From IMG/VR virus record IMGVR_UViG_3300007169_000009: a DNA stretch of 64,000 nt. The stretch is one strand, 5' to 3'. The stretch comes from an uncultured virus (IMG/VR IMGVR_UViG_3300007169_000009) (lineage: Duplodnaviria; Heunggongvirae; Uroviricota; Caudoviricetes). The translations under genes were made by a program, and so were the position numbers. The notes beneath the pieces are model-generated. The model was not told where the DNA came from, did no database searches, and saw only the letters and a list, made by a program, of their open reading frames with translations. Of the stretch, positions 1 to 64,000 are shown piece after piece. Within the stretch, counting starts at the first letter, position 1. Every line of letters begins with the position of its first letter.

Positions 1-5
1 ATGAT

Positions 6-617
6 ATGGAAGGGAGTGAAGTTTTTGCAATTTTGGTTGAAGCCGGACAAATATACGAAAAAAATCTATCAGAAGAGGACAGTACAATATCAAAAACCTT
101 TTTTCCAAATGAAAGACGAATTCCGCCTGAGCTACTTGGTGCTAGGGGAATTCAAATCTGCACACTAACAAGCGGCGGCATAGATGTTTTTCAGGAATTT
201 TTAAGCGATAATGCTAAAAGCTGGTTTCAGTCAAATGTAAAAAGTGACAACACGACAAAATACGCTAATTTGCAGACTCAAAAAATCATAAGAATTGCTA
301 TCAACTCTTTGCTGATTCACCTGTATGAGCCAGAACTTGTTTCTACCGACCCAAGGCCATCAAGCAAGGGAGTCGGCTTTGCCTGTGGCAAAAAACAGCC
401 GCTTTCACCGACTTGGATTGGTAAAACATTTAAGCGAATCAACGAAAAGGCCGCAAATCGCGACATCGCCGAGCCTGGTGGGCGCAAAAACGTTCGGCCT
501 CATTGGCGGCGCGGTCACTGGAGGTCGCAGCCGGTTGGCCCAGGGAGAGCAGAGAGAAAAGTTATGTGGATCAAGCCGGTCTACGTTAATACATCGTCTC
601 TTTTGCAAGAGGGTTGA
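6..617 (+). CDS. conserved phage hypothetical protein (possibly 5'-truncated)
   Basis: C-terminal RPHWRRGHWRxQxxG...RKxxWIxP motif seen in many phage hypotheticals; lies at window edge. Confidence 0.7.
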   Translation: MEGSEVFAILVEAGQIYEKNLSEEDSTISKTFFPNERRIPPELLGARGIQICTLTSGGIDVFQEFLSDNAKSWFQSNVKSDNTTKYANLQTQKIIRIAINSLLIHLYEPELVSTDPRPSSKGVGFACGKKQPLSPTWIGKTFKRINEKAANRDIAEPGGRKNVRPHWRRGHWRSQPVGPGRAERKVMWIKPVYVNTSSLLQEG

Positions 618-645
618 CCTCTACCTCTGCCGTGCTTAGTATTGG

Positions 646-990
646 ATGGCACAGCCATGCTCAAACATGAATCAAAACGAAAAAGCACTTTTCAACGAAT
701 TAAAAAGTGAAATTGCTACGCACAAAAAAACTCTTGCAATTGCCGGTTTTTTCCTATCTTGCGCTTTTGCGGCAATTCCGGCCTCAGTTTTAATTGGAAG
801 CAAGCTCGCTGGAATTGCTGCAATTTGCTGGATTTTTTCTTTTCTTTTGACGTGCAGCGCGATTGACGCAACCAAGAAAATGGAGCAGGCAACTGAAAAG
901 TTGGATGCCCTAAAGCTTACGGTAGCGATGGAAGAGCAGCAAAATCCAGTCCTTCAGTCTAATTCATTTTTCTCTATTGGAATGAATTGA
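646..990 (+). CDS. hypothetical membrane protein
   Basis: 114 aa, two hydrophobic segments; stop overlaps next start. Confidence 0.65.
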   Translation: MAQPCSNMNQNEKALFNELKSEIATHKKTLAIAGFFLSCAFAAIPASVLIGSKLAGIAAICWIFSFLLTCSAIDATKKMEQATEKLDALKLTVAMEEQQNPVLQSNSFFSIGMN

Positions 991-1187
991 TCATGGAGTC
1001 AATTGAACTTACCACTGCTCAGCGGTTTGAAATTGAAAAAATGAGCAGAGCCATTGATGGGACAAGTGACGTTCAGGTTCTCAGGGATCTGTCTAAGCAG
1101 CTGCTCGTCGCCTGGATGACCCAGAAAGCGGCTAGCATTTGGGCCATCAGGCAAAGCGACCCTCGGGGCCGATCATTTAGTGGCTGA
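987..1187 (+). CDS. nblA: NblA-like phycobilisome degradation adaptor
   Basis: 66 aa; ELTTAQRFEIEKMSRAID...LRDLSKQLLVAWMTQKAA resembles the NblA pattern L(S/T)xEQxF followed by two helices. Confidence 0.7.
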   Translation: MIMESIELTTAQRFEIEKMSRAIDGTSDVQVLRDLSKQLLVAWMTQKAASIWAIRQSDPRGRSFSG

Positions 1188-1341
1188 ATACTGGGTTACG
1201 CTGCAGATTGACCCTCAAAGAACGCGGGATGTTCGCGTGAGCGGGGAGGACTATGCAGATGTGGTCAAAAAATACAAAACAAAGGACGGCTTCAAGGTGA
1301 TAGCCGTTAGGCCTTGCGAGCGCCCTGAGCAGGCTGCTTAA
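1180..1341 (+). CDS. small hypothetical protein (53 aa, not in ORF track)
   Basis: GTG start overlapping the end of nblA; fills the gap to terL. Confidence 0.5.
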   Translation: MAEYWVTLQIDPQRTRDVRVSGEDYADVVKKYKTKDGFKVIAVRPCERPEQAA

Positions 1342-1346
1342 GAAAA

Positions 1347-2750
1347 ATGCCAGCTCGATCCAGGTCCGCAGCCTACGCTGACCGCGCATCGGCAAAAAGC
1401 CTCGGCCTACTTTCTGATGCCTCTTTGTTGCAGCGCTTAAGGAAGCGGTCAAACTCAACCTTTGATGTTAAAAGCGCTGAAATAAAGATGATTCAAGACC
1501 TGCTGCCATATCAGCGGGATTTTGTCACAGACTTTGAGCACAAGTATGTTGGTTTTTGCGGAGGATACGGCTCCGGCAAAACGCATTCTCTTGTCATTAA
1601 ACAATTGCTGCTTTGTTTTAGGTCGCAAGGTTTTACGCATTTATTTCTTGAGCCAACTATTCCGCTCATTGATGACGTTGCGTTGCCAAAGTGGAACGAA
1701 CTTCTTGAAAAATATGGAATTCCGCATACATTTAAGGTATCTCCTAGGCCCGTTTTCAAGCTTTTTTTACCAGGAGGAGAAACGCCAGTCCTGTTGCGCT
1801 CAATGGAGAACTATGAGCGCCTGATTGGTGTCAACGCCGCAAGCATTGCGTCTGACGAAACTGATACCACCAGGGCCGAACTCGCCGAAAAGGCAATGAT
1901 CAGGCTGCAGGGTCGCGTTCGCGTTGGAAATTGCCCGCAAATTGTGGCTGGATCTACGCCAGAGGGCTATGGCTGGATGTATAACTTTTTTGAGGAACAA
2001 AAGGCAGACAACAAAAGACTTTATCGTGGAAAGTCGGAAGACAATCCATATCTTGACCCCGGCTTTGTAGAAGACCTTAAAACAAAGTATCACCCGCAGC
2101 TCATTAAAGCGTATCTCAATGGGGAATTTGTTAATCTTGAGTCTGCAACTGTATTTTATGAGTTTGACAGGGCTAAGCACACGACCGGAGTATTCCTCCC
2201 AGAGCCGAACGAACGAATTGTATTTGGGGCAGACTTTAACATTGGTCAGTGCTATTCGGTCTATGGTGTGGTAAGGCCAGGGCCAAAGGGACAGGAGCTT
2301 CACTGCTTTGCAGAGGCAAAAGTATCAGACACATTTTCGCTGGTTGCGCATCTGCAAAAAAGCTATCCTCGTCACTTGGCAAGCGGAAAAATAACTTGCT
2401 ATCCAGATGCCAGTGGCGCTCATGATTCCACTTCTTCAACGCAAAGCGATCATGAAATTCTCAGGGCCGCTGGTGTTCAGGTTGTGACGGAGCGCAGGAA
2501 TCCGCCAATTGCGGAAACGCTTGCGCACGCGAATGTTCACATGCACCGCAATCTAATTTTCTTCAATCCAGCATCGTGCCCTGAAACGATTAGTGCGATG
2601 GAGCGATGGAGTTATGACCCAAAAACTTTGAAGCCTGCAAAGGGTGGTGCGACGGATTACTCCCACCCCGGCGATGGCGTCAGATACTTGGCCTGGCACG
2701 TATTCCCGCGTGCTGGCGCAAGAGCTGGCCATGGCGGCCGTTGGCGATGA
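1347..2750 (+). CDS. terL: terminase large subunit
   Basis: Walker A GGYGSGKT, Walker B SIASDE, STPEG coupling motif, nuclease motifs GADFN, PDASG, HPGDGVRY. Confidence 0.95.
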   Translation: MPARSRSAAYADRASAKSLGLLSDASLLQRLRKRSNSTFDVKSAEIKMIQDLLPYQRDFVTDFEHKYVGFCGGYGSGKTHSLVIKQLLLCFRSQGFTHLFLEPTIPLIDDVALPKWNELLEKYGIPHTFKVSPRPVFKLFLPGGETPVLLRSMENYERLIGVNAASIASDETDTTRAELAEKAMIRLQGRVRVGNCPQIVAGSTPEGYGWMYNFFEEQKADNKRLYRGKSEDNPYLDPGFVEDLKTKYHPQLIKAYLNGEFVNLESATVFYEFDRAKHTTGVFLPEPNERIVFGADFNIGQCYSVYGVVRPGPKGQELHCFAEAKVSDTFSLVAHLQKSYPRHLASGKITCYPDASGAHDSTSSTQSDHEILRAAGVQVVTERRNPPIAETLAHANVHMHRNLIFFNPASCPETISAMERWSYDPKTLKPAKGGATDYSHPGDGVRYLAWHVFPRAGARAGHGGRWR

Positions 2751-2886
2751 TATTATGTTGAAGCACCAGCGGCTTTGCTTTTGGCGGGCACGACGACAGC
2801 CGCTGAAACTTCGTTTGAGGGCCTTGGAGTGATCCAGGGCCTTTGTGCTTTGGCGCTAGCATGAATTGGTCTGGCGGTGTGGTTCC

Positions 2887-4575
2887 GTGCCTTCGATCGA
2901 CGTTCCGAACTCAATCATCCTGGGCGCTGATGACCTGCCGATTCCATTTGAGCGACGGGAGCCGGAAACTGAAAATGTTTACGCTGAAGTTACTGGAGTA
3001 GATTCATATTCTATTGACCAGGCAGAGCAACTTGCAAGAATTTTGCCAATCCGCTTTTGCGTCTTGCCGGAGTTCTACCTGGATGATGCGATTGATCAGT
3101 ATATTCCAAAAGATTTTCAGGAACAAGACGGCAGCTACAATGTTCGGAAGACTCGCGCAATTACGTGCTTTGAGCCTTTTTATTCCCACTATGTAGACAT
3201 TATTGTTGGTACTGCGCTGCGAAAAGGCATCATTCTTCCCCAAGAAATGCCGCAGGAATGGGAAGATTTCTTCAAAAATGTTAATCTTGAAGGAAAGTCT
3301 ATCACATCTTTTGCAAAAATGCTCTTCACCGAGGCCATCAACGGTGGGGTCGCTGGGTTGTGGGCTGATTATCCAACAGTCACAAGCCAAAACAAAGCCG
3401 AACAGTCAAAAATGAGGCTTCGCCCTTACTTTACAATTATTAAAACAGAAGATATACTTGACTGTCGCTATGAAAATGGCTCAGTAACAATCGCTGGCGT
3501 AACTTCATACGAAACAAAGGTCACGTATCTGAGAATCAAATCTGAAATTAGAAGGGCAAGCGTTGACAATGAGCACTTTGAAGAAGTGGTTCCGACAGTG
3601 ATTGTCTATGATATTGAGAACTATCGCGATGAAAGCGGAAAATCAGCAAAAAGAACTCGCGTTAGAATTTACGAAAAATCCGCCAATAGCGATTCGTATA
3701 TTTTGCCAGCCGAAAATACTAAGTATCTTACTATTGACTATATTCCATTTAGCCCTTGCTACGGAGGCAAAGAAGAATCCTTTTGCCGCGCAAGGCCGCT
3801 TCTCTTTGATATTGCAAGACAGAATTTGCGCCACTGGGCAACTGTCTGCGACCTCAATGAAACAATCCATTTTAACGCAGCACCGTATCTCACTGGCACT
3901 GGCGTAAGTCCTGATACGGAAATTTTTTCTGGTTCCGGCCGAAGCCTGTTTAGCGCGAATCCTGACGCAAAGTTTGGCATTCTGTCCTCAGGTATGCAAG
4001 GCGCCGAAACCACGCTAAAAGAGCTTGCTAGAATTGAAAGTTCGATGGACCGCTTGGCAGCAATTGCCATGACGCCCGGCAAGAGTCAGGTTGAGTCTGG
4101 TTTTGCAAAGCTTCTCGATAGATCGCAGTCCGACTCCCAGCTTGCCGTATTGATTGGATCGCTTCAAGATTGCATCAATAGGGCGCTTTGGTACGCATCT
4201 GGCTACAGAACCGACCAATACCCAAAAATTGAAGTTGCTATCAGCAAAAACTTTATTCCTGCCAAGCTGCACAGTCAGCAAGTTTTGGCTCTCAGCTCTC
4301 TTTACAAAGATTCAGAGGTGATTCCAGTTCAGACTTTCCTTGAAATGCTTGAGGCTGGAGAAATGTTTGAGGGAATCCACGGGTTTAGTGTTAAAGCGTT
4401 GCTGGATAAAATGGGCTTGACTGGCGCAGAGCGCAGGTCTGAAATCGTCAAACCAGCCAGCGGCGCATCGGATACAAACCAGCGGCTTTACATCAAAAAC
4501 ACGATGGAGGAGGCCGCTGGCCGCTCCCTGGAGGGTGAGCCGTCCGAGTCCTCAGTTGAAATGGCCGAATCTTGA
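2887..4575 (+). CDS. portal protein (DUF4055-like)
   Basis: Follows terL, ~560 aa, LRPYF and PLLFDIA motifs; GTG 2887 chosen as start because it lies downstream of a promoter-like motif. Confidence 0.85.
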   Translation: MPSIDVPNSIILGADDLPIPFERREPETENVYAEVTGVDSYSIDQAEQLARILPIRFCVLPEFYLDDAIDQYIPKDFQEQDGSYNVRKTRAITCFEPFYSHYVDIIVGTALRKGIILPQEMPQEWEDFFKNVNLEGKSITSFAKMLFTEAINGGVAGLWADYPTVTSQNKAEQSKMRLRPYFTIIKTEDILDCRYENGSVTIAGVTSYETKVTYLRIKSEIRRASVDNEHFEEVVPTVIVYDIENYRDESGKSAKRTRVRIYEKSANSDSYILPAENTKYLTIDYIPFSPCYGGKEESFCRARPLLFDIARQNLRHWATVCDLNETIHFNAAPYLTGTGVSPDTEIFSGSGRSLFSANPDAKFGILSSGMQGAETTLKELARIESSMDRLAAIAMTPGKSQVESGFAKLLDRSQSDSQLAVLIGSLQDCINRALWYASGYRTDQYPKIEVAISKNFIPAKLHSQQVLALSSLYKDSEVIPVQTFLEMLEAGEMFEGIHGFSVKALLDKMGLTGAERRSEIVKPASGASDTNQRLYIKNTMEEAAGRSLEGEPSESSVEMAES

Positions 4576-4612
4576 GCTACACTTTCTCTAGCGAAATTTT
4601 CGTCACACTCGC

Positions 4613-5476
4613 ATGAACCTCACCCCGGAAGAACTGCTGGCCAAGCTGGAAGAAGCCGAAGCCAAGCTGCAAGAAGCCAAGACTAAGACGGAGGCGCTGG
4701 AGCGTGCGAAGACCGGGTTGATGGACGATCTTCAAAAGCGCAAGGGCGTTGAGCGTTTGGCAAAAGCGGCCGGCATTGATCTTGCAGCCGAGGACGCTGA
4801 GGATCGGATTGCCGAACTGCTGGCCAGCAAGGTCGGTCAGGAGGGGGTTGGCGGGGGTGATGCCGGCTCGGGCGCTGGTGGGGCCTCTGGTGCCCCTGGC
4901 GGCGGTGCTGGCGAGGGAGCTGGCGCTGGCCCTGGCGCTCCCTCCAGTGCGGTCGAGGAGGCCCTGAAGGCCCAGCTGTCATCCGTGCAAAAACAGCTGA
5001 ATGATATGAACAAGAAGCTTGCTCAAGCAGAAAAAGAGAAAGAGCAAGAGCGGCAGGCGCGACTTGAAGAATTCAAGCGCTCTCTTGTTATGAGCGAGCT
5101 TGACAAAGCTGGGTGTAAGCGGCCCGCTCATGTCTATGCCTTGCTGGGCTCGAACTTCAGGCTTCTTGATGACCAGCAGACCGTAGTTTATGGCTCGGAG
5201 GAAAATCCCGTCAATGTGCAAGATGCAATCAGCAATCTTGAGAAAGACGATGAATATTCAATCTACTTCCCCGGAATTATTGCATCTGGCTCCGGGCTGC
5301 CCACCTCTCGCTCCTCCGCTTCAATGAGCGAAAATCCGTTCACGAAGTCTGGCGCAAACGCCACCAAGGCTTCCGAGATCATCGCTCGGGATAAGGTTCT
5401 TGCTCAGCGCCTTGTGCAGCAGGCACGCGCTCGCGGCGACGTTGATCCGATTTTGGCGAATGCTGCATATCGCTGA
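4613..5476 (+). CDS. capsid scaffolding protein
   Basis: Coiled-coil with Gly/Ala linker, SGSG...NPF C-terminal pattern, between portal and capsid. Confidence 0.8.
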   Translation: MNLTPEELLAKLEEAEAKLQEAKTKTEALERAKTGLMDDLQKRKGVERLAKAAGIDLAAEDAEDRIAELLASKVGQEGVGGGDAGSGAGGASGAPGGGAGEGAGAGPGAPSSAVEEALKAQLSSVQKQLNDMNKKLAQAEKEKEQERQARLEEFKRSLVMSELDKAGCKRPAHVYALLGSNFRLLDDQQTVVYGSEENPVNVQDAISNLEKDDEYSIYFPGIIASGSGLPTSRSSASMSENPFTKSGANATKASEIIARDKVLAQRLVQQARARGDVDPILANAAYR

Positions 5477-5511
5477 GCAATTTTTATGCTACAGTGATCG
5501 AGGCAATGAGC

Positions 5512-5543
5512 AAAACCCTCTCCTTCGCTGGGGAGGGTTTTTT
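5512..5543 (+). terminator. intrinsic terminator
   Basis: AAAACCCTCTCC-loop-GGGAGGGTTTTTT hairpin after the scaffold gene. Confidence 0.75.
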
Positions 5544-5579
5544 CTTGGCTAGCCTTGGGTTGCGCCGCGTTCTCCCCAA

Positions 5580-5738
5580 ATGCCACTAAAGCGAGGAAGG
5601 TCGCAAAAGACTATTTCCGAAAACATTTCAACCTTGCGCAAAGAGGGACGGCCAATGAAGCAGGCAATTGCAATTGCCTATTCAAAGGCTGGCAAGACTC
5701 GCAAGGCGAAGTCTAAGAGCAAGGGGAAGAAAAAGTGA
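5580..5738 (+). CDS. small basic protein (52 aa, not in ORF track)
   Basis: [39 protein letters not shown]...; pattern recurs in phage head modules. Confidence 0.75.
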
Positions 5739-5905
5739 AAAGCAAAAACGTACCAACAAACAAGGCTCTCTATGCGCGAGTGAAGGCTGAAGCCAAAAGA
5801 CGCTTTAAGGTCTACCCAAGTGCCTATGCTAATGGCTGGCTCGTTAAAGAGTACAAGAAACGAGGCGGAAAGTATCAGGTAGTAAGGGAGAAAAAAAATG
5901 GCTAA
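5735..5905 (+). CDS. small basic protein (56 aa, not in ORF track)
   Basis: GTGA overlap; [36 protein letters not shown]. Confidence 0.75.
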
Positions 5906-6155
5906 AAGTGGCAGAGGAGGCCTTGGCAGGTGGTTTGCTGAAAAATGGATTGACATTAAAACTGGCAAGCCATGTGGAAGAAAAACCGGCGAAAAACGCA
6001 AGGGGTATCCCGCTTGCAGGCCTTCTAAGCGAGTTTCTTCTGAAACACCAAAAACAGCTTCTGAGTTATCCTCAAAAGAAAAAAGCAAATTCAAAAAAGA
6101 GAAGACAAGTTCAAAAAAAATTGGCTATCAGCATAAACGCAGAAAATCTCGGTAA
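5898..6155 (+). CDS. small basic protein, DUF5872-like
   Basis: GLGRWFAEKWID...CGR...YPACRPSKRVS.ETPKT motif. Confidence 0.7.
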   Translation: MAKSGRGGLGRWFAEKWIDIKTGKPCGRKTGEKRKGYPACRPSKRVSSETPKTASELSSKEKSKFKKEKTSSKKIGYQHKRRKSR

Positions 6156-6160
6156 ATCTC

Positions 6161-6475
6161 ATGGCCCCAAAGCAAGTCAAAAACAAGCGTAGGACAGCAG
6201 CGTTTTACGCAAAAAACCCGGAGGCTCGCAAGAAGAAAGCGGCTTACGACAAAAAGTATCACTCTTCTGAGGAACGCCGGAGGTATCGGGCGGAGCTGTC
6301 GGCAGAGCGGCGAGCCAGGGGGATCGAGGGCAAGGGCGGCCGTGATCTCAGTCATGCCGCAGGAGGCGGCTTCAAGCGCGAGAGCGCGTCAGCCAACAGG
6401 GCCAGAAATGGCCATGGTGATAACGGACGCCTGGCGCCAGGCAAGGGCACCAGGCGGCGCAGGACTCGTCGCTAG
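6161..6475 (+). CDS. Arg/Lys-rich protein with degenerate HNH-like motif
   Basis: GRDLSH...ESASANRARNG. Confidence 0.6.
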   Translation: MAPKQVKNKRRTAAFYAKNPEARKKKAAYDKKYHSSEERRRYRAELSAERRARGIEGKGGRDLSHAAGGGFKRESASANRARNGHGDNGRLAPGKGTRRRRTRR

Positions 6476-6559
6476 CATTCTTTCGCGAGTTTCCCGGCAG
6501 ACGCGAAAGCTTTCCGGCCGGGCAGCTGCAAAAAAGAAACTGAAAAAAGGAGCTTGATC

Positions 6560-6853
6560 ATGGCAGTACCGGAGCGAGTCAAAAGCAAAATGAAGCAGCT
6601 CGGGCTTTCTGGCGTAAACAAGCCCAAGCGAACACCGAATCACTCGACTAAATCGCATGTTGTAATGGCCAAGGAGGGCGAAACTTACAAAGTTATTCGT
6701 TTCGGCCAACAGGGCGTAAGCGGATCGCCAAAGAAGGAAGGCGAATCAGCGGCTTACAAGGCAAGGAGAGAGTCGTTCAAGGCTCGCCACGCCAAGAATA
6801 TCGCGAAAGGCAGGCTTTCTGCTGCCTACTGGGCTGATCGCGTTAAATGGTAG
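6560..6853 (+). CDS. small basic protein
   Basis: KVIRFGQQG...RRESFKARH...SAAYWADRVKW motif. Confidence 0.75.
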   Translation: MAVPERVKSKMKQLGLSGVNKPKRTPNHSTKSHVVMAKEGETYKVIRFGQQGVSGSPKKEGESAAYKARRESFKARHAKNIAKGRLSAAYWADRVKW

Positions 6854-7049
6854 AAGCTTCGCTTTCTTTAGTTGTAAGACGATTCTTGAGTTCGGCTACA
6901 TATTCTCTGAGTTCCTGTGCCTTGGCAATGTGCCACTTGTCTGAAGTCTGAAAATACAGCTCATTATGCAAATCTATGGCCTTTAGGCATGAAGATATTA
7001 TTGGATTCCATCTTTCCCTAATTGGCGTATCCCAGGTTCTTCGCTCCAT
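6843..7049 (-). CDS. hypothetical protein (68 aa)
   Basis: MERRTWDTPIRERWNPII..LKAIDLHN; 3' part of a track ORF, with its own upstream TACGAT -10-like element. Confidence 0.6.
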   Translation of the reverse strand: MERRTWDTPIRERWNPIISSCLKAIDLHNELYFQTSDKWHIAKAQELREYVAELKNRLTTKESEASTI

Positions 7050-7124
7050 TGCGTCAAGGTCGCTGGTTCGATCGTAGTCCCCTCGCTGGCCGCCCCTAGA
7101 CTCTTCCCAGAGTCTTCGTCTCCC

Positions 7125-7412
7125 ATGACCGTCACCGGCGCCCTTCGCACCAGCACCAACATGCGCGGCGTGCAGTCTGCAACTGCAGTCGATGAAATCC
7201 TTTCGGCTATCGTGCTTTGCACCCGTGGCATGAAGAACTGGACTTTCATCCTTCCCGACGCCTTTACCGAAGCTCAGCTGAACGAGCTTTTTGCAGCCGC
7301 ACCCACTGTCACTGGCACCAAGACGATCACCGCCAGCGGTTGCGCTGGCTGGGCGTCGCTTGATGCTGGTGAAAAAGCTGTGCTTACCGGAAAGGGCTAC
7401 ACCCTGAACTGA
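7125..7412 (+). CDS. putative virion/decoration protein
   Basis: 95 aa, C-ending codon bias like the capsid gene, own promoter motif and terminator. Confidence 0.65.
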   Translation: MTVTGALRTSTNMRGVQSATAVDEILSAIVLCTRGMKNWTFILPDAFTEAQLNELFAAAPTVTGTKTITASGCAGWASLDAGEKAVLTGKGYTLN

Positions 7413-7450
7413 TCTTGCATCAATCTGCTTGTGTTTGATTGCAAGTGATG

Positions 7451-7475
7451 GCCGGGCGGGAAGCCCGGCTTTTTT
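7451..7475 (+). terminator. intrinsic terminator
   Basis: GCCGGGC-GGGAA-GCCCGGC-TTTTTT. Confidence 0.85.
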
Positions 7476-7479
7476 CTTG

Positions 7480-7487
7480 GCTATCAT
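7480..7487 (+). promoter_or_regulatory. putative late promoter -10 (GCTATCAT) of major capsid gene
   Basis: One instance of the GCTAnnnT motif recurring upstream of structural genes. Confidence 0.55.
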
Positions 7488-7588
7488 GCCTGGCGAGAGA
7501 GGCGGTGCCTCGCAGCCGTGCAGCGGTGCTGTGAAGCTGACTCAACTACGGCAGAGCCGTAAATCTTCCGTTCCTCCGCTACAAGACG

Positions 7589-8572
7589 ATGCTTCTCGCA
7601 GGCGTTCCCCTTATTCCCGAGCTGTTTCTTGACTATCAGCAAGAAGAGATCCGCGACAAGAACGCGCTGGTCACTTCGGGCCTGATGGTCACGAATGCCG
7701 CAATTCAGGCCGAATTCGCCAAAGGCGGCAAGACCGTTGACCTGCCCTTCTATGGCGACCTGACCGGCGATTCGGAGATCGACTCCGACACCGTGGCTTC
7801 CGTTCCTTCGGAAATCTCTGGTGATATGCAGGTTGGCGTTCGCAACATGCGCCGCAAGTCCTGGAAGTCCAGCGATCTCGCCGCTGACCTGTCCGGTTCC
7901 GATCCCTCCCAGGCTATCGCCCGGAGCACTGGTCGTTACTGGATCCGGGACATGCAGGTTGTGGCCCGGAGCATCCTGAACGGTATCTTCGGCACCGGCG
8001 GCCCCCTGGCCAGCAGCCACTCTGTCGGCGGCACCACCTCCCAGCTTTCGCAGGGCCTGATGGTGGATGGCATCGCCAAGCTTGGTGACGCTGGCGACGA
8101 GCTGACCGGCGTGATGATGCACTCGGCCATCTATTACGCGCTGATGAAGCTGGACCTGATTGTTCCCGCTTCCAATACCTCTCAGATCGACAGCCGCCTT
8201 TCGGCTGAGGCTCTGGAGCAGGGCACCTATCTTGGCCGCCCCGTGTTTAAGGATGACCGACTGCCGTTCGACACCGGCGCTGGCCCCGCCGGCCAGACCG
8301 TGTATCAGACCTTCTTCTTCGGTCCCGGCGCTTTTGCTTATGCAACTGCTCCCGCCAAGAATCCGGTCGAAACCGATCGCGACAAGTTCCTGGGCATTGA
8401 TTTTCTGATCAATCGCACCCACCACCTTGTCCACCCGAACGGTCTGAGCTGGAAGGGCAACGCCGCCGCTGCAGCCCCCAGCAACGCCGAGCTTGCTACC
8501 CCCGGCAACTGGGTGAAAGTGTTTGACGATGACCGGAACATTCGGATCACCCGGATGCGCTGCTACATCTGA
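7589..8572 (+). CDS. major capsid protein
   Basis: 327 aa; GGKTVDLPF, DLAADLSGSDP, MHS..Y..L, TYLGRPV..DD, HPNG motifs; strong codon bias. Confidence 0.92.
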   Translation: MLLAGVPLIPELFLDYQQEEIRDKNALVTSGLMVTNAAIQAEFAKGGKTVDLPFYGDLTGDSEIDSDTVASVPSEISGDMQVGVRNMRRKSWKSSDLAADLSGSDPSQAIARSTGRYWIRDMQVVARSILNGIFGTGGPLASSHSVGGTTSQLSQGLMVDGIAKLGDAGDELTGVMMHSAIYYALMKLDLIVPASNTSQIDSRLSAEALEQGTYLGRPVFKDDRLPFDTGAGPAGQTVYQTFFFGPGAFAYATAPAKNPVETDRDKFLGIDFLINRTHHLVHPNGLSWKGNAAAAAPSNAELATPGNWVKVFDDDRNIRITRMRCYI

Positions 8573-8590
8573 TCATCCACCTATGATCAC

Positions 8591-8613
8591 GGCCCCGGTT
8601 TTCCGGGGCTTCT
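8591..8613 (+). terminator. hairpin/terminator after capsid gene
   Basis: GGCCCCGG-TTTT-CCGGGGCT followed by pyrimidines. Confidence 0.6.
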
Positions 8614-8632
8614 CTCTATCTGGTAACAAACC

Positions 8633-8830
8633 ATGAGTGCTGGAACTTTCAGGATGCGGCGAGAAGCCGCAGAACGAGCAGCCCGAGAGGCTGAGGCCCA
8701 GGCCGCTGCTGAGGCGCCGGCCGCCGAGGGTGACGCCAAGCCCGCTCAGAGGGCTGAGGATGGCGCCGAGCCTGCTCCTGCGGCTACGGTGGCCAAGGCG
8801 AAGCCAAAGACTGCTCCACGGCCCGCCTGA
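8633..8830 (+). CDS. small Ala/Pro/Glu-rich protein
   Basis: 65 aa immediately after capsid gene. Confidence 0.6.
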   Translation: MSAGTFRMRREAAERAAREAEAQAAAEAPAAEGDAKPAQRAEDGAEPAPAATVAKAKPKTAPRPA

Positions 8831-8846
8831 GCGAGGATGAACGGTC

Positions 8847-9503
8847 ATGGGCTTTGTCTCGACACTGGGGGCGCCTGACGCCAATTCGTACCTGTCGGTG
8901 GCACGGGCCACGACCGTTCTTTCTGAATTGCCGGCCAGCGCCGGTGTTTCAGCTTGGATCGCCTTGACTACTGCACAGAAAGAGCAAACGCTTGTTGCAG
9001 CGACGATGGCAGTCAATCCCCTGCAGTGGAAGGGGCAGCCTGCATCCAGCGAGCAGAGCCTTGCATGGCCAAGGCAGATCATTGCCGACTACTATTACGC
9101 GCCGACCGACGAGCTGCCTGTAGATTTTGAAATTGCTGTTGCCTACATGGCGGCATTTCTTGGTATAAACGGCGGCTACACGGGAATCGCCAACGCGGAT
9201 GGCGGGGCAACTCGATACAAGAATAGCGAATACGAGGAAGTTGAGCTTGGGCGTGGAGAGCTGCGAGTAAAGTTCAACAAAGATCAGGGATCGCAGACGG
9301 GGATGCTATTTATTCCGCCGTTTTCGATGGATATTTTTGCGAGATATATGGTTCGTGGAAGCTTTTACCAGCCGAGAATGCGGCGTGAATCCACTGCTCG
9401 CGTCGGCTATAGGGGCTTTGTGACCAGACAAAAGCCATCTAGCGTTCGATACGTTAATGGCCAGCTGTATCCCTATGGTGGTAGCTGGAATAACCGCTTC
9501 TAA
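8847..9503 (+). CDS. head-tail adaptor (DnaT-like annotated family)
   Basis: ANSYLSVA, WKG...QSLAWPR motifs; position. Confidence 0.8.
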   Translation: MGFVSTLGAPDANSYLSVARATTVLSELPASAGVSAWIALTTAQKEQTLVAATMAVNPLQWKGQPASSEQSLAWPRQIIADYYYAPTDELPVDFEIAVAYMAAFLGINGGYTGIANADGGATRYKNSEYEEVELGRGELRVKFNKDQGSQTGMLFIPPFSMDIFARYMVRGSFYQPRMRRESTARVGYRGFVTRQKPSSVRYVNGQLYPYGGSWNNRF

Positions 9504-9505
9504 CA

Positions 9506-9883
9506 ATGTCACTTGTAGACGACATTTTTGGCTCGATCCCGGCTCCGCTGATTGATCAGTGGGGCATTCCAATTGTCTATATTAAGGCTTCGCAATCTCC
9601 AACGTACAACCCGCAAACCGGAGTTGTATCTGGCGCTAGCACTGAAATTCAAGCAAGGGCAATGGTGTCGGAAATTACTTCAGAGGAGAAAGAGGCTTTT
9701 TCCCAGGAGGGAACGGTAAAATTCCTGATCCCAGCGTCTTATCTTGGTGGATACTACCCACAAGTTACAGATTCTATCCGCTACACTCAAAACGGCGTAT
9801 CAAGGACCGCAAAAATTATCAAGCCGGCTTCGATTCGCGGTGACAGCCCTATCATGCACTCAGTTATCGGGAGGCTTGGATAA
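9506..9883 (+). CDS. head closure/stopper protein
   Basis: TYNPQTG motif; synteny. Confidence 0.65.
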   Translation: MSLVDDIFGSIPAPLIDQWGIPIVYIKASQSPTYNPQTGVVSGASTEIQARAMVSEITSEEKEAFSQEGTVKFLIPASYLGGYYPQVTDSIRYTQNGVSRTAKIIKPASIRGDSPIMHSVIGRLG

Positions 9884-10572
9884 TGGCCAGCAGGGCCGGG
9901 AAAGCCTCGCGGGCGAGGTCTTCTTTTTCAAGGAGACAGGCCACACTAAATCGTCAAATTGTCAAAAGAGCAGAGGAAGAGTATGCAGGTCAGCTAAGAC
10001 GAGAGATCGGCAGAGCGCTGCAGGCTGCTGCCATTGAAACCATGAATGGCTTGTCCAAGGCCGGCCCCGCCTGGAGCGGCCAGTTTTCCGCTTCATGGCG
10101 GTTCGTGCCCGATGGAGCCTCTGGTGGCGAACCCGGCCCGGAGGGCTCAGTTTACAGATACACGAAAAATGATCTAACGATTACGACCGTAGAAAGATAC
10201 CTGAAGGGCGGCCGAACTGGCCCAAGCACAAAGCTGGCGGAAGTCACTAAGTTTCAAATTGTCAATACGGCACAACACGCAAATCTTGCAATTGAGGGAG
10301 AAGTCGGCAATTTTCGTAGAGACATTGCGCAGAGCAAGGGTTGGCCGGAGCCTCTTAAGGATCCCCGCCGCGTCAGCCCGTATGGTCTTGGGCTAGAAAG
10401 GGACAATCCGGGGTATCGCTATGAAATAGGCCCAGAATTTAATGGCAGCTTTAACGAAAGCGGGTCGTCCATGACGGCGGAACAGGACTGGTATATCACG
10501 TACACAAGAGGCGGCAAACTTGACTTTGACCTCAAAAGAGGATTTGAAATTGGATTTAGCGGGAGATTCTAG
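9883..10572 (+). CDS. neck/tail completion protein (HK97 gp10-like position)
   Basis: GPAWSGQFSASW motif; synteny. Confidence 0.6.
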   Translation: MASRAGKASRARSSFSRRQATLNRQIVKRAEEEYAGQLRREIGRALQAAAIETMNGLSKAGPAWSGQFSASWRFVPDGASGGEPGPEGSVYRYTKNDLTITTVERYLKGGRTGPSTKLAEVTKFQIVNTAQHANLAIEGEVGNFRRDIAQSKGWPEPLKDPRRVSPYGLGLERDNPGYRYEIGPEFNGSFNESGSSMTAEQDWYITYTRGGKLDFDLKRGFEIGFSGRF

Positions 10573-11000
10573 TGAACTATCAGTCTATTCGCGCAAAAAT
10601 TGAAGCGCCACTCCTTACTGCTTACAACACTCAAGTGCCCCCGGTTCCTGTCTATTTTGACAATGTGACGGCAGTTCCGCCCGATCCGCCAAAGGAATAT
10701 GTGCGCGTTAATGTAACATTTGGACTCACAACCGAGTCAACTCTTGATGGCTCTCTTGATTACGCCAGGGGAGCCCTAATCGTTCGGTGCTATGCGCCGA
10801 AGAGCAATGGCCCGGCAAGATGCCAAGAAATGATAGCTCTTGCAAAGGCTGTCATTGATACCCTGAACTCTAGCAAGAAATCTTCGGATTCAACATACGT
10901 TCGCGTTGGGCAAATTACTGGCCCTTCTTTCCCGTATTCAGACGAAGCCCCGCATTTCATCGGCAGAATAGAAGCCGGCTGGCAGGCCTCCGCAAAGTAG
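10572..11000 (+). CDS. tail terminator protein
   Basis: MNYQSIRA..E, VYFDN, PKSNG motifs; precedes tail tube. Confidence 0.75.
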   Translation: MNYQSIRAKIEAPLLTAYNTQVPPVPVYFDNVTAVPPDPPKEYVRVNVTFGLTTESTLDGSLDYARGALIVRCYAPKSNGPARCQEMIALAKAVIDTLNSSKKSSDSTYVRVGQITGPSFPYSDEAPHFIGRIEAGWQASAK

Positions 11001-11052
11001 GCCGCTACTCTAGGGGCACCGGGCACCGCCCGAAACACTTGCCCTTGGTCCG

Positions 11053-11820
11053 ATGTCTGCAACCGTTCTCACCGGCACGTCCGGCGCCCTGTACTACAAG
11101 CCCGCCGGAACGCTTGGCACATTTGCACCAGGCGACGTAAGCACAGCCAACGCCGAATTCACTGTTGAGCCCTACCTGAACTTCAAGATTGGCGATCCGG
11201 TTAAGTTTGCTGTTTACAACGCCGCAGGTGGCACTGTCGCCGGCACGCTGCCTGCCGGCATCACGGCTGGCACGACCTACTACGTGATCGCTTACACCCC
11301 CGCAACCGGCATCCTGAAGGTCTCGGCTACCCTAGGCGGATCGAGCGTGACGCTTACGACTGCTGGCACGGCAGTTGCGCCAAACGAGTTCAAGGTTGAA
11401 TACGCAGATTTCGCGCTCGTTGCTGAGGTTCGTGACTGGACCTTTGAGTTCAGCCGTAGTGAAATCGACGTGACGACCATCGGTCAGACCGCCGGCCAGT
11501 ACGCGCCATTCCGCAACTACATCACTGGCTTTGCTGATGGCACCGGCAGCACCAACGTCTACATGACGGACGAGGACACTTCTTTTGCTAACCGAATGAT
11601 TGAGGACGTGCTTCAGCGTCAGCAAGTTGGGGCTTCGTTCAAGCTCTACATTGATCGCGTGACTGTCGGCGGCACGATCAGCGAAACCAAGTCTCGCTCG
11701 ATCGCCGTTGAAGCCGTACTGACCAGCGCGAGCCTCAACATCAACCCGGATGATGCAATTTCGGTTGCCATCAACTTCCGCCCCTCCGGCAGCGTTACGT
11801 TCGACCTGAGCCAATCCTGA
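11053..11820 (+). CDS. major tail tube protein
   Basis: VRDWTFEFSRSEIDVTTIG...YITGFADGTG; strong codon bias. Confidence 0.88.
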   Translation: MSATVLTGTSGALYYKPAGTLGTFAPGDVSTANAEFTVEPYLNFKIGDPVKFAVYNAAGGTVAGTLPAGITAGTTYYVIAYTPATGILKVSATLGGSSVTLTTAGTAVAPNEFKVEYADFALVAEVRDWTFEFSRSEIDVTTIGQTAGQYAPFRNYITGFADGTGSTNVYMTDEDTSFANRMIEDVLQRQQVGASFKLYIDRVTVGGTISETKSRSIAVEAVLTSASLNINPDDAISVAINFRPSGSVTFDLSQS

Positions 11821-11837
11821 TCCTCGCAAGAGTCAAC

Positions 11838-11865
11838 GGCCCCGCAATAGCGGGGCTTTCTTTTT
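11838..11865 (+). terminator. intrinsic terminator
   Basis: GCCCCGC-AATA-GCGGGGC-TTTCTTTTT. Confidence 0.85.
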
Positions 11866-11875
11866 GGTGATTTCC

Positions 11876-13195
11876 ATGCCTGATGCAGTTGTTCACGGAA
11901 CTATCGACACTGGCGCCGCCCAGGAGATCGGGGCTACCAGGCAGGGGCGCCTGATGGTTGACTCCGCCTTCTCGGCAGGCTCAGTAGACGCTTTCGAGCG
12001 TCTTCGCGTCTCTGCGCCGCAGACCTTGTTTGACTCGTTCCACAGGTTCACCGATAACGGGCTCTGGGCGACCGCCACAGCCTCTGGTGGCGCTGCCGTT
12101 TTTAATGCAAACCAGGGGCTTGTCGATCTGAATGTAACAAGCGCTTCCGGTTCAGAAGTTCTTAGAGAGACAAGAAAAGTATTTCCGTATCAACCCGGCA
12201 AGTCGCTTCGGGTTGACTGCAGCTTTGTATTCAATTCTCCAAAGCCTGGCCTGAGGCAACGCGCTGGATACTTTGATTCGCAGAATGGCCATTTCGTTGA
12301 AATGACCGATAGCGCGAGTGGCTTTTGTTTTGTCGAGCGATCTTTCGTAACTGGCTCAGTTGTAGAAACAAAAGTAAGCCGGCTTGGCGGGGCTTATGGC
12401 GTCAGCGATACCGGCTGGAATTATGATCGACTTGATGGGTCAGGGCCATCAAAAATTGTTCTCGATCCTACGGCTTCTCAGATTTTTGCTCTTGATCTTG
12501 AGTGGCTGGGGGTCGGCACGGCTTGCGTTGGCTTTTATATCAATAGGCGCTTTATTCCTTGTCACTTATTCAATCATGCAAATATAGTCAAAACAACATA
12601 CACCACAACTGCCTGCCTTCCTCTTCGATATGAAATAACCAACACATCGGCGACGACTGGTGCTAGCACGCTAAAGCAGATTTGCTCGACTGTCATATCT
12701 GAGGGTGGCTACGAGCTGCGTGGAGCGCCTGGAACAATTGGACAGGCCATAGGCTCTCCCTATTCTCTCGCCGTTGCTGCTACTCGCTATCCAATTGTCG
12801 CATTGAGATTGAAGGCGGCGCAGCTCAATTCTATTGTCGTACCAACCGCAGCATATCTAATGGGAGTCGGCAATAATCACGCATACAAATGGGAGGTTGT
12901 CACAGATTGCTCGATTACTGGTGGCGCATGGGTCAGCGCTGGCGCAAACTCTTCCCTGGAATACAACATGACAGGGACTGCCGTGGTTGGCGGCGCTGCA
13001 AGAGCGTCTGGATTTTTTAGTTCTTCAAACCAATCAACTGCAATGGCGAATGTCCTGAGAGACCAATTTCTTGGATTACAGCTTGAGCGGGATCCATTTA
13101 CTGCCACTCCGTCTGTGTTTGCTTTGATTGCTTCCTCTGACACGGCATCGAGCAGTGTCTACGGAAGCGTTGACTGGGAGCAGGTGACGCACTGA
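11876..13195 (+). CDS. virion structural protein (beta-rich)
   Basis: DAFERLRVS.P.TLFDS, YQPGKS, EWLGVG, QICSTVISEGG motifs typical of cyanophage structural proteins. Confidence 0.7.
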   Translation: MPDAVVHGTIDTGAAQEIGATRQGRLMVDSAFSAGSVDAFERLRVSAPQTLFDSFHRFTDNGLWATATASGGAAVFNANQGLVDLNVTSASGSEVLRETRKVFPYQPGKSLRVDCSFVFNSPKPGLRQRAGYFDSQNGHFVEMTDSASGFCFVERSFVTGSVVETKVSRLGGAYGVSDTGWNYDRLDGSGPSKIVLDPTASQIFALDLEWLGVGTACVGFYINRRFIPCHLFNHANIVKTTYTTTACLPLRYEITNTSATTGASTLKQICSTVISEGGYELRGAPGTIGQAIGSPYSLAVAATRYPIVALRLKAAQLNSIVVPTAAYLMGVGNNHAYKWEVVTDCSITGGAWVSAGANSSLEYNMTGTAVVGGAARASGFFSSSNQSTAMANVLRDQFLGLQLERDPFTATPSVFALIASSDTASSSVYGSVDWEQVTH

Positions 13196-13246
13196 TCTGC
13201 GGAATCTGGTCAACTGGGGTAGACTGATGAAGACCGCTTTTTTCTT

Positions 13247-13615
13247 ATGAGCGCCCAACCCTCTCCGAACGCCGCCCCCATGAGGGCGATCGACCGCCTG
13301 CGCAAGGCGGCGAACTTTGAGCCCATCAAGCAGCGCGTCACTCTTGAAAATGGTGACGAGTTTGTTTTTTATGTTCAGCCACTGACTGCCGCAGAGCGCG
13401 AAAAAGCGCAAAAAGACGCAGCCAGTGATAGCGCAAATGACTTTGCGCTTCAGCTGATCTGCCACAAGGCTCTTGACGAAAACGGAGAGCGGCTTTTCAG
13501 GCCCGGCGACATTCCCGACATGAAGCGTGAAGTTGAGGATGAAGACATCCAAAAACTGATGATGTGCGTCCTGAAGCCGCGTACCAACGAAAATTGCGAT
13601 CTCAAAAGAGGTTGA
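13247..13615 (+). CDS. tail assembly chaperone (G)
   Basis: PLTAAERE.AQK, KALDENG.RLF; between tube and tape measure. Confidence 0.85.
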   Translation: MSAQPSPNAAPMRAIDRLRKAANFEPIKQRVTLENGDEFVFYVQPLTAAEREKAQKDAASDSANDFALQLICHKALDENGERLFRPGDIPDMKREVEDEDIQKLMMCVLKPRTNENCDLKRG

Positions 13616-13805
13616 GTCGCAGCTTGAGCTTGATTCTCGCCTTTACTTTCAGCTGGCTCTTGCCGAAGTTTTGCACTGCACTCTGTTTGAGTTAAAGAAC
13701 AGGGTTACAGAGGAGGAAATGATTCTTTGGCAAGCGTTCTTCGCAGTTAAGGGACGCCACCAGGAGAGGGAAGTAGAGAGAATCAAGCAAAAAGCCCGTC
13801 GCTAG
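13602..13805 (+). CDS. tail assembly chaperone T segment (frameshift extension)
   Basis: Open +1 frame SKEVESQLELDSRLYFQLALAEVLHCTLFELK...WQAFF overlapping the end of G. Confidence 0.7.
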   Translation, partial: SKEVESQLELDSRLYFQLALAEVLHCTLFELKNRVTEEEMILWQAFFAVKGRHQEREVERIKQKARR

Positions 13806-13831
13806 CCGCCCCTGTTGGGGGTGGCTTTTTT
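13804..13831 (+). terminator. intrinsic terminator
   Basis: AGCCGCCCC-loop-GGGGTGGCT-TTTTT. Confidence 0.75.
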
Positions 13832-13871
13832 CTGCCTAGCTAGACTCCGGGGAGGCAGGAGGCTTTGCGAC

Positions 13872-16800
13872 GTGGCCAGCACACAAGCGACAATTGATCT
13901 TATTGTTCGTGGTTCGGCTGCTGTTAATAGGCTGATTTCTGATGTAGGCCAGCTTCAAGGTGCGGTCCAGCGAATCAATAGCCAGACGCTAGATGTTGCG
14001 CCAGGTGATCTTCGGCGACGCACAAATGATCTGACTTCTGCTATGAATGGCCTAGCCGATAGGGCGAATACCCTTGGCAGGAGAAGAGCGCAAGCGCTTC
14101 GGGAAGAAATTGCTGAAATGGGCAGGCTTGCAACTGCCCAAAGAAATCAGCAAGCGGCGCTAGAGGATGCCGCAAGAGCAGAGCGCGAGCTTTCAAGGCT
14201 GGCGGGCCGAGACGAGTCTCGCTCAAGAAGAACAGACGAATTGCGCAGAAACTTAATTAACGCCACGAGCCAGGCAGAAGCATTTTCAGATGAGATAGAT
14301 TCTGCTGCCACTTCGGCGAGAACCTTGCGTCAGGAAGTTGAGCAAATTAGCCAGGCATATAGAAATGTAGCGACTGCGGCAGAGCCAATAATAAATGCTA
14401 ATCAAGTAGCGGCATCTTCAGATGCGGTAAGAGCGCTTGCGCGTGAGTATAACGCATTTGGAGACTCGCTTCAGCGAGGCGCAAGGGAAACAAGACTTTC
14501 GCGGACGCTTATTCCAGGGCAAATATCAAGTTTTAGGCAGCTTGGAAGTGAAATAGAGCAAGTTGACGCTTCTTTGCAAAATTTGCGAGCAGAACTTTCA
14601 AGACTTGGTGCGCAGGAAACAATTGTAAGAATTTCTGCGCCAAGAGCCATTCAAGAAGGAGAGCTTCTGCTGGGGCCGGTGGATCTGCAGGCTCAGGTTC
14701 AAGCTCAGCAAGAAAATACTGCAAGAGAGCAAAGAAATCAACGTCGAACCGAAATTGCAGAGCAAATAAGGCAGCAAGAGAACCAATTAGCAAATCTTGA
14801 AAGACAAGCGGCTAGAGTCGGTCGGCAGACCGTTGCACGTCAAGATGAATTGACCAGATTAACAGAAGGCAGAACGCCACAGCAGAACCAGCCTGCGGGT
14901 CTTTCGGTTTCGCTAAATCAAATTCAAGCGCAAGCCGAAGGGCTTGCCCTGGTGGCGAATAATTCAGCAATTGCCAGCAACGCCTTTAATCAGTTTACAG
15001 TTGCAGCCGAAATAGCTTCAATCAAGCTCGCAAGATCCCAGCAGGCCACATTTGCGGCTCTTGCTGGTGGCTTCTCAGAAGCAATGGCGCCTCCGCCCGG
15101 TCTTGGTGGAAGCGTGCCCGGTGGCAGCGCGATTGGTGGCGCAAGGGCGCAAGTAGCGGAACTGATCAATATGATTCCCGAGCTGACTAGAAGCGAGGCG
15201 GCTCTAGGGGCTCATATCAGTCTTCTTACGAAGGTTCAGCAGCTGCTCCCGTTCGTAAGTCTTGAATATAGGGCTGTCGAGGATGCCATCAGGGGGCTGA
15301 ATGAGGAATTGCAGGATGCTGCTGCAATGAAGAACGCCCCTGCTACGAGACTCGGCAGCCTTGAGCAATACAGGCAGCAAGAAGCGTTTAGATCAGGCGT
15401 AGAGAGAACGCAGCAGCGTAGACAAAAAGAATCCAACAGTATTCTCGATAAATATTCTAAAATTTATTCAGATATTTACGACGCCCAAATTGAACAAGTT
15501 GATAAAACTCGTCTTCTGGAAAACTCAAGCCGAGTTCTTGAGGCTCTTGACGAAGATCGCCTTGAAAGCGCCAAGGCGATAACTCGCGAACTGCAAGATC
15601 AGCTCAATGCCGCCAAAGGCAGGAGCAAAGCGGAGAGGGAGGCTGCAAGGCGCGGCGGCCCGTCTATGCCGGTGACTGGCCGCTTGGTGACAGGGGGCGC
15701 GGTTCCGGGTTCTCCGGCCGCGCAGGGGCGGCGCGGCCCCGCCCTGCCAGTTTCCGGCCGCTTGATTGGTGGCGGGTTTGCGCCTGGTTCGCCGGAGGCG
15801 AAGCGCCAGGAGGCCATGAACCAGGCGCGTCTCAAAAACATTATTCGCTCCGGCGAAATAGCAGAGAAAAATTTAATCAAACTGCAGGCACAGGATCCAA
15901 GCGAACTTCTTAACAAAGAGCTTGCGAATCTTCAGGGTCAGCTAGTCGAAGCGCAAAAGACGCTGAACAAAGCTAAGCAAGAAGGGGTCAGCATTAGGAA
16001 GGTTGATGTTGACCTTCTTGGCTACGAGATAGCCGCCACTAGCAAGCTAGCGCAGCTTGAGAAAAAAGACGCGACCGCCAAAAAAGCAAAAGACGGCCCA
16101 TCTGTAGCGATTGATAATCTCGTAGAGCAGCGCAAGTATCAAAGGCAAATCAACGACGCATACAAAGAGCAAGAAGACCTTATCGACAAAATCAACAAAG
16201 CCGGACTATCTCAAAATCAGGTTGAAAAGCTTTCTATTGGCATTGGCCAAGCCCGAGAGGCACTGCTTGGCAATCAGCTTGAGGAATCGCAGCAAATAAC
16301 TCGCGAAGTAGAAAAACAGCTGCAACTTGAGAAAGAAATTGAAAGTAATAGGCAAAAGCAACGCGCAAAAGGCGTCAACTGGACCACCTTTCTTGCTCGT
16401 GGCGAAGAAGCTATTGCTGAAAACCGAGGCAATGCCGCAGCTGCTTCTAAGAAAGAAATGGAAGATGCTGCCAATGCTCGCAAAAATCAGTTGACAAAGC
16501 TGGAAACGCAGCTCAATAACTATACGATTCTTGAAGGCAAGGGCGTTAAGTTTATGGAGGAAAAAGCGGAGCTGGCCGAGCTTGTTAGCGGGCTCTCCAA
16601 TAATCAGATAGCCCTAACCAAGCAAGAAACAGAAGCCATTGACGAGCTAATTAAAAAATTCAGGCTTTACTCTGATCTTAGGGTGAGCCAAGCCAAGACA
16701 GCTGGAACATACAAGAGCGGTCCATCCGGCAAGACACAAGCAGAAATAAACGAAGACAGAAGGGAAAGGGTTCTCAAGAGCGCAAGAACTCAAGAAGAAA

Positions 16801-19800
16801 GGCTTCTCAAGCTTGGCCGCAAGGGAGTTGATGTTGCCGACCTGAGAAAAGGCCTTGAAGAGCAAATCCTGAACATCCAGAAGCTTCAAGGTAGCGCTAC
16901 CGCTGACAGCGTGCGCGAAGCGGCTGAAGCGCTAATGGTGTATAGGAGGGCCATTGATGATCTCGGCAATAGCCTCGGCAAGGGTTCCAAGTCAGGCCCT
17001 GGCCTTGAGCAAGCGCTGCAAAAGCTCAGGGAGGCTCGCGGCTCAAGAGAAGCCTTCCTTGCTGGCGCCTCTCCGGCAGTGGCTATTGACAAGATTGTAA
17101 GAGAATTCAACTCCGGCGGGGAAAGTGCCGATGATGCCGGCAAGAACATTGCCGAAACTTTTGCAAATAGCCTTGAAGCCAGCACGCCAGCTGCCGCAGC
17201 TGCTGCGAAGAAGATGGCAGAGGGGTCTACTGACGCAATAAACAAGGAATTTGGAATCAATAGCCCGTCGCGGTTCATGATTGAACTTGTTAGAAATCTT
17301 GTAACGACTTATGTTGATCAGTTAAGAGAAGCAACTCCAACAATTCAGGAGGCGGCGAGAAAGGCTTTTTCAATTGACGAAAAAACCCTTAAAGGATTTA
17401 GTGGAAGGGTGATAGACGAAAAAACGAGCCAAGGCCTGCTGGATGCCGGCGCAAAGGCCGGCGCCGCCCTGCTAAGCGAAGGCTCTGGAAAAAAAGTGTC
17501 AGCAGAGGAAATGGCAGGCTATATTGCACAAAAGGGAACAATACTTAACCCAGCAAAATTACAGGAATTTCTTGGAGAAAAGTTTTTTAAGGCAGCGGAG
17601 GGCCAGCTTTCTGTCGGAAATGTTGGGACAGAGCTTAAGGTAGTCCAAGATATTTACAAACAGTTTTATGGAATAGGCAGGGAAGCCGGAGAGGCCGTCT
17701 TTAGCGCACAAGAAATTGAACTGGCTATCAAAAATTTAACAAGTGGCCTTGATATTATTGCGACTCTAGTGCAGGCAAGTGCCGATTTAACGAAAAAATT
17801 TGGATCAAGCAAGGCTGGAAAGGGAATGCTTGTTCCTCTTGGCGAAACTGATCCAAGCGTAATGGCGGGGCAGGCCAAGGCTTTTGGCGGGGCTGGATTC
17901 GCTGGAATGTCAGAGGCTGAATGGAGTAATTTGTTTACGCGACTTGGCGGCGTACCGGATTTCAATAAACTGTTTACTCAGCAAGAGTTCTATAAAATTA
18001 AAAATCAAAAAGCAGACCAAGAGCTGCAAGACAGATTTAAGTCTATTTTTGACGCAGAGACTACATACACTACTGGCTCACGCGCAAAAGCCCCAAGACT
18101 GGTAGACATTCGCCAGCCAAATATCTTTTCAGCGTTTGTTGAGCAAGCCAAGGCTGCCGTCTCTGCTGCTATTCCAAAAACAGCGCAAGAGCAAATTCCA
18201 GCTGCCTATGGCACGAGCCCAGAAAGGATGGCGAGGCTGTATGGGAATGCTCGTGGCCAAGGTGCGGGTCGATTTGGAATTTCAGAAGAGCAATGGCTGG
18301 CCGGCTTCAAGAAAATTGGCATGGTGCCAGATTTTGAAAAAATGTTTGGCAAAGAGCAATGGAGCCTTGTTGAACAGGGCAATGACATACCAGAAATAGA
18401 AAACAAGATTAAATCAATAATCCTCGGCGCCGCGTCAAAGGCTGCCAAGGAGATTATTGCAGGCTCGTCTTCTCTCACTACAATTCCAGGCCAGGCACAA
18501 ATTGCTGGAGCCGGGGAAATAGTCGCGGAGGACGATAAGCAAAGGCGGCGAATCGAAGAGGCATATCGACGCTCTGCCGAAAGACAGGCCGCGATCATGG
18601 CAGAAGACACAGCAATGCGGATTGCTGGAAAAAGCCTTGTGCCCGCTCCAGCGGCTCAACCCATACCAGAAGTTCAACCAGCTCAGGCAGCACAACAAAT
18701 TCAAGAAAAGACAGCCATTGGCGCAGAAGTTAAAAAAACAATTGATTCCGTCTTTACGGATATTGGCATAGCCGCAAAAAATGGCGTCAAGAAAATACAG
18801 GAATCAAAAGTCGGCCAAGCAATTGACTCGATTTCAAGTAACATAGGAACAGCCGCCGATAAAGCCAGCCAAAAGATAAAAAAAACAGAGGCAGGCAAGG
18901 CTTTCGACTTCGTTGCAGATAAGACCAAAAAGGGCGCCGATGCCTTCCTTGCCAAAATAAAAGGAACAAAGGCCGAAAAAGCCTTCGATTTCTTGTTCGC
19001 TCAAATTGATCGAGCAATCGACAAGGCCCAGAGCGCGGCGAGCGGCATTGGCGGCGGCTTCGGCGCTGGTGGCGGCACCCGTCCCCCCTCTGGTGGCGGC
19101 CCTGGTGGCCCCGGCGGCCCTGGCGGCCAGAAAGACCCGGAGGAGTTTGCCCGGAGGCTTGACGAGGCAACGAAGAAGGGGGCAGAGGCGCTGCTGGGCC
19201 TGGAGGAGCTGAGGGATCCCACGAAAGCATCTATCAATGAGATAGAAGCCCTTTCTGCCGTATTGAAAGAATTTAGGGCAGTTCTTGATCCAACCGCGAA
19301 AGGCTTTGATCGCCTTGACGACCAGCTTCGCGAGACAATTGCAAAAATTGATCGTGAAGGGCAGGTAAGGGCTCCTGACGCGGGCTTCTTGACGAGATTC
19401 ACGAGAGATCCGCGCAAGGCAAATGCCATCAGCGAGGGATTGATTGGTGGCGCGTTCCCGCTGCTGTTTGGCCAGGGACTCGGGGCATCGGTTGGCGGCG
19501 GCCTTGGCGGTTTTGCTGGTGGTTTTGCTGGTGGCGGCCTTGGTTTTGGCCTGTCCCTGATTGGCACTGCTCTTGGCACTGCATTTGATACTGCTGTTCA
19601 AGGCGCCAAGGAGCTTGGTGCCGCTCTTCAGAAACCAGTAGAAAACTTTGACAAACTTGCTGAAAAATCGTTCTTCTCTTCCAGGGGGCAAGAAGAGCTG
19701 ATTAAAAGAACAATTCAATCTGGCAACGCATCATTCGCTTCTGCCCTGATTCAACAAGAGGCAATTAAAAAAGTCGGCGTTAATGGTGTCAAAAATTTGA

Positions 19801-22382
19801 AATATTTGGAAACTCAGTCCGACAAGCTGGGCAGATCATTTGCAGAAGTTGGCGTGGGAATTCAGGCATTTATCGCTGGCCCACTCGGATCTCTGCTTGA
19901 CGCACTTAACGTATATGTTCTTGAACCAGCTGTCGTTGCAAATAGACTAAAGGCAGTTAGGGGAGGGCTTAGCTCTGAGCAGCAGAAAATCCTCGACAGG
20001 GAAATTGCCAGAGCCGGCGGTCTTGCGGAAAGTTCAAGGCTGCCATCGGAAAAAGTGCCGGCAGGACTTTTTGATAATGAGCTAAATGTTTTTATTGACA
20101 CAATATCCAGGATTAAGCCAGAAAAAATTAAGGAAATTATTGATAGATTTGAGTCTGCAACGCTGGCAAACATAAAGCCTACCCCAAAAGAGGCTATTGA
20201 AACGCAAATAAATATCAAAAATAAGGAGCTTGAGCTTAGAGATATTGGCAAAAATGTTATAGATCAGGCCCGCAACGCGGCACGCGAACAGCAGGATCTT
20301 GATAAGCAAAGATTTGAAATTATTGAGTCCTACGAAGAGAATATTGGACAGATTCGCAAGCAAATTGAAAATGAAGTTTCTCAGCGTCGCTTTGCAATTC
20401 TTGAAAAAGAGAACTCACTGCTCGAACTTCAGGCTGAAAACAGAATTAAAGAGTTTGAGCGATTCACAAAAACCTCAATTGAGAAAGCCGGAGCCGGAAA
20501 GCCAAAAGAAATAGAAGATATTGCGAAAAAAACAGCAGAAATAGTGTCAACATTCCTGATTGAGCAACTTTCTACCGAAGAAAAAGCAGCAAAAATAAAG
20601 CGTGACGCAGCGCTAGAAGCGAAAAAACTTGACTTTGAGGCGCTAAATTTCAAGATAGAAGTTGAAAAACAAGTTTCAAAACTTAATATTGACACGGCAA
20701 AGCAGATCAGACAAATTAACGAGCAAGCACAAAGAAGAAACGAAGAATATAGCAGCAATAAATTCAAATTAGAACAAAAAATTGCGGAACTTAAGCTTGC
20801 TGCAGTTAAAATAGACATAAATAGGGATATTGCAGCACTCAAGGAGCTTTTGAAAACGGCTAAACAGGGAGATAAGTTGTATTTTAAGCAGCAGCTTGAT
20901 TTGCAATACATACAGCAAAAAATCATATCAGAAGGCATTGCCGAAATAAAAAATCTTAAGCCGCCTGCAAATTTGACGACAATTGCCCCGGTCGGTGGCG
21001 GAACTATTTCAACCGGAAGTATTGACAGCTTGGTTAAGACCCAGCGCGATCAGATTGCCGGGCAAACTGCCGAAATGCTGAGATCAGTTAATTTTGCCTA
21101 TGCAGACTCTCAGGAAGCCCTTGCCTCGGGAATTAGTAAAATTTCGGCAGAAATTCTTGCTCCGTTGGCGGATCTTGGAGTTGCCATACCACTGGACAAC
21201 AAAGAAGCTCTGCCAGTTTCAAATAAAATTACAGAAAATGAGCAGCGGCGAGCCAGGTATTCACAGCTAATTAACCAGGGCTACAAGGAAAGTGTTGCAA
21301 ATAAAATAATTGAGCTTGAATTGGCAGGAAAACTTGCGACCGCTCAATACGATGCAGCAATTCAACAGCTAAGAAGCCAAAAATACTATGACGAAGCTCT
21401 TAAAACTCAGAGAGCAATTCTCAACAGTCGAATCGAGGCATTGCAAGTTGAAAAAAGAATTCCCGGAATCACAGAGAAAAGACGAAGAGAAATTGATGGA
21501 AGCATCGCTGGTATAACTGGATACTCGGCCGAGCTAGGCACTGTAATTAGGGCGAGCCTGGACAGACAGGCTGCATTACTTGAGGGAGCAAAAGCTGGAA
21601 TACCTGGTGCAATTCAGTCCTTCACCCCTCAGCTTATTCAAAAAGAGCGTAGAAATGAAATTGAAGATTTTGTCAATCAAGGAATTTCTTCCTTGAATGA
21701 TCTTGAGGCGACGGCCATCAGGGTATCGCAAGGAATCGGAAACGCTGTTGGAGATTCCTTCGGGCAGCTTGTGACCGGACTTCTTGATGGCACGGCTACC
21801 GGCCAAGAGGTATTTGCAGGCTTCCTAAAGAGCGTTGCAGAAATTCTGGCAAAAGAGGCCGTAAACATCATTGCCACATACACCGCAATTGGAATCGCCA
21901 GGATCTTTGCTGGACTTAGCGGCGGTGGCAGCAAGTTTTTTGATGCCAGTGCAACGCCTATCCAAAGCACCAACTGGGGCGGCGGTGGAAGTGGATTATT
22001 TGGAAATCTGGGAATTAACTGGAGCCAGGCGCCATCAATTGGCGGTGTCCAAGGATTCGCCAATGGTGCCGCGTTCACCAATTCAATTGTCTCCTCGCCA
22101 ACCCTCTTTAAGTTTGCCGATGGCGCCTCAATGGAAACTGGGCTCATGGGCGAGGCAGGCCCAGAGGCGATCATGCCCCTTACCAGGGGGCCTGGTGGTC
22201 GGCTCGGGGTTGATGCGAGTGGCGCTGGCGGAGGCAGTGTCATGGTGAATGTCTCTGTCGATGCCAGCGGGTCTAAGGTTCAGGGCGACGAGGCGCAGGG
22301 CGCCCAGCTCGGCCGCGTCATTGGAGCGGCAGTGCAGCAAGAGCTGATCAGGCAAAAACGACCCGGAGGACTCCTTGCGTAA
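13872..22382 (+). CDS. tape measure protein (~2,836 aa)
   Basis: Long helical protein after chaperones; GINSPSR motif, Gly-rich hydrophobic segment, C-terminal GLMGEAGPEAIMPL...KRPGGLL; in-frame GTG start. Confidence 0.92.
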   Translation: MASTQATIDLIVRGSAAVNRLISDVGQLQGAVQRINSQTLDVAPGDLRRRTNDLTSAMNGLADRANTLGRRRAQALREEIAEMGRLATAQRNQQAALEDAARAERELSRLAGRDESRSRRTDELRRNLINATSQAEAFSDEIDSAATSARTLRQEVEQISQAYRNVATAAEPIINANQVAASSDAVRALAREYNAFGDSLQRGARETRLSRTLIPGQISSFRQLGSEIEQVDASLQNLRAELSRLGAQETIVRISAPRAIQEGELLLGPVDLQAQVQAQQENTAREQRNQRRTEIAEQIRQQENQLANLERQAARVGRQTVARQDELTRLTEGRTPQQNQPAGLSVSLNQIQAQAEGLALVANNSAIASNAFNQFTVAAEIASIKLARSQQATFAALAGGFSEAMAPPPGLGGSVPGGSAIGGARAQVAELINMIPELTRSEAALGAHISLLTKVQQLLPFVSLEYRAVEDAIRGLNEELQDAAAMKNAPATRLGSLEQYRQQEAFRSGVERTQQRRQKESNSILDKYSKIYSDIYDAQIEQVDKTRLLENSSRVLEALDEDRLESAKAITRELQDQLNAAKGRSKAEREAARRGGPSMPVTGRLVTGGAVPGSPAAQGRRGPALPVSGRLIGGGFAPGSPEAKRQEAMNQARLKNIIRSGEIAEKNLIKLQAQDPSELLNKELANLQGQLVEAQKTLNKAKQEGVSIRKVDVDLLGYEIAATSKLAQLEKKDATAKKAKDGPSVAIDNLVEQRKYQRQINDAYKEQEDLIDKINKAGLSQNQVEKLSIGIGQAREALLGNQLEESQQITREVEKQLQLEKEIESNRQKQRAKGVNWTTFLARGEEAIAENRGNAAAASKKEMEDAANARKNQLTKLETQLNNYTILEGKGVKFMEEKAELAELVSGLSNNQIALTKQETEAIDELIKKFRLYSDLRVSQAKTAGTYKSGPSGKTQAEINEDRRERVLKSARTQEERLLKLGRKGVDVADLRKGLEEQILNIQKLQGSATADSVREAAEALMVYRRAIDDLGNSLGKGSKSGPGLEQALQKLREARGSREAFLAGASPAVAIDKIVREFNSGGESADDAGKNIAETFANSLEASTPAAAAAAKKMAEGSTDAINKEFGINSPSRFMIELVRNLVTTYVDQLREATPTIQEAARKAFSIDEKTLKGFSGRVIDEKTSQGLLDAGAKAGAALLSEGSGKKVSAEEMAGYIAQKGTILNPAKLQEFLGEKFFKAAEGQLSVGNVGTELKVVQDIYKQFYGIGREAGEAVFSAQEIELAIKNLTSGLDIIATLVQASADLTKKFGSSKAGKGMLVPLGETDPSVMAGQAKAFGGAGFAGMSEAEWSNLFTRLGGVPDFNKLFTQQEFYKIKNQKADQELQDRFKSIFDAETTYTTGSRAKAPRLVDIRQPNIFSAFVEQAKAAVSAAIPKTAQEQIPAAYGTSPERMARLYGNARGQGAGRFGISEEQWLAGFKKIGMVPDFEKMFGKEQWSLVEQGNDIPEIENKIKSIILGAASKAAKEIIAGSSSLTTIPGQAQIAGAGEIVAEDDKQRRRIEEAYRRSAERQAAIMAEDTAMRIAGKSLVPAPAAQPIPEVQPAQAAQQIQEKTAIGAEVKKTIDSVFTDIGIAAKNGVKKIQESKVGQAIDSISSNIGTAADKASQKIKKTEAGKAFDFVADKTKKGADAFLAKIKGTKAEKAFDFLFAQIDRAIDKAQSAASGIGGGFGAGGGTRPPSGGGPGGPGGPGGQKDPEEFARRLDEATKKGAEALLGLEELRDPTKASINEIEALSAVLKEFRAVLDPTAKGFDRLDDQLRETIAKIDREGQVRAPDAGFLTRFTRDPRKANAISEGLIGGAFPLLFGQGLGASVGGGLGGFAGGFAGGGLGFGLSLIGTALGTAFDTAVQGAKELGAALQKPVENFDKLAEKSFFSSRGQEELIKRTIQSGNASFASALIQQEAIKKVGVNGVKNLKYLETQSDKLGRSFAEVGVGIQAFIAGPLGSLLDALNVYVLEPAVVANRLKAVRGGLSSEQQKILDREIARAGGLAESSRLPSEKVPAGLFDNELNVFIDTISRIKPEKIKEIIDRFESATLANIKPTPKEAIETQINIKNKELELRDIGKNVIDQARNAAREQQDLDKQRFEIIESYEENIGQIRKQIENEVSQRRFAILEKENSLLELQAENRIKEFERFTKTSIEKAGAGKPKEIEDIAKKTAEIVSTFLIEQLSTEEKAAKIKRDAALEAKKLDFEALNFKIEVEKQVSKLNIDTAKQIRQINEQAQRRNEEYSSNKFKLEQKIAELKLAAVKIDINRDIAALKELLKTAKQGDKLYFKQQLDLQYIQQKIISEGIAEIKNLKPPANLTTIAPVGGGTISTGSIDSLVKTQRDQIAGQTAEMLRSVNFAYADSQEALASGISKISAEILAPLADLGVAIPLDNKEALPVSNKITENEQRRARYSQLINQGYKESVANKIIELELAGKLATAQYDAAIQQLRSQKYYDEALKTQRAILNSRIEALQVEKRIPGITEKRRREIDGSIAGITGYSAELGTVIRASLDRQAALLEGAKAGIPGAIQSFTPQLIQKERRNEIEDFVNQGISSLNDLEATAIRVSQGIGNAVGDSFGQLVTGLLDGTATGQEVFAGFLKSVAEILAKEAVNIIATYTAIGIARIFAGLSGGGSKFFDASATPIQSTNWGGGGSGLFGNLGINWSQAPSIGGVQGFANGAAFTNSIVSSPTLFKFADGASMETGLMGEAGPEAIMPLTRGPGGRLGVDASGAGGGSVMVNVSVDASGSKVQGDEAQGAQLGRVIGAAVQQELIRQKRPGGLLA

Positions 22383-22729
22383 TGGCCACTTTTCCAAATT
22401 ACAGGCCGACATACTCGGCCACCAAAAAATCAAACCCAAAAACCCGAACGACCAAGTTCGGGGATGGATATGAGCAAAGGACTGTTTTCGGCTTAAACCA
22501 AGATCCAAAGGAATGGTCGCTAACTTTTATCCTGCCAAACAGCGACGTAAAGATTATCGAAGCATTCCTAGATCAAAGAGCAAATGATTCACAGTCGTTT
22601 GACTGGATTCCACCAGACGAAGAATCAACTTCGTACAAATGGAAATGCGAAGGAGGCTACTCAAAAGAAATGTTTGATGTTGGAGTCAGCAGACTTACAG
22701 TAGCTTTTCAACAAGTATTTGAGCCATGA
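22382..22729 (+). CDS. distal tail protein (lambda gpM-like)
   Basis: FGDGYEQR..FGLN, SFDWIPP, FQQVFEP. Confidence 0.9.
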   Translation: MATFPNYRPTYSATKKSNPKTRTTKFGDGYEQRTVFGLNQDPKEWSLTFILPNSDVKIIEAFLDQRANDSQSFDWIPPDEESTSYKWKCEGGYSKEMFDVGVSRLTVAFQQVFEP

Positions 22730-23406
22730 CAGTACCCGTCTCCGATCTCCAAGCGATTGCGCCTAGCGCCATCATCGAGCTGTTTGAGCTTGAGCTAAAT
22801 ACAGCGCAGCATGGTGTAACGCAAACGTATCGGTTCCACGCCGGCAGCTCACTTAATGCCAATGGCGAAGTAGTATGGAACGGTAACAACTATATGCGGT
22901 TTCCGATTGAAGCGACGGGGTTTGAGTACAGCGGCAATGGCCAGTTGCCGCGCCCTAAGGTGCAGGTCAGCAACATCATGGGCACTATCACCGCGCTGCT
23001 GCTCAGCCTGCCAAGCGGTCTAGAAGGTGCCAAGTTTACGCGGGTGCGTACACTAGCCCGCTACATCGACGGAGCCAACTTTCCCGGCAACACCAACCCA
23101 TACGGCGCACCGGATCCAACTGCTGAATTACCGCGTGAAATCTACTACGTTGACCGCAAAGTAGTCGAAACACGCGACGTTATAGAGTTTGAGTTAGCGG
23201 CAGCGTTTGACCTAGCGGGCATCCGCGCACCAAAGCGGCAGTGCATAGCCAACGTATGTCAATGGGTCTACAAATCAACCGAGTGCGGCTACACCGGCGG
23301 CTTAGCAACATGCGATAAGACCCTAGCAGCGTGCAAGGCACACTTCGGTACTTACGCTGAGCTGCCATTTGGCTCGTTCCCTGGTGTGGGGGCCTTCAAC
23401 GCATGA
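22726..23406 (+). CDS. minor tail protein (lambda gpL-like)
   Basis: [16 protein letters not shown]-terminal Cys cluster CQWVY...ECGY...C...C, FGSFPG. Confidence 0.92.
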
Positions 23407-24125
23407 CATGGCAAGATGCGGCGCTGCAGCACGCGCAGGCTGAGGATCCGCGTGAATCATGCGGTCTGCTGGTGGTCGTCAAAGGCCGCCGCCGCTACTG
23501 GCCATGCCGAAACCTATCCACCGAGGCTGATCAGTTCATCCTTGATCCTGAGGATTATGCCGCTGCCGAGGACGCCGGTGAAATCGTCGCTGTGGTGCAT
23601 AGCCACCCAGCATTGCCGCCGGTGCCAAGCGCTGCAGACCTCGCCGGCATCGAGCGCTCCGGGTTGCCGTGGCACATCTGCAACCCCAAAACCGGCGCAT
23701 GGAGCGCAGAGCTGCGTCCAACCGGCTACAAGCCGCCGCTGATCGGTAGGCCGTGGGTGTGGGCTGTAATGGACTGCTGGACGCTGACCCGCGACTGGTA
23801 CGCCGAGCATGGTTTGCAGCTGCCGGACTGGGAGCGACCGCTAACGCCAAAAGCGTTTGAAGCGGATCCGTTGTTTGACCGCTACTGGCACTCTGCAGGC
23901 TTTCGCGAGCTACTAGAAGATGAATCGCTACAGGCTGGTGATGCACTGCTGATGGCGATCGACAACAGCAAGCTGAATCATGCTGGCGTCTACGTCGGCG
24001 ATCAGCTGGTACTGCACCACCTGCGCGGTCGGCTTAGCAGTCGTGATCTCTACGGCGGTTGGCTGATGAAATGCACCGGCCGCAGGCTGCGGCACTACGA
24101 TGCGGGCAGGCTCAAGCTTCGGTGA
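23403..24125 (+). CDS. tail assembly protein (gpK-like, JAB + NlpC/P60)
   Basis: ESCGL, VHSHP...S..D, DCW, NHAGVY, LHH. Confidence 0.92.
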
Positions 24126-24736
24126 TGCTGCGCAAGATCCGCGTTTATGGCCGACTGGCCAAGTTCCTCGGGCAGCGCACCTTTGAGGCGGCAGTTGATA
24201 GTGCCGCCGAGGCTGTGCGCTTCCTGGCTGTCAACTTCCCTGGCCTGGAGCATCACATGGCAGACCAGCACTACCGCGTCAGTGTCGGCACCCATGACCT
24301 CGGCGAGGATGAACTAGCGGATCCCGTAGGGCAGCAGACAATCAAGATTATGCCGGTGATCAGTGGTGCTGGCGGTGGCGTTGGCAAGATCATTGCAGGG
24401 GTGGCGCTGATTGCGCTTTCATTTGCACTGCCTGGCTCAACCATTGGTCTTTTTGGTCTAGGCACAATTGGACTAACTGCGTTCGCGGCGCCTGTGCTTG
24501 CTATCGGCGCCAGCTTGGTGCTGGGTGGCGTCTCCCAACTCTTGACGCCAACACCGCGCCTAGCGGCACCAGGCACAAGCGGCAACCGCGAGGCAGACCC
24601 ACGCGAAAGCTTCAGCTTCAGCGGCATCCAAAACACCAGCCGTCAAGGCGTTCCCGTACCGATCGTCTACGGTGAAACCATCGTCGGCAGCGTTGTCATC
24701 AGCGCTGGTATCGACACCGTAAGGGTGCGCGGCTGA
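24125..24736 (+). CDS. tail assembly protein (gpI-like)
   Basis: [15 protein letters not shown]...QGVPVPIVYGE..VGS. Confidence 0.9.
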   Translation: MLRKIRVYGRLAKFLGQRTFEAAVDSAAEAVRFLAVNFPGLEHHMADQHYRVSVGTHDLGEDELADPVGQQTIKIMPVISGAGGGVGKIIAGVALIALSFALPGSTIGLFGLGTIGLTAFAAPVLAIGASLVLGGVSQLLTPTPRLAAPGTSGNREADPRESFSFSGIQNTSRQGVPVPIVYGETIVGSVVISAGIDTVRVRG

Positions 24737-27700
24737 TGGGTAGATTGATCGCTGGCGCTGGTGGCGGTGGTGGCGGCGGCGGCAGTGGCTCGGGAGCAGA
24801 GACGCAGCGCACTCCAACAGTCGCGGGCGACAGTCTTGATTCACGGCAGTACGCGACACTTCTTGATCTGATCAGCGAAGGCGAAATCCAAGGCTTGAAA
24901 GCCGGCCATCAGTCAATCATCTTAAACGACACGCCACTTCAGAATCCAGACGGCTCCTATAACTTCCAAGGTATCACCGTTGAAACACGCAACGGTACGC
25001 AGAATCAGTCCTACATAGCCATTGCTCCTGACGTAGAGGACGAGGTATCTGTTGGTGTTGAGGTGCAATATGGCACTCCTGTAACACGTCAAATCACAGA
25101 TCCCAATATAAACGCAGTGCGTGTTACATTGACAATTCCGCAGTTGCAGCAAAGCACGAAAGACGGCAATATCTATGGTTTATCCGTTACTTATTCCATT
25201 GCCGTGCAGTATGATGGGGGTGGTTTTACAACCATTATTACAGATTCTATTTCAGGGCGCACAGCGGACGCATTTCAAACAGATTATATTCTTGACCTAA
25301 ATGCAGGTTTCACCACTGCTGACATCCGCGTAACACGCATTTCAGTATCAGATAGTATTCGTATTCAACAAGACTCAAGCGTAATCGAATCATCTAGCGC
25401 ATTTCAGTGGACTTCGTACACTGAAATCATATACGCAAAGTTGCGATACCCAAATAGCGCGTTAATCGCGCTACGGCTTGATGCGGAGCAGTTTAGCAAT
25501 ATTCCTTCCCGCGCTTACCATATTCGCGGGATTAAGATACAAATCCCAAGCAATGCAACTGTAGATAGCGCAAGCGGCAGACTAATCTACAATGGAATCT
25601 GGGATGGCACTTTTGGCGCTGCGCAATGGTGCAGCGATCCCGCCTGGGTGCTATTTGACTTGCTAATCAGCACTAGATACGGTTTTGGCGATCACGTCAA
25701 AGCAACACAGCTTGATAAGTGGGCATTTTACACAGCGTCACAATATGCCAGCGAGCTTGTGCCTAATGGCTTCGGTGGCACGGAGCCACGCTTTAGCTGC
25801 AATGTCAACATCCAGACGCAAACCGAAGCGTACAAGCTGATAAATGATCTATGCAGTGTCATGCGTGTGATGCCCTACTGGGGTACTGGAACGCTAACAA
25901 TTAGCCAAGACAGGCCGGCTGATAGCGCATACCTGTTTACGCTAGCAAATGTCACGGCAGAAGGTTTCAGCTACCAAGGAGGCAGTCGCAAAGCAAGGCC
26001 CACTGTTGCAGTTGTTAGCTACCTTGATCTTGAAACACGCGAGAAGGCTTATGAGGTAGTCGAGGATCAAGATGGCATTAGCAAATACGGTGTTGTCAAG
26101 GAAGAAGTAGACGCTTTCGCTTGCACCAGTCGCGGGCAGGCGCATCGCTTGGGTGAATGGCTGCTCTATTCCGAGCAGTACGAATCAGAGGTGATCAGCT
26201 TCACAACAAGCCTTGATGCTGGTGTGCTCGTTCGCCCTGGCCAGGTGATTGAGGTAGCAGACCCGCTGAGGGCTGGCGTCCGTCGCGGCGGCCGCATCGC
26301 GGCGGCTACAACGTCAACAATCACCGTAGATGACGCCACCGGATTGTCGGCTGTAGCCGGTGCTGAGTTGTCGGTCATCCTGCCGACCGGCGCCGTTGAA
26401 TCTCGCGCAGTTCAAGCTATCGTCGGCGACGAAATCATTGTTGCTAGCAACTATAGCGCTGCACCCAATGTAAACAGCGTATGGGTGTATCAAACCAACA
26501 ATATACAAGCATCAACATGGCGGGTGCTGTCTATTGCTGAAACAGACGAAGGCCATCAGTATGGCGTTACCGCACTGGCCTATAACGCCAGCAAATACGC
26601 CTACGTTGAACGTGACATCGCGCTGCAGCAACGGGACATCACAGACCTAAACATCGTCCCGCCACCGCCGATCGACCTGACAGGAAATGAAGTGCTCTAT
26701 GACGCTGGTGGTATCGCCAAGGCAAAGCTGATCATTAGCTGGCGGGCGGTTACTGGTGTCACGCAATATCAAGTGCAGTGGCGTCGCGATAGCGATAACT
26801 GGAATACCCGCACAGTCAGCAGCCCGGACTATGAGATCCTTGACACCACGCCAGGCACCTATGCGGTGCGTGTTTACAGCCTCAGCGCATCACTGCTGCC
26901 GTCAACACAACCGGCAGAGCTAACTAAGGTAGCCGCTGGTAAGACGGCACCGCCTGCCACTGTAACTGGACTGTCGCTAATCCCTATCGACACGGCAAGC
27001 GCTATCCTCAGCTGGGATCGTGCTACTGAGCTTGATGTGTTGCTGGGCGGCAAGGTACTGATCCGCCATAACATCGCTAGCACTAATGCGTTATGGGAGG
27101 ATAGTCAAGAGGTCGTATCAGCAGCAGCCGGAAGCCAGACGCAAAAGCAAGTGCCATTACTAACCGGCACCTATCTGGTCAAGTTTGAGGATGACGGTGG
27201 CCGACGTTCTGCCACCGCTGCCACCGCTGTAGTACAACTGCCGGCGCCGCAACCGCGCCTACTGGTGCAGTCCTACCGTGAAGATCAAGAGACGCCGCCA
27301 TTCTCGGGCAATGTCACCGACATGATCTACAGCGCTGAGCTAGATGGCCTGATCCTCGCCACCGGTACCAAGATCGACGCATTAGCAACGGATGGCAACT
27401 GGGACGCACTAGGCACCTTCGACGCTATAAGCGGTAGCATCGGCTCTGGGGAATACGAGTTCGGCAGTACCTTTGATCTAGGTGGCGTATATGACCTTGA
27501 CATGCGCCGGTATTTTGTCACACGGCCTTATGCGCCTGGCGATCTGTTCGACGACAATACCGCATTGATTGATACGTGGCCCACCTTTGATGGCACGCTT
27601 TATGATGCCGTCAACGCTGTGCTTTATGTACGTTCTACCAACGACGATCCTGGCGCGTCGCCCACGTGGACGGCATGGCGCGAGTTTGCTAATGCGTTGA

Positions 27701-28044
27701 CCCGTGGCCGCGCATTTCAGTTCAAGACCATTGCTACCAGCACCAACAACGATCAAAACATCGTCATTGACGAGCTTGGTTGCGAGCTTGAGCTGCAGCA
27801 GCGCAGCGCCAGCGCTGGCCCGCTGACGACAGCCGCAGCGGCTTATGCGGTCACGTTTGCCAACCGCTTCTACCAGACGCCGCAACTTGGCATCACCGCG
27901 TACAACATGGCTACAGGAGACTACTATGTGATCAGCAGTCCCACCCGATCAGGGTTCACGATCACCTTCTACAACGCAGCTAATAGCATGATCTCGCGCC
28001 AGTTCAGCTACACTGCCATCGGCTACGGCCGGGAGATCGTCTAA
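24736..28044 (+). CDS. central tail fibre/host specificity protein (gpJ-like)
   Basis: DLISEGEI.GL, LRYPNSA, WDGTF..W..DPAW, EPRF.CN, FN3-like C-terminal region. Confidence 0.93.
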   Translation: MGRLIAGAGGGGGGGGSGSGAETQRTPTVAGDSLDSRQYATLLDLISEGEIQGLKAGHQSIILNDTPLQNPDGSYNFQGITVETRNGTQNQSYIAIAPDVEDEVSVGVEVQYGTPVTRQITDPNINAVRVTLTIPQLQQSTKDGNIYGLSVTYSIAVQYDGGGFTTIITDSISGRTADAFQTDYILDLNAGFTTADIRVTRISVSDSIRIQQDSSVIESSSAFQWTSYTEIIYAKLRYPNSALIALRLDAEQFSNIPSRAYHIRGIKIQIPSNATVDSASGRLIYNGIWDGTFGAAQWCSDPAWVLFDLLISTRYGFGDHVKATQLDKWAFYTASQYASELVPNGFGGTEPRFSCNVNIQTQTEAYKLINDLCSVMRVMPYWGTGTLTISQDRPADSAYLFTLANVTAEGFSYQGGSRKARPTVAVVSYLDLETREKAYEVVEDQDGISKYGVVKEEVDAFACTSRGQAHRLGEWLLYSEQYESEVISFTTSLDAGVLVRPGQVIEVADPLRAGVRRGGRIAAATTSTITVDDATGLSAVAGAELSVILPTGAVESRAVQAIVGDEIIVASNYSAAPNVNSVWVYQTNNIQASTWRVLSIAETDEGHQYGVTALAYNASKYAYVERDIALQQRDITDLNIVPPPPIDLTGNEVLYDAGGIAKAKLIISWRAVTGVTQYQVQWRRDSDNWNTRTVSSPDYEILDTTPGTYAVRVYSLSASLLPSTQPAELTKVAAGKTAPPATVTGLSLIPIDTASAILSWDRATELDVLLGGKVLIRHNIASTNALWEDSQEVVSAAAGSQTQKQVPLLTGTYLVKFEDDGGRRSATAATAVVQLPAPQPRLLVQSYREDQETPPFSGNVTDMIYSAELDGLILATGTKIDALATDGNWDALGTFDAISGSIGSGEYEFGSTFDLGGVYDLDMRRYFVTRPYAPGDLFDDNTALIDTWPTFDGTLYDAVNAVLYVRSTNDDPGASPTWTAWREFANALTRGRAFQFKTIATSTNNDQNIVIDELGCELELQQRSASAGPLTTAAAAYAVTFANRFYQTPQLGITAYNMATGDYYVISSPTRSGFTITFYNAANSMISRQFSYTAIGYGREIV

Positions 28045-29084
28045 TGGCGCAACACGACTACGCAATCGCTAACCAGTCCGCTGCGGCCGTCCGTGCGGAT
28101 CTGAACAACGCGCTGTCTGCAATCGTCAGTCAGAACAGCGGCGCCGCAGAGCCCAGCACCACCTTCGCATACATGCGATGGGCCGATACCACGGCCGGCG
28201 TCATGAAGATGCGTAATGGCGCAAACTCAGCCTGGATCACGCTCTACCAATTGGATGGAGAGTGGACAAGCATTGCCCTTGAAAATGGCACCGCTGCTGC
28301 GCCATCGCTGTATTTCAAGGACAGCGGTACCGACACCGGCATCTACAGCAGCGGCACTGATGCGCTTGATTTTGCCACTGGCGGCACGCGCCGCGTTGGC
28401 ATCAGCAGCGCCGGTGATGTCACCATCTACGGTGGTAACGTCACGCTTAACACGCAGGGTCCTCTGCGCTTCGCTGATAGCGACAACAGCAACTGGGTAG
28501 CATTCCAAGCGCCGACCACTGTACCGAGCAATGTTACCTGGACACTACCTAGTCAAGATGGTTTGCCAGGTCATTCAATGTGTACTGACGGCGCTGGCAA
28601 CCTCAGCTTTACTGCCGGAGCAATCCCTACGGGTACTATTATTTGGCAGCCCGGATCTGCAGCGCCTACTGGTTATATCAAAGCAAACGGAGCGTCACTA
28701 AGTCGCACCACTTATGCCGGGCTGTGGACTTATGCACAGACATCCGGCAACCTTGCCGCCAGCGAAGGTGCAAAACAGGCCGGTCAGTTCGGACCTGGCA
28801 ATGGCAGCACGACATTCACGATTCCTGATCTGCGCGGCGAGTTTGTGCGCGGTTGGGATGACAGCCGTGGAGTGGATTCTGGGCGAGCAATCGGTAGTTT
28901 TCAGGTGGATGAGTTCAAGAGTCACTACCATACGGTGACGGATCTTTACAACGGCAACGGTGGAGGCCAGGGCAGCGGCGGAGCCAATACCAACACCGTC
29001 TCCACTACACAAACAACGTCTAGCATCGGCGGCACCGAAACCCGCCCCCGCAACGTCGCACTCCTGGCCTGTATCAAGTTCTGA
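28044..29084 (+). CDS. tail fibre with phage tail collar domain
   Basis: MAQHDY.I.N; collar APTGY..ANG..LSRTTYA.L...TF.IPDLRGEF.RGWD; ETRPRNVALLACIKF. Confidence 0.9.
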   Translation: MAQHDYAIANQSAAAVRADLNNALSAIVSQNSGAAEPSTTFAYMRWADTTAGVMKMRNGANSAWITLYQLDGEWTSIALENGTAAAPSLYFKDSGTDTGIYSSGTDALDFATGGTRRVGISSAGDVTIYGGNVTLNTQGPLRFADSDNSNWVAFQAPTTVPSNVTWTLPSQDGLPGHSMCTDGAGNLSFTAGAIPTGTIIWQPGSAAPTGYIKANGASLSRTTYAGLWTYAQTSGNLAASEGAKQAGQFGPGNGSTTFTIPDLRGEFVRGWDDSRGVDSGRAIGSFQVDEFKSHYHTVTDLYNGNGGGQGSGGANTNTVSTTQTTSSIGGTETRPRNVALLACIKF

Positions 29085-29086
29085 TC

Positions 29087-29419
29087 ATGGACATCTTTCA
29101 CTATCATCCACTCACTGGCGCTTTCTTGGGCATCGGCAAAGCTGACCCCTCCCCTCTCGAAAGGGACACATGGTTGATTCCGGCTCACGCAACGGTAACT
29201 AAGCCACCCGTTACCGAAGAAGGGCAACAAGCTATTTACCGCAGCGGCCTATGGGTCATAGAGAGCCTTCCCGAACCCGAACCTGAGCCCGAGCCGACTG
29301 TGCAAGCAACCATTCAGTTCCCAGATCCGGCTGCGCCGCTGACCGCCGCCGAGCGTTTGAAAGCCGCAGGTTTCGACCTTGATGAGTTGCGAGCGCTGCT
29401 TTTGGGAGGTGCAGTCTGA
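29087..29419 (+). CDS. tail fibre assembly chaperone (tfa-like)
   Basis: YHPLTG.FLG...ADPSPLE...LIPAHAT..PP. Confidence 0.8.
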   Translation: MDIFHYHPLTGAFLGIGKADPSPLERDTWLIPAHATVTKPPVTEEGQQAIYRSGLWVIESLPEPEPEPEPTVQATIQFPDPAAPLTAAERLKAAGFDLDELRALLLGGAV

Positions 29420-29553
29420 TGGCAGTCCGCAGCAAAACCGGCACTGCCGCCGTCCAACACCAACCAGGCAAGCCGAAACTCACTCGGCAAGGGCATGGCC
29501 GCCATAGCAGGCCAAGCCACAACCGCAAAAAGCTGCGCGGCCAGGGTCGCTAA
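29419..29553 (+). CDS. small basic protein (44 aa, not in ORF track)
   Basis: MAVRSKTG...PKLTRQG.GRHSRP...KKLRGQGR. Confidence 0.7.
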   Translation: MAVRSKTGTAAVQHQPGKPKLTRQGHGRHSRPSHNRKKLRGQGR

Positions 29554-29562
29554 GCTGGAGCC

Positions 29563-29901
29563 ATGGCAGTCTCTCCGGGCACGTACAACATCACGCTCCA
29601 GCGCCGAGCGGATTACAGCGTCACGCTGCAGTTCAAGGACAGCAACAACGCCGTAATCAACCTCACCGGTTGGACTGCCGCCGCTCAGGTCTGGAATCAA
29701 AATCGCACCACTAAGTACGCTGACTTTACCGTTACCTACACCGACCGCAGCACCGGCACCATTGAAATCGCACTTAGCGATACCGACACCGCCACCTTCC
29801 CCTACGAAGCCTATTACGACGTACTACTTACCAACCCAAGCGGCCTGAAAGAGTATTACCTCGAAGGCATCATCTACGTCAGCGAGGGGTACACCGCATG
29901 A
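29563..29901 (+). CDS. virion structural/adaptor protein
   Basis: YNITLQRRAD...INLTGWT..AQVW...YDVLLTNPSG..EYYLEG. Confidence 0.7.
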   Translation: MAVSPGTYNITLQRRADYSVTLQFKDSNNAVINLTGWTAAAQVWNQNRTTKYADFTVTYTDRSTGTIEIALSDTDTATFPYEAYYDVLLTNPSGLKEYYLEGIIYVSEGYTA

Positions 29902-30299
29902 CATCCGTAAGTGTTACTGCTGTAAGTAATACGGTTACTGTTATCGAAGGTGATGGAACAACGACCGTTGTAACCACGCCGCTTACCACTACAGTCACAG
30001 CATTTACAGCCGGTCCACAAGGTCCCGTAGGTGCGCAAGGTCCTGAAGGCCCTCAAGGTCCTGAAGGTCCTCAAGGTCCTGAAGGCCCTCAAGGTCCAGC
30101 CGGCGGTTCTGCCTATGTTCACACACAATCCATACCCGCAACAACTTGGACTATTAACCATAATCTTGGCTATAAGCCATCGGTTGAATTGCTGGATAGC
30201 GGCAGCCAAGAAATCGACGGTGACATAGCGCATCCAAGCGCCAACCAGACTGTGGTTACACTGAATCCAGCATCTGCTGGCCTCGCCCGCCTGATCTGA
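29898..30299 (+). CDS. collagen-like repeat protein
   Basis: Ten Gly-X-Y triplets (GPQGPVGAQGPEG...) then a WTINHNLG domain. Confidence 0.8.
   Translation: MTSVSVTAVSNTVTVIEGDGTTTVVTTPLTTTVTAFTAGPQGPVGAQGPEGPQGPEGPQGPEGPQGPAGGSAYVHTQSIPATTWTINHNLGYKPSVELLDSGSQEIDGDIAHPSANQTVVTLNPASAGLARLI
30039..30098 (+). repeat. 9/18-bp tandem coding repeat (GGTCCTGAAGGCCCTCAA)
   Basis: Directly visible; encodes collagen triplets. Confidence 0.85.
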
Positions 30300-30300
30300 T

Positions 30301-31092
30301 ATGGCTCGCAAGTTCTTCACCGACCTCGACCTGCAGTCGGTCTCGAAGGTCATCAACCTGCCGTCGCCTACGGCAAGCGGCGACGCTGCAAACAAAGCGT
30401 ATGTCGATTCAGCCATCGAAGGCTTGGCATGGAAGGACAGCTGCCGCGTCGCCACGCAGAGCAACATCAACCTGAGCAGTCCTGGCGCCACGATTGATGG
30501 CGTCACGATGGCGTCGCAGGATCGCGTGCTGGTGCGAAACCAGACCGCGCAGAGCGCGAACGGCATCTATGTGTGGAACGGCGCTGCTGTCGCGATGACG
30601 CGGGCGCTGGATGCCAGCACCTTTGCTGAGCTGGAGCAGGCCGTCACGACAGTCGAGGAAGGCACTGACGCCGATGCTGCCTTCCGGCAGACGCAGGTCA
30701 ACGGCACGATCGACAGCAGCAACGTCATCTGGTCGTCGTTTGGCACTGTTGCACCAGCTGCAAGCGAGACCACCGCTGGCATCGCCGAGATCGCCACGCA
30801 AGCCGAAGTTGACGCTGGTACGGATGACCTGCGGATTGTCACCCCAGCGAAACTGGCCAGCTGGAGCGGCCGGCTGCGGAAGTACGCCACCAGCATCGGC
30901 GACGGCAGCGCCACCAGCTACACGATCACGCACAGCCTCAACACTCGTGATGTGGTGGTGAGGGTGTTCCCGAACTCGGGCAACTACGACGACGTGGAGG
31001 TTGATGTGTACCGCCCCACGACGACAACATGCCAGCTGGTGTTTGCCACGGCCCCGGCGGCTAATGCCTACCGCGTGGTGGTGATGGGCTGA
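30301..31092 (+). CDS. tail/head fibre structural protein
   Basis: DAANKAYVD, DRVLV.NQT....NGIY, AGIAEIATQAEV, ITHSLNT. Confidence 0.75.
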   Translation: MARKFFTDLDLQSVSKVINLPSPTASGDAANKAYVDSAIEGLAWKDSCRVATQSNINLSSPGATIDGVTMASQDRVLVRNQTAQSANGIYVWNGAAVAMTRALDASTFAELEQAVTTVEEGTDADAAFRQTQVNGTIDSSNVIWSSFGTVAPAASETTAGIAEIATQAEVDAGTDDLRIVTPAKLASWSGRLRKYATSIGDGSATSYTITHSLNTRDVVVRVFPNSGNYDDVEVDVYRPTTTTCQLVFATAPAANAYRVVVMG

Positions 31093-32345
31093 TGGCACGG
31101 CGCTTCCTCGGCGGCATTGATCTCCTCAACCAACTGGTGACTGCGATCGGTGCTCAGATGAGCACCGGCAAGCTCCTGGGCCGCTCCACTGCTGGCAGTG
31201 GCGCCATCGAGGAGATCAGCATCGGCAGCGGCCTGTCGCTGAGCGGCGGCACGCTGAGCGCCACCGGTGGCGGTGGCGGCGGCCTGACCCACTTCGTCGA
31301 GTCCGAGAGCACCGCATCACCCAACGCGACCGTGCCGGTCGATGCGCTGACGGCGACGGATGCGAGCTACACGAACATCGACGTGGCCATCGTACCCAAG
31401 GGTTCAGGCGCACTACTGGCGCAGGTGCCGGATGGGACGACGGCTGGAGGGAATAAGAGAGGACTCAATGCAACTGATTTGCAAAAAGGTGCACGATCGC
31501 TTTCAACCAAGGTTGCGTCTGGCAGTTCTTCTGTAATTGTTGGCGGCAGCGATAACACAGCCTCTGGATCAACTAGCGTCGTCGTTGGTGGTTCCGGCAA
31601 CACAGCATCTAACACTAATACATTTGTTGGCGGTGGCAGCAATAATATGGCGTCAACAAGTGGAGCAGCGGTATGCGCGGGAAGCGGTAACTCAGCATCA
31701 GGATCAACTGCATTTATCGGAGGCGGATCCACAAACACCGCATCGGCATCGGGAGCATGTGTTGCTGGCGGAAGCAGTAATTCAGCAACAGGTAGTAACT
31801 CTGCAATTGCTGGCGGGCAATCAAACACAGCAAACGCATCAGCTTCTTCTGTAAGTGGCGGCGCATACGGTACAGCTAGATCAATTCATGGGTATTCAGT
31901 AAGACCTGCGTGCAATGCCCCTATTGCCTCTGTCGCTGGCGTCACTCAATCCGCCCTCCTACTCCTAGGTCGCCAAACCACCGACGCCACCCCCACCGTC
32001 CTCACCAGCAACAACAGCGCCGCCGGCACCACCAATCAAGTCATCCTCCCCAACAACTCCGCCTACAGCTTTTCCGGTGAGGTGATCGCAGGTCGGACTG
32101 GAGGAGGCGACACCGCCCGCTGGACGATCAACGGCGCCATCAAGCGCGGCGCCAGCGAAATCACCACCGCCATGGTCGGCACGCCCACCGTCACGATGAC
32201 CCACAACGACGCTGGCGCAGCCGCCTGGACCGTGGCCATCACCGCCGACACCACCAACGGCGGCATTGCCGTCACAGTCACCGGCGCGGCATCCACCACC
32301 ATCAGGTGGGTGTGCAAGATCGACACTACTGAGATGACCTTCTGA
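31092..32345 (+). CDS. tail fibre with GGxxN beta-roll-like repeats
   Basis: Repeats of S.V.GG..N.AS; Gly/Ser/Ala/Thr-rich. Confidence 0.75.
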   Translation: MARRFLGGIDLLNQLVTAIGAQMSTGKLLGRSTAGSGAIEEISIGSGLSLSGGTLSATGGGGGGLTHFVESESTASPNATVPVDALTATDASYTNIDVAIVPKGSGALLAQVPDGTTAGGNKRGLNATDLQKGARSLSTKVASGSSSVIVGGSDNTASGSTSVVVGGSGNTASNTNTFVGGGSNNMASTSGAAVCAGSGNSASGSTAFIGGGSTNTASASGACVAGGSSNSATGSNSAIAGGQSNTANASASSVSGGAYGTARSIHGYSVRPACNAPIASVAGVTQSALLLLGRQTTDATPTVLTSNNSAAGTTNQVILPNNSAYSFSGEVIAGRTGGGDTARWTINGAIKRGASEITTAMVGTPTVTMTHNDAGAAAWTVAITADTTNGGIAVTVTGAASTTIRWVCKIDTTEMTF

Positions 32346-32620
32346 TGGCCCTGATCACCGACCTCGCCGAAACCCCCTTCGGCATCCCCATCACCGCCGC
32401 CTACGCTCGCATCACCCTGCTCCGTGCCGACAAGCAGGGCTTGCTCTTGCAGGTCAGCCACTACGCCACCGAAGCCGCCGCCAAATCCGGCGCGAGCCCC
32501 ATCCTCGACCGCACCGAGTTCGCGCCCACCGAGGAGCTGGCCCCAGGCCCCAACCCGCTGGCGATCGGTTACGCCTGGCTCAAGCAGCAGCCTGCCTACG
32601 TTGAGTCAAAAGACGCATGA
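32345..32620 (+). CDS. fibre-associated small protein/chaperone
   Basis: T.FGI....AYARI...YAWLK pattern; follows the fibre. Confidence 0.6.
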   Translation: MALITDLAETPFGIPITAAYARITLLRADKQGLLLQVSHYATEAAAKSGASPILDRTEFAPTEELAPGPNPLAIGYAWLKQQPAYVESKDA

Positions 32621-32752
32621 ACCGCAGGAGCGCTCTCCGCACTTAATACATGCCGAGAGAAGTCACACTACAAAATCTCCGAGAGCGCTCCCACCTCGCC
32701 GATAACCTGAAGACAGGACGCCCATTATCCTGTGTCGGATTGTGAAGAGACC

Positions 32753-32989
32753 GTGAGTTCACTTCCGTCTCCCCCTGGTGGGAGCACCCTTTCCCAGGTC
32801 GCGGCCGGCCTGCTGATCGCCGCCTGCCTGGGGTTCGCTGGCCTATTCCTGCAAGTTTCCAAGCTAGATCAAAGCATGACGACGCTCATGCAAGACGTGC
32901 AAGAAATGAAAGGCGACCAAAAAGAGCGCGTTTCAAAGCTGGAAGATCGTGTTAGACAGATTGAAATAATAGTCATTCGCAATAAATAA
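32753..32989 (+). CDS. membrane-anchored coiled-coil protein (holin/antiholin candidate)
   Basis: One TM segment then coiled coil; lysis-region position. Confidence 0.5.
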   Translation: MSSLPSPPGGSTLSQVAAGLLIAACLGFAGLFLQVSKLDQSMTTLMQDVQEMKGDQKERVSKLEDRVRQIEIIVIRNK

Positions 32990-32991
32990 CT

Positions 32992-33246
32992 ATGCCAGCC
33001 TGGCTTTGGCGATCCATCGTTGCAGTGGCAGCGTCAATAGTTATTCTTTCTGGCGGTCAATGGGCTGCCTGCCGCTTCTACGTCTTGCCTTCCGTGTGGC
33101 CGTGGTATGCCAAATACAGCGGCACCGCACAGTCCAAGAGCATTGATCCACAGCCAATGGGATGCAACGATGCTGACAATAGGGCCATAACAGCATTGCT
33201 AGGAGTGCTTACAACTCTTATCAGCCTTAGCAGGAGGGCGGAATGA
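32992..33246 (+). CDS. hypothetical membrane protein (holin candidate)
   Basis: Two hydrophobic segments. Confidence 0.5.
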   Translation: MPAWLWRSIVAVAASIVILSGGQWAACRFYVLPSVWPWYAKYSGTAQSKSIDPQPMGCNDADNRAITALLGVLTTLISLSRRAE

Positions 33247-33530
33247 AACCCATTTTGCAAAATTTGCTAATTCATCTTTCTCAGTTGCTATTAAAGGCGG
33301 CGGCCAATAAAAACCTAAAGCAACAACTTCCACGAATTTACGAAAAACTTGATCAAACAATTTGTATCGCATTATTTAATTATGCTTCGCCACGGCTAAT
33401 TAAGCTGGAGATCAAGGAGGCTATTGAATCCGCTACCTTGCGTCCGGCTACGTTGACGGAGATTCAAATTGTTTCCGCACTTTACGACCCACTCAAAAAC
33501 GCACAACGCACCCAAAGAAAAAGACAATGA
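33243..33530 (+). CDS. hypothetical protein
   Basis: ATGA-coupled on both sides; LP.IY..LD, LYDP motifs. Confidence 0.65.
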   Translation: MKPILQNLLIHLSQLLLKAAANKNLKQQLPRIYEKLDQTICIALFNYASPRLIKLEIKEAIESATLRPATLTEIQIVSALYDPLKNAQRTQRKRQ

Positions 33531-34195
33531 GCAATTTTCTGAACGCCGCAAAGCACACTGACGCAAAAAATCCAGAGCCGCATCAAATTGCTGCCTGGAA
33601 TTGGGCGTGGACGCTTCTTAGCAAAAAAGAGCAAGATGAGTTTCTTTCGATATTCAGAGCCGGATCCCAGCCCACGCAACCTCAAAGACCTGTCGAATCC
33701 AGGAGCATTCCGCCCTATTTGCTTTTGACGCGCACAAAAGAGATTGATAGTCGTGGCCTTGAGAAACTTAAACTTTCGTACATTAAAAATGGCGTTTCTT
33801 TTGGCTCGATGATCGTCGTCTCTGGGGCTCCCGGCGCCCAGCGTTTCCGGCTCGGGAGGGACAGCCGATCCGGCAGCCTGGAGCCTCTGCCAGAGGGCCG
33901 CTGGGGGATCGAAGACATCCAGTGGGCAGGCGGCCGGGACAACTACTCGGGTAGCTGGGGGCCGGGCCTGGGGCCGGCCAGCACGCCACTGCGCTATCTC
34001 GGCCCAGGCTCGACTGAGCGAGCGGCAATCGAAATCCACATTGACAGCAACGCCAGGACTTCGCCAGGCACGGCCGGCTGCATCGGTATCGCAAACGAGG
34101 GCGACTATCGCAAGCTGGTGGCCTGGCTTCGCGATTCCGACACGCGGGATCTTTACGTTGACTACGGACTCGGCTCCTGCAAAACTCCGGCGTAA
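33527..34195 (+). CDS. putative lysin, YkuD/L,D-transpeptidase-like (DUF2778/DUF5675-like)
   Basis: N-terminal PHQIAAW..L....EF..IFR lysin-associated domain; EPLPEG.W and IH-x9-TAGCIG catalytic-like motif. Confidence 0.65.
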   Translation: MSNFLNAAKHTDAKNPEPHQIAAWNWAWTLLSKKEQDEFLSIFRAGSQPTQPQRPVESRSIPPYLLLTRTKEIDSRGLEKLKLSYIKNGVSFGSMIVVSGAPGAQRFRLGRDSRSGSLEPLPEGRWGIEDIQWAGGRDNYSGSWGPGLGPASTPLRYLGPGSTERAAIEIHIDSNARTSPGTAGCIGIANEGDYRKLVAWLRDSDTRDLYVDYGLGSCKTPA

Positions 34196-34199
34196 AAAA

Positions 34200-35087
34200 T
34201 TAACAAGCGATTCCAGGCCTGCGCGAAAGCATTAGTGAGCACTTTGCCAGGCTATTTTTTTCCATTGCTCTAAGGCGCTCTTTCGAGATTCCGGTTTTTT
34301 GAGATAGCGCTCGCCAGGTGACTGGCGGATTTTGCTGCCTCGCAAGAACAACATACCTTGCTTTATCGTCAAGATATGTTTCGATAGCCATCATCGCCAT
34401 TTCTATGTTTATTTTTACATCGAGTTCATCCAGCGTATTTTGATTGCTGCTGTCAGAAATCATGTCAATAATAAAAGAGTTTTCGTAACGACCGCCGACA
34501 GGTTTATCTAGGCTTGCCGATATTGTTGGAACATTTGCGATTGCCTTGATTTCGTCAGTTGATATTGAAAGCTTTTTGGAGAGTTCTTGAATAGTTGGCT
34601 CGCAGCCAATTTCTTTTGATAAATCTTCTTTGGCTCTTTTAATTTTATAGATTAAATCGGAGACGTTTACCGGAAGACGTATTGGAGCATCGCTAGACTG
34701 AAGAGATCGCTGAATTGATTGCCGAATCCACCAGTAAGCGTAGGTGCTCATTGCATAGCCTCGCTTTGGATCGAATTTTTCTACCGCTCTGACCAGGCCG
34801 AGATTCCCTTCTTGAATCAGATCCATAAGATCCAGTGTCTTGCAGTGTCTAACGTATTTTTTGGCAATATTTACGACAAGCCTGAGGTTGCAGTTAATAA
34901 ACTTATCTTTTGCTCTTTTACCAATTCGCGCAATAACGCGCTCCTCTTTTGTGTATTCCGATTCGTCTTTATCTTTAATTGCCAGCCATCGCTGAATTTG
35001 GGTTCCAAGGGAAATTTCTTGAGCTTTTGTTAGAAGCGGGTATTTCCCGATTTCATTGAGGTAGCTCTGGATCGCGTCGCGTGACAT
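34200..35087 (-). CDS. RNA polymerase sigma70-family factor (group-2-like)
   Basis: Region 1.2 YLNEIGKYPLLT; region 2 NLRLVV.IAKKY, DLIQEGNLGL.RAVEKFD..RGY..STYAYWWIRQ; region 3 EPT; no region 1.1. Confidence 0.95.
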   Translation of the reverse strand: MSRDAIQSYLNEIGKYPLLTKAQEISLGTQIQRWLAIKDKDESEYTKEERVIARIGKRAKDKFINCNLRLVVNIAKKYVRHCKTLDLMDLIQEGNLGLVRAVEKFDPKRGYAMSTYAYWWIRQSIQRSLQSSDAPIRLPVNVSDLIYKIKRAKEDLSKEIGCEPTIQELSKKLSISTDEIKAIANVPTISASLDKPVGGRYENSFIIDMISDSSNQNTLDELDVKINIEMAMMAIETYLDDKARYVVLARQQNPPVTWRALSQKTGISKERLRAMEKNSLAKCSLMLSRRPGIAC

Positions 35088-35247
35088 TGATTTTTTGGGT
35101 ATCAGCAGACGCCTGCAAGCATCGCAGCTTGATTAGCGCCTGCCACTCCTGCTCATGATCCCACACAATGCCCGATCCGTAAACACGCCATTTCCAGTTG
35201 CTTTCTTGGCAAGGGGGCTGCAGCCATGGCCCAGGGAAGTCTATCAT
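35053..35247 (-). CDS. hypothetical protein
   Basis: 64 aa between the two sigma genes, same strand. Confidence 0.55.
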   Translation of the reverse strand: MIDFPGPWLQPPCQESNWKWRVYGSGIVWDHEQEWQALIKLRCLQASADTQKINVTRRDPELPQ

Positions 35248-35284
35248 TAGTCCAGGGTTGACGGATTAAGCATAAAAATTAGCA

Positions 35285-36199
35285 TTATTTTTTTGGCATA
35301 AAAACATTGGCAACATATTTCATTTTTTTTGCTATTTCTTGACATTTTTGCCTGATTTCCTGCTCTGTCAATTTATTTGCAGCAGCTGCATCTTTTACCG
35401 ATAAAGGAGACATACCAATGCCGTAGCGTTGTTTTATTAGAAGCTTTTCATCGCCTGGCAAGGAGTCGAGGATTCTTAGCAAAACATCAAGCCTCGGATT
35501 TTCATCAAAATGATCGCAAAGCCCTTGATTGACCGATAAGACATCGGCCAATTCAACGCTGTCCTCATGCCTTCTTATTCCAGAATCAAGTGAGATAACA
35601 CTTGCGTTTAGCAATATGACTTTTCTTATTCTTTCTGGATCTTCTTTCATTTTTTTTGCTATCTGATGGATCGTTGGCTCTCTTTTTAATTCAAATATCA
35701 GTGCCTCTCTTGCTTCTTTTATTTGTTTTGCTGTTTTTTGGACTGTTGCTGGAACTTTTATCGTTTTTTCCTGATGCTCGCTTGCTCTAGCAATGCTTTG
35801 CCTTATCCACCAATAGGCATAGGTGCTGAATTTGTACCCCCTGCTTGGCTCAAACTTTTCCGCCGCTCTTGCTAATCCAATTGCGCCTTCTTGAATCATG
35901 TCTTGAATTGTCATGTGCAACTGAGAGGTTTTTATTTTTTTCGCAACTGCTACAACTAGCCTCATATTGGCTGAAATTATTCTATCTCTTGCTTTCAGCC
36001 CTGTCTTAATTATTCTTTTTGCCTCTTGGTCAAGACTTTCTGAAATTTGAGAAAAGTTTTCTTTTGAAACTTGCTCATCTATCCCACGCTCTCTCAATAC
36101 TTTTAGCATTTCTTGAACTCTGTTCCCAAGCATGATCTCTTCGTCGCATGTCAGCATTGGGACACGCGCTATATCTGCCAGCTGGTGTTCAAGGCTCAT
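35285..36199 (-). CDS. second RNA polymerase sigma70-family factor (group-2-like)
   Basis: IARVPMLT.DEE; NMRLVV.VAKK; DMIQEG.IGL.RAAEKFEP.RGYKFSTYAYWWIRQ; REPT. Confidence 0.95.
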   Translation of the reverse strand: MSLEHQLADIARVPMLTCDEEIMLGNRVQEMLKVLRERGIDEQVSKENFSQISESLDQEAKRIIKTGLKARDRIISANMRLVVAVAKKIKTSQLHMTIQDMIQEGAIGLARAAEKFEPSRGYKFSTYAYWWIRQSIARASEHQEKTIKVPATVQKTAKQIKEAREALIFELKREPTIHQIAKKMKEDPERIRKVILLNASVISLDSGIRRHEDSVELADVLSVNQGLCDHFDENPRLDVLLRILDSLPGDEKLLIKQRYGIGMSPLSVKDAAAANKLTEQEIRQKCQEIAKKMKYVANVFMPKK

Positions 36200-36307
36200 G
36201 GCTGTGCGTCGAGGCGGCGGCGGAGTCGCCCGCCCTGGCGGGCAAGGCCGCTTCACCTTGAAGCACGGAATACATGCCGCCTCGGCTTGTGCTAGCCATC
36301 CAGAACC

Positions 36308-36619
36308 CTACAGAGCGACCGGCCAAGAGTCAAGGCGCTCGATTCGTCCTGGCTCAGTCAATGGCAGCGAAAGCTGAAGCCTGTTTGAATCCTTCGTCTC
36401 CGGGGACAAACGCTTTGAAGAAATATAAAGTCTTGAAATTAAATAGTTGCAGCCATTAAGCGAACAGACATAATGGGGAAATGGACTACCAACTTTAGCA
36501 ATTGACTCAATCGTAAGTCTTTGATCTCCAAAGAAACGAACATAAACTGATTGACCTACATTAAATTGCTTGAATTTTTTTGAAGCCTGGGCCATCGACC
36601 AGCGCTTTAGGTTTGCCAA
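36308..36619 (-). CDS. hypothetical protein
   Basis: F.VGQ.VYV...FPHY.C; start uncertain. Confidence 0.55.
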   Translation of the reverse strand: MANLKRWSMAQASKKFKQFNVGQSVYVRFFGDQRLTIESIAKVGSPFPHYVCSLNGCNYLISRLYISSKRLSPETKDSNRLQLSLPLTEPGRIERLDSWPVAL

Positions 36620-36802
36620 AAATGATAGGCCGCTCAGGCTTGCTGGTCAACCGCCTGCGGGGCTCTCGGGTCGAACGAGCCCTGCCGGGCCTCGCCAGCC
36701 GATGCAGGGCGACGCCATTGGCCACCAGGCGCCCCAGGAATGGGCTTGCGACGCTTTCCACGGGTCGTCACACCGTCAATCCCGCTGAGCTTCGCTGAGC
36801 CC

Positions 36803-36831
36803 TTGACAGGGCTGTTATGCGGCAGTAAGAT
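36803..36831 (+). promoter_or_regulatory. sigma70-type promoter of replication operon
   Basis: TTGACA-N17-TAAGAT. Confidence 0.8.
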
Positions 36832-36860
36832 AACCGAGCAACAAGGGAGAACCCCTCACA

Positions 36861-37025
36861 ATGGCGCGTCTTACGATTTCCCTGCCTGACAAGGTTTTGG
36901 ATGAACTAAAAAATACAAAGCCCTGGCATCGGCCAATGTCGCAGCACGTAGTCGGCCTGCTTGTGGATGCTCTGGAAATAAAAAAAGACGAGGCTCAGGC
37001 CGCAGAAAGCCCTTCCCTGGAGTGA
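36861..37025 (+). CDS. ribbon-helix-helix regulator (54 aa, not in ORF track)
   Basis: MARLTISLPDKVLDEL...MSQHVVGLLVDAL; GGAG upstream. Confidence 0.65.
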   Translation: MARLTISLPDKVLDELKNTKPWHRPMSQHVVGLLVDALEIKKDEAQAAESPSLE

Positions 37026-37870
37026 TCATGGAAGATTTGGAGTTTGTAAATGGCGGCACTGGCCGACACTTTACCATTATCCTGAATAAGGCTTTAAGGG
37101 ACAAGCGACTTACATGGAGGGCCAAGGGAATACTTGCGGGCTGTCTCTCGCATCACAATTCTTTCAAGTTTACCAGATCATGGATTATTGAACATGGTGC
37201 AGAGGGGCGCGATGCAATCATTTCCGCCCTGTCCGAGCTTCGTAATCTTGGGTATCTGAAAAATGCAAAAATCAGGAATGACTCAGGGCAGATAGTTGGC
37301 GAGCACTACGTTTTTACGGATCGCCCATCAGCCAGCGGCGACGCGACCCCCGACTCGCTTGGCGTCACCGGCGATCCCGAGGAGCCCATGGCCGAGCCCA
37401 CCGGCGTACTGAAAAACCGGACGCCGGGAAACCAGCGTCCTGGAAAACCGGACGCCGGAAAACCAGGACGCAATAGAAGACCATTAGAGAGAAGACCAAT
37501 AGAAGAAGACCAAGTAGAAGAAAGACCCCCCATAGCCCCCCGCAGTAGGCCAGGTCGATCGGCGGTCGCCCTGCCCGAGTGGCTGGAGCCCCATCGCACT
37601 CAGCTGGTGGCCTGGCTTGAGAACCGCCGACGCAAGCACAAGCTTGAGCCGGCTCTTACAACTTTGACGATTCGCGGCCTTGAATATGCAAGGAGCCTTG
37701 GCGTTCTTGCAGATTACTGCGAACATGCGGCTGAAAAGCACTGGCAATCGCTAGGATTTGCTGGCTACAAAGAGTATGTTGAAAAGCTTGCGCAAGAAAG
37801 AGGGCTTCTTTCTAGAAATCAGCAGCAAGCCAAGCCTGCAATGGCTCCAATCGTTTACACTCTCAACTAA
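37022..37870 (+). CDS. replication initiator (HTH)
   Basis: FTII.N..L.D.RL.W.AKG, EG..A..SAL.EL...GY; central repeats; precedes dnaB. Confidence 0.8.
   Translation: MIMEDLEFVNGGTGRHFTIILNKALRDKRLTWRAKGILAGCLSHHNSFKFTRSWIIEHGAEGRDAIISALSELRNLGYLKNAKIRNDSGQIVGEHYVFTDRPSASGDATPDSLGVTGDPEEPMAEPTGVLKNRTPGNQRPGKPDAGKPGRNRRPLERRPIEEDQVEERPPIAPRSRPGRSAVALPEWLEPHRTQLVAWLENRRRKHKLEPALTTLTIRGLEYARSLGVLADYCEHAAEKHWQSLGFAGYKEYVEKLAQERGLLSRNQQQAKPAMAPIVYTLN
37404..37527. repeat. iteron-like repeats, putative replication origin
   Basis: Two GCGTMC-N9-GGACGC dyads 31 bp apart, then AGAAGACCA repeats. Confidence 0.65.
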
Positions 37871-39301
37871 ATGAGCGAAGAAGTTTCCGCAATTGCTTCT
37901 CAGATGAAGAGCTGGGAGACGACAGAGATTGAAAACTCTTTTCTGTCTTCTTGCGTATATTTTCTTGAAAATCAACAGGGCTCTCCATCTGAGCTTTGCG
38001 ATCTTGCGTCAACAATTGATCAGGAGTGGTTTGCCGAGCCACATAAAAAAGCGATATTTCATATTATCAAGAAGGTTGTTCTTGATTCGTCAAGATCACT
38101 GGTAGTAATGCCAGGCAGTATTTCCATGATGGCGGAAAAGCTTCTCTTTTCCATGGGTTACAAGGAAGAATGCGCCTACGTTGAAGATATAGTTTCGCAT
38201 CCGTCTTCATTTTTTAGCATTGAGTCTCTTGAGCTTGCGATTCCCCTGTGGAAAGTAAAGCTGGCGAGAAGCAGGCTGAAGGCCAATGCGGAGAAGATGA
38301 TTTCTGTTCTTTCGGAAAGCCCAAGCCAGAAGGTTTTTGAAGAAGATATTCCGGCGCTGATCGAAGGCCAGCAGGATATATGGCACGGCACTTCCCTGGT
38401 GGACAAAAAAGATGACAGCTGGGAGGCCTCTATCAGGGAAATGCTTTCTCCGCTCCCCAGGGACATTTCGATTAGCACTGGGCTAAGAGTTTTGGATGAT
38501 GCAATACAAGGCGGAATTTCTAAGAGGAACTCGCCGTACTCTGGCAGGCTGATTGTCGTTGCTGCAAGGCCGGCAATGGGCAAAAGCGCTATGGCGGTTT
38601 TTCTTGCAACACAGCTGGCCGGTTATTATGGCGATGTTGCGTTTTTCAGCCTAGAAATGTCAAAGGTGCAAATCCAGAATAGATCACTTGCTTGTTTTGA
38701 TTATCTTAGCTTAATGTATCAAAAGCAATTGGTCGATCCACTTCGCATCAACGACTTAAGGCTGAGAACTTACACGGCGGCGCAAAGAGCTAGGCTTGAA
38801 GGCTACATTGATTCACCGCTGGCAAAAAGATTCCATATTTTTGATGCTTCGTCTGTCAGTGTCAGCGCAATTTCAGCCAAAATTGCACTTTTGGCAAAAA
38901 CAAGAAAAAACCTGACCGCTATTTTTATTGACTATCTTCAGTTAATTGAAGGCTGCTCTGGGGATGGGCAAAATACGGAAAGCTCAAATATCGGCAATGT
39001 TACAAGGGCCTTGAAGCAACTTGCTGTGGCATTCGGGATTGACATTGTTCTGCTTTGCCAGGTCAATAGAGGAGTCGAGGCTAGGTCTGACAAAATGCCA
39101 AACCTCTCCGACCTAAGGGCGTCTGGCAGGATTGAGGAAGATGCCGATATTGTAATGTTTTTACTGAGGCCATCGTATTACGATCAGGACAAAGATCCTT
39201 ACGAGCTTGCCATTTCTGTTGCAAAGAATAGGCATGGCGGATGTGGAACTTTAGGATGCTCGATCGACTTGCAAAGCTCTGTTATTTTCGACAAATACTA
39301 A
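37871..39301 (+). CDS. dnaB: replicative helicase DnaB-like
   Basis: AARPAMGKS, FSLEM, IDYLQL, QVNR, SDLRASG.IEEDAD, KNRHG. Confidence 0.95.
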   Translation: MSEEVSAIASQMKSWETTEIENSFLSSCVYFLENQQGSPSELCDLASTIDQEWFAEPHKKAIFHIIKKVVLDSSRSLVVMPGSISMMAEKLLFSMGYKEECAYVEDIVSHPSSFFSIESLELAIPLWKVKLARSRLKANAEKMISVLSESPSQKVFEEDIPALIEGQQDIWHGTSLVDKKDDSWEASIREMLSPLPRDISISTGLRVLDDAIQGGISKRNSPYSGRLIVVAARPAMGKSAMAVFLATQLAGYYGDVAFFSLEMSKVQIQNRSLACFDYLSLMYQKQLVDPLRINDLRLRTYTAAQRARLEGYIDSPLAKRFHIFDASSVSVSAISAKIALLAKTRKNLTAIFIDYLQLIEGCSGDGQNTESSNIGNVTRALKQLAVAFGIDIVLLCQVNRGVEARSDKMPNLSDLRASGRIEEDADIVMFLLRPSYYDQDKDPYELAISVAKNRHGGCGTLGCSIDLQSSVIFDKY

Positions 39302-39302
39302 A

Positions 39303-39575
39303 ATGGAAGGATCTGCGCCGAACTGGTCTAAGATTTTTGAGAAAAGACCTGACCTTGAAAGCCCAGGTTATCGAGAAACTGTTGAAGAAATTCGGCTACA
39401 TAAGAACAACATCGAAAGAGAAAAGCTCGCTGCTCAGATGCGGCAAATCAATAAAGAAAAGCAGAGTCAGAGAAATAAAAATAGAAGCCGCTCTGCCGCC
39501 GCTAGGAATTCAGCAGTCCCAGATCCTGTAAATCCTGTTTTCGGCGTCAACAAGCGTGGGCGCAAGAATGGCTAG
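39303..39575 (+). CDS. hypothetical protein
   Basis: W..IF..RPDLESPGY.ET motif. Confidence 0.65.
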   Translation: MEGSAPNWSKIFEKRPDLESPGYRETVEEIRLHKNNIEREKLAAQMRQINKEKQSQRNKNRSRSAAARNSAVPDPVNPVFGVNKRGRKNG

Positions 39576-39671
39576 GCATCCTGGCGCATTTTCAAGAATT
39601 GTTTGGCGAATTTTTGCAATGTCGCTCAAAAGAGCGCGTGCATCCGCAGGAATTTTGTTCCGTCTTTCCAT
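39510..39671 (-). CDS. small hypothetical protein (53 aa, not in ORF track)
   Basis: MERRNKIPADARALLSDIAKIRQTIL...; GCTAGGCT motif upstream on minus strand. Confidence 0.45.
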   Translation of the reverse strand: MERRNKIPADARALLSDIAKIRQTILENAPGCLAILAPTLVDAENRIYRIWDC

Positions 39672-39736
39672 CGCGGTTGTTCGGGCCGTTAGCCTGCGCC
39701 GCCTCTGCTTGCCCAGGCTGCCTCAGCCTAGCTGCG

Positions 39737-40051
39737 CTACCACTCTGGCTCGATAACTTCACTTGCTTCCTCTGCATTCGGTGGCGCTGCCAGCTTCTCA
39801 AGCTCTTCCAGCTTGATCGCATTGAAGTCGATCGGAGGCATTGGCATTCTTCTGTAGCTTCTCTTGCTATTTGCAGTTTTTTCGATACCATTGACTTCGC
39901 AGTATCTGTCGTGCCAGTCTCTTACCATTTTAGGGCTCACGAACCCCTCAAGAAAGCTGGCAACCGTTGGAACGTCCTCGCCCTTCTCAAACAGCAGGCT
40001 CGCGGTGACGCGCAAAATCCGGTTCAGGCTGGTGGCCGCTTTGGTGCTCAT
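39737..40051 (-). CDS. hypothetical, possible HTH protein
   Basis: LFEKGEDVPTVASFL...VSPKMVRDW; divergent from sak. Confidence 0.55.
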   Translation of the reverse strand: MSTKAATSLNRILRVTASLLFEKGEDVPTVASFLEGFVSPKMVRDWHDRYCEVNGIEKTANSKRSYRRMPMPPIDFNAIKLEELEKLAAPPNAEEASEVIEPEW

Positions 40052-40126
40052 GGGGGTTGCTTGAAGCTAGTAGCCATGATATGATGGCAGCTGTAAACCG
40101 ATCTGGGGCCGCGCCCCATTTCAGCT

Positions 40127-40897
40127 ATGACACAGGAATTTCTTACAGCGGCGCAAATCGAAGAACTCAATAAGCCGTTGGCCTCGGAAGCGGTCAGAAT
40201 AAGATCCCAGAGTGGCCGCAATCTGTCCTACATTGAAGGATGGTGGGCCATTCGCGAGGCAAATCGCATCTTCGGCTTTGGCTGCTGGAGTCAGGAGCTT
40301 GTCGATGTTAAGTGCGTTTCAGAGAGAGAGCGTACAATTGGCCAGGCCAAAAAGCCGGGCTGGGGAGTTTCCTATGTCGCGACCGTCCGCATTGTTGTAA
40401 GCGGAATCAAGCGCGAAGGCGTTGGCGCTGGCCATGGCATCGACGTTGACTTGGGCCAGGCCCATGAATCCGCAATCAAGGAGGCGGCGACCGACGCGAT
40501 GAAGCGGGCGCTGATGACATTTGGGAATCAGTTTGGCCTTGCTCTTTACGATAAAGAGCAGCGCCAAGTCGAAGATGCCCCGGCCAGCGACAGGCAGGTT
40601 TCCGAGGCAGACAGGCAGGCTAAAAAGTTTGTCGAGCACTTGCTTCAGAAAATGGAGCAAGTCGGTATTGACGCCGATGGCATCAAGACTCTGAAGATCA
40701 TCCTGAATGTATCGGATTTCTCTGATGTGTCAGAGTCTATTCGTCAAAAGCTGATTGAAAGGCTGACTCCTGATTACGCAAAAATGCTGAATTCGGGCAA
40801 AAACAGCTCTGGCGTTCAGGTTCTGAGAATTACTTCGGCTGAAATTGAAGCATCAACAGAAAAGCTTCAGGAGGCGGCCAACGCTGCCTTCGGTTGA
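40127..40897 (+). CDS. sak: Rad52/Sak-like single-strand annealing protein
   Basis: LSYIEGW..I.EANRIFGF..WS, A.KEA.TDA.KRA...FG..FGL.LYDK. Confidence 0.9.
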   Translation: MTQEFLTAAQIEELNKPLASEAVRIRSQSGRNLSYIEGWWAIREANRIFGFGCWSQELVDVKCVSERERTIGQAKKPGWGVSYVATVRIVVSGIKREGVGAGHGIDVDLGQAHESAIKEAATDAMKRALMTFGNQFGLALYDKEQRQVEDAPASDRQVSEADRQAKKFVEHLLQKMEQVGIDADGIKTLKIILNVSDFSDVSESIRQKLIERLTPDYAKMLNSGKNSSGVQVLRITSAEIEASTEKLQEAANAAFG

Positions 40898-40935
40898 TTC
40901 GCGATTGATTTACCATCTGAACTATTGATTAAGTC

Positions 40936-41823
40936 ATGACAGAAGCAAAAGCAACTCAAGATCAAGGCGCTGCACTTGTGGCCGACTCGGAGACATCGGC
41001 TCTCTCCAGGTGGGAGGCCGTGGCAATTGACATTTCTAATGCCACAAAAGAGTCGGAAGAAAAAGTCTTTAATTATCGAGACAAAAAAGGAGAGAAAGCT
41101 GCTCGCTCTTGGATTGCGCAACTGCGCAAAATCAAGGCTAGCGTTGAGCGTGCTCGCAAAGAAGCGAAAAGCGTTCATCTTGAGCGTGGCAGGCGGGTTG
41201 ATGAAACGGCAAAGCTTCTCACAGCCGCTGTTCAAGGGCTCATTGAGCCGCATGAAACCGAGATCAAAGCAATTGAAGCCGAAGAGCAGGCGCGAATTGA
41301 TGCCCACAAGGCGGTGCTTGCTCGCATTGAATTGCTCACAGAGGGGATTGAAACCTCACAAGAGGCCGGCCTTCGCTTGGCGGCCCTGGAGGAGATCGAC
41401 GTTTCCGGGCTTGAGGAGTTTTCCACTGCTGGGCAAAATCGCAAAGCGGAAGCAATTGCAAAACTTCAAGAGCTTGGCGAATCTCTGCTATTGCGCGAAA
41501 ACGAACGAGCTGAGCTTGAGCTGTTGAGGGCCGCCGCCGCAAAGCGCGAGGAGGAAGAGCGTGCAAACAGCGCAAGAATTGCTGGAATCAGCGAAGGCCT
41601 TGAAATGGCTGAGCGTGCGCGAAGCTCCGCGAAAGCAGTAGAGCCAATGGCGCCACCAGTGGCAAACAAAAGGCTTGCTTTCATCAATCAGCTTTGCCTT
41701 GCGATGCAAGGCAAAAGCCCAGCAGACATTGCTTCGGCCATCGCTGATGGCGCATTGCACCAGGCGCTCACTGTTGACTGGCGGAAGGTCAACTCTGAGT
41801 CGGAAGATTCGATTCCTTGGTGA
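40936..41823 (+). CDS. coiled-coil protein in recombination module
   Basis: LRK.K..VE..RKE.K...L..GR.VD pattern. Confidence 0.7.
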   Translation: MTEAKATQDQGAALVADSETSALSRWEAVAIDISNATKESEEKVFNYRDKKGEKAARSWIAQLRKIKASVERARKEAKSVHLERGRRVDETAKLLTAAVQGLIEPHETEIKAIEAEEQARIDAHKAVLARIELLTEGIETSQEAGLRLAALEEIDVSGLEEFSTAGQNRKAEAIAKLQELGESLLLRENERAELELLRAAAAKREEEERANSARIAGISEGLEMAERARSSAKAVEPMAPPVANKRLAFINQLCLAMQGKSPADIASAIADGALHQALTVDWRKVNSESEDSIPW

Positions 41824-41828
41824 GTTAG

Positions 41829-42596
41829 ATGCCAGACGATAGAAAGTTCTACGAAAAAGACGGCCTTGAATATGCAAGGGTTTCAACAATTCTTGCGGAG
41901 ACAATGCCGTTTTTTGATCCCAAGAAGTGTGAAGGTCTCGCCAGATGGAGGGCGAAGTGCCCTGACGCAGCCGGCATTCTCGCCAGGGGGCAAAGGCGCG
42001 GAACGCTAGTTCACGCCCAAAGCGAGCACTTTCTTCTTGATGGCCAAGTGCCCCCAACTTGGCAATCGCCTTCTGTTGAAGAGCTTGTAGCTCTCAATAT
42101 CCCGGAGTACATGCGCTATCTTTATCCTCTTTTGGAAGAAGTTAGAGATCAGAACGGCCCGGATTCCTTATGGCCAGGCTTTCTTCATAGCTCGCTCTTG
42201 ATTGAGCAGCAATTATTTTGCTCTTACGGATGCGCTGGTACTCCCGATCTAAGATGCTGGTTTGAAGGAAAGTACACTGTATGGGACTACAAAAGCGCAA
42301 GATCCTATCGTGAAGAAGGAGTTGAAAAAAAGCTAAGGCCGATTAGTCGCTATTCAGAGGCAAAAATTCAACTTGCCTCTTATGCGCTCATGCACAATCT
42401 TGAGCGTGGCGACGATTATCCTCCGGTCGAGCAGCTGGCGATCTGCATTTGCTATGATTGGTGCGAGCCATTTCTTCACTTAATTCAACTTGAAGAGATA
42501 AAGAAACACGCCAACGAATTTATTGAAAGATTTGGCGTTTACAAAGACATGGAAGGCTCCCTCTTCCCAAGAAAAATCTTGCCACCCGATCAATGA
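41829..42596 (+). CDS. PD-(D/E)XK exonuclease
   Basis: VSTIL, RGT.VH, AGTPD...DYKS, QL..Y. Confidence 0.85.
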   Translation: MPDDRKFYEKDGLEYARVSTILAETMPFFDPKKCEGLARWRAKCPDAAGILARGQRRGTLVHAQSEHFLLDGQVPPTWQSPSVEELVALNIPEYMRYLYPLLEEVRDQNGPDSLWPGFLHSSLLIEQQLFCSYGCAGTPDLRCWFEGKYTVWDYKSARSYREEGVEKKLRPISRYSEAKIQLASYALMHNLERGDDYPPVEQLAICICYDWCEPFLHLIQLEEIKKHANEFIERFGVYKDMEGSLFPRKILPPDQ

Positions 42597-42988
42597 TTTC
42601 CGCTAGTTTCGATGGCTACGTTTCTGGCCAACCTACTATTGTAGATGGCAGTTATGGCAAGTTTACTCAGGTAACTCTGCGAGTTGCTACAGCAGGAAAG
42701 GAGGTCCACTACGTCACTGCGAAGTTCTATGGGAGAAAAATCGGCCCGATCATGGAATACATAAACGATAGCGACTACATAACAATGTCGGGATGCGTAA
42801 CATCTATCAGTGAAAAGATTAAGGAAAACGGTGGGGGCAAGTATTGCCAGATTTACCTAAAAGATGCCTGCTACACGCTCCCGCCAAAATCGCTTAGCGA
42901 TGCTCGCCTCAGGTCTGATCGGCCACCAAGCCAGCCTGAAAATGGGCTTGACAATTTCGGCCTTTGGGACGATGATGAATTGCCCTAG
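42593..42988 (+). CDS. divergent SSB-like OB-fold protein
   Basis: OB-like pattern and acidic DDDELP tail. Confidence 0.6.
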   Translation: MISASFDGYVSGQPTIVDGSYGKFTQVTLRVATAGKEVHYVTAKFYGRKIGPIMEYINDSDYITMSGCVTSISEKIKENGGGKYCQIYLKDACYTLPPKSLSDARLRSDRPPSQPENGLDNFGLWDDDELP

Positions 42989-43031
42989 CCCCCCCCAGGC
43001 GCTAGACCTCATTCCCTGACAGCCACAACAA

Positions 43032-43454
43032 ATGGCATCTTTCAACAATTGCACTTTTAGCGGAAATCTCGGGAGAGATCCCGAAGCCCGTTACTTTGAA
43101 GACGGCAAAATGATTGCCAATTTTAGCATTGCTGTTGAGGGCCGCCGTGGCACGGACGCAATGTGGATGCCAGTTAAGGTTTGGGGCAAGCAGGCCCAGG
43201 TCATTGTCGATTATGTCAAAAAGGGCTCGCAGATTATTGTAAGTGGCGAGCTTGAGCAAGAGTCATGGACATCAAAGGAGGGAGGGGCAAAAAGCCGCAT
43301 GGTGCTGAATTGCCGCAATTTCACCTTGATTGGTCGCAAAAACAAGGAAGGCGCTGATTCTCCTGGTGGCTCCCAAAGGTCAACTCAACGCGCACCAAAG
43401 CCACAGCCTCGCCCACAAGCTCCTGAGCCCGAGGAAGAGGAAGTTCCGTTCTGA
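43032..43454 (+). CDS. ssb: single-stranded DNA-binding protein
   Basis: GNLGRDPE.RY, WGKQA, KGSQI.V.G.L, EEEEVPF tail. Confidence 0.95.
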   Translation: MASFNNCTFSGNLGRDPEARYFEDGKMIANFSIAVEGRRGTDAMWMPVKVWGKQAQVIVDYVKKGSQIIVSGELEQESWTSKEGGAKSRMVLNCRNFTLIGRKNKEGADSPGGSQRSTQRAPKPQPRPQAPEPEEEEVPF

Positions 43455-43686
43455 TCTAGGCTCGGGGCAGAACGTAGGCTTGCATAGCGGCCGATGTTGC
43501 TCTCTCCTCAGCGCTGACAGGACTACTGCTCGGGCCGTGCGGTAGGCTGGACAAAGCAACTCCATGATCTGCTTTATCTACCAGATGCGTTAAGCAAGGA
43601 GTCTTGATTGAGGTGGCGTGGTCCCAGGGTTCTCATTGTGCCCGCTGTGGCGCCATCAAGAGCAATTGTTCGTAAGCCCCCGCGCA

Positions 43687-44403
43687 ATGACAGACAAAGA
43701 TGACCCCTACTACGGGGCACTTTTAATCGAAGAGGCAAGGCTTCATCTTGGCACCGTTATGGCCGGCCAAGATTCGGAGCCTTTTTTTGTGGCAATGCTC
43801 AAAATTGTGGAAATCAAGGCTTACCTTGGCTACACAACGATAAAAAATAAGAAAGTCCAACTCAAGGGAATCAAGGATTTTTTGCAAAGCGTTTACTACG
43901 GGCTTGGCATAAAAGACTTTGAAGGCTTTATTGCCAATGTAGTGAAGTCCTCGCTAAAAGAAAGATCAAGGAATAAGTACGCACATCAATTCATAGAATG
44001 GCTGAAAGAGCAGGATCCAGTTTTTTGTTTTCCTCCAGAGTATTTTGAATACAGAAGAGTAAATAGAATGATTTTCTACAATAAAAGAATGCAGCAAAGG
44101 GCAAAGCTGCTTTCGTATAAATGGGCTCGTTTTATTTACAATACTCAGCCAGAGCTTCTAAGCATGATTGGCTATGATAGAAAGTATAAAACGGTTGAGG
44201 CCTGCTACTACGGCGAAGGTTTTGAAGAAAAGCGGCAAATTCTTAAGCCAATTAAAACTTACCAAAATCCTACAGAATTTCAAATCGGGCAGTTGGCCGA
44301 CAGCCTGTTTCAAAGGCTGGGCAAAGCAAAGACGGCCGTGCTAGCGTCAGAACTTCTAGCAAGGTGCAATGCAAAGTCAATCAATAAGAACACTAGGGAT
44401 TGA
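43687..44403 (+). CDS. hypothetical protein
   Basis: 238-aa ORF. Confidence 0.65.
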   Translation: MTDKDDPYYGALLIEEARLHLGTVMAGQDSEPFFVAMLKIVEIKAYLGYTTIKNKKVQLKGIKDFLQSVYYGLGIKDFEGFIANVVKSSLKERSRNKYAHQFIEWLKEQDPVFCFPPEYFEYRRVNRMIFYNKRMQQRAKLLSYKWARFIYNTQPELLSMIGYDRKYKTVEACYYGEGFEEKRQILKPIKTYQNPTEFQIGQLADSLFQRLGKAKTAVLASELLARCNAKSINKNTRD

Positions 44404-44860
44404 TCCAGGGCTGTCTGGTGCCATCGCCCTGCTGGAAGGCCGAGTTCTTGTAGATGTCTTCGATATGCCAACTATAGAAACATTGTCCGGCAAGAAAAAA
44501 AAGAGAAGGATCTCGCCTGAGCTTTTAACTGTTGAGCTTGAGAAGTATATTGGAACGATTGACAGAGCCTTCATTGAAGACGTACATGCCATGCCAGGCC
44601 AGGGCGTGTCAAGCATGTTTGCGTTTGGAGAAGCTTTTGGCCTTGCTCGCGGCGTTCTGGCTGGCCTGAAAATTCCGACGCGCATGGTTTCCCCTGTTAC
44701 GTGGAAGCGTGCCATGAGGCTGCCTCAGGGCAAGGACGCATCCCGAGGGATGGCGGCTCAGCTCTGGCCGGCCAACGCAGCCAGTTTCAAGCGTCAGCGT
44801 GACGATGGCCGCGCAGAGGCGGCCTTGATCGCCTTCTGGGGATCCATGCAAGCGATCTGA
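44369..44860 (+). CDS. RuvC-like Holliday junction resolvase
   Basis: LGIDPGLSGA, IEDV..MPGQGVSS.F.FG, V.P..WK, DGRAEA.LIA. Confidence 0.88.
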   Translation: MQSQSIRTLGIDPGLSGAIALLEGRVLVDVFDMPTIETLSGKKKKRRISPELLTVELEKYIGTIDRAFIEDVHAMPGQGVSSMFAFGEAFGLARGVLAGLKIPTRMVSPVTWKRAMRLPQGKDASRGMAAQLWPANAASFKRQRDDGRAEAALIAFWGSMQAI

Positions 44861-45006
44861 TTTCGTGACTTTCAGCCGGCCTGCCCTTGATCGCCTTGCT
44901 CAACGGCGATTTTTCACCTATACTGCCTTGGTCGTCAACGAGCTTCGCCTTGCCCCGCCGGAAGAACGCTGCTGATGCAGCAGAGCAACCCTCCACCACC
45001 GATCAA

Positions 45007-45516
45007 ATGACCGAATCCGTCGCCGAGAAGAAAGTCCCCGCCAAGACCAGCAAGAAGGGCACGCCTGTCAGTGCTGCCGAGCTTCAGGCAACCGTCTCTC
45101 GTATGCAGGGCGCGACCGCTGACAAGCTCGCTCAGGCTTGCGGTTACTACACCGAAACCACCACTACCGCTACCGGCGAAGTTGAAGTCCGCGTAACGGC
45201 GCAGGATCAGCAGAACTTCATGATCGCCCTGGTCGCTTCGCAGGGCCTCGCTATCGCGCCCCCGGCTCGCAGCAGCCGGCGCACCAGCCGCCAGCCAATC
45301 ATCAAAATTGGCAAGACCGGCAACATTGTCGTTGGTGGCCGCTATACCACCATTGCCGGCTTTGAGTTCGGCGAAGACATGGATTCCCGTGTTCGCGTTG
45401 AAGCGGTTGCCGGCAAAATCACCATCACCGCCGCCTCCCCTGACGAGTACGCATCCAGCGAAGACGATTCGGACCTGGACGGCATCGAAGAGGAAGAAAG
45501 CGAACTGGACGACTGA
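45007..45516 (+). CDS. cyanobacterial AbrB-like (cyAbrB) regulator
   Basis: LA.ACGYY...NF..AL...QG...R...I.KTGNIVVG..YT...G matches the cyAbrB pattern CGYY...F..AL..A.G...GNLLIG.AYT. Confidence 0.75.
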   Translation: MTESVAEKKVPAKTSKKGTPVSAAELQATVSRMQGATADKLAQACGYYTETTTTATGEVEVRVTAQDQQNFMIALVASQGLAIAPPARSSRRTSRQPIIKIGKTGNIVVGGRYTTIAGFEFGEDMDSRVRVEAVAGKITITAASPDEYASSEDDSDLDGIEEEESELDD

Positions 45517-45538
45517 TATTCGCATCAGTCGAGTTATC

Positions 45539-45563
45539 GCCCCAGCGATCCTGGGGCTTTTTT
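45539..45563 (+). terminator. intrinsic terminator
   Basis: GCCCCAG-CGATC-CTGGGGC-TTTTTT. Confidence 0.85.
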
Positions 45564-45577
45564 ATTGCCAAAAATCA

Positions 45578-46012
45578 ATGAACCACCAGCAACAAGCGAT
45601 TCAATTCCGCGAAATCTACGGTCAGCCGATTCTGTCCAGATGTTTTGATCGCACCATCAAGGGCCTCAAGCAAGACTTAGACTACAAAACACTCGATATG
45701 CAGCTTGGGTGCATAACAGAGGAAAGCCGTGAGCTTGTAGAGGCTGTTGCAGAGTGGCGATCAAGCTACAAAGGCGAAGAAAGTGCTGCTCTTGCTGCGA
45801 AGGCCCACATGCTTAAAGAGCTGGCCGACCTTGCCTATGTCTGCTTTCAGCTTGCAGCTTTTTTGGGAATTGACCTTGACGAAGCTCTTGATCGAGTACA
45901 TCAGTCGAACATGAGCAAGCTTGATGAAGACGGTGCGCCTATTTTCAATGAGGAAGGAAAGGTGATGAAGGGGCCTAACTATAAGGAGCCTGACCTGCTC
46001 GATCTCGTTTAG
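45578..46012 (+). CDS. MazG-like/NTP pyrophosphohydrolase
   Basis: EE..EL, KELADL.YV, RVH.SNMSKL..DG...GKV.KGPNY..P.L. Confidence 0.88.
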   Translation: MNHQQQAIQFREIYGQPILSRCFDRTIKGLKQDLDYKTLDMQLGCITEESRELVEAVAEWRSSYKGEESAALAAKAHMLKELADLAYVCFQLAAFLGIDLDEALDRVHQSNMSKLDEDGAPIFNEEGKVMKGPNYKEPDLLDLV

Positions 46013-46100
46013 CTGCTATAAGAAACCCTTATATGCAAGTCGGTTGACGTGCAAGCTCAGCCGACTTATTGTTTTGATTGTGACTGCTTGCTTTTTGGCC

Positions 46101-46319
46101 ATGGCTATTCCACATTCAGATGCTCGCGCCCGCTTCATTGCAGCTGGCGCAGAGCGTGCAGAGCGGGCGAGTCGCAGCGCTACCCGTGACGCAATTTCTC
46201 GTGGCAAAACGCCTGAAGTGCGCCATAGCCTTGCCGCAGGCATTGAGAGGGTGCTTGATGACGGCTTTACAATTGACGAAATTCGCGCTATTGTAGAGCG
46301 GCTTAAGCAGCCTCAATGA
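46101..46319 (+). CDS. hypothetical protein
   Basis: ORF coupled to next gene. Confidence 0.55.
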   Translation: MAIPHSDARARFIAAGAERAERASRSATRDAISRGKTPEVRHSLAAGIERVLDDGFTIDEIRAIVERLKQPQ

Positions 46320-46552
46320 AAAAGGCCGAAGACTATGGGCAGCTTGATGAAGCAATTTGCCGGTGGATTGCAGCAAATTCAATCGGCCATCCAGCCAATA
46401 GCAGCGATCTTAACCAAATCGCCGCCGCTTTTACCGCTGGTGGCGAGCCTTGGCGCTTGATTGACCGCCGGATGCAGGCAATGCGTCGTTCCGGTCGCAT
46501 TGAATACATTGGCCGCCGCAAGGACAGGCATGGATGGATTGCAGTCTTTTAG
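46316..46552 (+). CDS. hypothetical (winged-helix-like) protein
   Basis: R.IDRR.QA.R..G.I.Y...W. Confidence 0.6.
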   Translation: MKKAEDYGQLDEAICRWIAANSIGHPANSSDLNQIAAAFTAGGEPWRLIDRRMQAMRRSGRIEYIGRRKDRHGWIAVF

Positions 46553-46569
46553 CTATTTAACAACTGACA

Positions 46570-46965
46570 ATGACTAATCAACAACACCCCATCACCCCGC
46601 CAGAGGATGTAATCGAAGTGTTGCGCAGCCAAGCTCCGCAATGCGACGTTGATGCTGGCGTGAACAAGGAGCGCGAGACGCAGCTTGTCATTGCCGCCTA
46701 TCGCGCTGGCGCTGATTATGAGCTTGAGGAGATCCTTTTGTATCCGGGCGAGGAGCCCGAAGACCGCCGGTATTTTGACAATGTTCCCGCCGCGAATATC
46801 AGAGCCTGGCGCCGCCCCAAGCCGCCGAGCTTGGCGGAGGAGGCACAGCGCATTCTGGTGGAGAACGGCGCCACATTGGACGGTCGCGTTGAGCTAGACC
46901 CCGAGGATGTCAGCATCATCGGCGCCGCCCTTGAGCGCCTGCAGGAGCTGGAGAGCAATGGCTGA
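46570..46965 (+). CDS. cassette family A, copy 1
   Basis: HPITPP...GAD.ELE...RRPKPPSLAE.A...I.AALERL.ELE. Confidence 0.7.
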   Translation: MTNQQHPITPPEDVIEVLRSQAPQCDVDAGVNKERETQLVIAAYRAGADYELEEILLYPGEEPEDRRYFDNVPAANIRAWRRPKPPSLAEEAQRILVENGATLDGRVELDPEDVSIIGAALERLQELESNG

Positions 46966-47191
46966 ATTGAGCCCCGCTGCGCAGGCGGTGCTGTGTGCTG
47001 CAGCTCGCCGTTACGCAATTGATGGTGATCTTCAAGACAGCATCGCCGCCGCCCTGTGTGCTGCTGCGGATCAGCTTGCGCAAGTTCCAATCGTCATTGG
47101 CGAGCCTTTGAAGGGAAACATCGCCAAGGACGCGGCAGTGGTTCACGTTGCCGACCTCTTTGCCATCGCCACCGAACTGAAGAACCAATGA
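46958..47191 (+). CDS. cassette family B, copy 1
   Basis: ELSPAAQAVL...AAAL.AAADQ...AIATEL. Confidence 0.7.
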   Translation: MAELSPAAQAVLCAAARRYAIDGDLQDSIAAALCAAADQLAQVPIVIGEPLKGNIAKDAAVVHVADLFAIATELKNQ

Positions 47192-47580
47192 CTGAACAAC
47201 ACCCGATCACCCCACCGCCAGAGGAGCTGGTGCAGGAGTGGAGCGACGAATGGTATCGGCTCAAGGTCAAGATCAACACTGGAATCCCAGAGTACGTCGC
47301 CACCCAAGCCGCCCGCTGGGGCGCTGATCAAGAGCTGGAGGCGTGCTGTGAGTGGTTGCGCGAGGCTCGGAATCACGGGTTTGGCTATGACATGGGAAGG
47401 ATTCTTGCTGACAATCTCCGCGCCGCTCGCCGCCCTAAACCGCCGAGCTTGGCGGAGCAGGCACTGGCTGAGTTGGATCAAATCCCGACTCACGACAACG
47501 AAGGTCGAACGGTAGGTGGTGATGCCTCCATCATCCGCGCCGCCCTGGAGCGCCTGCGGGAGCTGGAGAACAATGACTGA
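47188..47580 (+). CDS. cassette family A, copy 2
   Basis: HPITPP...WGADQELEACCEWL...RRPKPPSLAEQA. Confidence 0.7.
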   Translation: MTEQHPITPPPEELVQEWSDEWYRLKVKINTGIPEYVATQAARWGADQELEACCEWLREARNHGFGYDMGRILADNLRAARRPKPPSLAEQALAELDQIPTHDNEGRTVGGDASIIRAALERLRELENND

Positions 47581-47788
47581 ATTGAGCCCCGCTGCACAGG
47601 CCGTTTGGAATGCCGCCTGGGTAAATACCCCTGTTCAATGTGGCGACATTGAAGGCACGCGCCGAGCCCAAGTCGCCGCCGCCCTTCGTGCTGTTGTGCA
47701 AAATAGCATTTGCATTGATGATTATGGGGACGAATGCATAGATCCAAATGACATTCTCAAAATCGTTGAAGAATTGGAGCAATTCTGA
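47573..47788 (+). CDS. cassette family B, copy 2
   Basis: ELSPAAQAVW...AAALRA. Confidence 0.7.
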   Translation: MTELSPAAQAVWNAAWVNTPVQCGDIEGTRRAQVAAALRAVVQNSICIDDYGDECIDPNDILKIVEELEQF

Positions 47789-48003
47789 TGACTGAACTCT
47801 CACATCAAGCGCAGGCGGTGCTGGATGCCTACATGAATAACTGTGGCTGGCTAGATGGTCCATTAGATAGAGATTATCGCTGTGTTGCCGCCGTTCTGCG
47901 TGCTGCTGCGGATCAGGTGGTGCCTGGAGACGGATCTCGTCGCGCCAATGAGATCCGTCTCGAATTCCTCGCCATCGCCACCGAACTGAAGAACCACCAA
48001 TGA
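47788..48003 (+). CDS. cassette family B, copy 3
   Basis: ELSHQAQAVL...AAVLRAAADQ...AIATEL. Confidence 0.7.
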   Translation: MTELSHQAQAVLDAYMNNCGWLDGPLDRDYRCVAAVLRAAADQVVPGDGSRRANEIRLEFLAIATELKNHQ

Positions 48004-48692
48004 CCATCCTCACCAAGAACACTGACAAATTGCGCAGTGAAGTGGCAGCACACGTTGCTGCAGATTCCATTGTTCAAGGTATTTACTGGGACAAAGGAAG
48101 CAAGCGTGGCTGTTTCATTGGCTGCCTTGCCAAGCGGGATGATCCCTCACTCAACGAGGCAACTTACGGGTTGCCCGTGATGGTTCAGCGCATTGCCGAA
48201 AACATTTTTGAGGCACTACCTGCTAATGAAGCCAAGGCATTTTTTGCAGCTTTGCCTGATGCGGTTGGATGCGATGGCAAGGATCTAACCAGAGTTGGCT
48301 GGCAGTTTCTTGCTGCTGAGCTGCGTTGTTTGCCCGCGCAGTCTGCTGAACTTCAGGCTGTCATTGATACAGTGATTGCAGGTATGGACCTACTTGCCAG
48401 TGGGCAAGAGTGGTCTAGGGCTGCTGCTGCTCGGTCTGCTGCCAATGCTGCTACTGGTGTTGCTTGGTGGGCTTTTGGTGCTGCTGATGCTGCTGATAAT
48501 GCTGCTGCTGCTGCTGAGCTGCGTTGTTTGCCCGCGCAGTCTGCTGAACTTCAGGCTGCCGCTGCTGCTCGGGCTGCTGCTAAGGCTGCTATTGCTGCTG
48601 TTGATGCTGATGCTGCTGCTGCTCGCTTGCGACAGCGTGACCTGCTGCTTCGCCTTATCTCTGAAGCCCCTGTTGTGGAGAACCACCAATGA
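48000..48692 (+). CDS. hypothetical protein with poly-Ala tract
   Basis: H..AD.I.QG.YW...GC.IGC N-terminus; GCT repeats. Confidence 0.7.
   Translation: MTILTKNTDKLRSEVAAHVAADSIVQGIYWDKGSKRGCFIGCLAKRDDPSLNEATYGLPVMVQRIAENIFEALPANEAKAFFAALPDAVGCDGKDLTRVGWQFLAAELRCLPAQSAELQAVIDTVIAGMDLLASGQEWSRAAAARSAANAATGVAWWAFGAADAADNAAAAAELRCLPAQSAELQAAAAARAAAKAAIAAVDADAAAARLRQRDLLLRLISEAPVVENHQ
48311..48558 (+). repeat. 50-bp perfect direct repeat (48311-48360 and 48509-48558)
   Basis: TGCTGCTGAGCTGCGTTGTTTGCCCGCGCAGTCTGCTGAACTTCAGGCTG occurs twice. Confidence 0.9.
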
Positions 48693-48907
48693 GCACTGAC
48701 ATCAAAACCTATAAGGTCGATGCTGCCTTTGCGGAGCTGCGCGGTTTTGATCACTTCGCCAAGCCACACGACTTCATTGAGGTCAGCCTGTGGCGCAACG
48801 GCGAGGGTTTTGATGCACACCTGAGCACTCACGCCGATCAAACTATTCGCCTGACCTGGGGCGAGTTCAAGGCCCTCAAGAAACTCATCAAGGAGCTAGA
48901 CAAGTGA
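48689..48907 (+). CDS. hypothetical protein
   Basis: DFIEVSLW.NGEGFD motif. Confidence 0.7.
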   Translation: MSTDIKTYKVDAAFAELRGFDHFAKPHDFIEVSLWRNGEGFDAHLSTHADQTIRLTWGEFKALKKLIKELDK

Positions 48908-49932
48908 CCAACAACTTTCGCGCCTTGTGCGCTGATCTGATTGAGGCAGTCTTGTCCGATGACAGCCACATCGACTGCACAGAAATCGCTCGCCGCGCCC
49001 GCGCCGCCCTGGCAGATGAACCGACTGTGCCCGAGGTAGTCGGCAGCGACTGGCAGCCGTGCGTCAAACTTCCGATCACCGTCCATGTGCGCGAGCAGCG
49101 CCCAGGTGAGCAGCACGTCTCAACCCGAGAGGGAATTACGCCTGTGCAGTCAGATGACTTGATCATGCTCGGCGTAGCTGGCGAGGAATACCCGATCGGT
49201 CGCGAGTTGTTCCAACGCACCTACCGCATGGGGAGCGCAGATGAACCGGCTGTGCCCGAGGGCAGGGATCCGGCCGCTGTCACGAAGCAGCCTAGTGATG
49301 CCGAACAGGTTTTGAGGCTTGCCGCAATCATCCGCGAGGTTGACGGCAACCACAGCAAAGGCGCTGCAGCCTTGGCCGAATCAATCCTTGATCACCCAGG
49401 CTTCCGCGTTGTTCTTGCCAGCTGGGGAACTTCTAATTTGACGCAAACTAAGCTGTCGCCCGCCGCTGGAGAGGTGGTGGGATTGGTCAAGATGCTAAAG
49501 GGCATTGCCTATTGGAGACTCCATGGCACCGATAAACCTACCCCGTTTGACATCCGCCAAGCAGCTCGACTCACCCGCGCCGCCGATCTGCTGCAGCGGC
49601 AGGTGGTGGTGCCGGTTCCCGTATCGGAGTGGCTGCCGGAGCCAAGTACAAAAGTGCTCGCGCACTACTTCAACGACCTAGGGCGCAAACGAACAATCTG
49701 CGCGATTTGGGTTCCCGCCAAGTCTCGCAGTGGTGACATTGGCGACGACGACGATTTCACGGAGTACGACGAAGAAGACGGCAAGTTCTACTGGCCCGAG
49801 GGCTGGTACGAAACAATCGAAAACTGGGACGACCTTGGCTACGTCAAGGTTGTCGAGGGCGAAGTGATTTACTGGCAACCGCTTCCGAAGTGGCACGCCC
49901 ACGCCCTGCCGCTGCCGGAGGTGGGCGAATGA
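48904..49932 (+). CDS. mosaic multi-domain hypothetical protein
   Basis: FRALCA.L N-terminus, T.EG...D.I..GV.GE.YP domain, DUF551-like PVSE.LP...V.YWQPLP C-terminus. Confidence 0.7.
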   Translation: MTNNFRALCADLIEAVLSDDSHIDCTEIARRARAALADEPTVPEVVGSDWQPCVKLPITVHVREQRPGEQHVSTREGITPVQSDDLIMLGVAGEEYPIGRELFQRTYRMGSADEPAVPEGRDPAAVTKQPSDAEQVLRLAAIIREVDGNHSKGAAALAESILDHPGFRVVLASWGTSNLTQTKLSPAAGEVVGLVKMLKGIAYWRLHGTDKPTPFDIRQAARLTRAADLLQRQVVVPVPVSEWLPEPSTKVLAHYFNDLGRKRTICAIWVPAKSRSGDIGDDDDFTEYDEEDGKFYWPEGWYETIENWDDLGYVKVVEGEVIYWQPLPKWHAHALPLPEVGE

Positions 49933-50018
49933 GCCTCAACGAGTTCGGCGTCCTCGCCGTAGCTTATGTGGTGGTGTGCCTGCTTAGCTTGTGGGTAGCG
50001 TCCAGAATCCTGCCATGA
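49929..50018 (+). CDS. 29-aa membrane peptide
   Basis: ATGA overlaps both neighbours; hydrophobic. Confidence 0.5.
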   Translation: MSLNEFGVLAVAYVVVCLLSLWVASRILP

Positions 50019-50209
50019 CGGAGCTGATCGACCGGATAAAGCGCGACGGCGGCACCATCGAGGTGCTGCAAGATGAACGCGGGATGACCTATCACCGCGT
50101 CTGTGCGCATGGCGTCTGTCGATCGTGCGAGGATCGCTGGCAGGCTGAAATGTACCTTGATCAAATGCTACGCTCCACGTCCTCTACTCCATCTTCTTAT
50201 GGTGCTTGA
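50015..50209 (+). CDS. hypothetical protein
   Basis: DGG.IE.L...Y.RVC..G.CR..ED.WQA. Confidence 0.65.
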   Translation: MTELIDRIKRDGGTIEVLQDERGMTYHRVCAHGVCRSCEDRWQAEMYLDQMLRSTSSTPSSYGA

Positions 50210-50924
50210 TTCTCGTTTCCGGGTTGCGTTGATCGCCGCTACACCTAATCCGCAACAGTGCATCTACGCCGCGATGCACCAGGACTACGCCGAGACGTTT
50301 GTAGTTTATGAGCAGTTGCCGGATGAAACCGTATGCGGCCATACGATCGTCCGCAAGTTGCTTGCTGGTGAACGTGGCCACTATGGCCCACTGGAGCACC
50401 CGCAGATCACGTTCAATGTCGGCTGGTTTCCGCATAGCGTGATGCAACAGGCGCGGACGCATCGCGTTGGTGTAAGTTTTGATGTTCAAAGTATGCGTTA
50501 CACAGGAGACAGAATCTGCAAAGCAGCCGCTGGGGAGCTAGAGCTGGAGGAGGTCTTTTACCTGCGTCCCGCCGGATACTATTCTGATAGAAATGGCAAA
50601 AAATATCAATACTCAGAGCATCAAAGAAGCAAGGATCTTGATTTATGTCAAGAAGCGGCCAGCAGATACTCTGATCTGATTCTTGGCGGCTTTGCGGAAG
50701 AGCACGCTAGGGGGATTTTGCCCTTTGACTATCGCCAGCACTTTGTAGTGAGCTTTTCGCTGCGAGCATTCTTGCATTTTATGGATTTACGTGCCAAGCT
50801 TGATGCTCAAGAAGAAATCCGCGTCTTGTGCGATTTGATGTGGCCCCATGCGCAGGCCTGGGTGCCGGAAATCGCCGCATGGTATGAGAAAAACCGCCTG
50901 CGCAAAGCGCGTCTTGCGCCGTGA
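50199..50924 (+). CDS. thyX: FAD-dependent thymidylate synthase
   Basis: GHYGPLEH, QQARTHRVGVSFDVQSMRY, EHARGILP, HFMDLR...AQ.EIR. Confidence 0.95.
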   Translation: MVLDSRFRVALIAATPNPQQCIYAAMHQDYAETFVVYEQLPDETVCGHTIVRKLLAGERGHYGPLEHPQITFNVGWFPHSVMQQARTHRVGVSFDVQSMRYTGDRICKAAAGELELEEVFYLRPAGYYSDRNGKKYQYSEHQRSKDLDLCQEAASRYSDLILGGFAEEHARGILPFDYRQHFVVSFSLRAFLHFMDLRAKLDAQEEIRVLCDLMWPHAQAWVPEIAAWYEKNRLRKARLAP

Positions 50925-51724
50925 GCGGAATGGCAATCTGTCCTAATTGCAGCTCTGATGCAACCAAAGTAATTGAGTCCACCCAGCTGCATGATGGGGG
51001 CCGCCGTCGTCGCCATTTATGCCATAGCTGCGGCTTTAGATGGTCAACTTGGGCTGGCGCCCCTCCGCGCAGAGGCCGCCTCCCAAATTCAAGACCCGGC
51101 AGAAAAAGCAAGCCTCCGCTCACGGAAGATCAGGTAAGGCTGATTCTCCTGTCTCCTCTTAGCTCGTCAAAGCTTGCCCGCCAGCTGAATAGGCCGGTTG
51201 AAACTGTTGCTGGCGTTCGCCGTGGACAGTTTCACAAAAATACACTGCCAGAGCTGCCGAGGCGCAAGCCTGAGCCTCGGCGGACCTATCAAAAAGCATT
51301 GCCAGAAGGCCTCCCATCGTGTAGGCTGTGTAAGCACTGGAGTAACAGCAAGTGTGGCATGGGTTTCCCGGACCCAATTTACGAAGGGCCTGGATTCGCA
51401 GCTGAATGCAGCGTCTATGCGCCATTGGCCGCTCGGCCCGCCAATCAGCCAACGCAAAAAAATCATGGCGAGGCGGCGAAAGCGCCTGAGCCCCTGATTC
51501 TTGCGCTTTACAGGAATCACTATGTATCGCCCGATGATTGGTGGTTCAGCTGCCCAAGGGCGGAAGATGCCACCAGCGATGAATGCTCCTGCGGGGCGGG
51601 CGCTCACAATGCAAGGCTCGATGCCCTGGTGGCCGCCCTTGGCAGCTCGGAACCAGAGCTGGCAAAGCTCAATGCTGTAATCGAAAAATTCCTCAAACCA
51701 GTAAAAGAAAATGGCACTAGATGA
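50921..51724 (+). CDS. NrdR-like zinc-ribbon regulator with further Cys-rich regions
   Basis: CPNC...KVIES...RRRR..C..CG.RWST; central HTH-like segment. Confidence 0.65.
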   Translation: MSGMAICPNCSSDATKVIESTQLHDGGRRRRHLCHSCGFRWSTWAGAPPRRGRLPNSRPGRKSKPPLTEDQVRLILLSPLSSSKLARQLNRPVETVAGVRRGQFHKNTLPELPRRKPEPRRTYQKALPEGLPSCRLCKHWSNSKCGMGFPDPIYEGPGFAAECSVYAPLAARPANQPTQKNHGEAAKAPEPLILALYRNHYVSPDDWWFSCPRAEDATSDECSCGAGAHNARLDALVAALGSSEPELAKLNAVIEKFLKPVKENGTR

Positions 51725-51941
51725 TGACTTTCGTTTTGGCAGATTTGTGGGCATTGCCATTACAATTTGTTTTTGGCTTTTCTTGCTTATCAGCTTGCGC
51801 AAGAAGCTGATTAAGTGGTTGCTTGATGCAGCCATGCAGGCGGCTGGCGCAAGCCAGTCCACAGTGGCGAGGATGCCCGCATTGGCGGCTCAAATTGTCG
51901 GTGAGCACGCCGAGTTGCTGCAATGGAGCCAGGCAAAATGA
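51711..51941 (+). CDS. hypothetical membrane protein
   Basis: N-terminal hydrophobic segment. Confidence 0.45.
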   Translation: MALDDDFRFGRFVGIAITICFWLFLLISLRKKLIKWLLDAAMQAAGASQSTVARMPALAAQIVGEHAELLQWSQAK

Positions 51942-52246
51942 TGGAAAAACATCGCCACAGGCTTTGGCTCAACATCATGGAAGACCTTGGGCCGCCAGAG
52001 GGGTGCATTGTTCCAGCCTGGCTTGTGTGTGTCCATGCGATGCTTTTTCCTTTGCAGGGATTGCGCTGGATCATTGATAGACACATGGGCTATGATCCAC
52101 TTCGCATGGTGTGGACAATACACGGAATTGACTATTCTGATCGCATCTTCCACCGCCTTGCTATTGCTGATGGAGTATTGTATCGGTTTGTTACTGTGAA
52201 CAAGGTTTTGACCGTTGAAATTATTGCACAGCCGCCAAAGGAGTAA
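51938..52246 (+). CDS. hypothetical protein
   Basis: Operon-coupled ORF. Confidence 0.55.
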   Translation: MMEKHRHRLWLNIMEDLGPPEGCIVPAWLVCVHAMLFPLQGLRWIIDRHMGYDPLRMVWTIHGIDYSDRIFHRLAIADGVLYRFVTVNKVLTVEIIAQPPKE

Positions 52247-52248
52247 AA

Positions 52249-52566
52249 ATGAAGATAACGAGTGGATTGTTTAGTTTTTCTAGGGCAGAAGTTGTTCGCG
52301 CCAGCCTGCTGCTGAGACCTACAATTGGCAGCTCCATTTGGATGACGCTTAACTCACATAGGCTTTTGATGTTTTTGCCTTTGAATTGGAGAGTCTTAAA
52401 TAGGGAGGTCTTACTGCGTCTTGGCTATCAATTCACTGTCATTGGCATTGAATGGGAGTCAATTCAACAGGTTGAAATTGCTTTGCTTTATTTTCAAAGG
52501 CTGGGTCTAGCAGAAATTTGGGAAGACACATCAAATGGCAAGATCATGGTTCGGCGGAAATCCTAG
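52249..52566 (+). CDS. hypothetical protein
   Basis: AGGAG RBS. Confidence 0.55.
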   Translation: MKITSGLFSFSRAEVVRASLLLRPTIGSSIWMTLNSHRLLMFLPLNWRVLNREVLLRLGYQFTVIGIEWESIQQVEIALLYFQRLGLAEIWEDTSNGKIMVRRKS

Positions 52567-52570
52567 TCCA

Positions 52571-53005
52571 ATGCCAAATCAAATTTATTCTTCAACTGGA
52601 AGAAAAATTCCATCTAAAATGCAGTGCCCTAAGTGCAGATTTTTATTTTCAAAAGTTATTTCAACCAATGAAGACGAATCGGGAGTAACGCTCCGCAAGC
52701 GTCGCTGCAAACAATGTGAGCACGTATTTTTTACAGCTCAAGAGCCAGAATACATGGTAAAAGGCGAAAACATTGCGTGGAGGAATGGCAAACTGTCTTT
52801 GCGCGATAATTCTGCCCCACTCACAGGTCTTGGGATTTCCACCCAGCCTTGTCACGCTTTAATGAGGGCTGGTTACAAAACTATCAATCAAGTTGTAGGA
52901 TTAAGCGATGATCAAATACTTGCTATTAGAGGGGTTGGCGTGAAGTTCTTGCTTGAAATTCGCACTGCTATTCGTAGGTGGAAGGACCGCCCGGAAGACT
53001 TTTAG
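52571..53005 (+). CDS. NrdR-like Zn ribbon fused to RNAP alpha-CTD-like domain
   Basis: CPKC...KVIST...RKRRC..C...F.T plus LGISTQPCHALMRAGYKTINQVVGLSDDQILAIRGVGVKFLLEI. Confidence 0.7.
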   Translation: MPNQIYSSTGRKIPSKMQCPKCRFLFSKVISTNEDESGVTLRKRRCKQCEHVFFTAQEPEYMVKGENIAWRNGKLSLRDNSAPLTGLGISTQPCHALMRAGYKTINQVVGLSDDQILAIRGVGVKFLLEIRTAIRRWKDRPEDF

Positions 53006-53267
53006 CTTCAGGGTTAAACTCTCTATCTTCAAGACTTGTCGTCAATAGCTTATGCTTGCTTAGTTTCATTTTCCATTGAGCCGCCCAAATTCTTAAAGTT
53101 TCGTGGTCAAGCACTTTCCTGGAGTCATCATTTATGCAGGCAAATTTTTTTTCAAGCAATGAAGAGAGGTTTTCAAACTGCTCCGCACAGCTTTGCGCCA
53201 CCGATAGCGCTGTTTCGTAGGCAGCCTGGATTTCCAATTTTTCTGTTTCGCTTAGCGGAAGTTTCAT
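52968..53267 (-). CDS. hypothetical protein
   Basis: MKLPLSETEK... helical ORF on minus strand. Confidence 0.45.
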   Translation of the reverse strand: MKLPLSETEKLEIQAAYETALSVAQSCAEQFENLSSLLEKKFACINDDSRKVLDHETLRIWAAQWKMKLSKHKLLTTSLEDREFNPEAKSLPGGPSTYE

Positions 53268-53286
53268 TGATCTTGCGAATTGTGAT

Positions 53287-53952
53287 TTGAGCCCAAGCGG
53301 GATAAGACTTCTCCAGGTGGAGCAGGGCCGATTGATTGCCACCAGTCCAGTCACTCAGGGTTCCCAGGATTGGGGGATGCCCATCCTGAACAACGGTGAA
53401 ACGGTAGGAGGTCGGTTCCATGGTGGTACTCTATACCTTGACGGTGGATCCTGCAAGGTGCCAAGAACGGTAAAGGGCAAGACAAGGTTCCCATTCCGAA
53501 TTACGATCGTTCCGCCTGGGAAGCCGGAGCGCCGGTCGCCGTGGATTGGCACTCACCGATGGAAGCATCGAGCCATTTATACCATGAAGATGAAGCTTTC
53601 AATTCAAATAGAAAAAGCTTTAACCAGGGCAGGCTGGAAATGGTTTAAGTTCTATTCTGTTCGTGGATATGGGGTGCCTGGACGGCTTGAGTTTATATGT
53701 CCATACTCTTCAATGGTTGCAAAAACAATTTGCCAGCAAGAAGCAATCTATGTCAGAAGGTACTGGGCTCTCTGCGCGGAAAAATCTCAGGAAGTGTTGG
53801 ATTGGCTTTGTCAGCTAGATCCAGCCAGGTACTCTGCCCAACTTCACAGCTACCTGCTTAGAACAATTATTATTTCGTACAACGCAAGAGAAATTGACAA
53901 ATACGAGCAATCAAATCCGTTTCAGCAGGCAAAGCCATGGCAAGAGCTGTAA
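53287..53952 (+). CDS. hypothetical protein (start uncertain, probably later)
   Basis: ORF overlapping next gene. Confidence 0.5.
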   Translation: MSPSGIRLLQVEQGRLIATSPVTQGSQDWGMPILNNGETVGGRFHGGTLYLDGGSCKVPRTVKGKTRFPFRITIVPPGKPERRSPWIGTHRWKHRAIYTMKMKLSIQIEKALTRAGWKWFKFYSVRGYGVPGRLEFICPYSSMVAKTICQQEAIYVRRYWALCAEKSQEVLDWLCQLDPARYSAQLHSYLLRTIIISYNAREIDKYEQSNPFQQAKPWQEL

Positions 53953-54476
53953 AATATCACGAAATGTTCACGAAGGAGGGATGTCCAGTTTTTTCTTCAA
54001 CACAAACCGAGAACCGAATAGCGCTTTGCAAAAAAGCTCTGTGTCCAGATAGGTCGCTAATTATTCGATTTAACGATTGCTATGAGTCTGACTCTGAAGC
54101 CGCAAGGTATCGCAAGCTCCGCTTTCTTTCTGGAGAATATTTTGATGAAAATGCAAAAAGCCTGAGGGAGTTGGGCTGGGGAGGTCGCTACAAAACTCCA
54201 AAGTATGCGATAGAGGGTGGCTTCTACCCATTTGTAAGGTGTATGCAAAAAACTAGGCCCGTTGACGCTGGGATTATCTGGGTTGGAACTAGGCATGAGT
54301 ATCCTAGGATTTGGCTTAATAATCTTGTGGCTTCCTGGCTTTGTCCTTATACAAAAGCTGGATACGTGATGACCGAGCCGTTTGAGCCGATTGATCGCGT
54401 GCTGGCAAACTGGCATCGCCTGTCTGATAGGCGCCTGTATCCGGCGCTAATGCTGCCCCCGGTCCCAGACGCTTAA
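53937..54476 (+). CDS. hypothetical protein
   Basis: 179-aa ORF. Confidence 0.6.
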   Translation: MARAVKYHEMFTKEGCPVFSSTQTENRIALCKKALCPDRSLIIRFNDCYESDSEAARYRKLRFLSGEYFDENAKSLRELGWGGRYKTPKYAIEGGFYPFVRCMQKTRPVDAGIIWVGTRHEYPRIWLNNLVASWLCPYTKAGYVMTEPFEPIDRVLANWHRLSDRRLYPALMLPPVPDA

Positions 54477-54543
54477 AAAATGCTTGGGCCGCGCCTGTAA
54501 GCCGCTTTGCGTGCTAGGCTTTTAAGGCCAACCAAAACACGCT

Positions 54544-55023
54544 ATGGCAGTGCCAGCCCGTGAGCCAGACTGGGTTCAGTTTGAGCCAAAAACGCTTCAC
54601 GATCGCATGATGATCGAGGCCGAAACGCAAATTCAGCACAACTGGACTGACGTTGCGATTCACGATAAATACAAGCTGCGCCAAATCCCCGAGGATCACG
54701 CCTGCCTGTGGGTAGTGAGGGGCGAGGGCTCCAACCTGCTCCCTGCGTATTGCGAGCTTGCGGATGCCGACAAGTGGAAGAAAGAGCAAGGCAAGGGAAT
54801 TTCTTCCCTGGTGGCCTTCTTCTGCATGTGCCAGGACTACTTCGCAAAGTTTAGGCAAAAGTTTGATCCTGCGGTCAATAGTTACTACATCGTCATTAAG
54901 GGCAAGGACGACAGCGGCGGCCAGATACTGCCGGTTTCTTTTCAAGAAATTGCAGATTTTGTGATGGCTGGCAACTTTATCTGGACCGAAGACGGCTACC
55001 AGCTCCCAAGCGAGGTTTCTTGA
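54544..55023 (+). CDS. hypothetical protein
   Basis: Preceded by GCTAGGCT motif. Confidence 0.65.
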   Translation: MAVPAREPDWVQFEPKTLHDRMMIEAETQIQHNWTDVAIHDKYKLRQIPEDHACLWVVRGEGSNLLPAYCELADADKWKKEQGKGISSLVAFFCMCQDYFAKFRQKFDPAVNSYYIVIKGKDDSGGQILPVSFQEIADFVMAGNFIWTEDGYQLPSEVS

Positions 55024-55026
55024 TCA

Positions 55027-55296
55027 ATGAAAAAAATTCTTTTTTCTGCTTTTTTTGTTGCTGAGGTCGCCTGCTCTGGCGCGTTTGCCGCTCAGGTTGA
55101 TCCAGAGACTTTCGCCCTGGCTTTTTGCGCAGCCAGGCGGCATGGCGTCGCCACCAGGGCGGCAGCTCGACTTGCGACTGACGTTGCCATTGATTTGGAC
55201 AAGCCTTCGGCCCCGATGATTGGCAATTCTCCGGCCGACGCGAAAGCGTCTGTCCGCGCTGCATTTGCAAGGTGCCCAGAGTTCTTCGCCGACTAA
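55027..55296 (+). CDS. hypothetical secreted-like protein
   Basis: Signal-peptide-like N-terminus; FC..R..G...CPE. Confidence 0.6.
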   Translation: MKKILFSAFFVAEVACSGAFAAQVDPETFALAFCAARRHGVATRAAARLATDVAIDLDKPSAPMIGNSPADAKASVRAAFARCPEFFAD

Positions 55297-55309
55297 GGGG
55301 CTCCAGCTG

Positions 55310-55338
55310 TTGACAGCCAGGCCCTAAGCCAGTAAGAT
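55310..55338 (+). promoter_or_regulatory. sigma70-type promoter
   Basis: TTGACA-N17-TAAGAT. Confidence 0.8.
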
Positions 55339-55379
55339 CAGACAGCTGCAACGCAGCGCCATCCATTCGCCCAAAGGCC

Positions 55380-55544
55380 ATGACACCTCAAAAGTTTCCG
55401 CTCACTGAAAACATGCGTCGCTATGGCGGCAATTTTATCGCCAAGCTTGCAGATGCAATGATCGCCGCCGACCCCGCGAACTTTCAAAGGCTGTGCGCCG
55501 CATTCCCGGATGTGGTCGAGAAGTATTCGGAGACAATGGAATGA
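55380..55544 (+). CDS. conserved small phage protein (54 aa, not in ORF track)
   Basis: M..YGG.F...LA.A...AD..N..RL..AFP motif. Confidence 0.7.
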   Translation: MTPQKFPLTENMRRYGGNFIAKLADAMIAADPANFQRLCAAFPDVVEKYSETME

Positions 55545-55777
55545 AGTTTTCCAATGTCGCGGAAGCTCTCGATGCTTGCGAAAAAGCCGGCCTTGAACCG
55601 AGGCCGCATGTTACGGGGCTGGGAGAGCAAACCTATTGGGTCCATCTTCCGGGCTCCACGCGAGGCGAATGCTTTTGCAATGATTCTCAGTTCCTCGGAT
55701 GGGCAAATGCCTATTTCGATGAAAAAGAAGATGACGGGCCTGAAGGCGAGGAGGACTGGCTTTATGTGGAAGCTTGA
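55541..55777 (+). CDS. hypothetical acidic protein
   Basis: ATGA coupling. Confidence 0.55.
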   Translation: MKFSNVAEALDACEKAGLEPRPHVTGLGEQTYWVHLPGSTRGECFCNDSQFLGWANAYFDEKEDDGPEGEEDWLYVEA

Positions 55778-55946
55778 GTTTTTGGCGGAAGAGTCTCGTG
55801 AATGGACATCAGACCTTTCACTTGCCGGCTGCTCAATGTGTGCTGAGCCATTTGAGAACGCTCGCCATGCCAGAACCGCCAAGTCTATCTTGACAGATTT
55901 GTGGCCAACTCTGCAAGTTAGAGTTGTTCGCATTGACGAAGACTAA
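55764..55946 (+). CDS. hypothetical protein
   Basis: Overlapping start. Confidence 0.45.
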   Translation: MWKLEFLAEESREWTSDLSLAGCSMCAEPFENARHARTAKSILTDLWPTLQVRVVRIDED

Positions 55947-55984
55947 TTTCGCTGTCTAATTCCAGTCAATTCCACTCAAATCAA

Positions 55985-56221
55985 ATGATCGCACTCACTG
56001 AAGACTTTTCCGCTTTTCCCATGAATGAAGAGAGCAAAGCTCTACTTCTTGAGGCAATGTCAGAGTTTGAATCTGACGAGCGCAATGAAGTCAAGCGGAT
56101 CATCAAGGAGAGACTTCTTGAAATTAAGCGCCTTGAGTTCATGCTTGAAAAGGCAAAAGCTGATGTTGCGCGACTTGTGCAGGAAGATCCAACCGCAATT
56201 CGGATGCTGGCTGGCAAATGA
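55985..56221 (+). CDS. hypothetical coiled-coil protein
   Basis: ORF track; coupled to next gene. Confidence 0.55.
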   Translation: MIALTEDFSAFPMNEESKALLLEAMSEFESDERNEVKRIIKERLLEIKRLEFMLEKAKADVARLVQEDPTAIRMLAGK

Positions 56222-56553
56222 CGAGCGCACCGCACTCGGGATTCGTATTCGCTGATGGAAGCCGGCTTATGGCAGGCTTCCCAGGACAGTCTCACTGCTG
56301 GCTCATTGAAGGGTGCTTCCCGGTCTCTTGCGAAGTGACGGCTTCGTATTATGGGTTTGACCGCTTTGGCATTGACCGCTTTGGCATTGCTGTGCCTAGA
56401 AGAGAAGATGTTAGTCTTACGATCAGGGGGACTCGCGGAATCTCTTCGGTTTCCTTTGAAGACGGCCTAAAGCTTTTTCAAACCGCAGCAACAATGTCTG
56501 TCAATGAGCTTCTTGCAGCAGCGTTTGAGAAAATGAATGATCGAGCTATTTAG
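56218..56553 (+). CDS. hypothetical protein
   Basis: Contains a 15-bp tandem duplication at 56357-56386. Confidence 0.55.
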   Translation: MTSAPHSGFVFADGSRLMAGFPGQSHCWLIEGCFPVSCEVTASYYGFDRFGIDRFGIAVPRREDVSLTIRGTRGISSVSFEDGLKLFQTAATMSVNELLAAAFEKMNDRAI

Positions 56554-56582
56554 CTGTCATTTCGCAAGCCTTCGCTAAGCCA

Positions 56583-56921
56583 ATGCAACTTTCAGACGAT
56601 CAAATGCAGCAGCTTGTCGCTGATGCAACGCAAAATCTGCAAATTCAGCTTCAACAAAGCCTTGTCAAGAGACTTGAGATTACTGTCACGGAATCTGCAG
56701 CGCGCTTGATTCACTCTCATGTTGAGGCATGGATCAAGCAAAATGTTCTTCCAGATGTGACTACTTTGCTGGAGGATGGCAAGGCAGCTCTTCTTGCATC
56801 TTCGATTGAAGGGGCCAATGCCATTGCAGAAGGGCTTGCAGAAGGGATGAAAAACACTGCACTCAAGAATCTTGAGAGCCCTTACAGGCGTTCGGAGATT
56901 TTCAAAACGCTTTTCCAGTGA
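56583..56921 (+). CDS. hypothetical protein
   Basis: ORF track. Confidence 0.6.
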   Translation: MQLSDDQMQQLVADATQNLQIQLQQSLVKRLEITVTESAARLIHSHVEAWIKQNVLPDVTTLLEDGKAALLASSIEGANAIAEGLAEGMKNTALKNLESPYRRSEIFKTLFQ

Positions 56922-56927
56922 GATCCT

Positions 56928-57218
56928 ATGGAATGGATTATTGATCGGTTGCCAACTAAGGAAGACGCCGACAGCTACGGGAACGTTGTTTGCGGCGACA
57001 GAGATTCATGGGCGGATGTGCATTGGAGTTACGTGGACTCTCGCACTGCCTGGCTTGCATTCAAGCCGGCCCCAGAGCCCGCCGCCCCCACCAGCCAACC
57101 CCGCCCCCACCAGCCAACCCCGCCCCCCCCTTCACCCCTCCCGGCGCTACGCCCGAGCCAGCTGCCGCCGCTGTCACCACCCCCACCAGTCAGCCCCGCC
57201 GCATCAGGAGGTGGATAA
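56928..57218 (+). CDS. hypothetical protein with Pro-rich tail
   Basis: EWI.DRLPT.EDAD..G.V N-terminus; C-rich repeats. Confidence 0.6.
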   Translation: MEWIIDRLPTKEDADSYGNVVCGDRDSWADVHWSYVDSRTAWLAFKPAPEPAAPTSQPRPHQPTPPPPSPLPALRPSQLPPLSPPPPVSPAASGGG

Positions 57219-57463
57219 TGGCTGATCCCCGCAATGCTCCACCCACCGGCTTTGTCGCCACCTGTCGCTGCGGCGTGGTCGTTGGCGCTATGGACTACAT
57301 CCGCACCGATCGCCGCGAGGCTGGTCGCCTCCTTGGTCAGTGGCTTCACGATGGCTGCACCGTCGAGCCACGGTTCACTGGCACATGGAACGTCTACGTT
57401 AAACCTTGCCGCTGTGGCATGGACTACTTGCCACTGTCCAGCGAAAAGGTGGATCATGACTGA
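57218..57463 (+). CDS. hypothetical Cys-containing protein
   Basis: AGGAGG RBS; CRCG at both ends. Confidence 0.6.
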   Translation: MADPRNAPPTGFVATCRCGVVVGAMDYIRTDRREAGRLLGQWLHDGCTVEPRFTGTWNVYVKPCRCGMDYLPLSSEKVDHD

Positions 57464-57587
57464 CCGCGTGAGCATCGCGCTCGATGCCGACTCGGTTGCT
57501 GCCGTGGCCGACGACGGCACTTCATGGTGGCTTAGCGGCGATGGAACCGAGTGGACCCAAATGCCCGCGTTGCCGGATCGGAAATGA
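57456..57587 (+). CDS. small hypothetical protein
   Basis: AVADDGT.W...W...PALP. Confidence 0.5.
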   Translation: MTDRVSIALDADSVAAVADDGTSWWLSGDGTEWTQMPALPDRK

Positions 57588-57738
57588 GTCTTCTTGATGA
57601 ATGCGTTGCTGCATACAGCGCTGGTGTCGAACCCGTCAGATGGCCCAAAACAGTCTTCGGGCCGGATCGCGCCGCGCTGGCGTTGCTGCCGTGCTGGCAC
57701 ATCTTTCCGCAAACCCCACTCTTACCAGGACACTTCTC

Positions 57739-57936
57739 ATGAACGAAGAGGCAGCTAAGGCGATTTCTGTCGTAGAAGCAAAGAAAGAAAAAGCAAGGCT
57801 TGAGCACGAGATCGGGGCGCTTGTAAGCGCTTTTTCAGAAAAAACCGGGCTTAGCATTAAGGGCCTGGACCTGATGCCACTTGTGTCAATGGGAGACGAG
57901 ACTAGGTATTATGTTAAAGTTGATGCTGAGCTGTGA
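57739..57936 (+). CDS. hypothetical protein
   Basis: K..LE.EI...V..F..KTG. Confidence 0.55.
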   Translation: MNEEAAKAISVVEAKKEKARLEHEIGALVSAFSEKTGLSIKGLDLMPLVSMGDETRYYVKVDAEL

Positions 57937-58100
57937 TGCAAAATTCAGTCTGCGAAAAAATTAAAAAGCAAAAAGCTGTTAATTTTTTCAACAACTTAAT
58001 TTGCGCATTCATAGCTGCTTCGGTTTTTGCTATGATTGGCATTGAGTACGGCAATAGCCGTCTCCCAGCCAACAGTGGCACGCAAGGGTGCGTCAAATGA
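57936..58100 (+). CDS. small membrane protein (54 aa)
   Basis: NNLIC.FI...VFAMIGIE.G. Confidence 0.55.
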   Translation: MQNSVCEKIKKQKAVNFFNNLICAFIAASVFAMIGIEYGNSRLPANSGTQGCVK

Positions 58101-58270
58101 CAATGCTTGCGTTTACATGCGTCGCAATGAAAGCCAGCGATCCGCCAAAGCGAATTGGAATTATTGCGACCTGCAGAGAAGGCGCCATTCAGACTGCTCA
58201 AGAAATCTTCCCAAACCACGTTTTGGGAATTGTAAGTCTTGAGCCCGAATGGACAGATGATCCAGCTTGA
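58097..58270 (+). CDS. hypothetical protein
   Basis: ATGA coupling; PEW.D C-terminus. Confidence 0.55.
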   Translation: MTMLAFTCVAMKASDPPKRIGIIATCREGAIQTAQEIFPNHVLGIVSLEPEWTDDPA

Positions 58271-58296
58271 TTCACAAACCAAGTAAATGATCAACG

Positions 58297-58476
58297 ATGA
58301 TTGAACGAATCAGGGAGCAGCTTCAGCGCTGGCAACTTCGCCGGGAGCAATGGCAGTTTCACCGCTTCAGGGCCAAGCTGCTTTCTGACTTTTATCTCTA
58401 CCAGTATGCCACTGGTGGCCACTACAACCTGCAATTCGTCAAGGCTTGCAGGCATGAACTGAGAAACCGTCGCTAA
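58297..58476 (+). CDS. hypothetical protein (59 aa)
   Basis: Fills gap on operon strand. Confidence 0.5.
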   Translation: MIERIREQLQRWQLRREQWQFHRFRAKLLSDFYLYQYATGGHYNLQFVKACRHELRNRR

Positions 58477-58495
58477 CGCCATTCAACATCAAATC

Positions 58496-58912
58496 ATGAA
58501 CTACGACGACTGGAAGCTGAGTCCACCAGAGTACCCAGCTGATTCTGAGTTTCAGGAGAAGGTAATCGACAGGAATCAGGGAGTATTTTCTTGGCAAAGA
58601 TTTTGCCATTCAATGCCTCAATATTGCGTTGATGACGCAATTTGGCAAACTTGCAAAAAAGGCCCATTCATTACGCCGATTGAAAGGCTAATTTTTTGGG
58701 CCAATCTTGCAGTGGCGAGGCTCAAGAGACTGCAAAATCCCATTCAAGTAGCTGGCTGGATGTCACTGGCATGGGTCAATTCCTCCTATGTCGATGCCTG
58801 CGTCACGGTAGAAGAGACATGGAAGGAATCTTGGTCTTTTCATGACTTAAAAGCCGTCGAAGAGGATGATGGATCTATTTCACTGTATCGTTGCAACTTT
58901 GAAAAGCCTTAA
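58496..58912 (+). CDS. hypothetical protein
   Basis: YDDWKL.PP N-terminus. Confidence 0.6.
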   Translation: MNYDDWKLSPPEYPADSEFQEKVIDRNQGVFSWQRFCHSMPQYCVDDAIWQTCKKGPFITPIERLIFWANLAVARLKRLQNPIQVAGWMSLAWVNSSYVDACVTVEETWKESWSFHDLKAVEEDDGSISLYRCNFEKP

Positions 58913-59479
58913 ATGCAAGCCTCGATGAAAGACGTGGCCTTTTGGTCGTCAACTCCACAGCAAGGAAAGACAACTGCTGCAAGGTATCTGCAACACTTTG
59001 GGTACGCAAAGTTTGCATTTGCTGATCCACTTTACGCAATGCTCAGGTCAATGCTGCTGATAGCTGGCTACGAGCGCAGTGAAATCGACTTTTATCTTTC
59101 GGAAGGGAAGGAAGAGGTTATTCCTGAAATTGGCGTCAGTTGCAGGCATTTAACCAGAACGCTTGGCACGGAATGGGGAAGGCACATTATTGACCAGAAT
59201 TTGTGGGTCAAAGTCGCAAGAAAAAGAATCCTAAAAGAGCAGGGAGACATTTATAGGCGACCAATTTGCTTTGATGATCTTCGCTTTCCAAATGAACTTG
59301 AGCTGCTTAAGAGACACGGCTTTACGCTTATCAGGGTTGTGCGCGAAACTGGCAGAAGTGACTATCACGTTTCTGACTTGGCGCTGAGGGATTACGATGG
59401 CTGGGACCATGTTGTTGAAAACAATGGCACACCAGAAGAGTTCAACTTCAAAATTCAAAAGCTTCTTGAATGGAACTAA
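58913..59479 (+). CDS. deoxynucleoside monophosphate kinase
   Basis: GKTTAA, FADPL, R....LGTEWGR, DDLRFPNE, H.S. Confidence 0.88.
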   Translation: MQASMKDVAFWSSTPQQGKTTAARYLQHFGYAKFAFADPLYAMLRSMLLIAGYERSEIDFYLSEGKEEVIPEIGVSCRHLTRTLGTEWGRHIIDQNLWVKVARKRILKEQGDIYRRPICFDDLRFPNELELLKRHGFTLIRVVRETGRSDYHVSDLALRDYDGWDHVVENNGTPEEFNFKIQKLLEWN

Positions 59480-59712
59480 CTAACTTTGAGAAAAGGCTTT
59501 TGCTTGTTGCGCTAAAGTTTCTCTACAGAGCCGGTCCACACTTTGTTTCAATGCTGTGGGATGGCAATTCACCAGAGAAGCAAGAAGATTGGGACAAGTG
59601 CAAGGCTCGCATGAAAAAGCTTTACGCAAAAATCAAAGGTAGCATTGATGACGGTTGCATCCCAGAGCCTCAGGCTTGCCGAGATCACATTCGCAAGCAA
59701 GCAAAACTTTAG
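59470..59712 (+). CDS. hypothetical protein
   Basis: ORF track. Confidence 0.5.
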   Translation: MELTNFEKRLLLVALKFLYRAGPHFVSMLWDGNSPEKQEDWDKCKARMKKLYAKIKGSIDDGCIPEPQACRDHIRKQAKL

Positions 59713-59881
59713 GTATGTTTACACGGCAGGAGGCTTCAAGGTTTGTCGCAAGTGCTGCGGATCAGAAAGGACTAGGTTTGCTATTGACCCTCTCTGGATC
59801 ATCAAGGCTGACAACGTAAATGCAACTGGCTACAGAATAAAGTGCGAAAACTGTGGCGGATGGATTGATTCTAAATCCTAG
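59645..59881 (+). CDS. small zinc-ribbon protein
   Basis: CRKC...CENC. Confidence 0.5.
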   Translation: MMTVASQSLRLAEITFASKQNFRYVYTAGGFKVCRKCCGSERTRFAIDPLWIIKADNVNATGYRIKCENCGGWIDSKS

Positions 59882-59934
59882 GATTAAATCTTACAGGTTC
59901 ACTATCGCGCAAGGCTGAACTGGGGCAAGAGTTT

Positions 59935-59975
59935 GCGGTCGAGGCTGGCTAAATTGCCAGAATCGACCGCTTTTT
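59935..59975 (+). terminator. long hairpin terminator
   Basis: GCGGTCGA..CTGGC-loop-GCCAG..TCGACCGC-TTTTT. Confidence 0.75.
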
Positions 59976-60011
59976 AGTGTTACGCTTCGCCAACCTTATG
60001 GCGGGCTTCGC

Positions 60012-60040
60012 TTGCATACGGGGCGTTCGTATGGTACAAT
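60012..60040 (+). promoter_or_regulatory. sigma70-type promoter with extended -10 and operator-like dyad
   Basis: TTGCAT-N17-TACAAT, TG at 60032-33; CATACG-N7-CGTATG. Confidence 0.7.
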
Positions 60041-60097
60041 GGATGGCGTCGGGGATCTTGCGGGCTCGCCGGCCGCCACACTTACACCTTACAGGTT

Positions 60098-60493
60098 ATG
60101 CCAACAGCAAATCAGACCGTGCGTCAGGCAGCAGTTGCTAGGCGACAGCTTAAAAGGCTGCTTAAGCAGCTGCCAAGCTTGCGGCTCAGCATTTACAAGT
60201 TGTTAGTTGCCATCAAGAAGGATCAATGCTGGGAGCCTAGCTCTGACGCCGAAGAGCCCTACATTGACTTCACCATCGGTTGCACCTTCGACTTTGACGA
60301 AGGTTGCATTATCTGGAGCTACCAGACCGGAGACAACAGCTTCACTGGTGGAGCTTACGGGCACCCCGAATGGTTTACTACTTCACTACTTAGCCGCAGT
60401 AGCTGCATGGATCTTGCCACTGGTCTGATCTCAGAGATTGACAGTCGCATCTGCGAGCTTGCATCCGGCCACTTTCCTTTTGCCGAATACTGA
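60098..60493 (+). CDS. hypothetical protein
   Basis: W.YQTGDNSFTGGAYG.P.W motif. Confidence 0.7.
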   Translation: MPTANQTVRQAAVARRQLKRLLKQLPSLRLSIYKLLVAIKKDQCWEPSSDAEEPYIDFTIGCTFDFDEGCIIWSYQTGDNSFTGGAYGHPEWFTTSLLSRSSCMDLATGLISEIDSRICELASGHFPFAEY

Positions 60494-60549
60494 GTCTGTA
60501 TCTGCTGATCAGCTTTTTGCATGTTTGCAGTTTACCTGATTTTCACTCA

Positions 60550-61203
60550 ATGAAGAACTACAAGCTCACAGTCGCCGAGAATCAGCTTACTGGTGAGATT
60601 GGCGTCATTGTTTGCACTGGCCGCAAGTACCATGATCCGTGGAATGGGACAGTTGCAGCTCACGACATTCTTGAGCATCCTGCAACTCCGCACCACGATC
60701 CATTTATTGACGAGTTTATGGCTCTTGGAGCGATGGCTGCAAGTAGAATAGCGACGAACCATAGATCATTTTCAAGGCTAAGACCTGACAGCTTTGCCGA
60801 CATTAGCGCAGACATTAGTAGACTTATCCTTGAGCGTCCCCAGCAACTATGCCCCATTCCCTCAGGGAATAGAGTAAGGGATTCAAGAATTGTCTCTGAT
60901 TTTAGAGATTGCGTGAAAGCGGGCATTAAAGAAGCTCGCTATGAGCTTGAAGAAGAAGGCGATACAATGCGCGAAATAAACGAAGAAGAGCTATCTTCTA
61001 TCGTTGGCTGGATGTGCAAAGGCTACAGTCTTTATCGCGCAAGATTCAGGCGTTCGCCCGACAACGCCATCTACCTGTTTGATCTGATTCAGAAAGAAGT
61101 GGACAGCTGGCTTTCTGATAATAACTTTGAAGGCGCTGAAGCTACATTGTGCGTAGACTTTACGAACTGCTACTGCCACATTGCCGAGCATTTCTCAAAA
61201 TGA
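60550..61203 (+). CDS. hypothetical protein
   Basis: AHDILEH...DE..ALG. Confidence 0.7.
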   Translation: MKNYKLTVAENQLTGEIGVIVCTGRKYHDPWNGTVAAHDILEHPATPHHDPFIDEFMALGAMAASRIATNHRSFSRLRPDSFADISADISRLILERPQQLCPIPSGNRVRDSRIVSDFRDCVKAGIKEARYELEEEGDTMREINEEELSSIVGWMCKGYSLYRARFRRSPDNAIYLFDLIQKEVDSWLSDNNFEGAEATLCVDFTNCYCHIAEHFSK

Positions 61204-61358
61204 AGAAACTCGTTATCGAAATCAAGGGAGATTGCACAGACTCCTTGTGCAATGCCATCAGAGAGGTTGAGCGCGTCGTTAGCGAAGGCTACACCTCTGG
61301 CTTCAATAGCAACGAAACAGATTGCTACCACTTTGACATTTCTGAGATCAATGACTAG
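61200..61358 (+). CDS. small hypothetical protein
   Basis: A..EV...V.EGYTSGF. Confidence 0.55.
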   Translation: MKKLVIEIKGDCTDSLCNAIREVERVVSEGYTSGFNSNETDCYHFDISEIND

Positions 61359-61614
61359 CTCAACAGAAGACAGCCGCTTGTTTATTGCCGTGTTTCCTAC
61401 TGGCATCGGCTATGCCGATATGTCAAAGGAGGAGCATGGAGATTACAAGCGTGTTGCATTTTTGTCTTATCGAACTTTGCAGTTTGAGCCGGAAAAAAAT
61501 GCAAACAGAGAGCTTATTGAGCAGGCCAGGCAGCACGCAGTTACAATCCAGGCGATGCGCGGGCAAGAGTTCCGTGTTTCAGCCTCCGGTCAAACCGTGC
61601 TTCTTGGAAGTTGA
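61351..61614 (+). CDS. hypothetical protein
   Basis: FP.G..YAD...E.HGDYK..A. Confidence 0.65.
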   Translation: MTSSTEDSRLFIAVFPTGIGYADMSKEEHGDYKRVAFLSYRTLQFEPEKNANRELIEQARQHAVTIQAMRGQEFRVSASGQTVLLGS

Positions 61615-61647
61615 CTCCCTTGACTTTCCAGTTTATCTTTTTTGACA

Positions 61648-62058
61648 ATGAATCCATCAGTTAAGCAGCTTGCTGAAACCCTACTTTGGTCGGAGTACGA
61701 TCGTGACGGAGACGACGAGCCACTTGATTCAAAGTTCAGCCCTGAAGACATTGACAGTAAATCTCTGTCGGAACTTCATCAGAGATTTCAAAAGTTTCTC
61801 TCAGAAGCAGAGGCTGAAATTACCAAGCTCAAGGGTGATGGTTGGAGTTTCGTTGAAGACTTTTACACTGGATCAGACAGAAGTGGCTATCAGCTTGAGC
61901 ATGATTACATTATGACTGTCAATGGTCATGGCTGCGGCTTTTGGGAGACAAGTGATTGGTTGCCAGAAGTCGGAGACATCTTGACAAAACTTGCAAAAGA
62001 AGAAAAGCAGATTAGCTGCTGGGTCAAAGATGAAACAGTTTACATTGAGTTCGGTTAA
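61648..62058 (+). CDS. conserved phage hypothetical protein
   Basis: HD...T.NGHG.GFW motif. Confidence 0.7.
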   Translation: MNPSVKQLAETLLWSEYDRDGDDEPLDSKFSPEDIDSKSLSELHQRFQKFLSEAEAEITKLKGDGWSFVEDFYTGSDRSGYQLEHDYIMTVNGHGCGFWETSDWLPEVGDILTKLAKEEKQISCWVKDETVYIEFG

Positions 62059-62352
62059 ATGAAAGAGTCGGCTATTCAGATTTATCGACTTAGCGAAGTC
62101 GGGCGATCAATGACATGGAGAGAGTATCAAGCTTTTGGCTATGGTCTGACACAATGGCAAGATTACGGGCTTTCCAGGTCTTTTGGGCCGATTGCGCACT
62201 GGAGCCCAAATCTTACGCTTGGCGAGATTGAAGATGCCTGCCCATTTGCAGGCAGAACAATGGCAAAGATTTTTGCCGAAAGGTTGGGGCTTCCAGATTT
62301 AGCCATCACGGATGGGCCTCCCAGATTCTACAGGCAAATCGACCGATCTTAA
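62059..62352 (+). CDS. hypothetical protein
   Basis: ORF track. Confidence 0.55.
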   Translation: MKESAIQIYRLSEVGRSMTWREYQAFGYGLTQWQDYGLSRSFGPIAHWSPNLTLGEIEDACPFAGRTMAKIFAERLGLPDLAITDGPPRFYRQIDRS

Positions 62353-62356
62353 AAAA

Positions 62357-62560
62357 ATGAACCGACCCCTCGGCTATCTGCAACAGCAAATGTTTGATTT
62401 TTGCAAGCGCCACCCTGGACATCACTATGTCCCAGCTGACGCTGAGAGTGTAAGGATTGCTCGATCACTTGAAAAGCGCGGCCTACTGCACATCACAGAT
62501 TGCGGGATGGTCGATGCTCGCGGCAGGTCTGCCCTGATGGCCTCCTACGTTGAACCCTGA
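62357..62560 (+). CDS. hypothetical protein
   Basis: Q..M..F...HPG.H...SL..RGL. Confidence 0.55.
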   Translation: MNRPLGYLQQQMFDFCKRHPGHHYVPADAESVRIARSLEKRGLLHITDCGMVDARGRSALMASYVEP

Positions 62561-62677
62561 GCATCGCCAGCGCCAGCCAGCGACCTCCCTGCGCCACCTT
62601 GGCCCATCGAAGTGACACTCTGGGGCCTCCAGCCTCAGAGCCCCCTCCCTGGCGATTTCTGCCTTCAAGTTAAAGCC

Positions 62678-63172
62678 ATGCCAAAGACTCGCAACTCTTT
62701 ACAACTTACAAGAAACGAGACAATCGAAAGGCTACAGGCTGCCAAAAGTTACCTTGGAAACAAGGATAGACTGGCATTTATGCGAACAGGTAGCATCTAC
62801 CTTCCGTGCAACTATCGCCCTGAAGACGAGCAAAGCTGGTACTCTGCGCCGAGGCTTTCTGAGTTAGAGCTTTGCTCCCTTTCAGAATGCACTATGGCCT
62901 TCGCCGGCTACAGCTGGAAGGCTGATTCAAGGTTCATGGCATCTAACGCAATCGAGTTTACAGACTGGGCATTCCGCAAAGGCGCTTCAATAGGTGAGGC
63001 AGTAGTCATCATTTTTTATCCTTGGAAGGAGAAGCGCAAAACCACAAAAACTGCAACTTTGTGGCTTGGGACTTGGCATCACGCCCCGCTCATTGCATGG
63101 ATTGGTGGCATGGTCGCAGATCAAAATGTAGCAGTTGACGCTCTCCCTAAGTACCTCGATCTGATTCACTAA
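62678..63172 (+). CDS. hypothetical protein
   Basis: ORF track. Confidence 0.55.
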   Translation: MPKTRNSLQLTRNETIERLQAAKSYLGNKDRLAFMRTGSIYLPCNYRPEDEQSWYSAPRLSELELCSLSECTMAFAGYSWKADSRFMASNAIEFTDWAFRKGASIGEAVVIIFYPWKEKRKTTKTATLWLGTWHHAPLIAWIGGMVADQNVAVDALPKYLDLIH

Positions 63173-63771
63173 TGCAAAACATCCTTCTTGAAGTTAAAAG
63201 CGTTCGGCGCTGCGACAATGGCCACACTTGCAACTTGATAGCTAACGGCAGAAAGGTTGCATTTATTGCCCCTGGCATCTTTGAGTGGACAAACTATTCA
63301 AAAAAGGTTGATGTGCTGACTTGGTTTGCGGCCAGGGCAGGCTCAAAGGCAAAGCAGCCGCAACCTACAGAGCTGAAAGATGGTTGGGAGTCTGAGATTC
63401 CAGATCACAGGCTAGAAGACGCAAAGCATGAGGCGACGGAAACGGCCTTGCATCAATGGGTCATCTTGCATTTTAAGGCATACGAGATTACTCAAAGATG
63501 CAAGTTTACAGTTATGAGCCTTGGCAGCAAAGGGGAGATTCTTGACTGGGGCATTTCTCCTGACAGTCTGCATCCCACCAGGCTAGGTGATAACTGGGAG
63601 TCTCAGCTTTCTGGTTGCGACAGCGGTTCCGGCAAAGCTAAAGGTAGTGGCTACAGTCGCTCACGCTCTTCTTCGTCAACTTTGTTGAACAAACTTTCCA
63701 TGCCAGAAATAGTCAGGCTTTTAGAGCAAAAGCCAAAGCCAGCTCCTCGGCGGAAACGCGCTAAGGTTTAA
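63172..63771 (+). CDS. hypothetical protein
   Basis: TAATG coupling. Confidence 0.6.
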   Translation: MQNILLEVKSVRRCDNGHTCNLIANGRKVAFIAPGIFEWTNYSKKVDVLTWFAARAGSKAKQPQPTELKDGWESEIPDHRLEDAKHEATETALHQWVILHFKAYEITQRCKFTVMSLGSKGEILDWGISPDSLHPTRLGDNWESQLSGCDSGSGKAKGSGYSRSRSSSSTLLNKLSMPEIVRLLEQKPKPAPRRKRAKV

Positions 63772-63787
63772 CGGTTGCCTCTTTGCA

Positions 63788-64000
63788 ATGAAAGTCTTGG
63801 TTGCTTGCGAGTTTAGCGGCAGAGTTCGGGATGCTTTTCTGAAGAAGGGCCATGAAGCGATTTCATGCGACATTTTGCCGACAGAGGTTCCAGGGCCGCA
63901 TTATCAAGGCGATGTGGCAGACATTTTGCATACTGAAAGTTGGGATCTTATTATTGCGCATCCTCCATGCACCTATCTTGCCAAAAGTGGTGTAAGGTGG
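63788..64000 (+). CDS. DNA cytosine methyltransferase-like protein (partial, runs off window)
   Basis: MKVLVACEFSG.VR.AF...GH...SCD.LP...H.QGD...WDLIIAHPPCT (PC catalytic motif). Confidence 0.75.
   Translation, partial: MKVLVACEFSGRVRDAFLKKGHEAISCDILPTEVPGPHYQGDVADILHTESWDLIIAHPPCTYLAKSGVRW

Follow-up and report, generated by a model that had tools for sequence, protein, structure and literature searches.

The DNA analysed here, a stretch of 64,000 nucleotides termed the window, comprises most of a cyanosiphovirus genome of roughly 90 kb; its source is a long-tailed siphovirus whose hosts are small cyanobacteria. Pfam searches of the window identified terminase, portal, capsid and lambda-like gpM/L/K/J tail proteins together with DnaB, Rad52, SSB, MazG and ThyX. 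The phage occurs in estuarine and freshwater metagenomes: at least 78% of its sampled words are present in each of 14 DNA runs, which belong to 6 studies and come from estuary, freshwater, aquaculture, aquatic and outdoor samples. Contigs from one RNA-library run, possibly of DNA origin, overlap parts of both sigma genes and of the cyAbrB-like gene.

A sequence-only reading had listed five host-like regulators in this DNA. Two sigma factors, a cyAbrB-like protein and a zinc-ribbon/alpha-CTD fusion were placed in families, but the proposed NblA was not, and the window contains four genuine transcription-related genes rather than five. The genes considered below are as follows.

993–1187, plus strand: 64-aa two-helix protein once proposed as NblA (ORF 987–1187, ATG at 993); unplaced
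34200–35087, minus strand: sigma A, 295 aa, a group-1/2-type sigma-70 factor; accessory
35053–35247, minus strand: 64-aa ORF immediately preceding sigma A
35285–36199, minus strand: sigma B, 304 aa, a group-1/2-type sigma-70 factor; clade-conserved
36308–36619, minus strand: 103-aa ORF, first gene of the leftward operon holding the sigma genes
36861–37025, plus strand: 54-aa ORF, first gene of the rightward operon
44950–45516, plus strand: cyAbrB-like DNA-binding protein, 188 aa (169 aa from a start at 45007)
50921–51724, plus strand: second NrdR-type zinc-ribbon protein, 267 aa (PF22811, 36.5 bits)
52571–53005, plus strand: zinc-ribbon/alpha-CTD fusion, 144 aa, with an NrdR-type ribbon and an alpha-CTD-like domain

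Both sigma factors were confirmed as such. Regions 1.2, 2 and 3 exceed the Pfam cut-offs in each, and of the NCBIfam models TIGR02997, the cyanobacterial RpoD subfamily, scores best with each (242.6 bits for sigma A, 219.3 bits for sigma B); region 4 scores 18.6 bits in sigma A and 19.3 bits in sigma B against a cut-off of 24.1. The nearest relative of sigma A (54% identity) is carried by a 28.9-kb phage-like contig, and within the clade sigma A was otherwise seen only in G001, a contig near-identical to this phage. The 64-aa ORF upstream of sigma A has no Pfam family; a homologue (53% identity, E 3e-19 by tblastn) lies directly upstream of a sigma A-type gene in contig L055, and the ORF and sigma A form a two-gene cassette that travels together. 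Sigma B best matches the cyanobacterial SigA entries 8h3v and 9dvs in the PDB and has orthologues of 42–52% identity in three relatives (G004, G008 and G013). Its region 4.2 recognition stretch, conserved in cyanobacterial and other primary sigmas, is variable across the clade; region 2.4 shows no consistent change among the orthologues. The 103-aa ORF was placed in no family by family searches, and a 47%-identical homologue adjoins sigma B in G004.

Sigma-70 promoters and the GCTAnnnT element

The promoter-like features are as follows.

36620–36860: divergent control region; each strand has one consensus-like sigma-70 promoter
36803–36831, plus strand: promoter TTGACA-17-TAAGAT, 10-of-12 match
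36650–36622, minus strand: promoter TTGACC-17-TATCAT, 10-of-12 match
35313–35284, minus strand: promoter, 10-of-12 consensus match
42948–42976, plus strand: promoter, 10-of-12 consensus match
2751–2865, plus strand: terminase–portal intergenic region, conserved hairpins followed by GCTAGCAT at 2855
5518–5555, plus strand: terminator-like hairpin (5518–5537), T-run and GCTAGCCT at 5548; candidate late promoter cassette
7450–7487, plus strand: terminator-like hairpin (7450–7470), T-run and GCTATCAT at 7480, upstream of the major capsid gene
13804–13846, plus strand: terminator-like hairpin (13804–13826), T-run and GCTAGACT at 13839, at the start of the tape-measure gene

Among consensus sigma-70 promoters, the best flank the divergent region. 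Canonical sigma70 promoters had been noted before replication and early genes; four of the five 10-of-12 matches precede operons or genes in the correct orientation. Total numbers are only mildly above those of shuffled sequence, with 23 sigma-70-like matches in 34100–54000 (shuffles 14.4 ± 4.6) and 14 by another promoter-like count (8.2 ± 3.3). The 54-aa ORF that opens the rightward operon has a single match, to PF07878 RHH_5 (E 0.005, 16.9 bits, under the cut-off), a lead that it possibly encodes a ribbon-helix-helix regulator.

The second element, GCTAnnnT, had been described as recurring before structural genes. The two strands together have 86 copies of GCTANNNT, whereas shuffles have 102.8 ± 9.5, so overall enrichment is absent; of the 55 copies on the plus strand, 11 are nevertheless intergenic, in 7.4% of the sequence (binomial p=0.002, with intergenic sequence defined by our own ORF choice), and eight of these 11 belong to the structural module. 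Three copies lie 10–13 nt behind strong hairpins. Relatives share the layout of the terminase–portal region: GCTANNNT is found no more than 200 nt from the terminase stop at 25 of 26 loci, and at 13 of those 25 it sits at offset 101–107, directly behind the hairpin. Many of the 26 relatives are near-identical to one another, so the independent support is smaller than their count. Upstream of ten aligned sites, picked by the motif itself, no column exceeds 0.75 bit and no conserved -35 was found.

GCTAnnnT may instead be a terminator-proximal by-product, an RNA-processing site or a chance occurrence rather than a promoter element, a reading that we regard as unlikely but worth weighing. It would account for the missing overall enrichment, for copies that are too near predicted start codons (2855 against 2866, for example), and for the different offset, in 12 of the 26 relatives, of the copy closest to the terminase stop. 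The composite of T-run and motif is in modest excess, with 12 overlapping matches, equal to five distinct sites, against 4.9 ± 2.8 in shuffles, but all of its sites are on the plus strand. The intergenic enrichment likewise speaks against a by-product or chance, as does the retention of T-A-n-n-n-T with variable inner bases behind the hairpin in the 26 relatives, judged by eye.

The cyAbrB-like and zinc-ribbon proteins

The cyAbrB-like gene probably starts at 44950 rather than at 45007, the start given in the earlier reading. The protein called in the window itself has 188 aa, and a PRRK-type N-terminus is conserved in 26 of 36 homologues, as counted from alignment A1. The identification as cyAbrB stands at the level of the family. 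PF14250 is matched by 27 of 37 aligned members, although most members, including that of the window (18.6–19.2 bits, cut-off 25), fall below the Pfam cut-off. The family profile aligns collinearly with a canonical 116-aa cyAbrB-type protein over 105 columns (hhalign probability 89%, E 2.4e-6), and cyanobacterial AbrB regulators make up the nearest Atlas clusters. Among 14 control genomes PF14250 was found only in Synechococcus elongatus, and no cellular relative of the phage family was found in the genome collection.

In gene order, the cyAbrB-like gene sits in the replication module between a RuvC-like resolvase (phrog_1770) and MazG. This location raises the less probable alternative that the protein is a nucleoid-associated or replication/recombination accessory acting on phage DNA and not a regulator of host takeover, in which case its acidic tail would recruit partners as the SSB tail does. 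The acidic C-terminus is conserved in the family and ends in a hydrophobic residue, and the phage SSB likewise has a terminal acidic tail containing hydrophobic residues, but this likeness is loose and was judged by eye. The title of PMC11368403 describes host cyAbrB2 as nucleoid-associated, which also counts for the accessory reading. Pointing instead to transcription is the tight pairing with a sigma gene: among the 32 contigs of at least 25 kb, out of 72 cyAbrB-carrying IMG/VR contigs, sigma region 2 is present in 29, including all five that are at least 90% complete. Gene position is itself uninformative across phages, because another phage contig has a canonical cyAbrB between its terminase and portal genes.

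The fusion protein contains an NrdR-type zinc ribbon (residues ∼17–55) and an alpha-CTD-like helix-hairpin-helix domain (residues ∼79–140), and a seven-member family alignment sets its true start at 52571. Both domains exceed their Pfam cut-offs (PF22811, 29.3 bits against 27.2; PF03118, 29.9 bits against 23.8). With an AlphaFold model (pLDDT 75.6) as the Foldseek query, NrdR structures ranked top (probability 0.94–0.98), and the C-terminal domain superposed on solved alpha-CTDs with an rmsd of 0.8–2.1 Å over 56–59 residues, among them structures from complexes with CAP, Spx, RpaA and sigma region 4. The fusion was thus recognised correctly from the start. The further suggestion that its alpha-CTD sets the promoter choice of RNA polymerase is not established, since the closest sequence relatives of the domain are non-RpoA tandem proteins with 2–7 alpha-CTD repeats, some also bearing sigma region 4, and since the position of the DNA-contact arginine of Thermus alpha-CTD is occupied by Q, G or A in all seven members of the fusion family. 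These replacements make canonical UP-element binding doubtful. The arginine is retained in stand-alone phage versions (L136 and L138).

The second NrdR-type zinc-ribbon gene, at 50921–51724, lay outside the earlier finding. Its orthologue in relative G016 (39% identity, E 1e-29) is immediately followed by a stand-alone alpha-CTD-like gene, and in two relatives, G016 and G024, zinc ribbon and alpha-CTD-like domain are encoded by adjacent separate genes.

The alpha-CTD-like domain could alternatively be a decoy or adaptor and not a DNA reader: anchored by the zinc ribbon, it would mimic host alpha-CTD and capture host activators or sigma region 4, either shutting off activator-dependent host promoters or supplying an extra contact for a phage-sigma holoenzyme. 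We consider this improbable. The superposition on alpha-CTDs from activator and sigma complexes and the uniform replacement of the arginine in the fusion family would fit it, but the stand-alone versions keep the arginine and the closest relatives, the tandem repeat proteins, have no assigned function. Also in its favour, the fused form and sigma A occur together only in this phage and G001, a co-occurrence that rests on essentially one genome.

Distribution of the genes and the 64-aa protein

Among the 32 cyAbrB-carrying contigs, the NrdR-type zinc ribbon PF22811 was detected in 20 (17 over the cut-off), alpha-CTD-like PF03118 in seven (six over the cut-off) and the 64-aa protein proposed as NblA in four; sigma A with the fused architecture is confined to this phage and its near-identical contig. 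The pairing of sigma B with the cyAbrB-like gene is conserved over a wider group of uncultured cyanosiphoviruses, with zinc-ribbon proteins as frequent and alpha-CTD-like modules as occasional companions. The fused architecture, like sigma A with its 64-aa partner ORF, is an accessory that this phage shares with the near-identical contig. Two phage-like contigs in one MAG show related combinations, C113 carrying a sigma and a zinc ribbon together with a cyAbrB-like gene, and C149 a canonical cyAbrB as well as a sigma with a zinc ribbon next to it. The zinc ribbon and the alpha-CTD-like domain are both absent from G008 (fully complete) and G013 (88% complete), indicating that these parts are dispensable.

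The 64-aa product of 993–1187 is limited to the terminase-defined clade, where its conserved location is close to the terminase gene; of 21 terminase-related contigs, 18 contain it. Its model (pLDDT 82.5) has helices at residues 8–23 and 27–55, so that in small size and predicted helix-loop-helix it resembles NblA, a protein annotated as nblA in the record of Microcystis phage LMM01 and noted for a marine cyanophage lineage in 10.1101/325100. Unlike NblA, it yielded no sequence-profile or fold-search match to that family. None of 11 family members matched NblA by Pfam at E<=10, the family profile matched no PDB sequence at E<=10, hhalign against the LMM01 NblA gave a probability of 8.6–15.6%, Foldseek and VIA-align listed no NblA, and a six-frame PF04485 search matched none of 21 related contigs, with a positive Synechococcus elongatus control. 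The NblA identity was accordingly not confirmed, which leaves the proposed recycling of antenna proteins into virions without support.

A single coherent take-over kit made up of all five genes, in which a staged cascade redirects host polymerase while NblA degrades phycobilisomes to supply virion synthesis, is very unlikely: four of the five families are confirmed, the 64-aa protein has the NblA-type shape with its N-terminal helix paired by hhalign to that of LMM01 NblA at the low probability given above, and its nearest Pfam-bearing Atlas cluster is viral with NblA in 14% of members (score 0.76, a lead only), but NblA escaped all these searches and the five genes differ in distribution (29, 20, 7 and 4 of 32).

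A proposed sigma-driven late switch and comparison with known systems

The identities of the domains, the order of the genes, the positions of the motifs and their co-occurrence patterns among contigs were read directly from the window and its relatives. They are best explained, in our somewhat cautious judgement, by four transcription genes and a sigma-driven late switch. An early-to-late switch of this kind is plausible and fits the promoter layout, from which we infer the polymerase form at each promoter, the timing and the effects on host genes. Host RNA polymerase with its primary sigma would read the two consensus promoters in 36620–36860, leftward transcription yielding the sigma operon and rightward transcription the cyAbrB-like and zinc-ribbon genes along with those for replication. 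Next, one of the phage sigmas would steer host core polymerase to TAnnnT elements lacking a conserved -35, often of the form GCTAnnnT and placed directly after terminator hairpins of the structural module; the likeliest candidate is the conserved sigma B, with its non-conserved region 4.2 recognition stretch. The cyAbrB-like and zinc-ribbon proteins may have accessory regulatory roles as DNA binders; the fusion would read DNA through its zinc ribbon and offer the alpha-CTD-like domain as a tethered contact surface.

The individual proteins depart from their cellular counterparts. The alpha-CTD-like domain has the fold of E. coli, Thermus and cyanobacterial alpha-CTDs, but the fusion lacks the N-terminal assembly domain of RNA polymerase alpha in addition to the differences noted above. 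Like the NrdR repressor, the fusion begins with a four-cysteine zinc ribbon; unlike NrdR, the phage proteins have no ATP-cone, and in its place carry the alpha-CTD-like domain (fusion) or an HTH-like and cysteine-rich region (50921–51724). The host cyAbrB family PF14250, which we take to be that of cyAbrB1 and cyAbrB2 of Synechocystis, has, like the phage family, an AbrB-like domain at the C-terminus, preceded by an N-terminal region. The phage family differs in an insertion in the N-terminal half, the basic PRRK-type N-terminus and an acidic tail of ∼40 residues.

Sigma genes in cyanosiphoviruses are already known, whereas the phage cyAbrB family and phage alpha-CTD-like modules appear to be undescribed. 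The cultured Synechococcus siphoviruses S-CBS1, S-CBS3, KBS-S-2A and S-LBS1 likewise carry group-1/2-type sigma-70 genes (35–44% tblastn identity), annotated as sigma factors in their records, and rpoD is mentioned for S-LBS1, S-CBS1 and S-CBS3 in PMC6157547. Each of these records has one sigma-matching place and neither a cyAbrB-like gene nor the full zinc-ribbon/alpha-CTD fusion; the phage analysed here, in contrast, carries a tandem pair of sigmas and both of the other genes.

Further parallels are SPO1 gp28 and gp33/34, T4 gp55 and P2 Ogr, which represent phage sigma cascades and alpha-contacting zinc-finger activators. Common to these systems and to the proposed switch is the idea of a phage sigma or small zinc protein steering host core polymerase to late promoters, which in SPO1, T4 and P2 likewise lack a normal -35. 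Unlike P2 Ogr-type proteins, which contact host alpha, the zinc protein of this phage bears an alpha-CTD-like domain of its own, and in contrast to SPO1, T4 and P2 the sigmas here are full-length cyanobacterial RpoD-like proteins.

Host-like regulators in a cyanosiphovirus genome

The sequence-only reading had combined five genes into a cyanobacterial take-over kit. Four families could be placed and NblA and the fixed kit could not; what had been observed is confirmed in part, and the reading put on it is supported in part. The genes concerned are:

993-1187, plus strand, 64-aa ORF, the small protein proposed as NblA
34200-35087, minus strand, sigma A
35285-36199, minus strand, sigma B
44950-45516, plus strand, cyAbrB-like gene
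52571-53005, plus strand, zinc-ribbon/alpha-CTD-like fusion

Annotation of about 90 ORFs of the window with Pfam and PHROGs revealed a siphovirus with lambda-like tail genes, whose large terminase subunit is 38% identical to those of the Synechococcus siphoviruses KBS-S-2A and S-H1.

Structural and replication genes of the window
1347-2750, large terminase
2866-4575, portal
scaffold
7589-8572, major capsid
13815-22382, tape-measure ORF, 2855 aa
22382-28044, tail proteins gpM, gpL, gpK and gpJ
replication and nucleotide genes: replication initiator, DnaB, Rad52-type recombinase, exonuclease, SSB, RuvC-like resolvase, MazG, ThyX and dNMP kinase

The nearest viral record, the IMG/VR contig G001 (58.7 kb), has 68% of sampled words in common with the window and is rated 65% complete, which puts the genome at about 90 kb. 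For a genome of this size the tape-measure ORF is very long, and it has no Pfam match. Near-identical DNA among deposited phages amounted to nothing beyond one 37-base match. A 5.9-kb stretch was found at no less than 78% of sampled words in 14 DNA runs from six studies, all labelled as estuary, freshwater, aquaculture, aquatic or outdoor metagenomes. Metatranscriptome contigs from one library lie over parts of 34001-52458, among them the cyAbrB-like gene and portions of the two sigma genes; these contigs are possibly DNA-derived and are uninformative on starts, strand and level. None of those listed covers the fusion gene. Rfam and tRNA scans of the window gave no match.

Several features outside the regulators were also observed. 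In eight relatives (L016, L017, L018, L020, L026, L027, L029 and L032) the terminase match extends over ~1850-1880 nt, compared with 1401 nt here, which suggests that their large terminase gene has an insertion, for example an intein or an intron. The neighbouring ORFs 46570-46965 and 47056-47580 both match phrog_32006 (unknown function) and are on that account read as tandem paralogues. Metagenome contigs show many joints and large depth spikes (e.g. 48008-48674) at 46-50 kb, suggesting a variable or shared segment. An 85-aa ORF in the structural module (5898-6155) matches DUF5872, of unknown function, at 59.8 bits.

Sigma factors and promoter-like signals

Both minus-strand ORFs contain sigma-70 regions 1.2, 2 and 3 above the Pfam cut-offs and a region 4 just under it (E about 1e-3), with regions 1.2-4 in the order of group 1/2 factors. 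The best model for both is TIGR02997, the cyanobacterial RpoD subfamily (242.6 and 219.3 bits; cut-off 384.5), and both align over their full length with this model and with solved SigA chains, bearing out the two sigma genes that had been proposed. The best solved relatives of sigma B are cyanobacterial SigA chains; those of sigma A are actinobacterial SigA/HrdB, followed by a cyanobacterial one. The two proteins are 37% identical to each other.

Orthologues of sigma B with 42-52% identity are encoded by the related records G004, G008 (100% complete) and G013 (88% complete), and sigma B is the conserved sigma of the clade. Within the same terminase-defined clade, the sole close match of sigma A (100%) is in G001, the sigma genes of the other records being 33-40% identical; sigma A is an extra rather than the clade sigma. 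Its nearest relative (54% identity) resides on a phage-like contig of 28.9 kb that was binned into a MAG. On that contig a homologue (53% identity) of the 64-aa ORF 35053-35247 precedes the sigma A-type gene. Because this ORF precedes sigma A in both places, sigma A looks like an acquired two-gene cassette.

The -35 element is read by a stretch of region 4.2. Four proteins of the sigma B clade deviate from the form of this stretch common to solved primary sigmas and also from one another; sigma A is nearer to the primary-sigma form than the sigma B clade, yet is altered as well. The lack of conservation of region 4.2 in the sigma B clade fits -35-independent promoters. A consistent change in sigma B region 2.4 was considered as the cause of the GC before TAnnnT and rejected, since the orthologues differ at this position.

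The motif GCTANNNT, which had been reported to recur before structural genes, is not over-represented overall (86 copies vs 102.8 ± 9.5 in shuffles) but is enriched between genes: 11 of the 55 plus-strand copies are located in the 4,706 nt that we scored as intergenic (p=0.002), and 8 of these 11 lie in the structural module. Three copies sit 10-13 nt behind strong terminator-like hairpins (5518-5537, 7450-7470 and 13804-13826), and all five distinct sites combining a T-run with the motif are on the plus strand. The structural module contains hairpin-plus-TAnnnT elements. No upstream column exceeds 0.75 bit in an alignment of ten sites; as the sites were picked by the motif, the alignment shows that a -35 is lacking and nothing more.

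The element was also followed in relatives, comparing 26 of 31 terminase loci and leaving out five with an incomplete terminase match. GCTANNNT occurs no more than 200 nt from the terminase stop in 25/26 loci. In 13 loci the offset is 101-107, directly behind a conserved hairpin, and the remaining 13 have, as judged by eye, T-A-n-n-n-T at the post-hairpin place. Many loci are near-identical, so the independent support is smaller than these counts. The terminase-portal spacer itself (2751-2865), together with the same region in 26 relatives, contains two conserved hairpins in which the sequence differences between relatives compensate one another, and has no Rfam match.

Sigma-70 promoters had likewise been assigned to the early and replication genes. 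Consensus matches are only mildly above shuffles in number, but four of the five best are sited as early promoters: on both strands of the divergent control region 36620-36860, before the sigma A cassette and before SSB. Two operons leave this control region with its two consensus promoters, the sigma operon leftward and the replication/regulator operon rightward. The first gene of the rightward operon, 36861-37025, weakly matches the ribbon-helix-helix family PF07878 (E 0.005, below cut-off) and may encode a further small regulator.

The cyAbrB-like family, the fusion and the small protein

The cyAbrB-like protein of the window falls short of the PF14250 cut-off (18.6-19.2 bits vs 25), but 27/37 aligned members of its family match PF14250 at E<=0.01 (best E 4.4e-7). 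In hhalign, the family profile aligns with a canonical cyAbrB over 105 columns (residues 4-108; probability 89%, E 2.4e-6), collinear through both the canonical N-terminal region and the AbrB-like domain. The canonical comparator is a 116-aa protein (PF14250 80.8 bits) of the phage-like contig C149 in the MAG G022; its gene, at L063 4152-4502, sits between large terminase and portal. As a control, PF14250 was found in 1/14 genomes, that of Synechococcus elongatus. The nearest Atlas clusters (scores 0.86-0.88) are one viral cluster, 39% of it with PF14250, and two cyanobacterial AbrB-regulator clusters (95-100%). The cyAbrB assignment therefore stands at the level of the family, and a start at 44950, not 45007, is indicated by the conservation of the N-terminus and by a called protein of 188 aa.

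Unlike canonical cyAbrB, the phage family has an insertion, begins with a basic stretch of the PRRK type and ends in a conserved acidic tail. In SSB (43032-43454), as in the cyAbrB-like protein, the C-terminus is an acidic tail whose last residues are hydrophobic, a loose likeness seen by eye. The family is present on 72 IMG/VR contigs, and a large protein collection holds 76 homologues, on contigs of up to 85 kb, every name given being "hypothetical protein". A cyAbrB-like gene was not found in 50,697 deposited phage records, where canonical cyAbrB had a sole match, a 47-residue partial one in P-TIM68. No cellular relatives of the family were found in the genome collection, and a profile search of PDB sequences returned a chance match only.

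The fusion, whose start at 52571 follows its homologues, is a 144-aa protein. Its N-terminal half scores above the cut-off with PF22811, the NrdR-type zinc ribbon (29.3 bits vs 27.2), and its C-terminal half with PF03118, the alpha-CTD (29.9 bits vs 23.8). The AlphaFold model, built on a 7-sequence alignment, has a mean pLDDT of 75.6, with 82-92 in the alpha-CTD part. Foldseek places NrdR chains on top for the N-terminal half (probability 0.94-0.98) and solved alpha-CTDs of E. coli, Thermus, Streptomyces, Mycobacterium and Synechococcus for the C-terminal half (rmsd 0.8-2.1 Å over 56-59 residues). Profiles and predicted structure thus agree on the two-domain protein originally described. The fusion has the domain and fold of an alpha-CTD and lacks the N-terminal dimerisation/assembly domain of RpoA; at 144 aa, with a zinc ribbon as its N-terminal half, it is not RpoA. 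It has the four-cysteine zinc ribbon in common with NrdR but, in Pfam, no ATP-cone; given also its alpha-CTD-like C-terminal half, it is not NrdR either. The domain is no ordinary alpha-CTD: where Thermus alpha-CTD has the arginine that corresponds to the DNA-contact R265 of E. coli, the window fusion has Q and 7/7 family members have Q, G or A.

A HMMER search of 1.84 billion representative proteins gave 386 matches at E<=0.001. Among the best 150 of these, two span both domains: P0006 (85% identity) and P0089 (39%). The other C-terminal matches among those 150 have 2-7 tandem alpha-CTD repeats, some together with sigma region 4, and the N-terminal ones are small stand-alone zinc-ribbon proteins. 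IMG/VR contains the full-length fusion in G001 only, and deposited phages match the zinc-ribbon half only, in S-SRP02. The fused architecture is very rare. Separate modules occur elsewhere. In the relatives G016 and G024, an orthologue (39% identity, E 1e-29) of the second zinc-ribbon protein of the window, 50921-51724, is directly followed by a separate alpha-CTD-like protein of 119-128 aa. In G038-G041 and G043, the alpha-CTD-like domain is in ORFs of 124-164 aa, apart from any zinc ribbon; the stand-alone modules of G040 and G039 are 112-aa proteins, both of which keep the arginine at the aligned position. Phage alpha-CTD-like modules thus come in three forms: as part of a zinc-ribbon fusion, adjoining a zinc-ribbon gene, or stand-alone.

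The small protein, read from the ATG at 993, is predicted to form two helices (8-23 and 27-55; pLDDT 82.5), a modelled shape compatible with NblA and also with much else. Its assignment as NblA found no support in the comparisons made. In Pfam, 0/11 family members matched NblA at E<=10, and the family profile had no match at E<=10 among all PDB sequences. With the NblA annotated in Microcystis phage LMM01, hhalign gave 8.6-15.6% probability; this gene was the only NblA comparator, and tblastn from it reached Microcystis phages only. Foldseek at E<=10 returned two unrelated matches and no NblA, and VIA-align over 48,161 chains gave a best Z of 5.9, generic helical, with no NblA among the best 50, short helical hairpins being poorly discriminated by such searches. 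A six-frame search with PF04485 found 0/21 related contigs, the Synechococcus elongatus control being positive. The Atlas neighbours (0.89-0.90) are unnamed cyanobacterial clusters of 59-71 aa; among clusters that have a Pfam family at all, the nearest is viral, with NblA in 14% of members at a score of 0.76, a lead only. The NblA story is unsupported and should be dropped, and not propagated, unless an experiment rescues it. The small protein is found in 18/21 terminase-related contigs vs 4/32 cyAbrB-carrying contigs, and is a clade marker rather than a member of the regulator set. A packaging role from its adjacency to terminase was rejected: in relatives the distance is ~0.2-4.8 kb, so the adjacency is not fixed, and nothing else speaks for such a role.

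Distribution of the parts and a possible scheme

Co-occurrence was counted in two sets of contigs. In the terminase-based set of 21 related contigs, mostly fragments, a sigma match is present in 5/21, a cyAbrB-like match in 4/21 and the full fusion in 1/21 (G001), G016 having the alpha-CTD part only. In the complete record G008 and in G013, sigma B is accompanied by the cyAbrB-like gene and the small protein; zinc-ribbon and alpha-CTD-like domains are absent from both. The cyAbrB-based set comprises the 32 contigs of at least 25 kb among the 72 cyAbrB-carrying IMG/VR contigs; five are at least 90% complete.

Families found together with the cyAbrB-like gene (all 32 contigs; the five at least 90% complete)
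Sigma region 2: 29/32; 5/5
NrdR-type zinc ribbon: 20/32, 17 over cut-off; 4/5
Alpha-CTD-like: 7/32, 6 over cut-off; 0/5

Within cyAbrB-carrying contigs, the sigma-cyAbrB association is real and recurring; zinc ribbons often accompany it, and alpha-CTD-like modules do so occasionally. With the parts differing in distribution across the 21 and the 32 contigs, the single five-gene kit dissolves. Two contigs of the MAG G022 have similar combinations: in C113 a cyAbrB-like gene and a zinc ribbon accompany a sigma, and C149 has a sigma with an adjoining zinc ribbon and the canonical cyAbrB. This MAG is titled a freshwater alphaproteobacterium, and at least these two contigs in it have phage terminase, portal, sigma and cyAbrB; they (L003, L055, L059-L061 and L063) are probably mis-binned cyanophage contigs.

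With moderate confidence, we infer a staged scheme. Host polymerase with its primary sigma would transcribe both early operons, and a phage sigma, probably sigma B, would then direct polymerase to late elements without a conserved -35. The cyAbrB-like and zinc-ribbon proteins would be DNA-binding accessory regulators, and the alpha-CTD-like domain a tethered contact module. Alternatively, this domain could be a decoy for host activators or sigma, and the cyAbrB paralogue may interfere with host cyAbrB, or serve phage DNA metabolism instead. A broader extension of the staged scheme is unlikely, though worth stating. Uncultured estuarine and freshwater cyanosiphoviruses, as a widespread group, might carry a modular "polymerase accessory" set made up of their own sigma of the RpoD type, a cyAbrB paralogue with a tail, zinc ribbons of the NrdR type and alpha-CTD-like modules in free form. 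The fusion would be a DNA-anchored surrogate or decoy alpha-CTD, which either gives the missing upstream contact at phage-sigma promoters without a conserved -35 or titrates host activators off host polymerase, and the acidic-tailed cyAbrB would either poison the host global cyAbrB regulators or take their place. If true, imitating a docking domain that belongs to the polymerase itself would be a new phage route to rewire host polymerase. Should the proteins act on host polymerase or global regulators, they would offer a handle on siphovirus reprogramming of abundant picocyanobacteria, as well as compact probes of alpha-CTD and cyAbrB function. The cyAbrB family, its sigma pairing and the alpha-CTD-like modules merit experimental follow-up.

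Phage sigma factors, also in this virus group, and phage nblA genes are already known. The cultured cyanosiphoviruses S-CBS1, S-CBS3 and KBS-S-2A have annotated sigma genes of 35-44% identity, at one place per record, and an excerpt of a published account mentions rpoD for S-LBS1, S-CBS1 and S-CBS3 (PMC6157547). No publication with both cyanophage or phage and AbrB or cyAbrB in its title or abstract was found, incidental mentions only. Set against these systems, the phage cyAbrB family, its pairing with sigma and the alpha-CTD-like modules, most of all when fused, look like new variations on familiar themes.

What the first reader, a model, noticed from the sequence alone, without database searches (positions are those of the whole stretch)
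52571..53005. Zn-ribbon fused to an RNAP alpha-CTD-like domain
Seen: a second NrdR-like ribbon followed by LGISTQPCHALMRAGYKTINQVVGLSDDQILAIRGVGVKFLLEI, which parallels alpha-CTD ([44 protein letters not shown]) but has Q in place of the UP-element-binding Arg. Inference: a DNA-tethered alpha-CTD mimic that titrates host activators or recruits RNAP. I do not recognise this architecture as characterised.
Basis: partly seen in the sequence, partly recalled or inferred. Interest (0 to 1): 0.7.

Follow-up and report, generated by a model that had tools for sequence, protein, structure and literature searches.

The report
Phage zinc-ribbon protein with alpha-CTD-like head
A freshwater cyanophage encodes a small protein that joins an NrdR-type zinc ribbon to a copy of the RNA polymerase alpha C-terminal domain that has lost its DNA-contacting arginine, an uncharacterised combination that probably acts in phage control of transcription.

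Summary
ORF 52571-53005 (+), 144 aa, is a real gene under purifying selection (dN/dS 0.16). It lies in a siphovirus-type cyanophage that also carries two cyanobacterial-type sigma factors. Residues 17-55 pass Pfam Zn_ribbon_NrdR and residues 79-133 pass RNA_pol_A_CTD. An AlphaFold model superposes on solved alpha-CTDs (rmsd 1.0-1.8 A, Z 10.2).

The ribbon belongs to a family of 71-130 aa stand-alone phage ribbons with an invariant T-x-Q-E-P-E-Y motif. A dimer model that passed its controls puts this motif at a symmetric dimer interface. The ribbon keeps NrdR's basic backbone-contact motif but not NrdR's base-reading residues or ATP-cone.

The C-domain's nearest relatives are not RpoA. They are alpha-CTD-like repeats in proteins that also carry sigma-70 region 4. 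Those repeats keep the R265 arginine in 218 of 257 domains, whereas the phage family lacks a basic residue there in 7 of 7. The sigma- and CAP-contact patches of E. coli alpha are also not kept.

Ribbon and alpha-CTD-like module occur fused, as overlapping genes (L007) and as neighbouring genes (L015). The likeliest reading is a dimeric DNA-bound regulator carrying two partner-binding heads. The partner and the DNA target are unknown. I found no paper describing this protein.

The parts
52571..53005 (+). Gene for the 144-aa ribbon/alpha-CTD-like protein (P0001), stop codon included
   Evidence: start conserved; dN/dS 0.16
52619..52735 (+). NrdR-type four-Cys zinc ribbon, residues 17-55 (C19, C22, C46, C49; basic R42-K43-R44-R45)
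   Evidence: Pfam PF22811 29.5 bits; alignment to S. coelicolor NrdR; Foldseek NrdR matches
52727..52801 (+). Family-specific extension of the ribbon, residues 53-77. It holds the invariant T55-x-Q57-E58-P59-E60-Y61 and three short strands, and is the predicted symmetric dimer interface (residues 53-65).
   Evidence: invariant columns in 18 and 14 sequences; dimer model interface; strands in the AF2 model
52802..52819 (+). Short linker, residues 78-83
   Evidence: AF2 secondary structure and lower pLDDT block 71-80
52820..52987 (+). alpha-CTD-like five-helix domain, residues 84-139. Q92 sits at the R265 position (52844-52846). G121-V122-G123 form the hairpin. W137 is conserved.
   Evidence: Pfam PF03118 30.1 bits
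50921..51724 (+). Paralogous NrdR-type ribbon protein (267 aa) with a different, Cys-rich C-terminal part. Its start overlaps the stop of thyX (50103-50924).
   Evidence: Pfam PF22811 36.5 bits; own ribbon HMM 29.3 bits; Cys motif shared with L002:3664-4149
52968..53354 (-). Convergent ORF whose 3' end overlaps the last 38 bases of the gene. It is conserved as an ORF in L006 and L007 and has no family hit.
   Evidence: Pfam none

Best explanation
P0001 is a phage-encoded, probably dimeric, nucleic-acid-binding regulator.

The N-terminal NrdR-type zinc ribbon pairs through its invariant T-x-Q-E-P-E-Y strand. It binds DNA through a conserved basic face, with a specificity different from NrdR boxes.

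Each subunit carries, on a 6-8 residue linker, an alpha-CTD-derived domain that has given up the minor-groove arginine. This domain most likely serves as a protein-contact head towards the transcription machinery: host RNAP, a sigma factor or another factor.

The layout (dimerising module, short linker, two CTD-type heads) parallels the alpha dimer of RNAP. The parallel is my own analogy.

Shown here: the domain identities, the fold, the residue losses, purifying selection, and the fused, split and neighbouring arrangements. Predicted only: the dimer. Inferred: DNA binding, a role in transcription, and the head's partner.
For: Domains and fold.

Ribbon.
- 14 of 14 family members match PF22811.
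- A profile of the stand-alone ribbons hits S. coelicolor NrdR at E 7.9e-9.
- In NrdR, paired ribbons bind DNA through R12, R26-29 and R37, and read bases with D15 and R17 (passages of PMC9110341).
- Here K28 and R42-K43-R44-R45 are kept. D15, R17 and R37 become S31, N33 and V52 (by position).
- Ribbon halves carry net charge +3 to +9 in 20 of 20 sequences counted. C-halves carry -2 to +3.

Dimer (residues 1-84, two copies, with Zn).
- Score 0.51; best of 3 controls 0.01.
- The mark was reached by 20 of 30 proteins solved as pairs of one chain and by 1 of 23 solved as single chains.
- The runs agree in at least 75% of contacts, and the partner's pLDDT is at least 71.
- The counts hold only roughly, because my own alignment was used and Zn rode along.
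- NrdR ribbon pairs are solved, so the pass may reflect that likeness.
- The interface is residues 53-65, which is the family's invariant motif.

Head.
- The R265 position is Q (5), G or A in 7 of 7 fused proteins. It is G in L007, D in L015 and Q in L025 (the last three by eye).
- The same column is R in 218 of 257 domains from 128 related non-phage proteins (H 12, K 9).

Linkage of the two modules. They are fused in the window, L005 and L006. In L007 they are overlapping genes: the ATG lies inside the last codons of the ribbon gene. In L015 they are about 630 nt apart.

Context.
- The phage carries two cyanobacterial-type sigma-70 genes.
- 17 of the 20 proteins with the closest alpha-CTD-like domains also carry Sigma70_r4.
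- Mycobacteriophage Mithril gp57 carries PF03118 at its C-terminus (26.3 bits). Its N-half has no Pfam match and looked winged-helix-like to me only by eye.
- P2 Ogr is a precedent for a small zinc protein that binds DNA and acts through alpha (passage of PMC3152322).
Against: No DNA target was found. Sixteen intergenic gaps share no repeated palindrome or convincing common word.

No partner is known. The E. coli 261 and 287 patches are not conserved.

A G-V-G hairpin and K125 remain in the window's protein. The head could therefore still touch DNA backbone as generic HhH domains do. That property of generic HhH domains is recalled, not tested here.

The gene sits among nucleotide-metabolism and replication genes, not next to the sigma genes.

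Cyanosiphoviruses with related sigma factors (S-CBS1, S-CBS3, KBS-S-2A) gave no tblastn hit to P0001.

The AF2 pTM of 0.48 says nothing about how the domains sit together. The dimer is a model only.
Confidence: 0.45

Rival explanations
1. Both halves bind DNA. The protein would be an architectural or replication-associated DNA-binding protein: ribbon plus a non-specific helix-hairpin-helix clamp, with no contact to the transcription machinery.
For: - The structural neighbours just below alpha-CTD are DNA-binding HhH modules: RAD51-family N-domains at Z 9.2 (rmsd 1.4 A over 58 residues) and Z 8.7 (rmsd 3.4 A over 64), and AF1548 at Z 8.7 (rmsd 1.9 A over 61).
- The G121-V122-G123 hairpin and K125 are present.
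- The gene and its ribbon relatives lie in DNA-metabolism modules: thyX and MazG here, DNA polymerase A in L002 and L015, dCTP deaminase and a helicase in L025.
Against: - Pfam places P0001 in RNA_pol_A_CTD, with no generic HhH family at E <= 1.
- The one arginine kept by 85% of related domains is lost in every phage member.
- K298 and the G-x-G hairpin are not conserved across the family: V, S, M and D at K298; K-I-G, R-I-G and L-L-G at the hairpin.
- C-halves are near neutral.
Confidence: 0.2
2. Decoy reading. The alpha-CTD-like heads soak up a factor that normally docks on the host alpha-CTD. This would shut down activator- or UP-dependent host promoters. The ribbon would serve only for dimerisation or stability.
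For: - The fold is alpha-CTD.
- Losing the DNA arginine while keeping the fold is what a non-DNA-binding decoy would look like.
- Phages are known to attack alpha-CTD function. The abstract of PMC3694059, seen in the listing, says only that phage G1 gp67 binds the host sigma subunit. That gp67 blocks alpha-CTD-dependent promoters, and that T4 ADP-ribosylates R265, are recalled.
Against: - The surface patches known to bind sigma region 4 and CAP in E. coli are not kept.
- Similarity to RpoA CTDs is low, and lower for the cyanobacterial chains than for B. subtilis.
- The ribbon keeps a conserved basic face that a mere dimeriser would not need.
Confidence: 0.12
3. Nucleotide-pool reading. The ribbon family acts on the NrdR circuit, either by pairing with the host NrdR ribbon as a dominant negative or by occupying related operators. 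This would raise dNTP supply during infection. The head would be an accessory.
For: - The ribbon is homologous to NrdR's.
- NrdR tetramers depend on ribbon-ribbon pairing (passage of PMC9110341).
- Family members lie next to thyX, MazG, DNA polymerase and dCTP deaminase genes.
Against: - The base-reading residues D15 and R17 are not kept, and there is no ATP-cone.
- Nothing here shows mixed pairing with NrdR.
- This reading does not explain the alpha-CTD-like module.
Confidence: 0.08

Closest known systems
C-terminal domain of bacterial RNA polymerase alpha subunit (RpoA alpha-CTD, Pfam PF03118)
   Same: The Pfam match is above the gathering score. The compact helical fold is the same (rmsd 1.0-1.8 A; Z 10.2 with rmsd 1.8 A over 63 residues and Z 9.3 with rmsd 1.3 A over 61). 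G296 and the hydrophobic core (L260, L270) are kept, and K298 is kept in 5 of 7.
   Different: - There is no alpha N-terminal domain.
- R265 is replaced (Q, G or A). N268 is H in 5 of 7, and S299 is F or Y in 6 of 7.
- The 261 patch is not acidic, and residues 310-320 are absent.
- A family-specific Trp (W137) and Tyr (Y102) are present.
- The phage-domain profile scores only 6.5 bits on E. coli RpoA.
NrdR, the ribonucleotide reductase repressor (zinc ribbon plus ATP-cone)
   Same: It has a four-Cys ribbon with a basic R-K-R-R stretch before the second Cys pair. Ribbon pairing is predicted, as in NrdR.
   Different: - There is no ATP-cone (TIGR00244 scores 24.7 bits against a cut-off of 124.65).
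- The base-reading D15 and R17, and also R37, are replaced.
- It has an added T-x-Q-E-P-E-Y extension.
- A different C-terminal domain is attached.
Uncharacterised bacterial proteins with tandem alpha-CTD-like repeats plus sigma-70 region 4, often with HARE-HTH
   Same: They hold the closest relatives of the phage C-domain by single-domain score, 45-67 bits. Of the 20 best, 17 carry Sigma70_r4 and 9 carry HARE-HTH.
   Different: They are long (264-1822 aa) with 2-10 repeats. They keep Arg at the R265 position in 218 of 257 domains and have no zinc ribbon. One member is named only 'hypothetical protein' from an Anaerolineales MAG.
P2 Ogr / P4 Delta late activators (small phage zinc proteins acting through alpha)
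   Same: Ogr is a small phage zinc-binding protein. It binds inverted repeats upstream of promoters and needs a contact with alpha (passage of PMC3152322). The stand-alone ribbons of this family could work alike. That is inference.
   Different: P0001 has no Pfam Ogr_Delta match at E <= 1. Only the S-SRP02 long ribbon protein gave a sub-threshold match (19.4 bits). Here the alpha-CTD-type domain is in the phage protein itself.
Other phage proteins carrying an alpha-CTD-like domain, such as Mycobacterium phage Mithril gp57
   Same: It is a small phage protein with PF03118 at its C-terminus (26.3 bits) after a different N-terminal part. It lies in an early or replication region and is annotated hypothetical.
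   Different: Its N-half has no Pfam match and is not a zinc ribbon (no Cys pairs). It keeps Arg at the R265 position (by eye). Identity to P0001 is only 36% over 52 residues.

Membership tests
RNA_pol_A_CTD domain (PF03118) | Profile match at or above Pfam's gathering score | tested here: met
   30.1 bits against 23.8, residues 79-133. P0010 scores 24.5 bits and L007 ORF2 29.6 bits. L015's module has no Pfam match, and L025's matches HHH_5 only.
RNA_pol_A_CTD domain (PF03118) | alpha-CTD fold (compact helical double helix-hairpin-helix) | tested here: met
   rmsd 1.0-1.2 A over 56-59 residues to 7vpd_S, 1lb2_B, 3n4m_B and 1z3e_B. Z 10.2 (rmsd 1.8 A over 63 residues) and Z 9.3 (rmsd 1.3 A over 61). 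RAD51-type N-domains follow at Z 9.2 (rmsd 1.4 A over 58) and Z 8.7 (rmsd 3.4 A over 64).
Functional alpha-CTD of RpoA | DNA-binding '265 determinant' (R265 and neighbours) | tested here: not met
   R265 becomes Q92 (G or A in relatives). N268 becomes H95, C269 becomes A96 and S299 becomes F126. G296 and K298 are kept in the window's protein. The determinant is defined in PMC1874639 (passages). The list of neighbouring residues is recalled.
Functional alpha-CTD of RpoA | '261 determinant' (contact to sigma region 4) and '287 determinant' (contact to CAP) | tested here: not met
   D258/D259/E261 become T85/G86/G88. T285-L289 become S-D-D-Q-I. The segment 310-320 is absent. This was tested against E. 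coli only; the host's alpha was not available.
Functional alpha-CTD of RpoA | Joined by a linker to the alpha N-terminal (assembly) domain | tested here: not met
   No alpha-NTD family was found among the Pfam hits. The N-half is a zinc ribbon.
NrdR (TIGR00244) | Four-Cys ribbon with a basic motif | tested here: met
   PF22811 29.5 bits. C19, C22, C46 and C49 are present, and R42-K43-R44-R45 aligns to R26-R29.
NrdR (TIGR00244) | ATP-cone domain after the ribbon | tested here: not met
   TIGR00244 scores 24.7 bits against a cut-off of 124.65, matching residues 17-61 only. There is no ATP-cone hit in Pfam.
NrdR (TIGR00244) | Base-reading D15 and R17 for NrdR boxes | tested here: not met
   They are replaced by S31 and N33 in the alignment. 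Their roles are taken from passages of PMC9110341.
Ogr/Delta zinc finger (PF04606) | Profile match | tested here: not met
   It is not among the hits of P0001 at E <= 1.
Phage stand-alone ribbon family with the T-x-Q-E-P-E-Y motif (unnamed) | Ribbon plus the invariant T, Q, P, E, Y extension | tested here: met
   These columns are invariant in 18 and in 14 aligned sequences. My own HMM gives 84-119 bits on loci L002 and L005-L020 and on L023.

The most novel reading that the evidence does not exclude
Freshwater cyanophages carry a two-module system that puts surrogate alpha-CTDs onto DNA. The modules may be fused, translationally coupled or adjacent.

A ribbon dimer would bind a phage or host site and present two alpha-CTD-derived heads that no longer bind UP-type DNA. 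These heads would capture a component of the transcription machinery. One possible effect is to recruit RNAP, perhaps with the phage's own sigma factors, to phage promoters. Another is to starve host promoters that depend on alpha-CTD contacts. Either way this would be a mode of host takeover not described so far.
Probability: 0.2. Interest if true: 0.8.

Novelty: new variant of a known kind. Interest (0 to 1): 0.55.

Why it matters
Phages are known to redirect host transcription by modifying or blocking the alpha-CTD or sigma region 4. My searches found no report of a phage that brings its own alpha-CTD-type module.

If the head binds a transcription component, the protein would give a small, tractable handle on how cyanobacterial RNAP is steered during infection. 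It would also give a first function for alpha-CTD-like domains outside RpoA. That group includes the many repeat-plus-sigma-region-4 proteins and the mycobacteriophage proteins seen here.

The fused, split and neighbouring forms make the pairing testable by simple binding assays. If the head turns out to be only another DNA clamp, the finding is an ordinary small phage DNA-binding protein.

Tried and rejected
**Operator hunt.** Rough gene calls gave 16 intergenic gaps. I looked for 9-mers shared by three or more gaps and for palindromes (arms 6-7, spacer 0-8) that recur. Only three trivial words turned up and no recurring palindrome. No DNA target can be proposed.

**Bacterial genomes.** The pattern scan of 185,579 species genomes found 8 pattern matches, none confirmed. 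The family looks viral or metagenomic only, within the reach of that scan.

**More family members.** A word-based search with P0010 returned only itself. The viral-contig scans found only the window's own record plus L002 and L025.

**PHROGs.** Only weak hits: phrog_10675 at E 0.003 and phrog_1305 'DNA binding protein' at E 0.009.

**ESM Atlas.** The best score was 0.77, to small PF03118 proteins labelled Bacteroidota. That is below the level where a hit means much.

**Expression.** Contigs from RNA libraries cover only 51900-52456 (X16) and 52876-53269 (X17, 90-95% alike). The tool warns that such contigs do not show transcription. The middle of the gene has no RNA-library cover. This is no evidence either way.

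**Literature.** Searches returned no paper on a phage alpha-CTD homologue, on this architecture, or on the repeat-plus-sigma-region-4 proteins. (cyanosiphovirus genomes) was seen as a listing only. Subscription journals are not covered.

**Capture from host rpoA: rejected.** The similarity pattern argues against a recent capture.

**L007 split as an assembly frameshift: thought less likely.** The second ORF has its own ATG overlapping the first ORF's last codons. One 1-kb contig cannot settle it.

**Earlier findings.** Nothing on this genome or sequence.

Full report
**1. The observation**

ORF 52571-53005 (+) encodes 144 residues. A longer reading from ATG 52535 is not supported. Five homologues (62-96% identical) start at the Met of 52571. 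The upstream ORF ends four bases before that Met.

Pfam-A places residues 17-55 in Zn_ribbon_NrdR (29.5 bits, cut-off 27.2). It places residues 79-133 in RNA_pol_A_CTD (30.1 bits, cut-off 23.8). No generic helix-hairpin-helix family appears at E <= 1.

A six-sequence profile finds solved alpha-CTDs first (1z3e_B, E 4.5e-6) and also NrdR (7p37_A, E 6.6e-4).

An AlphaFold2 model from an 18-row alignment (pLDDT 83.2, pTM 0.48) has two parts: a beta-rich N-half (strands 27-77) and five helices (84-139).
- Foldseek matches the N-half to NrdR chains (E 6e-4). It matches the C-half to alpha-CTDs at rmsd 1.0-1.2 A over 56-59 residues.
- An aligner that does not lean on Foldseek ranks B. subtilis alpha-CTD (Z 10.2, rmsd 1.8 A over 63 residues) and E. 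coli alpha (Z 9.3, rmsd 1.3 A over 61) first. RAD51-family N-domains follow (Z 9.2, rmsd 1.4 A over 58; Z 8.7, rmsd 3.4 A over 64), and SAM domains lie near Z 7.

dN/dS against L006 is 0.16, with both halves constrained.

**2. Setting**

The window is a siphovirus-type phage. On the + strand it carries terminase, portal, major head protein, an 8.6-kb tape-measure gene, tail protein J, DnaB, SSB, a resolvase, MazG and ThyX. On the - strand it carries two sigma-70 genes that score best on the cyanobacterial RpoD model.
- The sigma factor's nearest phage relatives are the Synechococcus siphoviruses S-CBS3, KBS-S-2A and S-CBS1.
- The window's own assembly is not held. A viral record sharing 68% of the window's sampled 31-letter words holds an identical copy of the gene.
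- The stretch is held (0.68 or more of the sampled words) by DNA runs of six studies labelled freshwater, estuary, aquaculture, aquatic or outdoor metagenome.

The gene lies in a tight + strand run after thyX. The order is a paralogous ribbon protein (50921-51724) and two small conserved ORFs, then the gene, then a convergent ORF that overlaps its last 38 bases. The order is the same in L006.

**3. The ribbon half**

An exhaustive profile search of 1.84 billion representatives gave 1286 hits at E <= 0.001; the best 150 were listed.
- Only two of the 150 are full-length look-alikes: the window's own cluster (P0004) and a singleton (P0010, 148 aa).
- Twelve are short proteins (71-130 aa) that match residues 5-82 only.

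All 14 aligned ribbon sequences pass PF22811. They share invariant C-P-x-C, R42, C-x-x-C, T55, Q57, P59, E60 and Y61.

Such ribbons occur in an unannotated gap of the freshwater Synechococcus podovirus S-SRP02 and in 19 metagenomic or viral loci. BFVD also holds many small phage proteins auto-named 'NrdR-like N-terminal domain'.

Against S. coelicolor NrdR, the residues that contact phosphates are mostly kept: R12 aligns to K28, and R26-R29 to R42-K43-R44-R45. R37 is replaced by V52. The base-reading D15 and R17 (passages of PMC9110341) are replaced by S31 and N33. There is no ATP-cone.

A dimer model of residues 1-84 with zinc passed its controls.
- Score 0.51; best of 3 controls 0.01.
- The mark was reached by 20 of 30 proteins solved as pairs of one chain and by 1 of 23 solved as single chains.
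- The runs agree in at least 75% of contacts, and the partner's pLDDT is at least 71.
- The counts hold only roughly, because my own alignment was used and Zn rode along.

The symmetric interface is residues 53-65, which is the invariant motif. NrdR ribbon pairs are solved, so this pass may reflect that likeness rather than independent evidence.

Ribbon halves are basic, with net charge +3 to +9 in all 20 counted.

**4. The alpha-CTD-like half**

I fetched E. coli rpoA (L004) and aligned its residues 245-329 to the family. The main correspondences are:
- R265 becomes Q92 (G in P0006, A in P0010).
- N268 becomes H95, C269 becomes A96 and S299 becomes F126.
- G296 aligns to G123, which is invariant.
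- K298 aligns to K125, kept in 5 of 7.
- D258/D259/E261 become T85/G86/G88.
- T285-L289 become S-D-D-Q-I.
- Residues 310-320 are absent.

The roles of the 265, 261 and 287 determinants are taken from passages of PMC1874639. The residue lists around them are partly recalled.

A profile of the phage domain scores 45-67 bits per domain on repeats inside long non-RpoA proteins. It scores 6.5 bits on E. coli RpoA.
- Of the 20 proteins with the best single-domain scores, 17 combine the repeats with Sigma70_r4. Nine add HARE-HTH and one adds RAMA.
- In an earlier set of 15 repeat proteins, 4 had Sigma70_r4.

I counted 257 such domains from 128 proteins, dropping domains scoring under 25 bits.
- The R265 column is R in 218, H in 12 and K in 9.
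- N268 is N in 184.
- G296 is G in 240.

The phage family is therefore set apart by loss of the arginine. It has also gained a conserved Trp (W137), which falls in a gap in 220 of the 257.

**5. The two modules travel together**
- L007 has the ribbon as a 90-aa ORF. An overlapping ORF, whose ATG lies within the ribbon gene's last codons, carries a helical N-extension and the alpha-CTD-like domain (PF03118, 29.6 bits).
- L015 has a 105-aa protein of the same kind about 630 nt upstream of a ribbon gene, in a DNA-polymerase-A context. A profile that did not include it found it at E 7.8e-7.
- L025 has a 103-aa stand-alone version next to a dCTP-deaminase-like gene and a helicase, with no ribbon in the 6.5 kb held.

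Of 19 non-self loci with the ribbon, 4 show the alpha-CTD-like module (L005, L006, L007, L015). Most of the others are contigs of 1-4 kb, so absence there means little.

The ribbon also pairs with another module. The paralogue at 50921 carries a Cys-rich segment that recurs as a separate ORF next to the ribbon in L002.

Mycobacteriophage Mithril gp57 joins a different N-half to PF03118 (26.3 bits) and keeps the arginine.

**6. Mechanism**

The best-supported reading, at about 0.45, is as follows. A ribbon dimer binds DNA through its basic face, with a specificity of its own. It presents two alpha-CTD-derived heads that act through protein contacts.

The steps stand as follows.
- Shown: the domains, the fold, the residue losses, selection, and the linkage of the modules.
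- Predicted only: the dimer.
- Inferred: DNA binding, a role in transcription, and the partner.

The rivals are set out with their evidence in the fields above: a double DNA clamp (0.2), a free decoy of alpha-CTD partners (0.12), and action on the NrdR circuit (0.08).

Against the main reading, I found no operator and no partner. The head still has a G-V-G hairpin and one lysine that could touch DNA.

**7. Comparison and novelty**

At domain level the protein is a member of PF03118 and PF22811. It is neither an RpoA nor an NrdR, because defining features of both were tested and not met.

It works most like small phage activators of the Ogr type, or like a tethered effector. It is not a member of that family.

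Databases already tag homologues with both Pfam domains and name them 'hypothetical protein'. Five literature searches found no description.

I did not test it. It suggests the pairing recurs.

I rate the finding a new variant of a known kind, with interest 0.55.

Noticed in passing
window 50921-51724 (+); L002:3664-4149: The upstream paralogue joins an NrdR-type ribbon to a Cys-rich segment (C-x2-C-x-W ... G-F-P ... F-A-x-E/D-C). The same segment is a separate ORF beside a stand-alone ribbon gene in L002. The ribbon family therefore seems to pair with interchangeable partner modules. The paralogue's start overlaps the thyX stop.
   Followed up: partly
window 52968-53354 (-): A convergent ORF overlaps the last 38 bases of the gene. 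It is conserved as an ORF in L006 (3645-4031) and in the much more distant L007 (727-1005), with the same tail-to-tail overlap. It has no Pfam match.
   Followed up: partly
window 34200-35087 (-) and 35285-36256 (-): Two adjacent cyanobacterial-type sigma-70 genes lie on the minus strand, between the tail module and the replication module. The first is nearest to the sigma genes of cyanosiphoviruses S-CBS3, KBS-S-2A and S-CBS1 (35-44% identity).
   Followed up: partly
proteins P0118, P0038, P0044, P0068 and others: There is a recurrent, apparently undescribed bacterial architecture: 1-7 alpha-CTD-like repeats, then sigma-70 region 4, often followed by HARE-HTH. It places the two promoter-reading modules of the holoenzyme in one chain. 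One member comes from an Anaerolineales MAG.
   Followed up: partly
L023 (Synechococcus phage S-SRP02, record 21783-21995): A stand-alone ribbon gene of this family lies in a stretch with no annotated feature, between p031 and p032. The phage's annotated 'NrdR' (p028, 199 aa) has the ribbon but gave no ATP-cone hit in Pfam.
   Followed up: partly
L026:2210-2659 (Mycobacterium phage Mithril gp57): This 'hypothetical protein' ends in an alpha-CTD-like domain (PF03118, 26.3 bits) that keeps the arginine. A similar gene is in phage Zenteno07, and there is a weak hit in Thermus phage Riverbug.
   Followed up: partly
window 52000-54000: G+C falls to 0.43-0.45 over the gene and its neighbours, against 0.52-0.56 in thyX and the paralogue. 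L006 has an extra 359-aa ORF between the paralogue and this block, so this is a variable region.
   Followed up: no
window 13815-22382 (+): There is a very long tape-measure ORF (2855 aa). Only its last ~600 residues (from about 2235) match tape-measure families, the best match covering residues 2439-2854.
   Followed up: no
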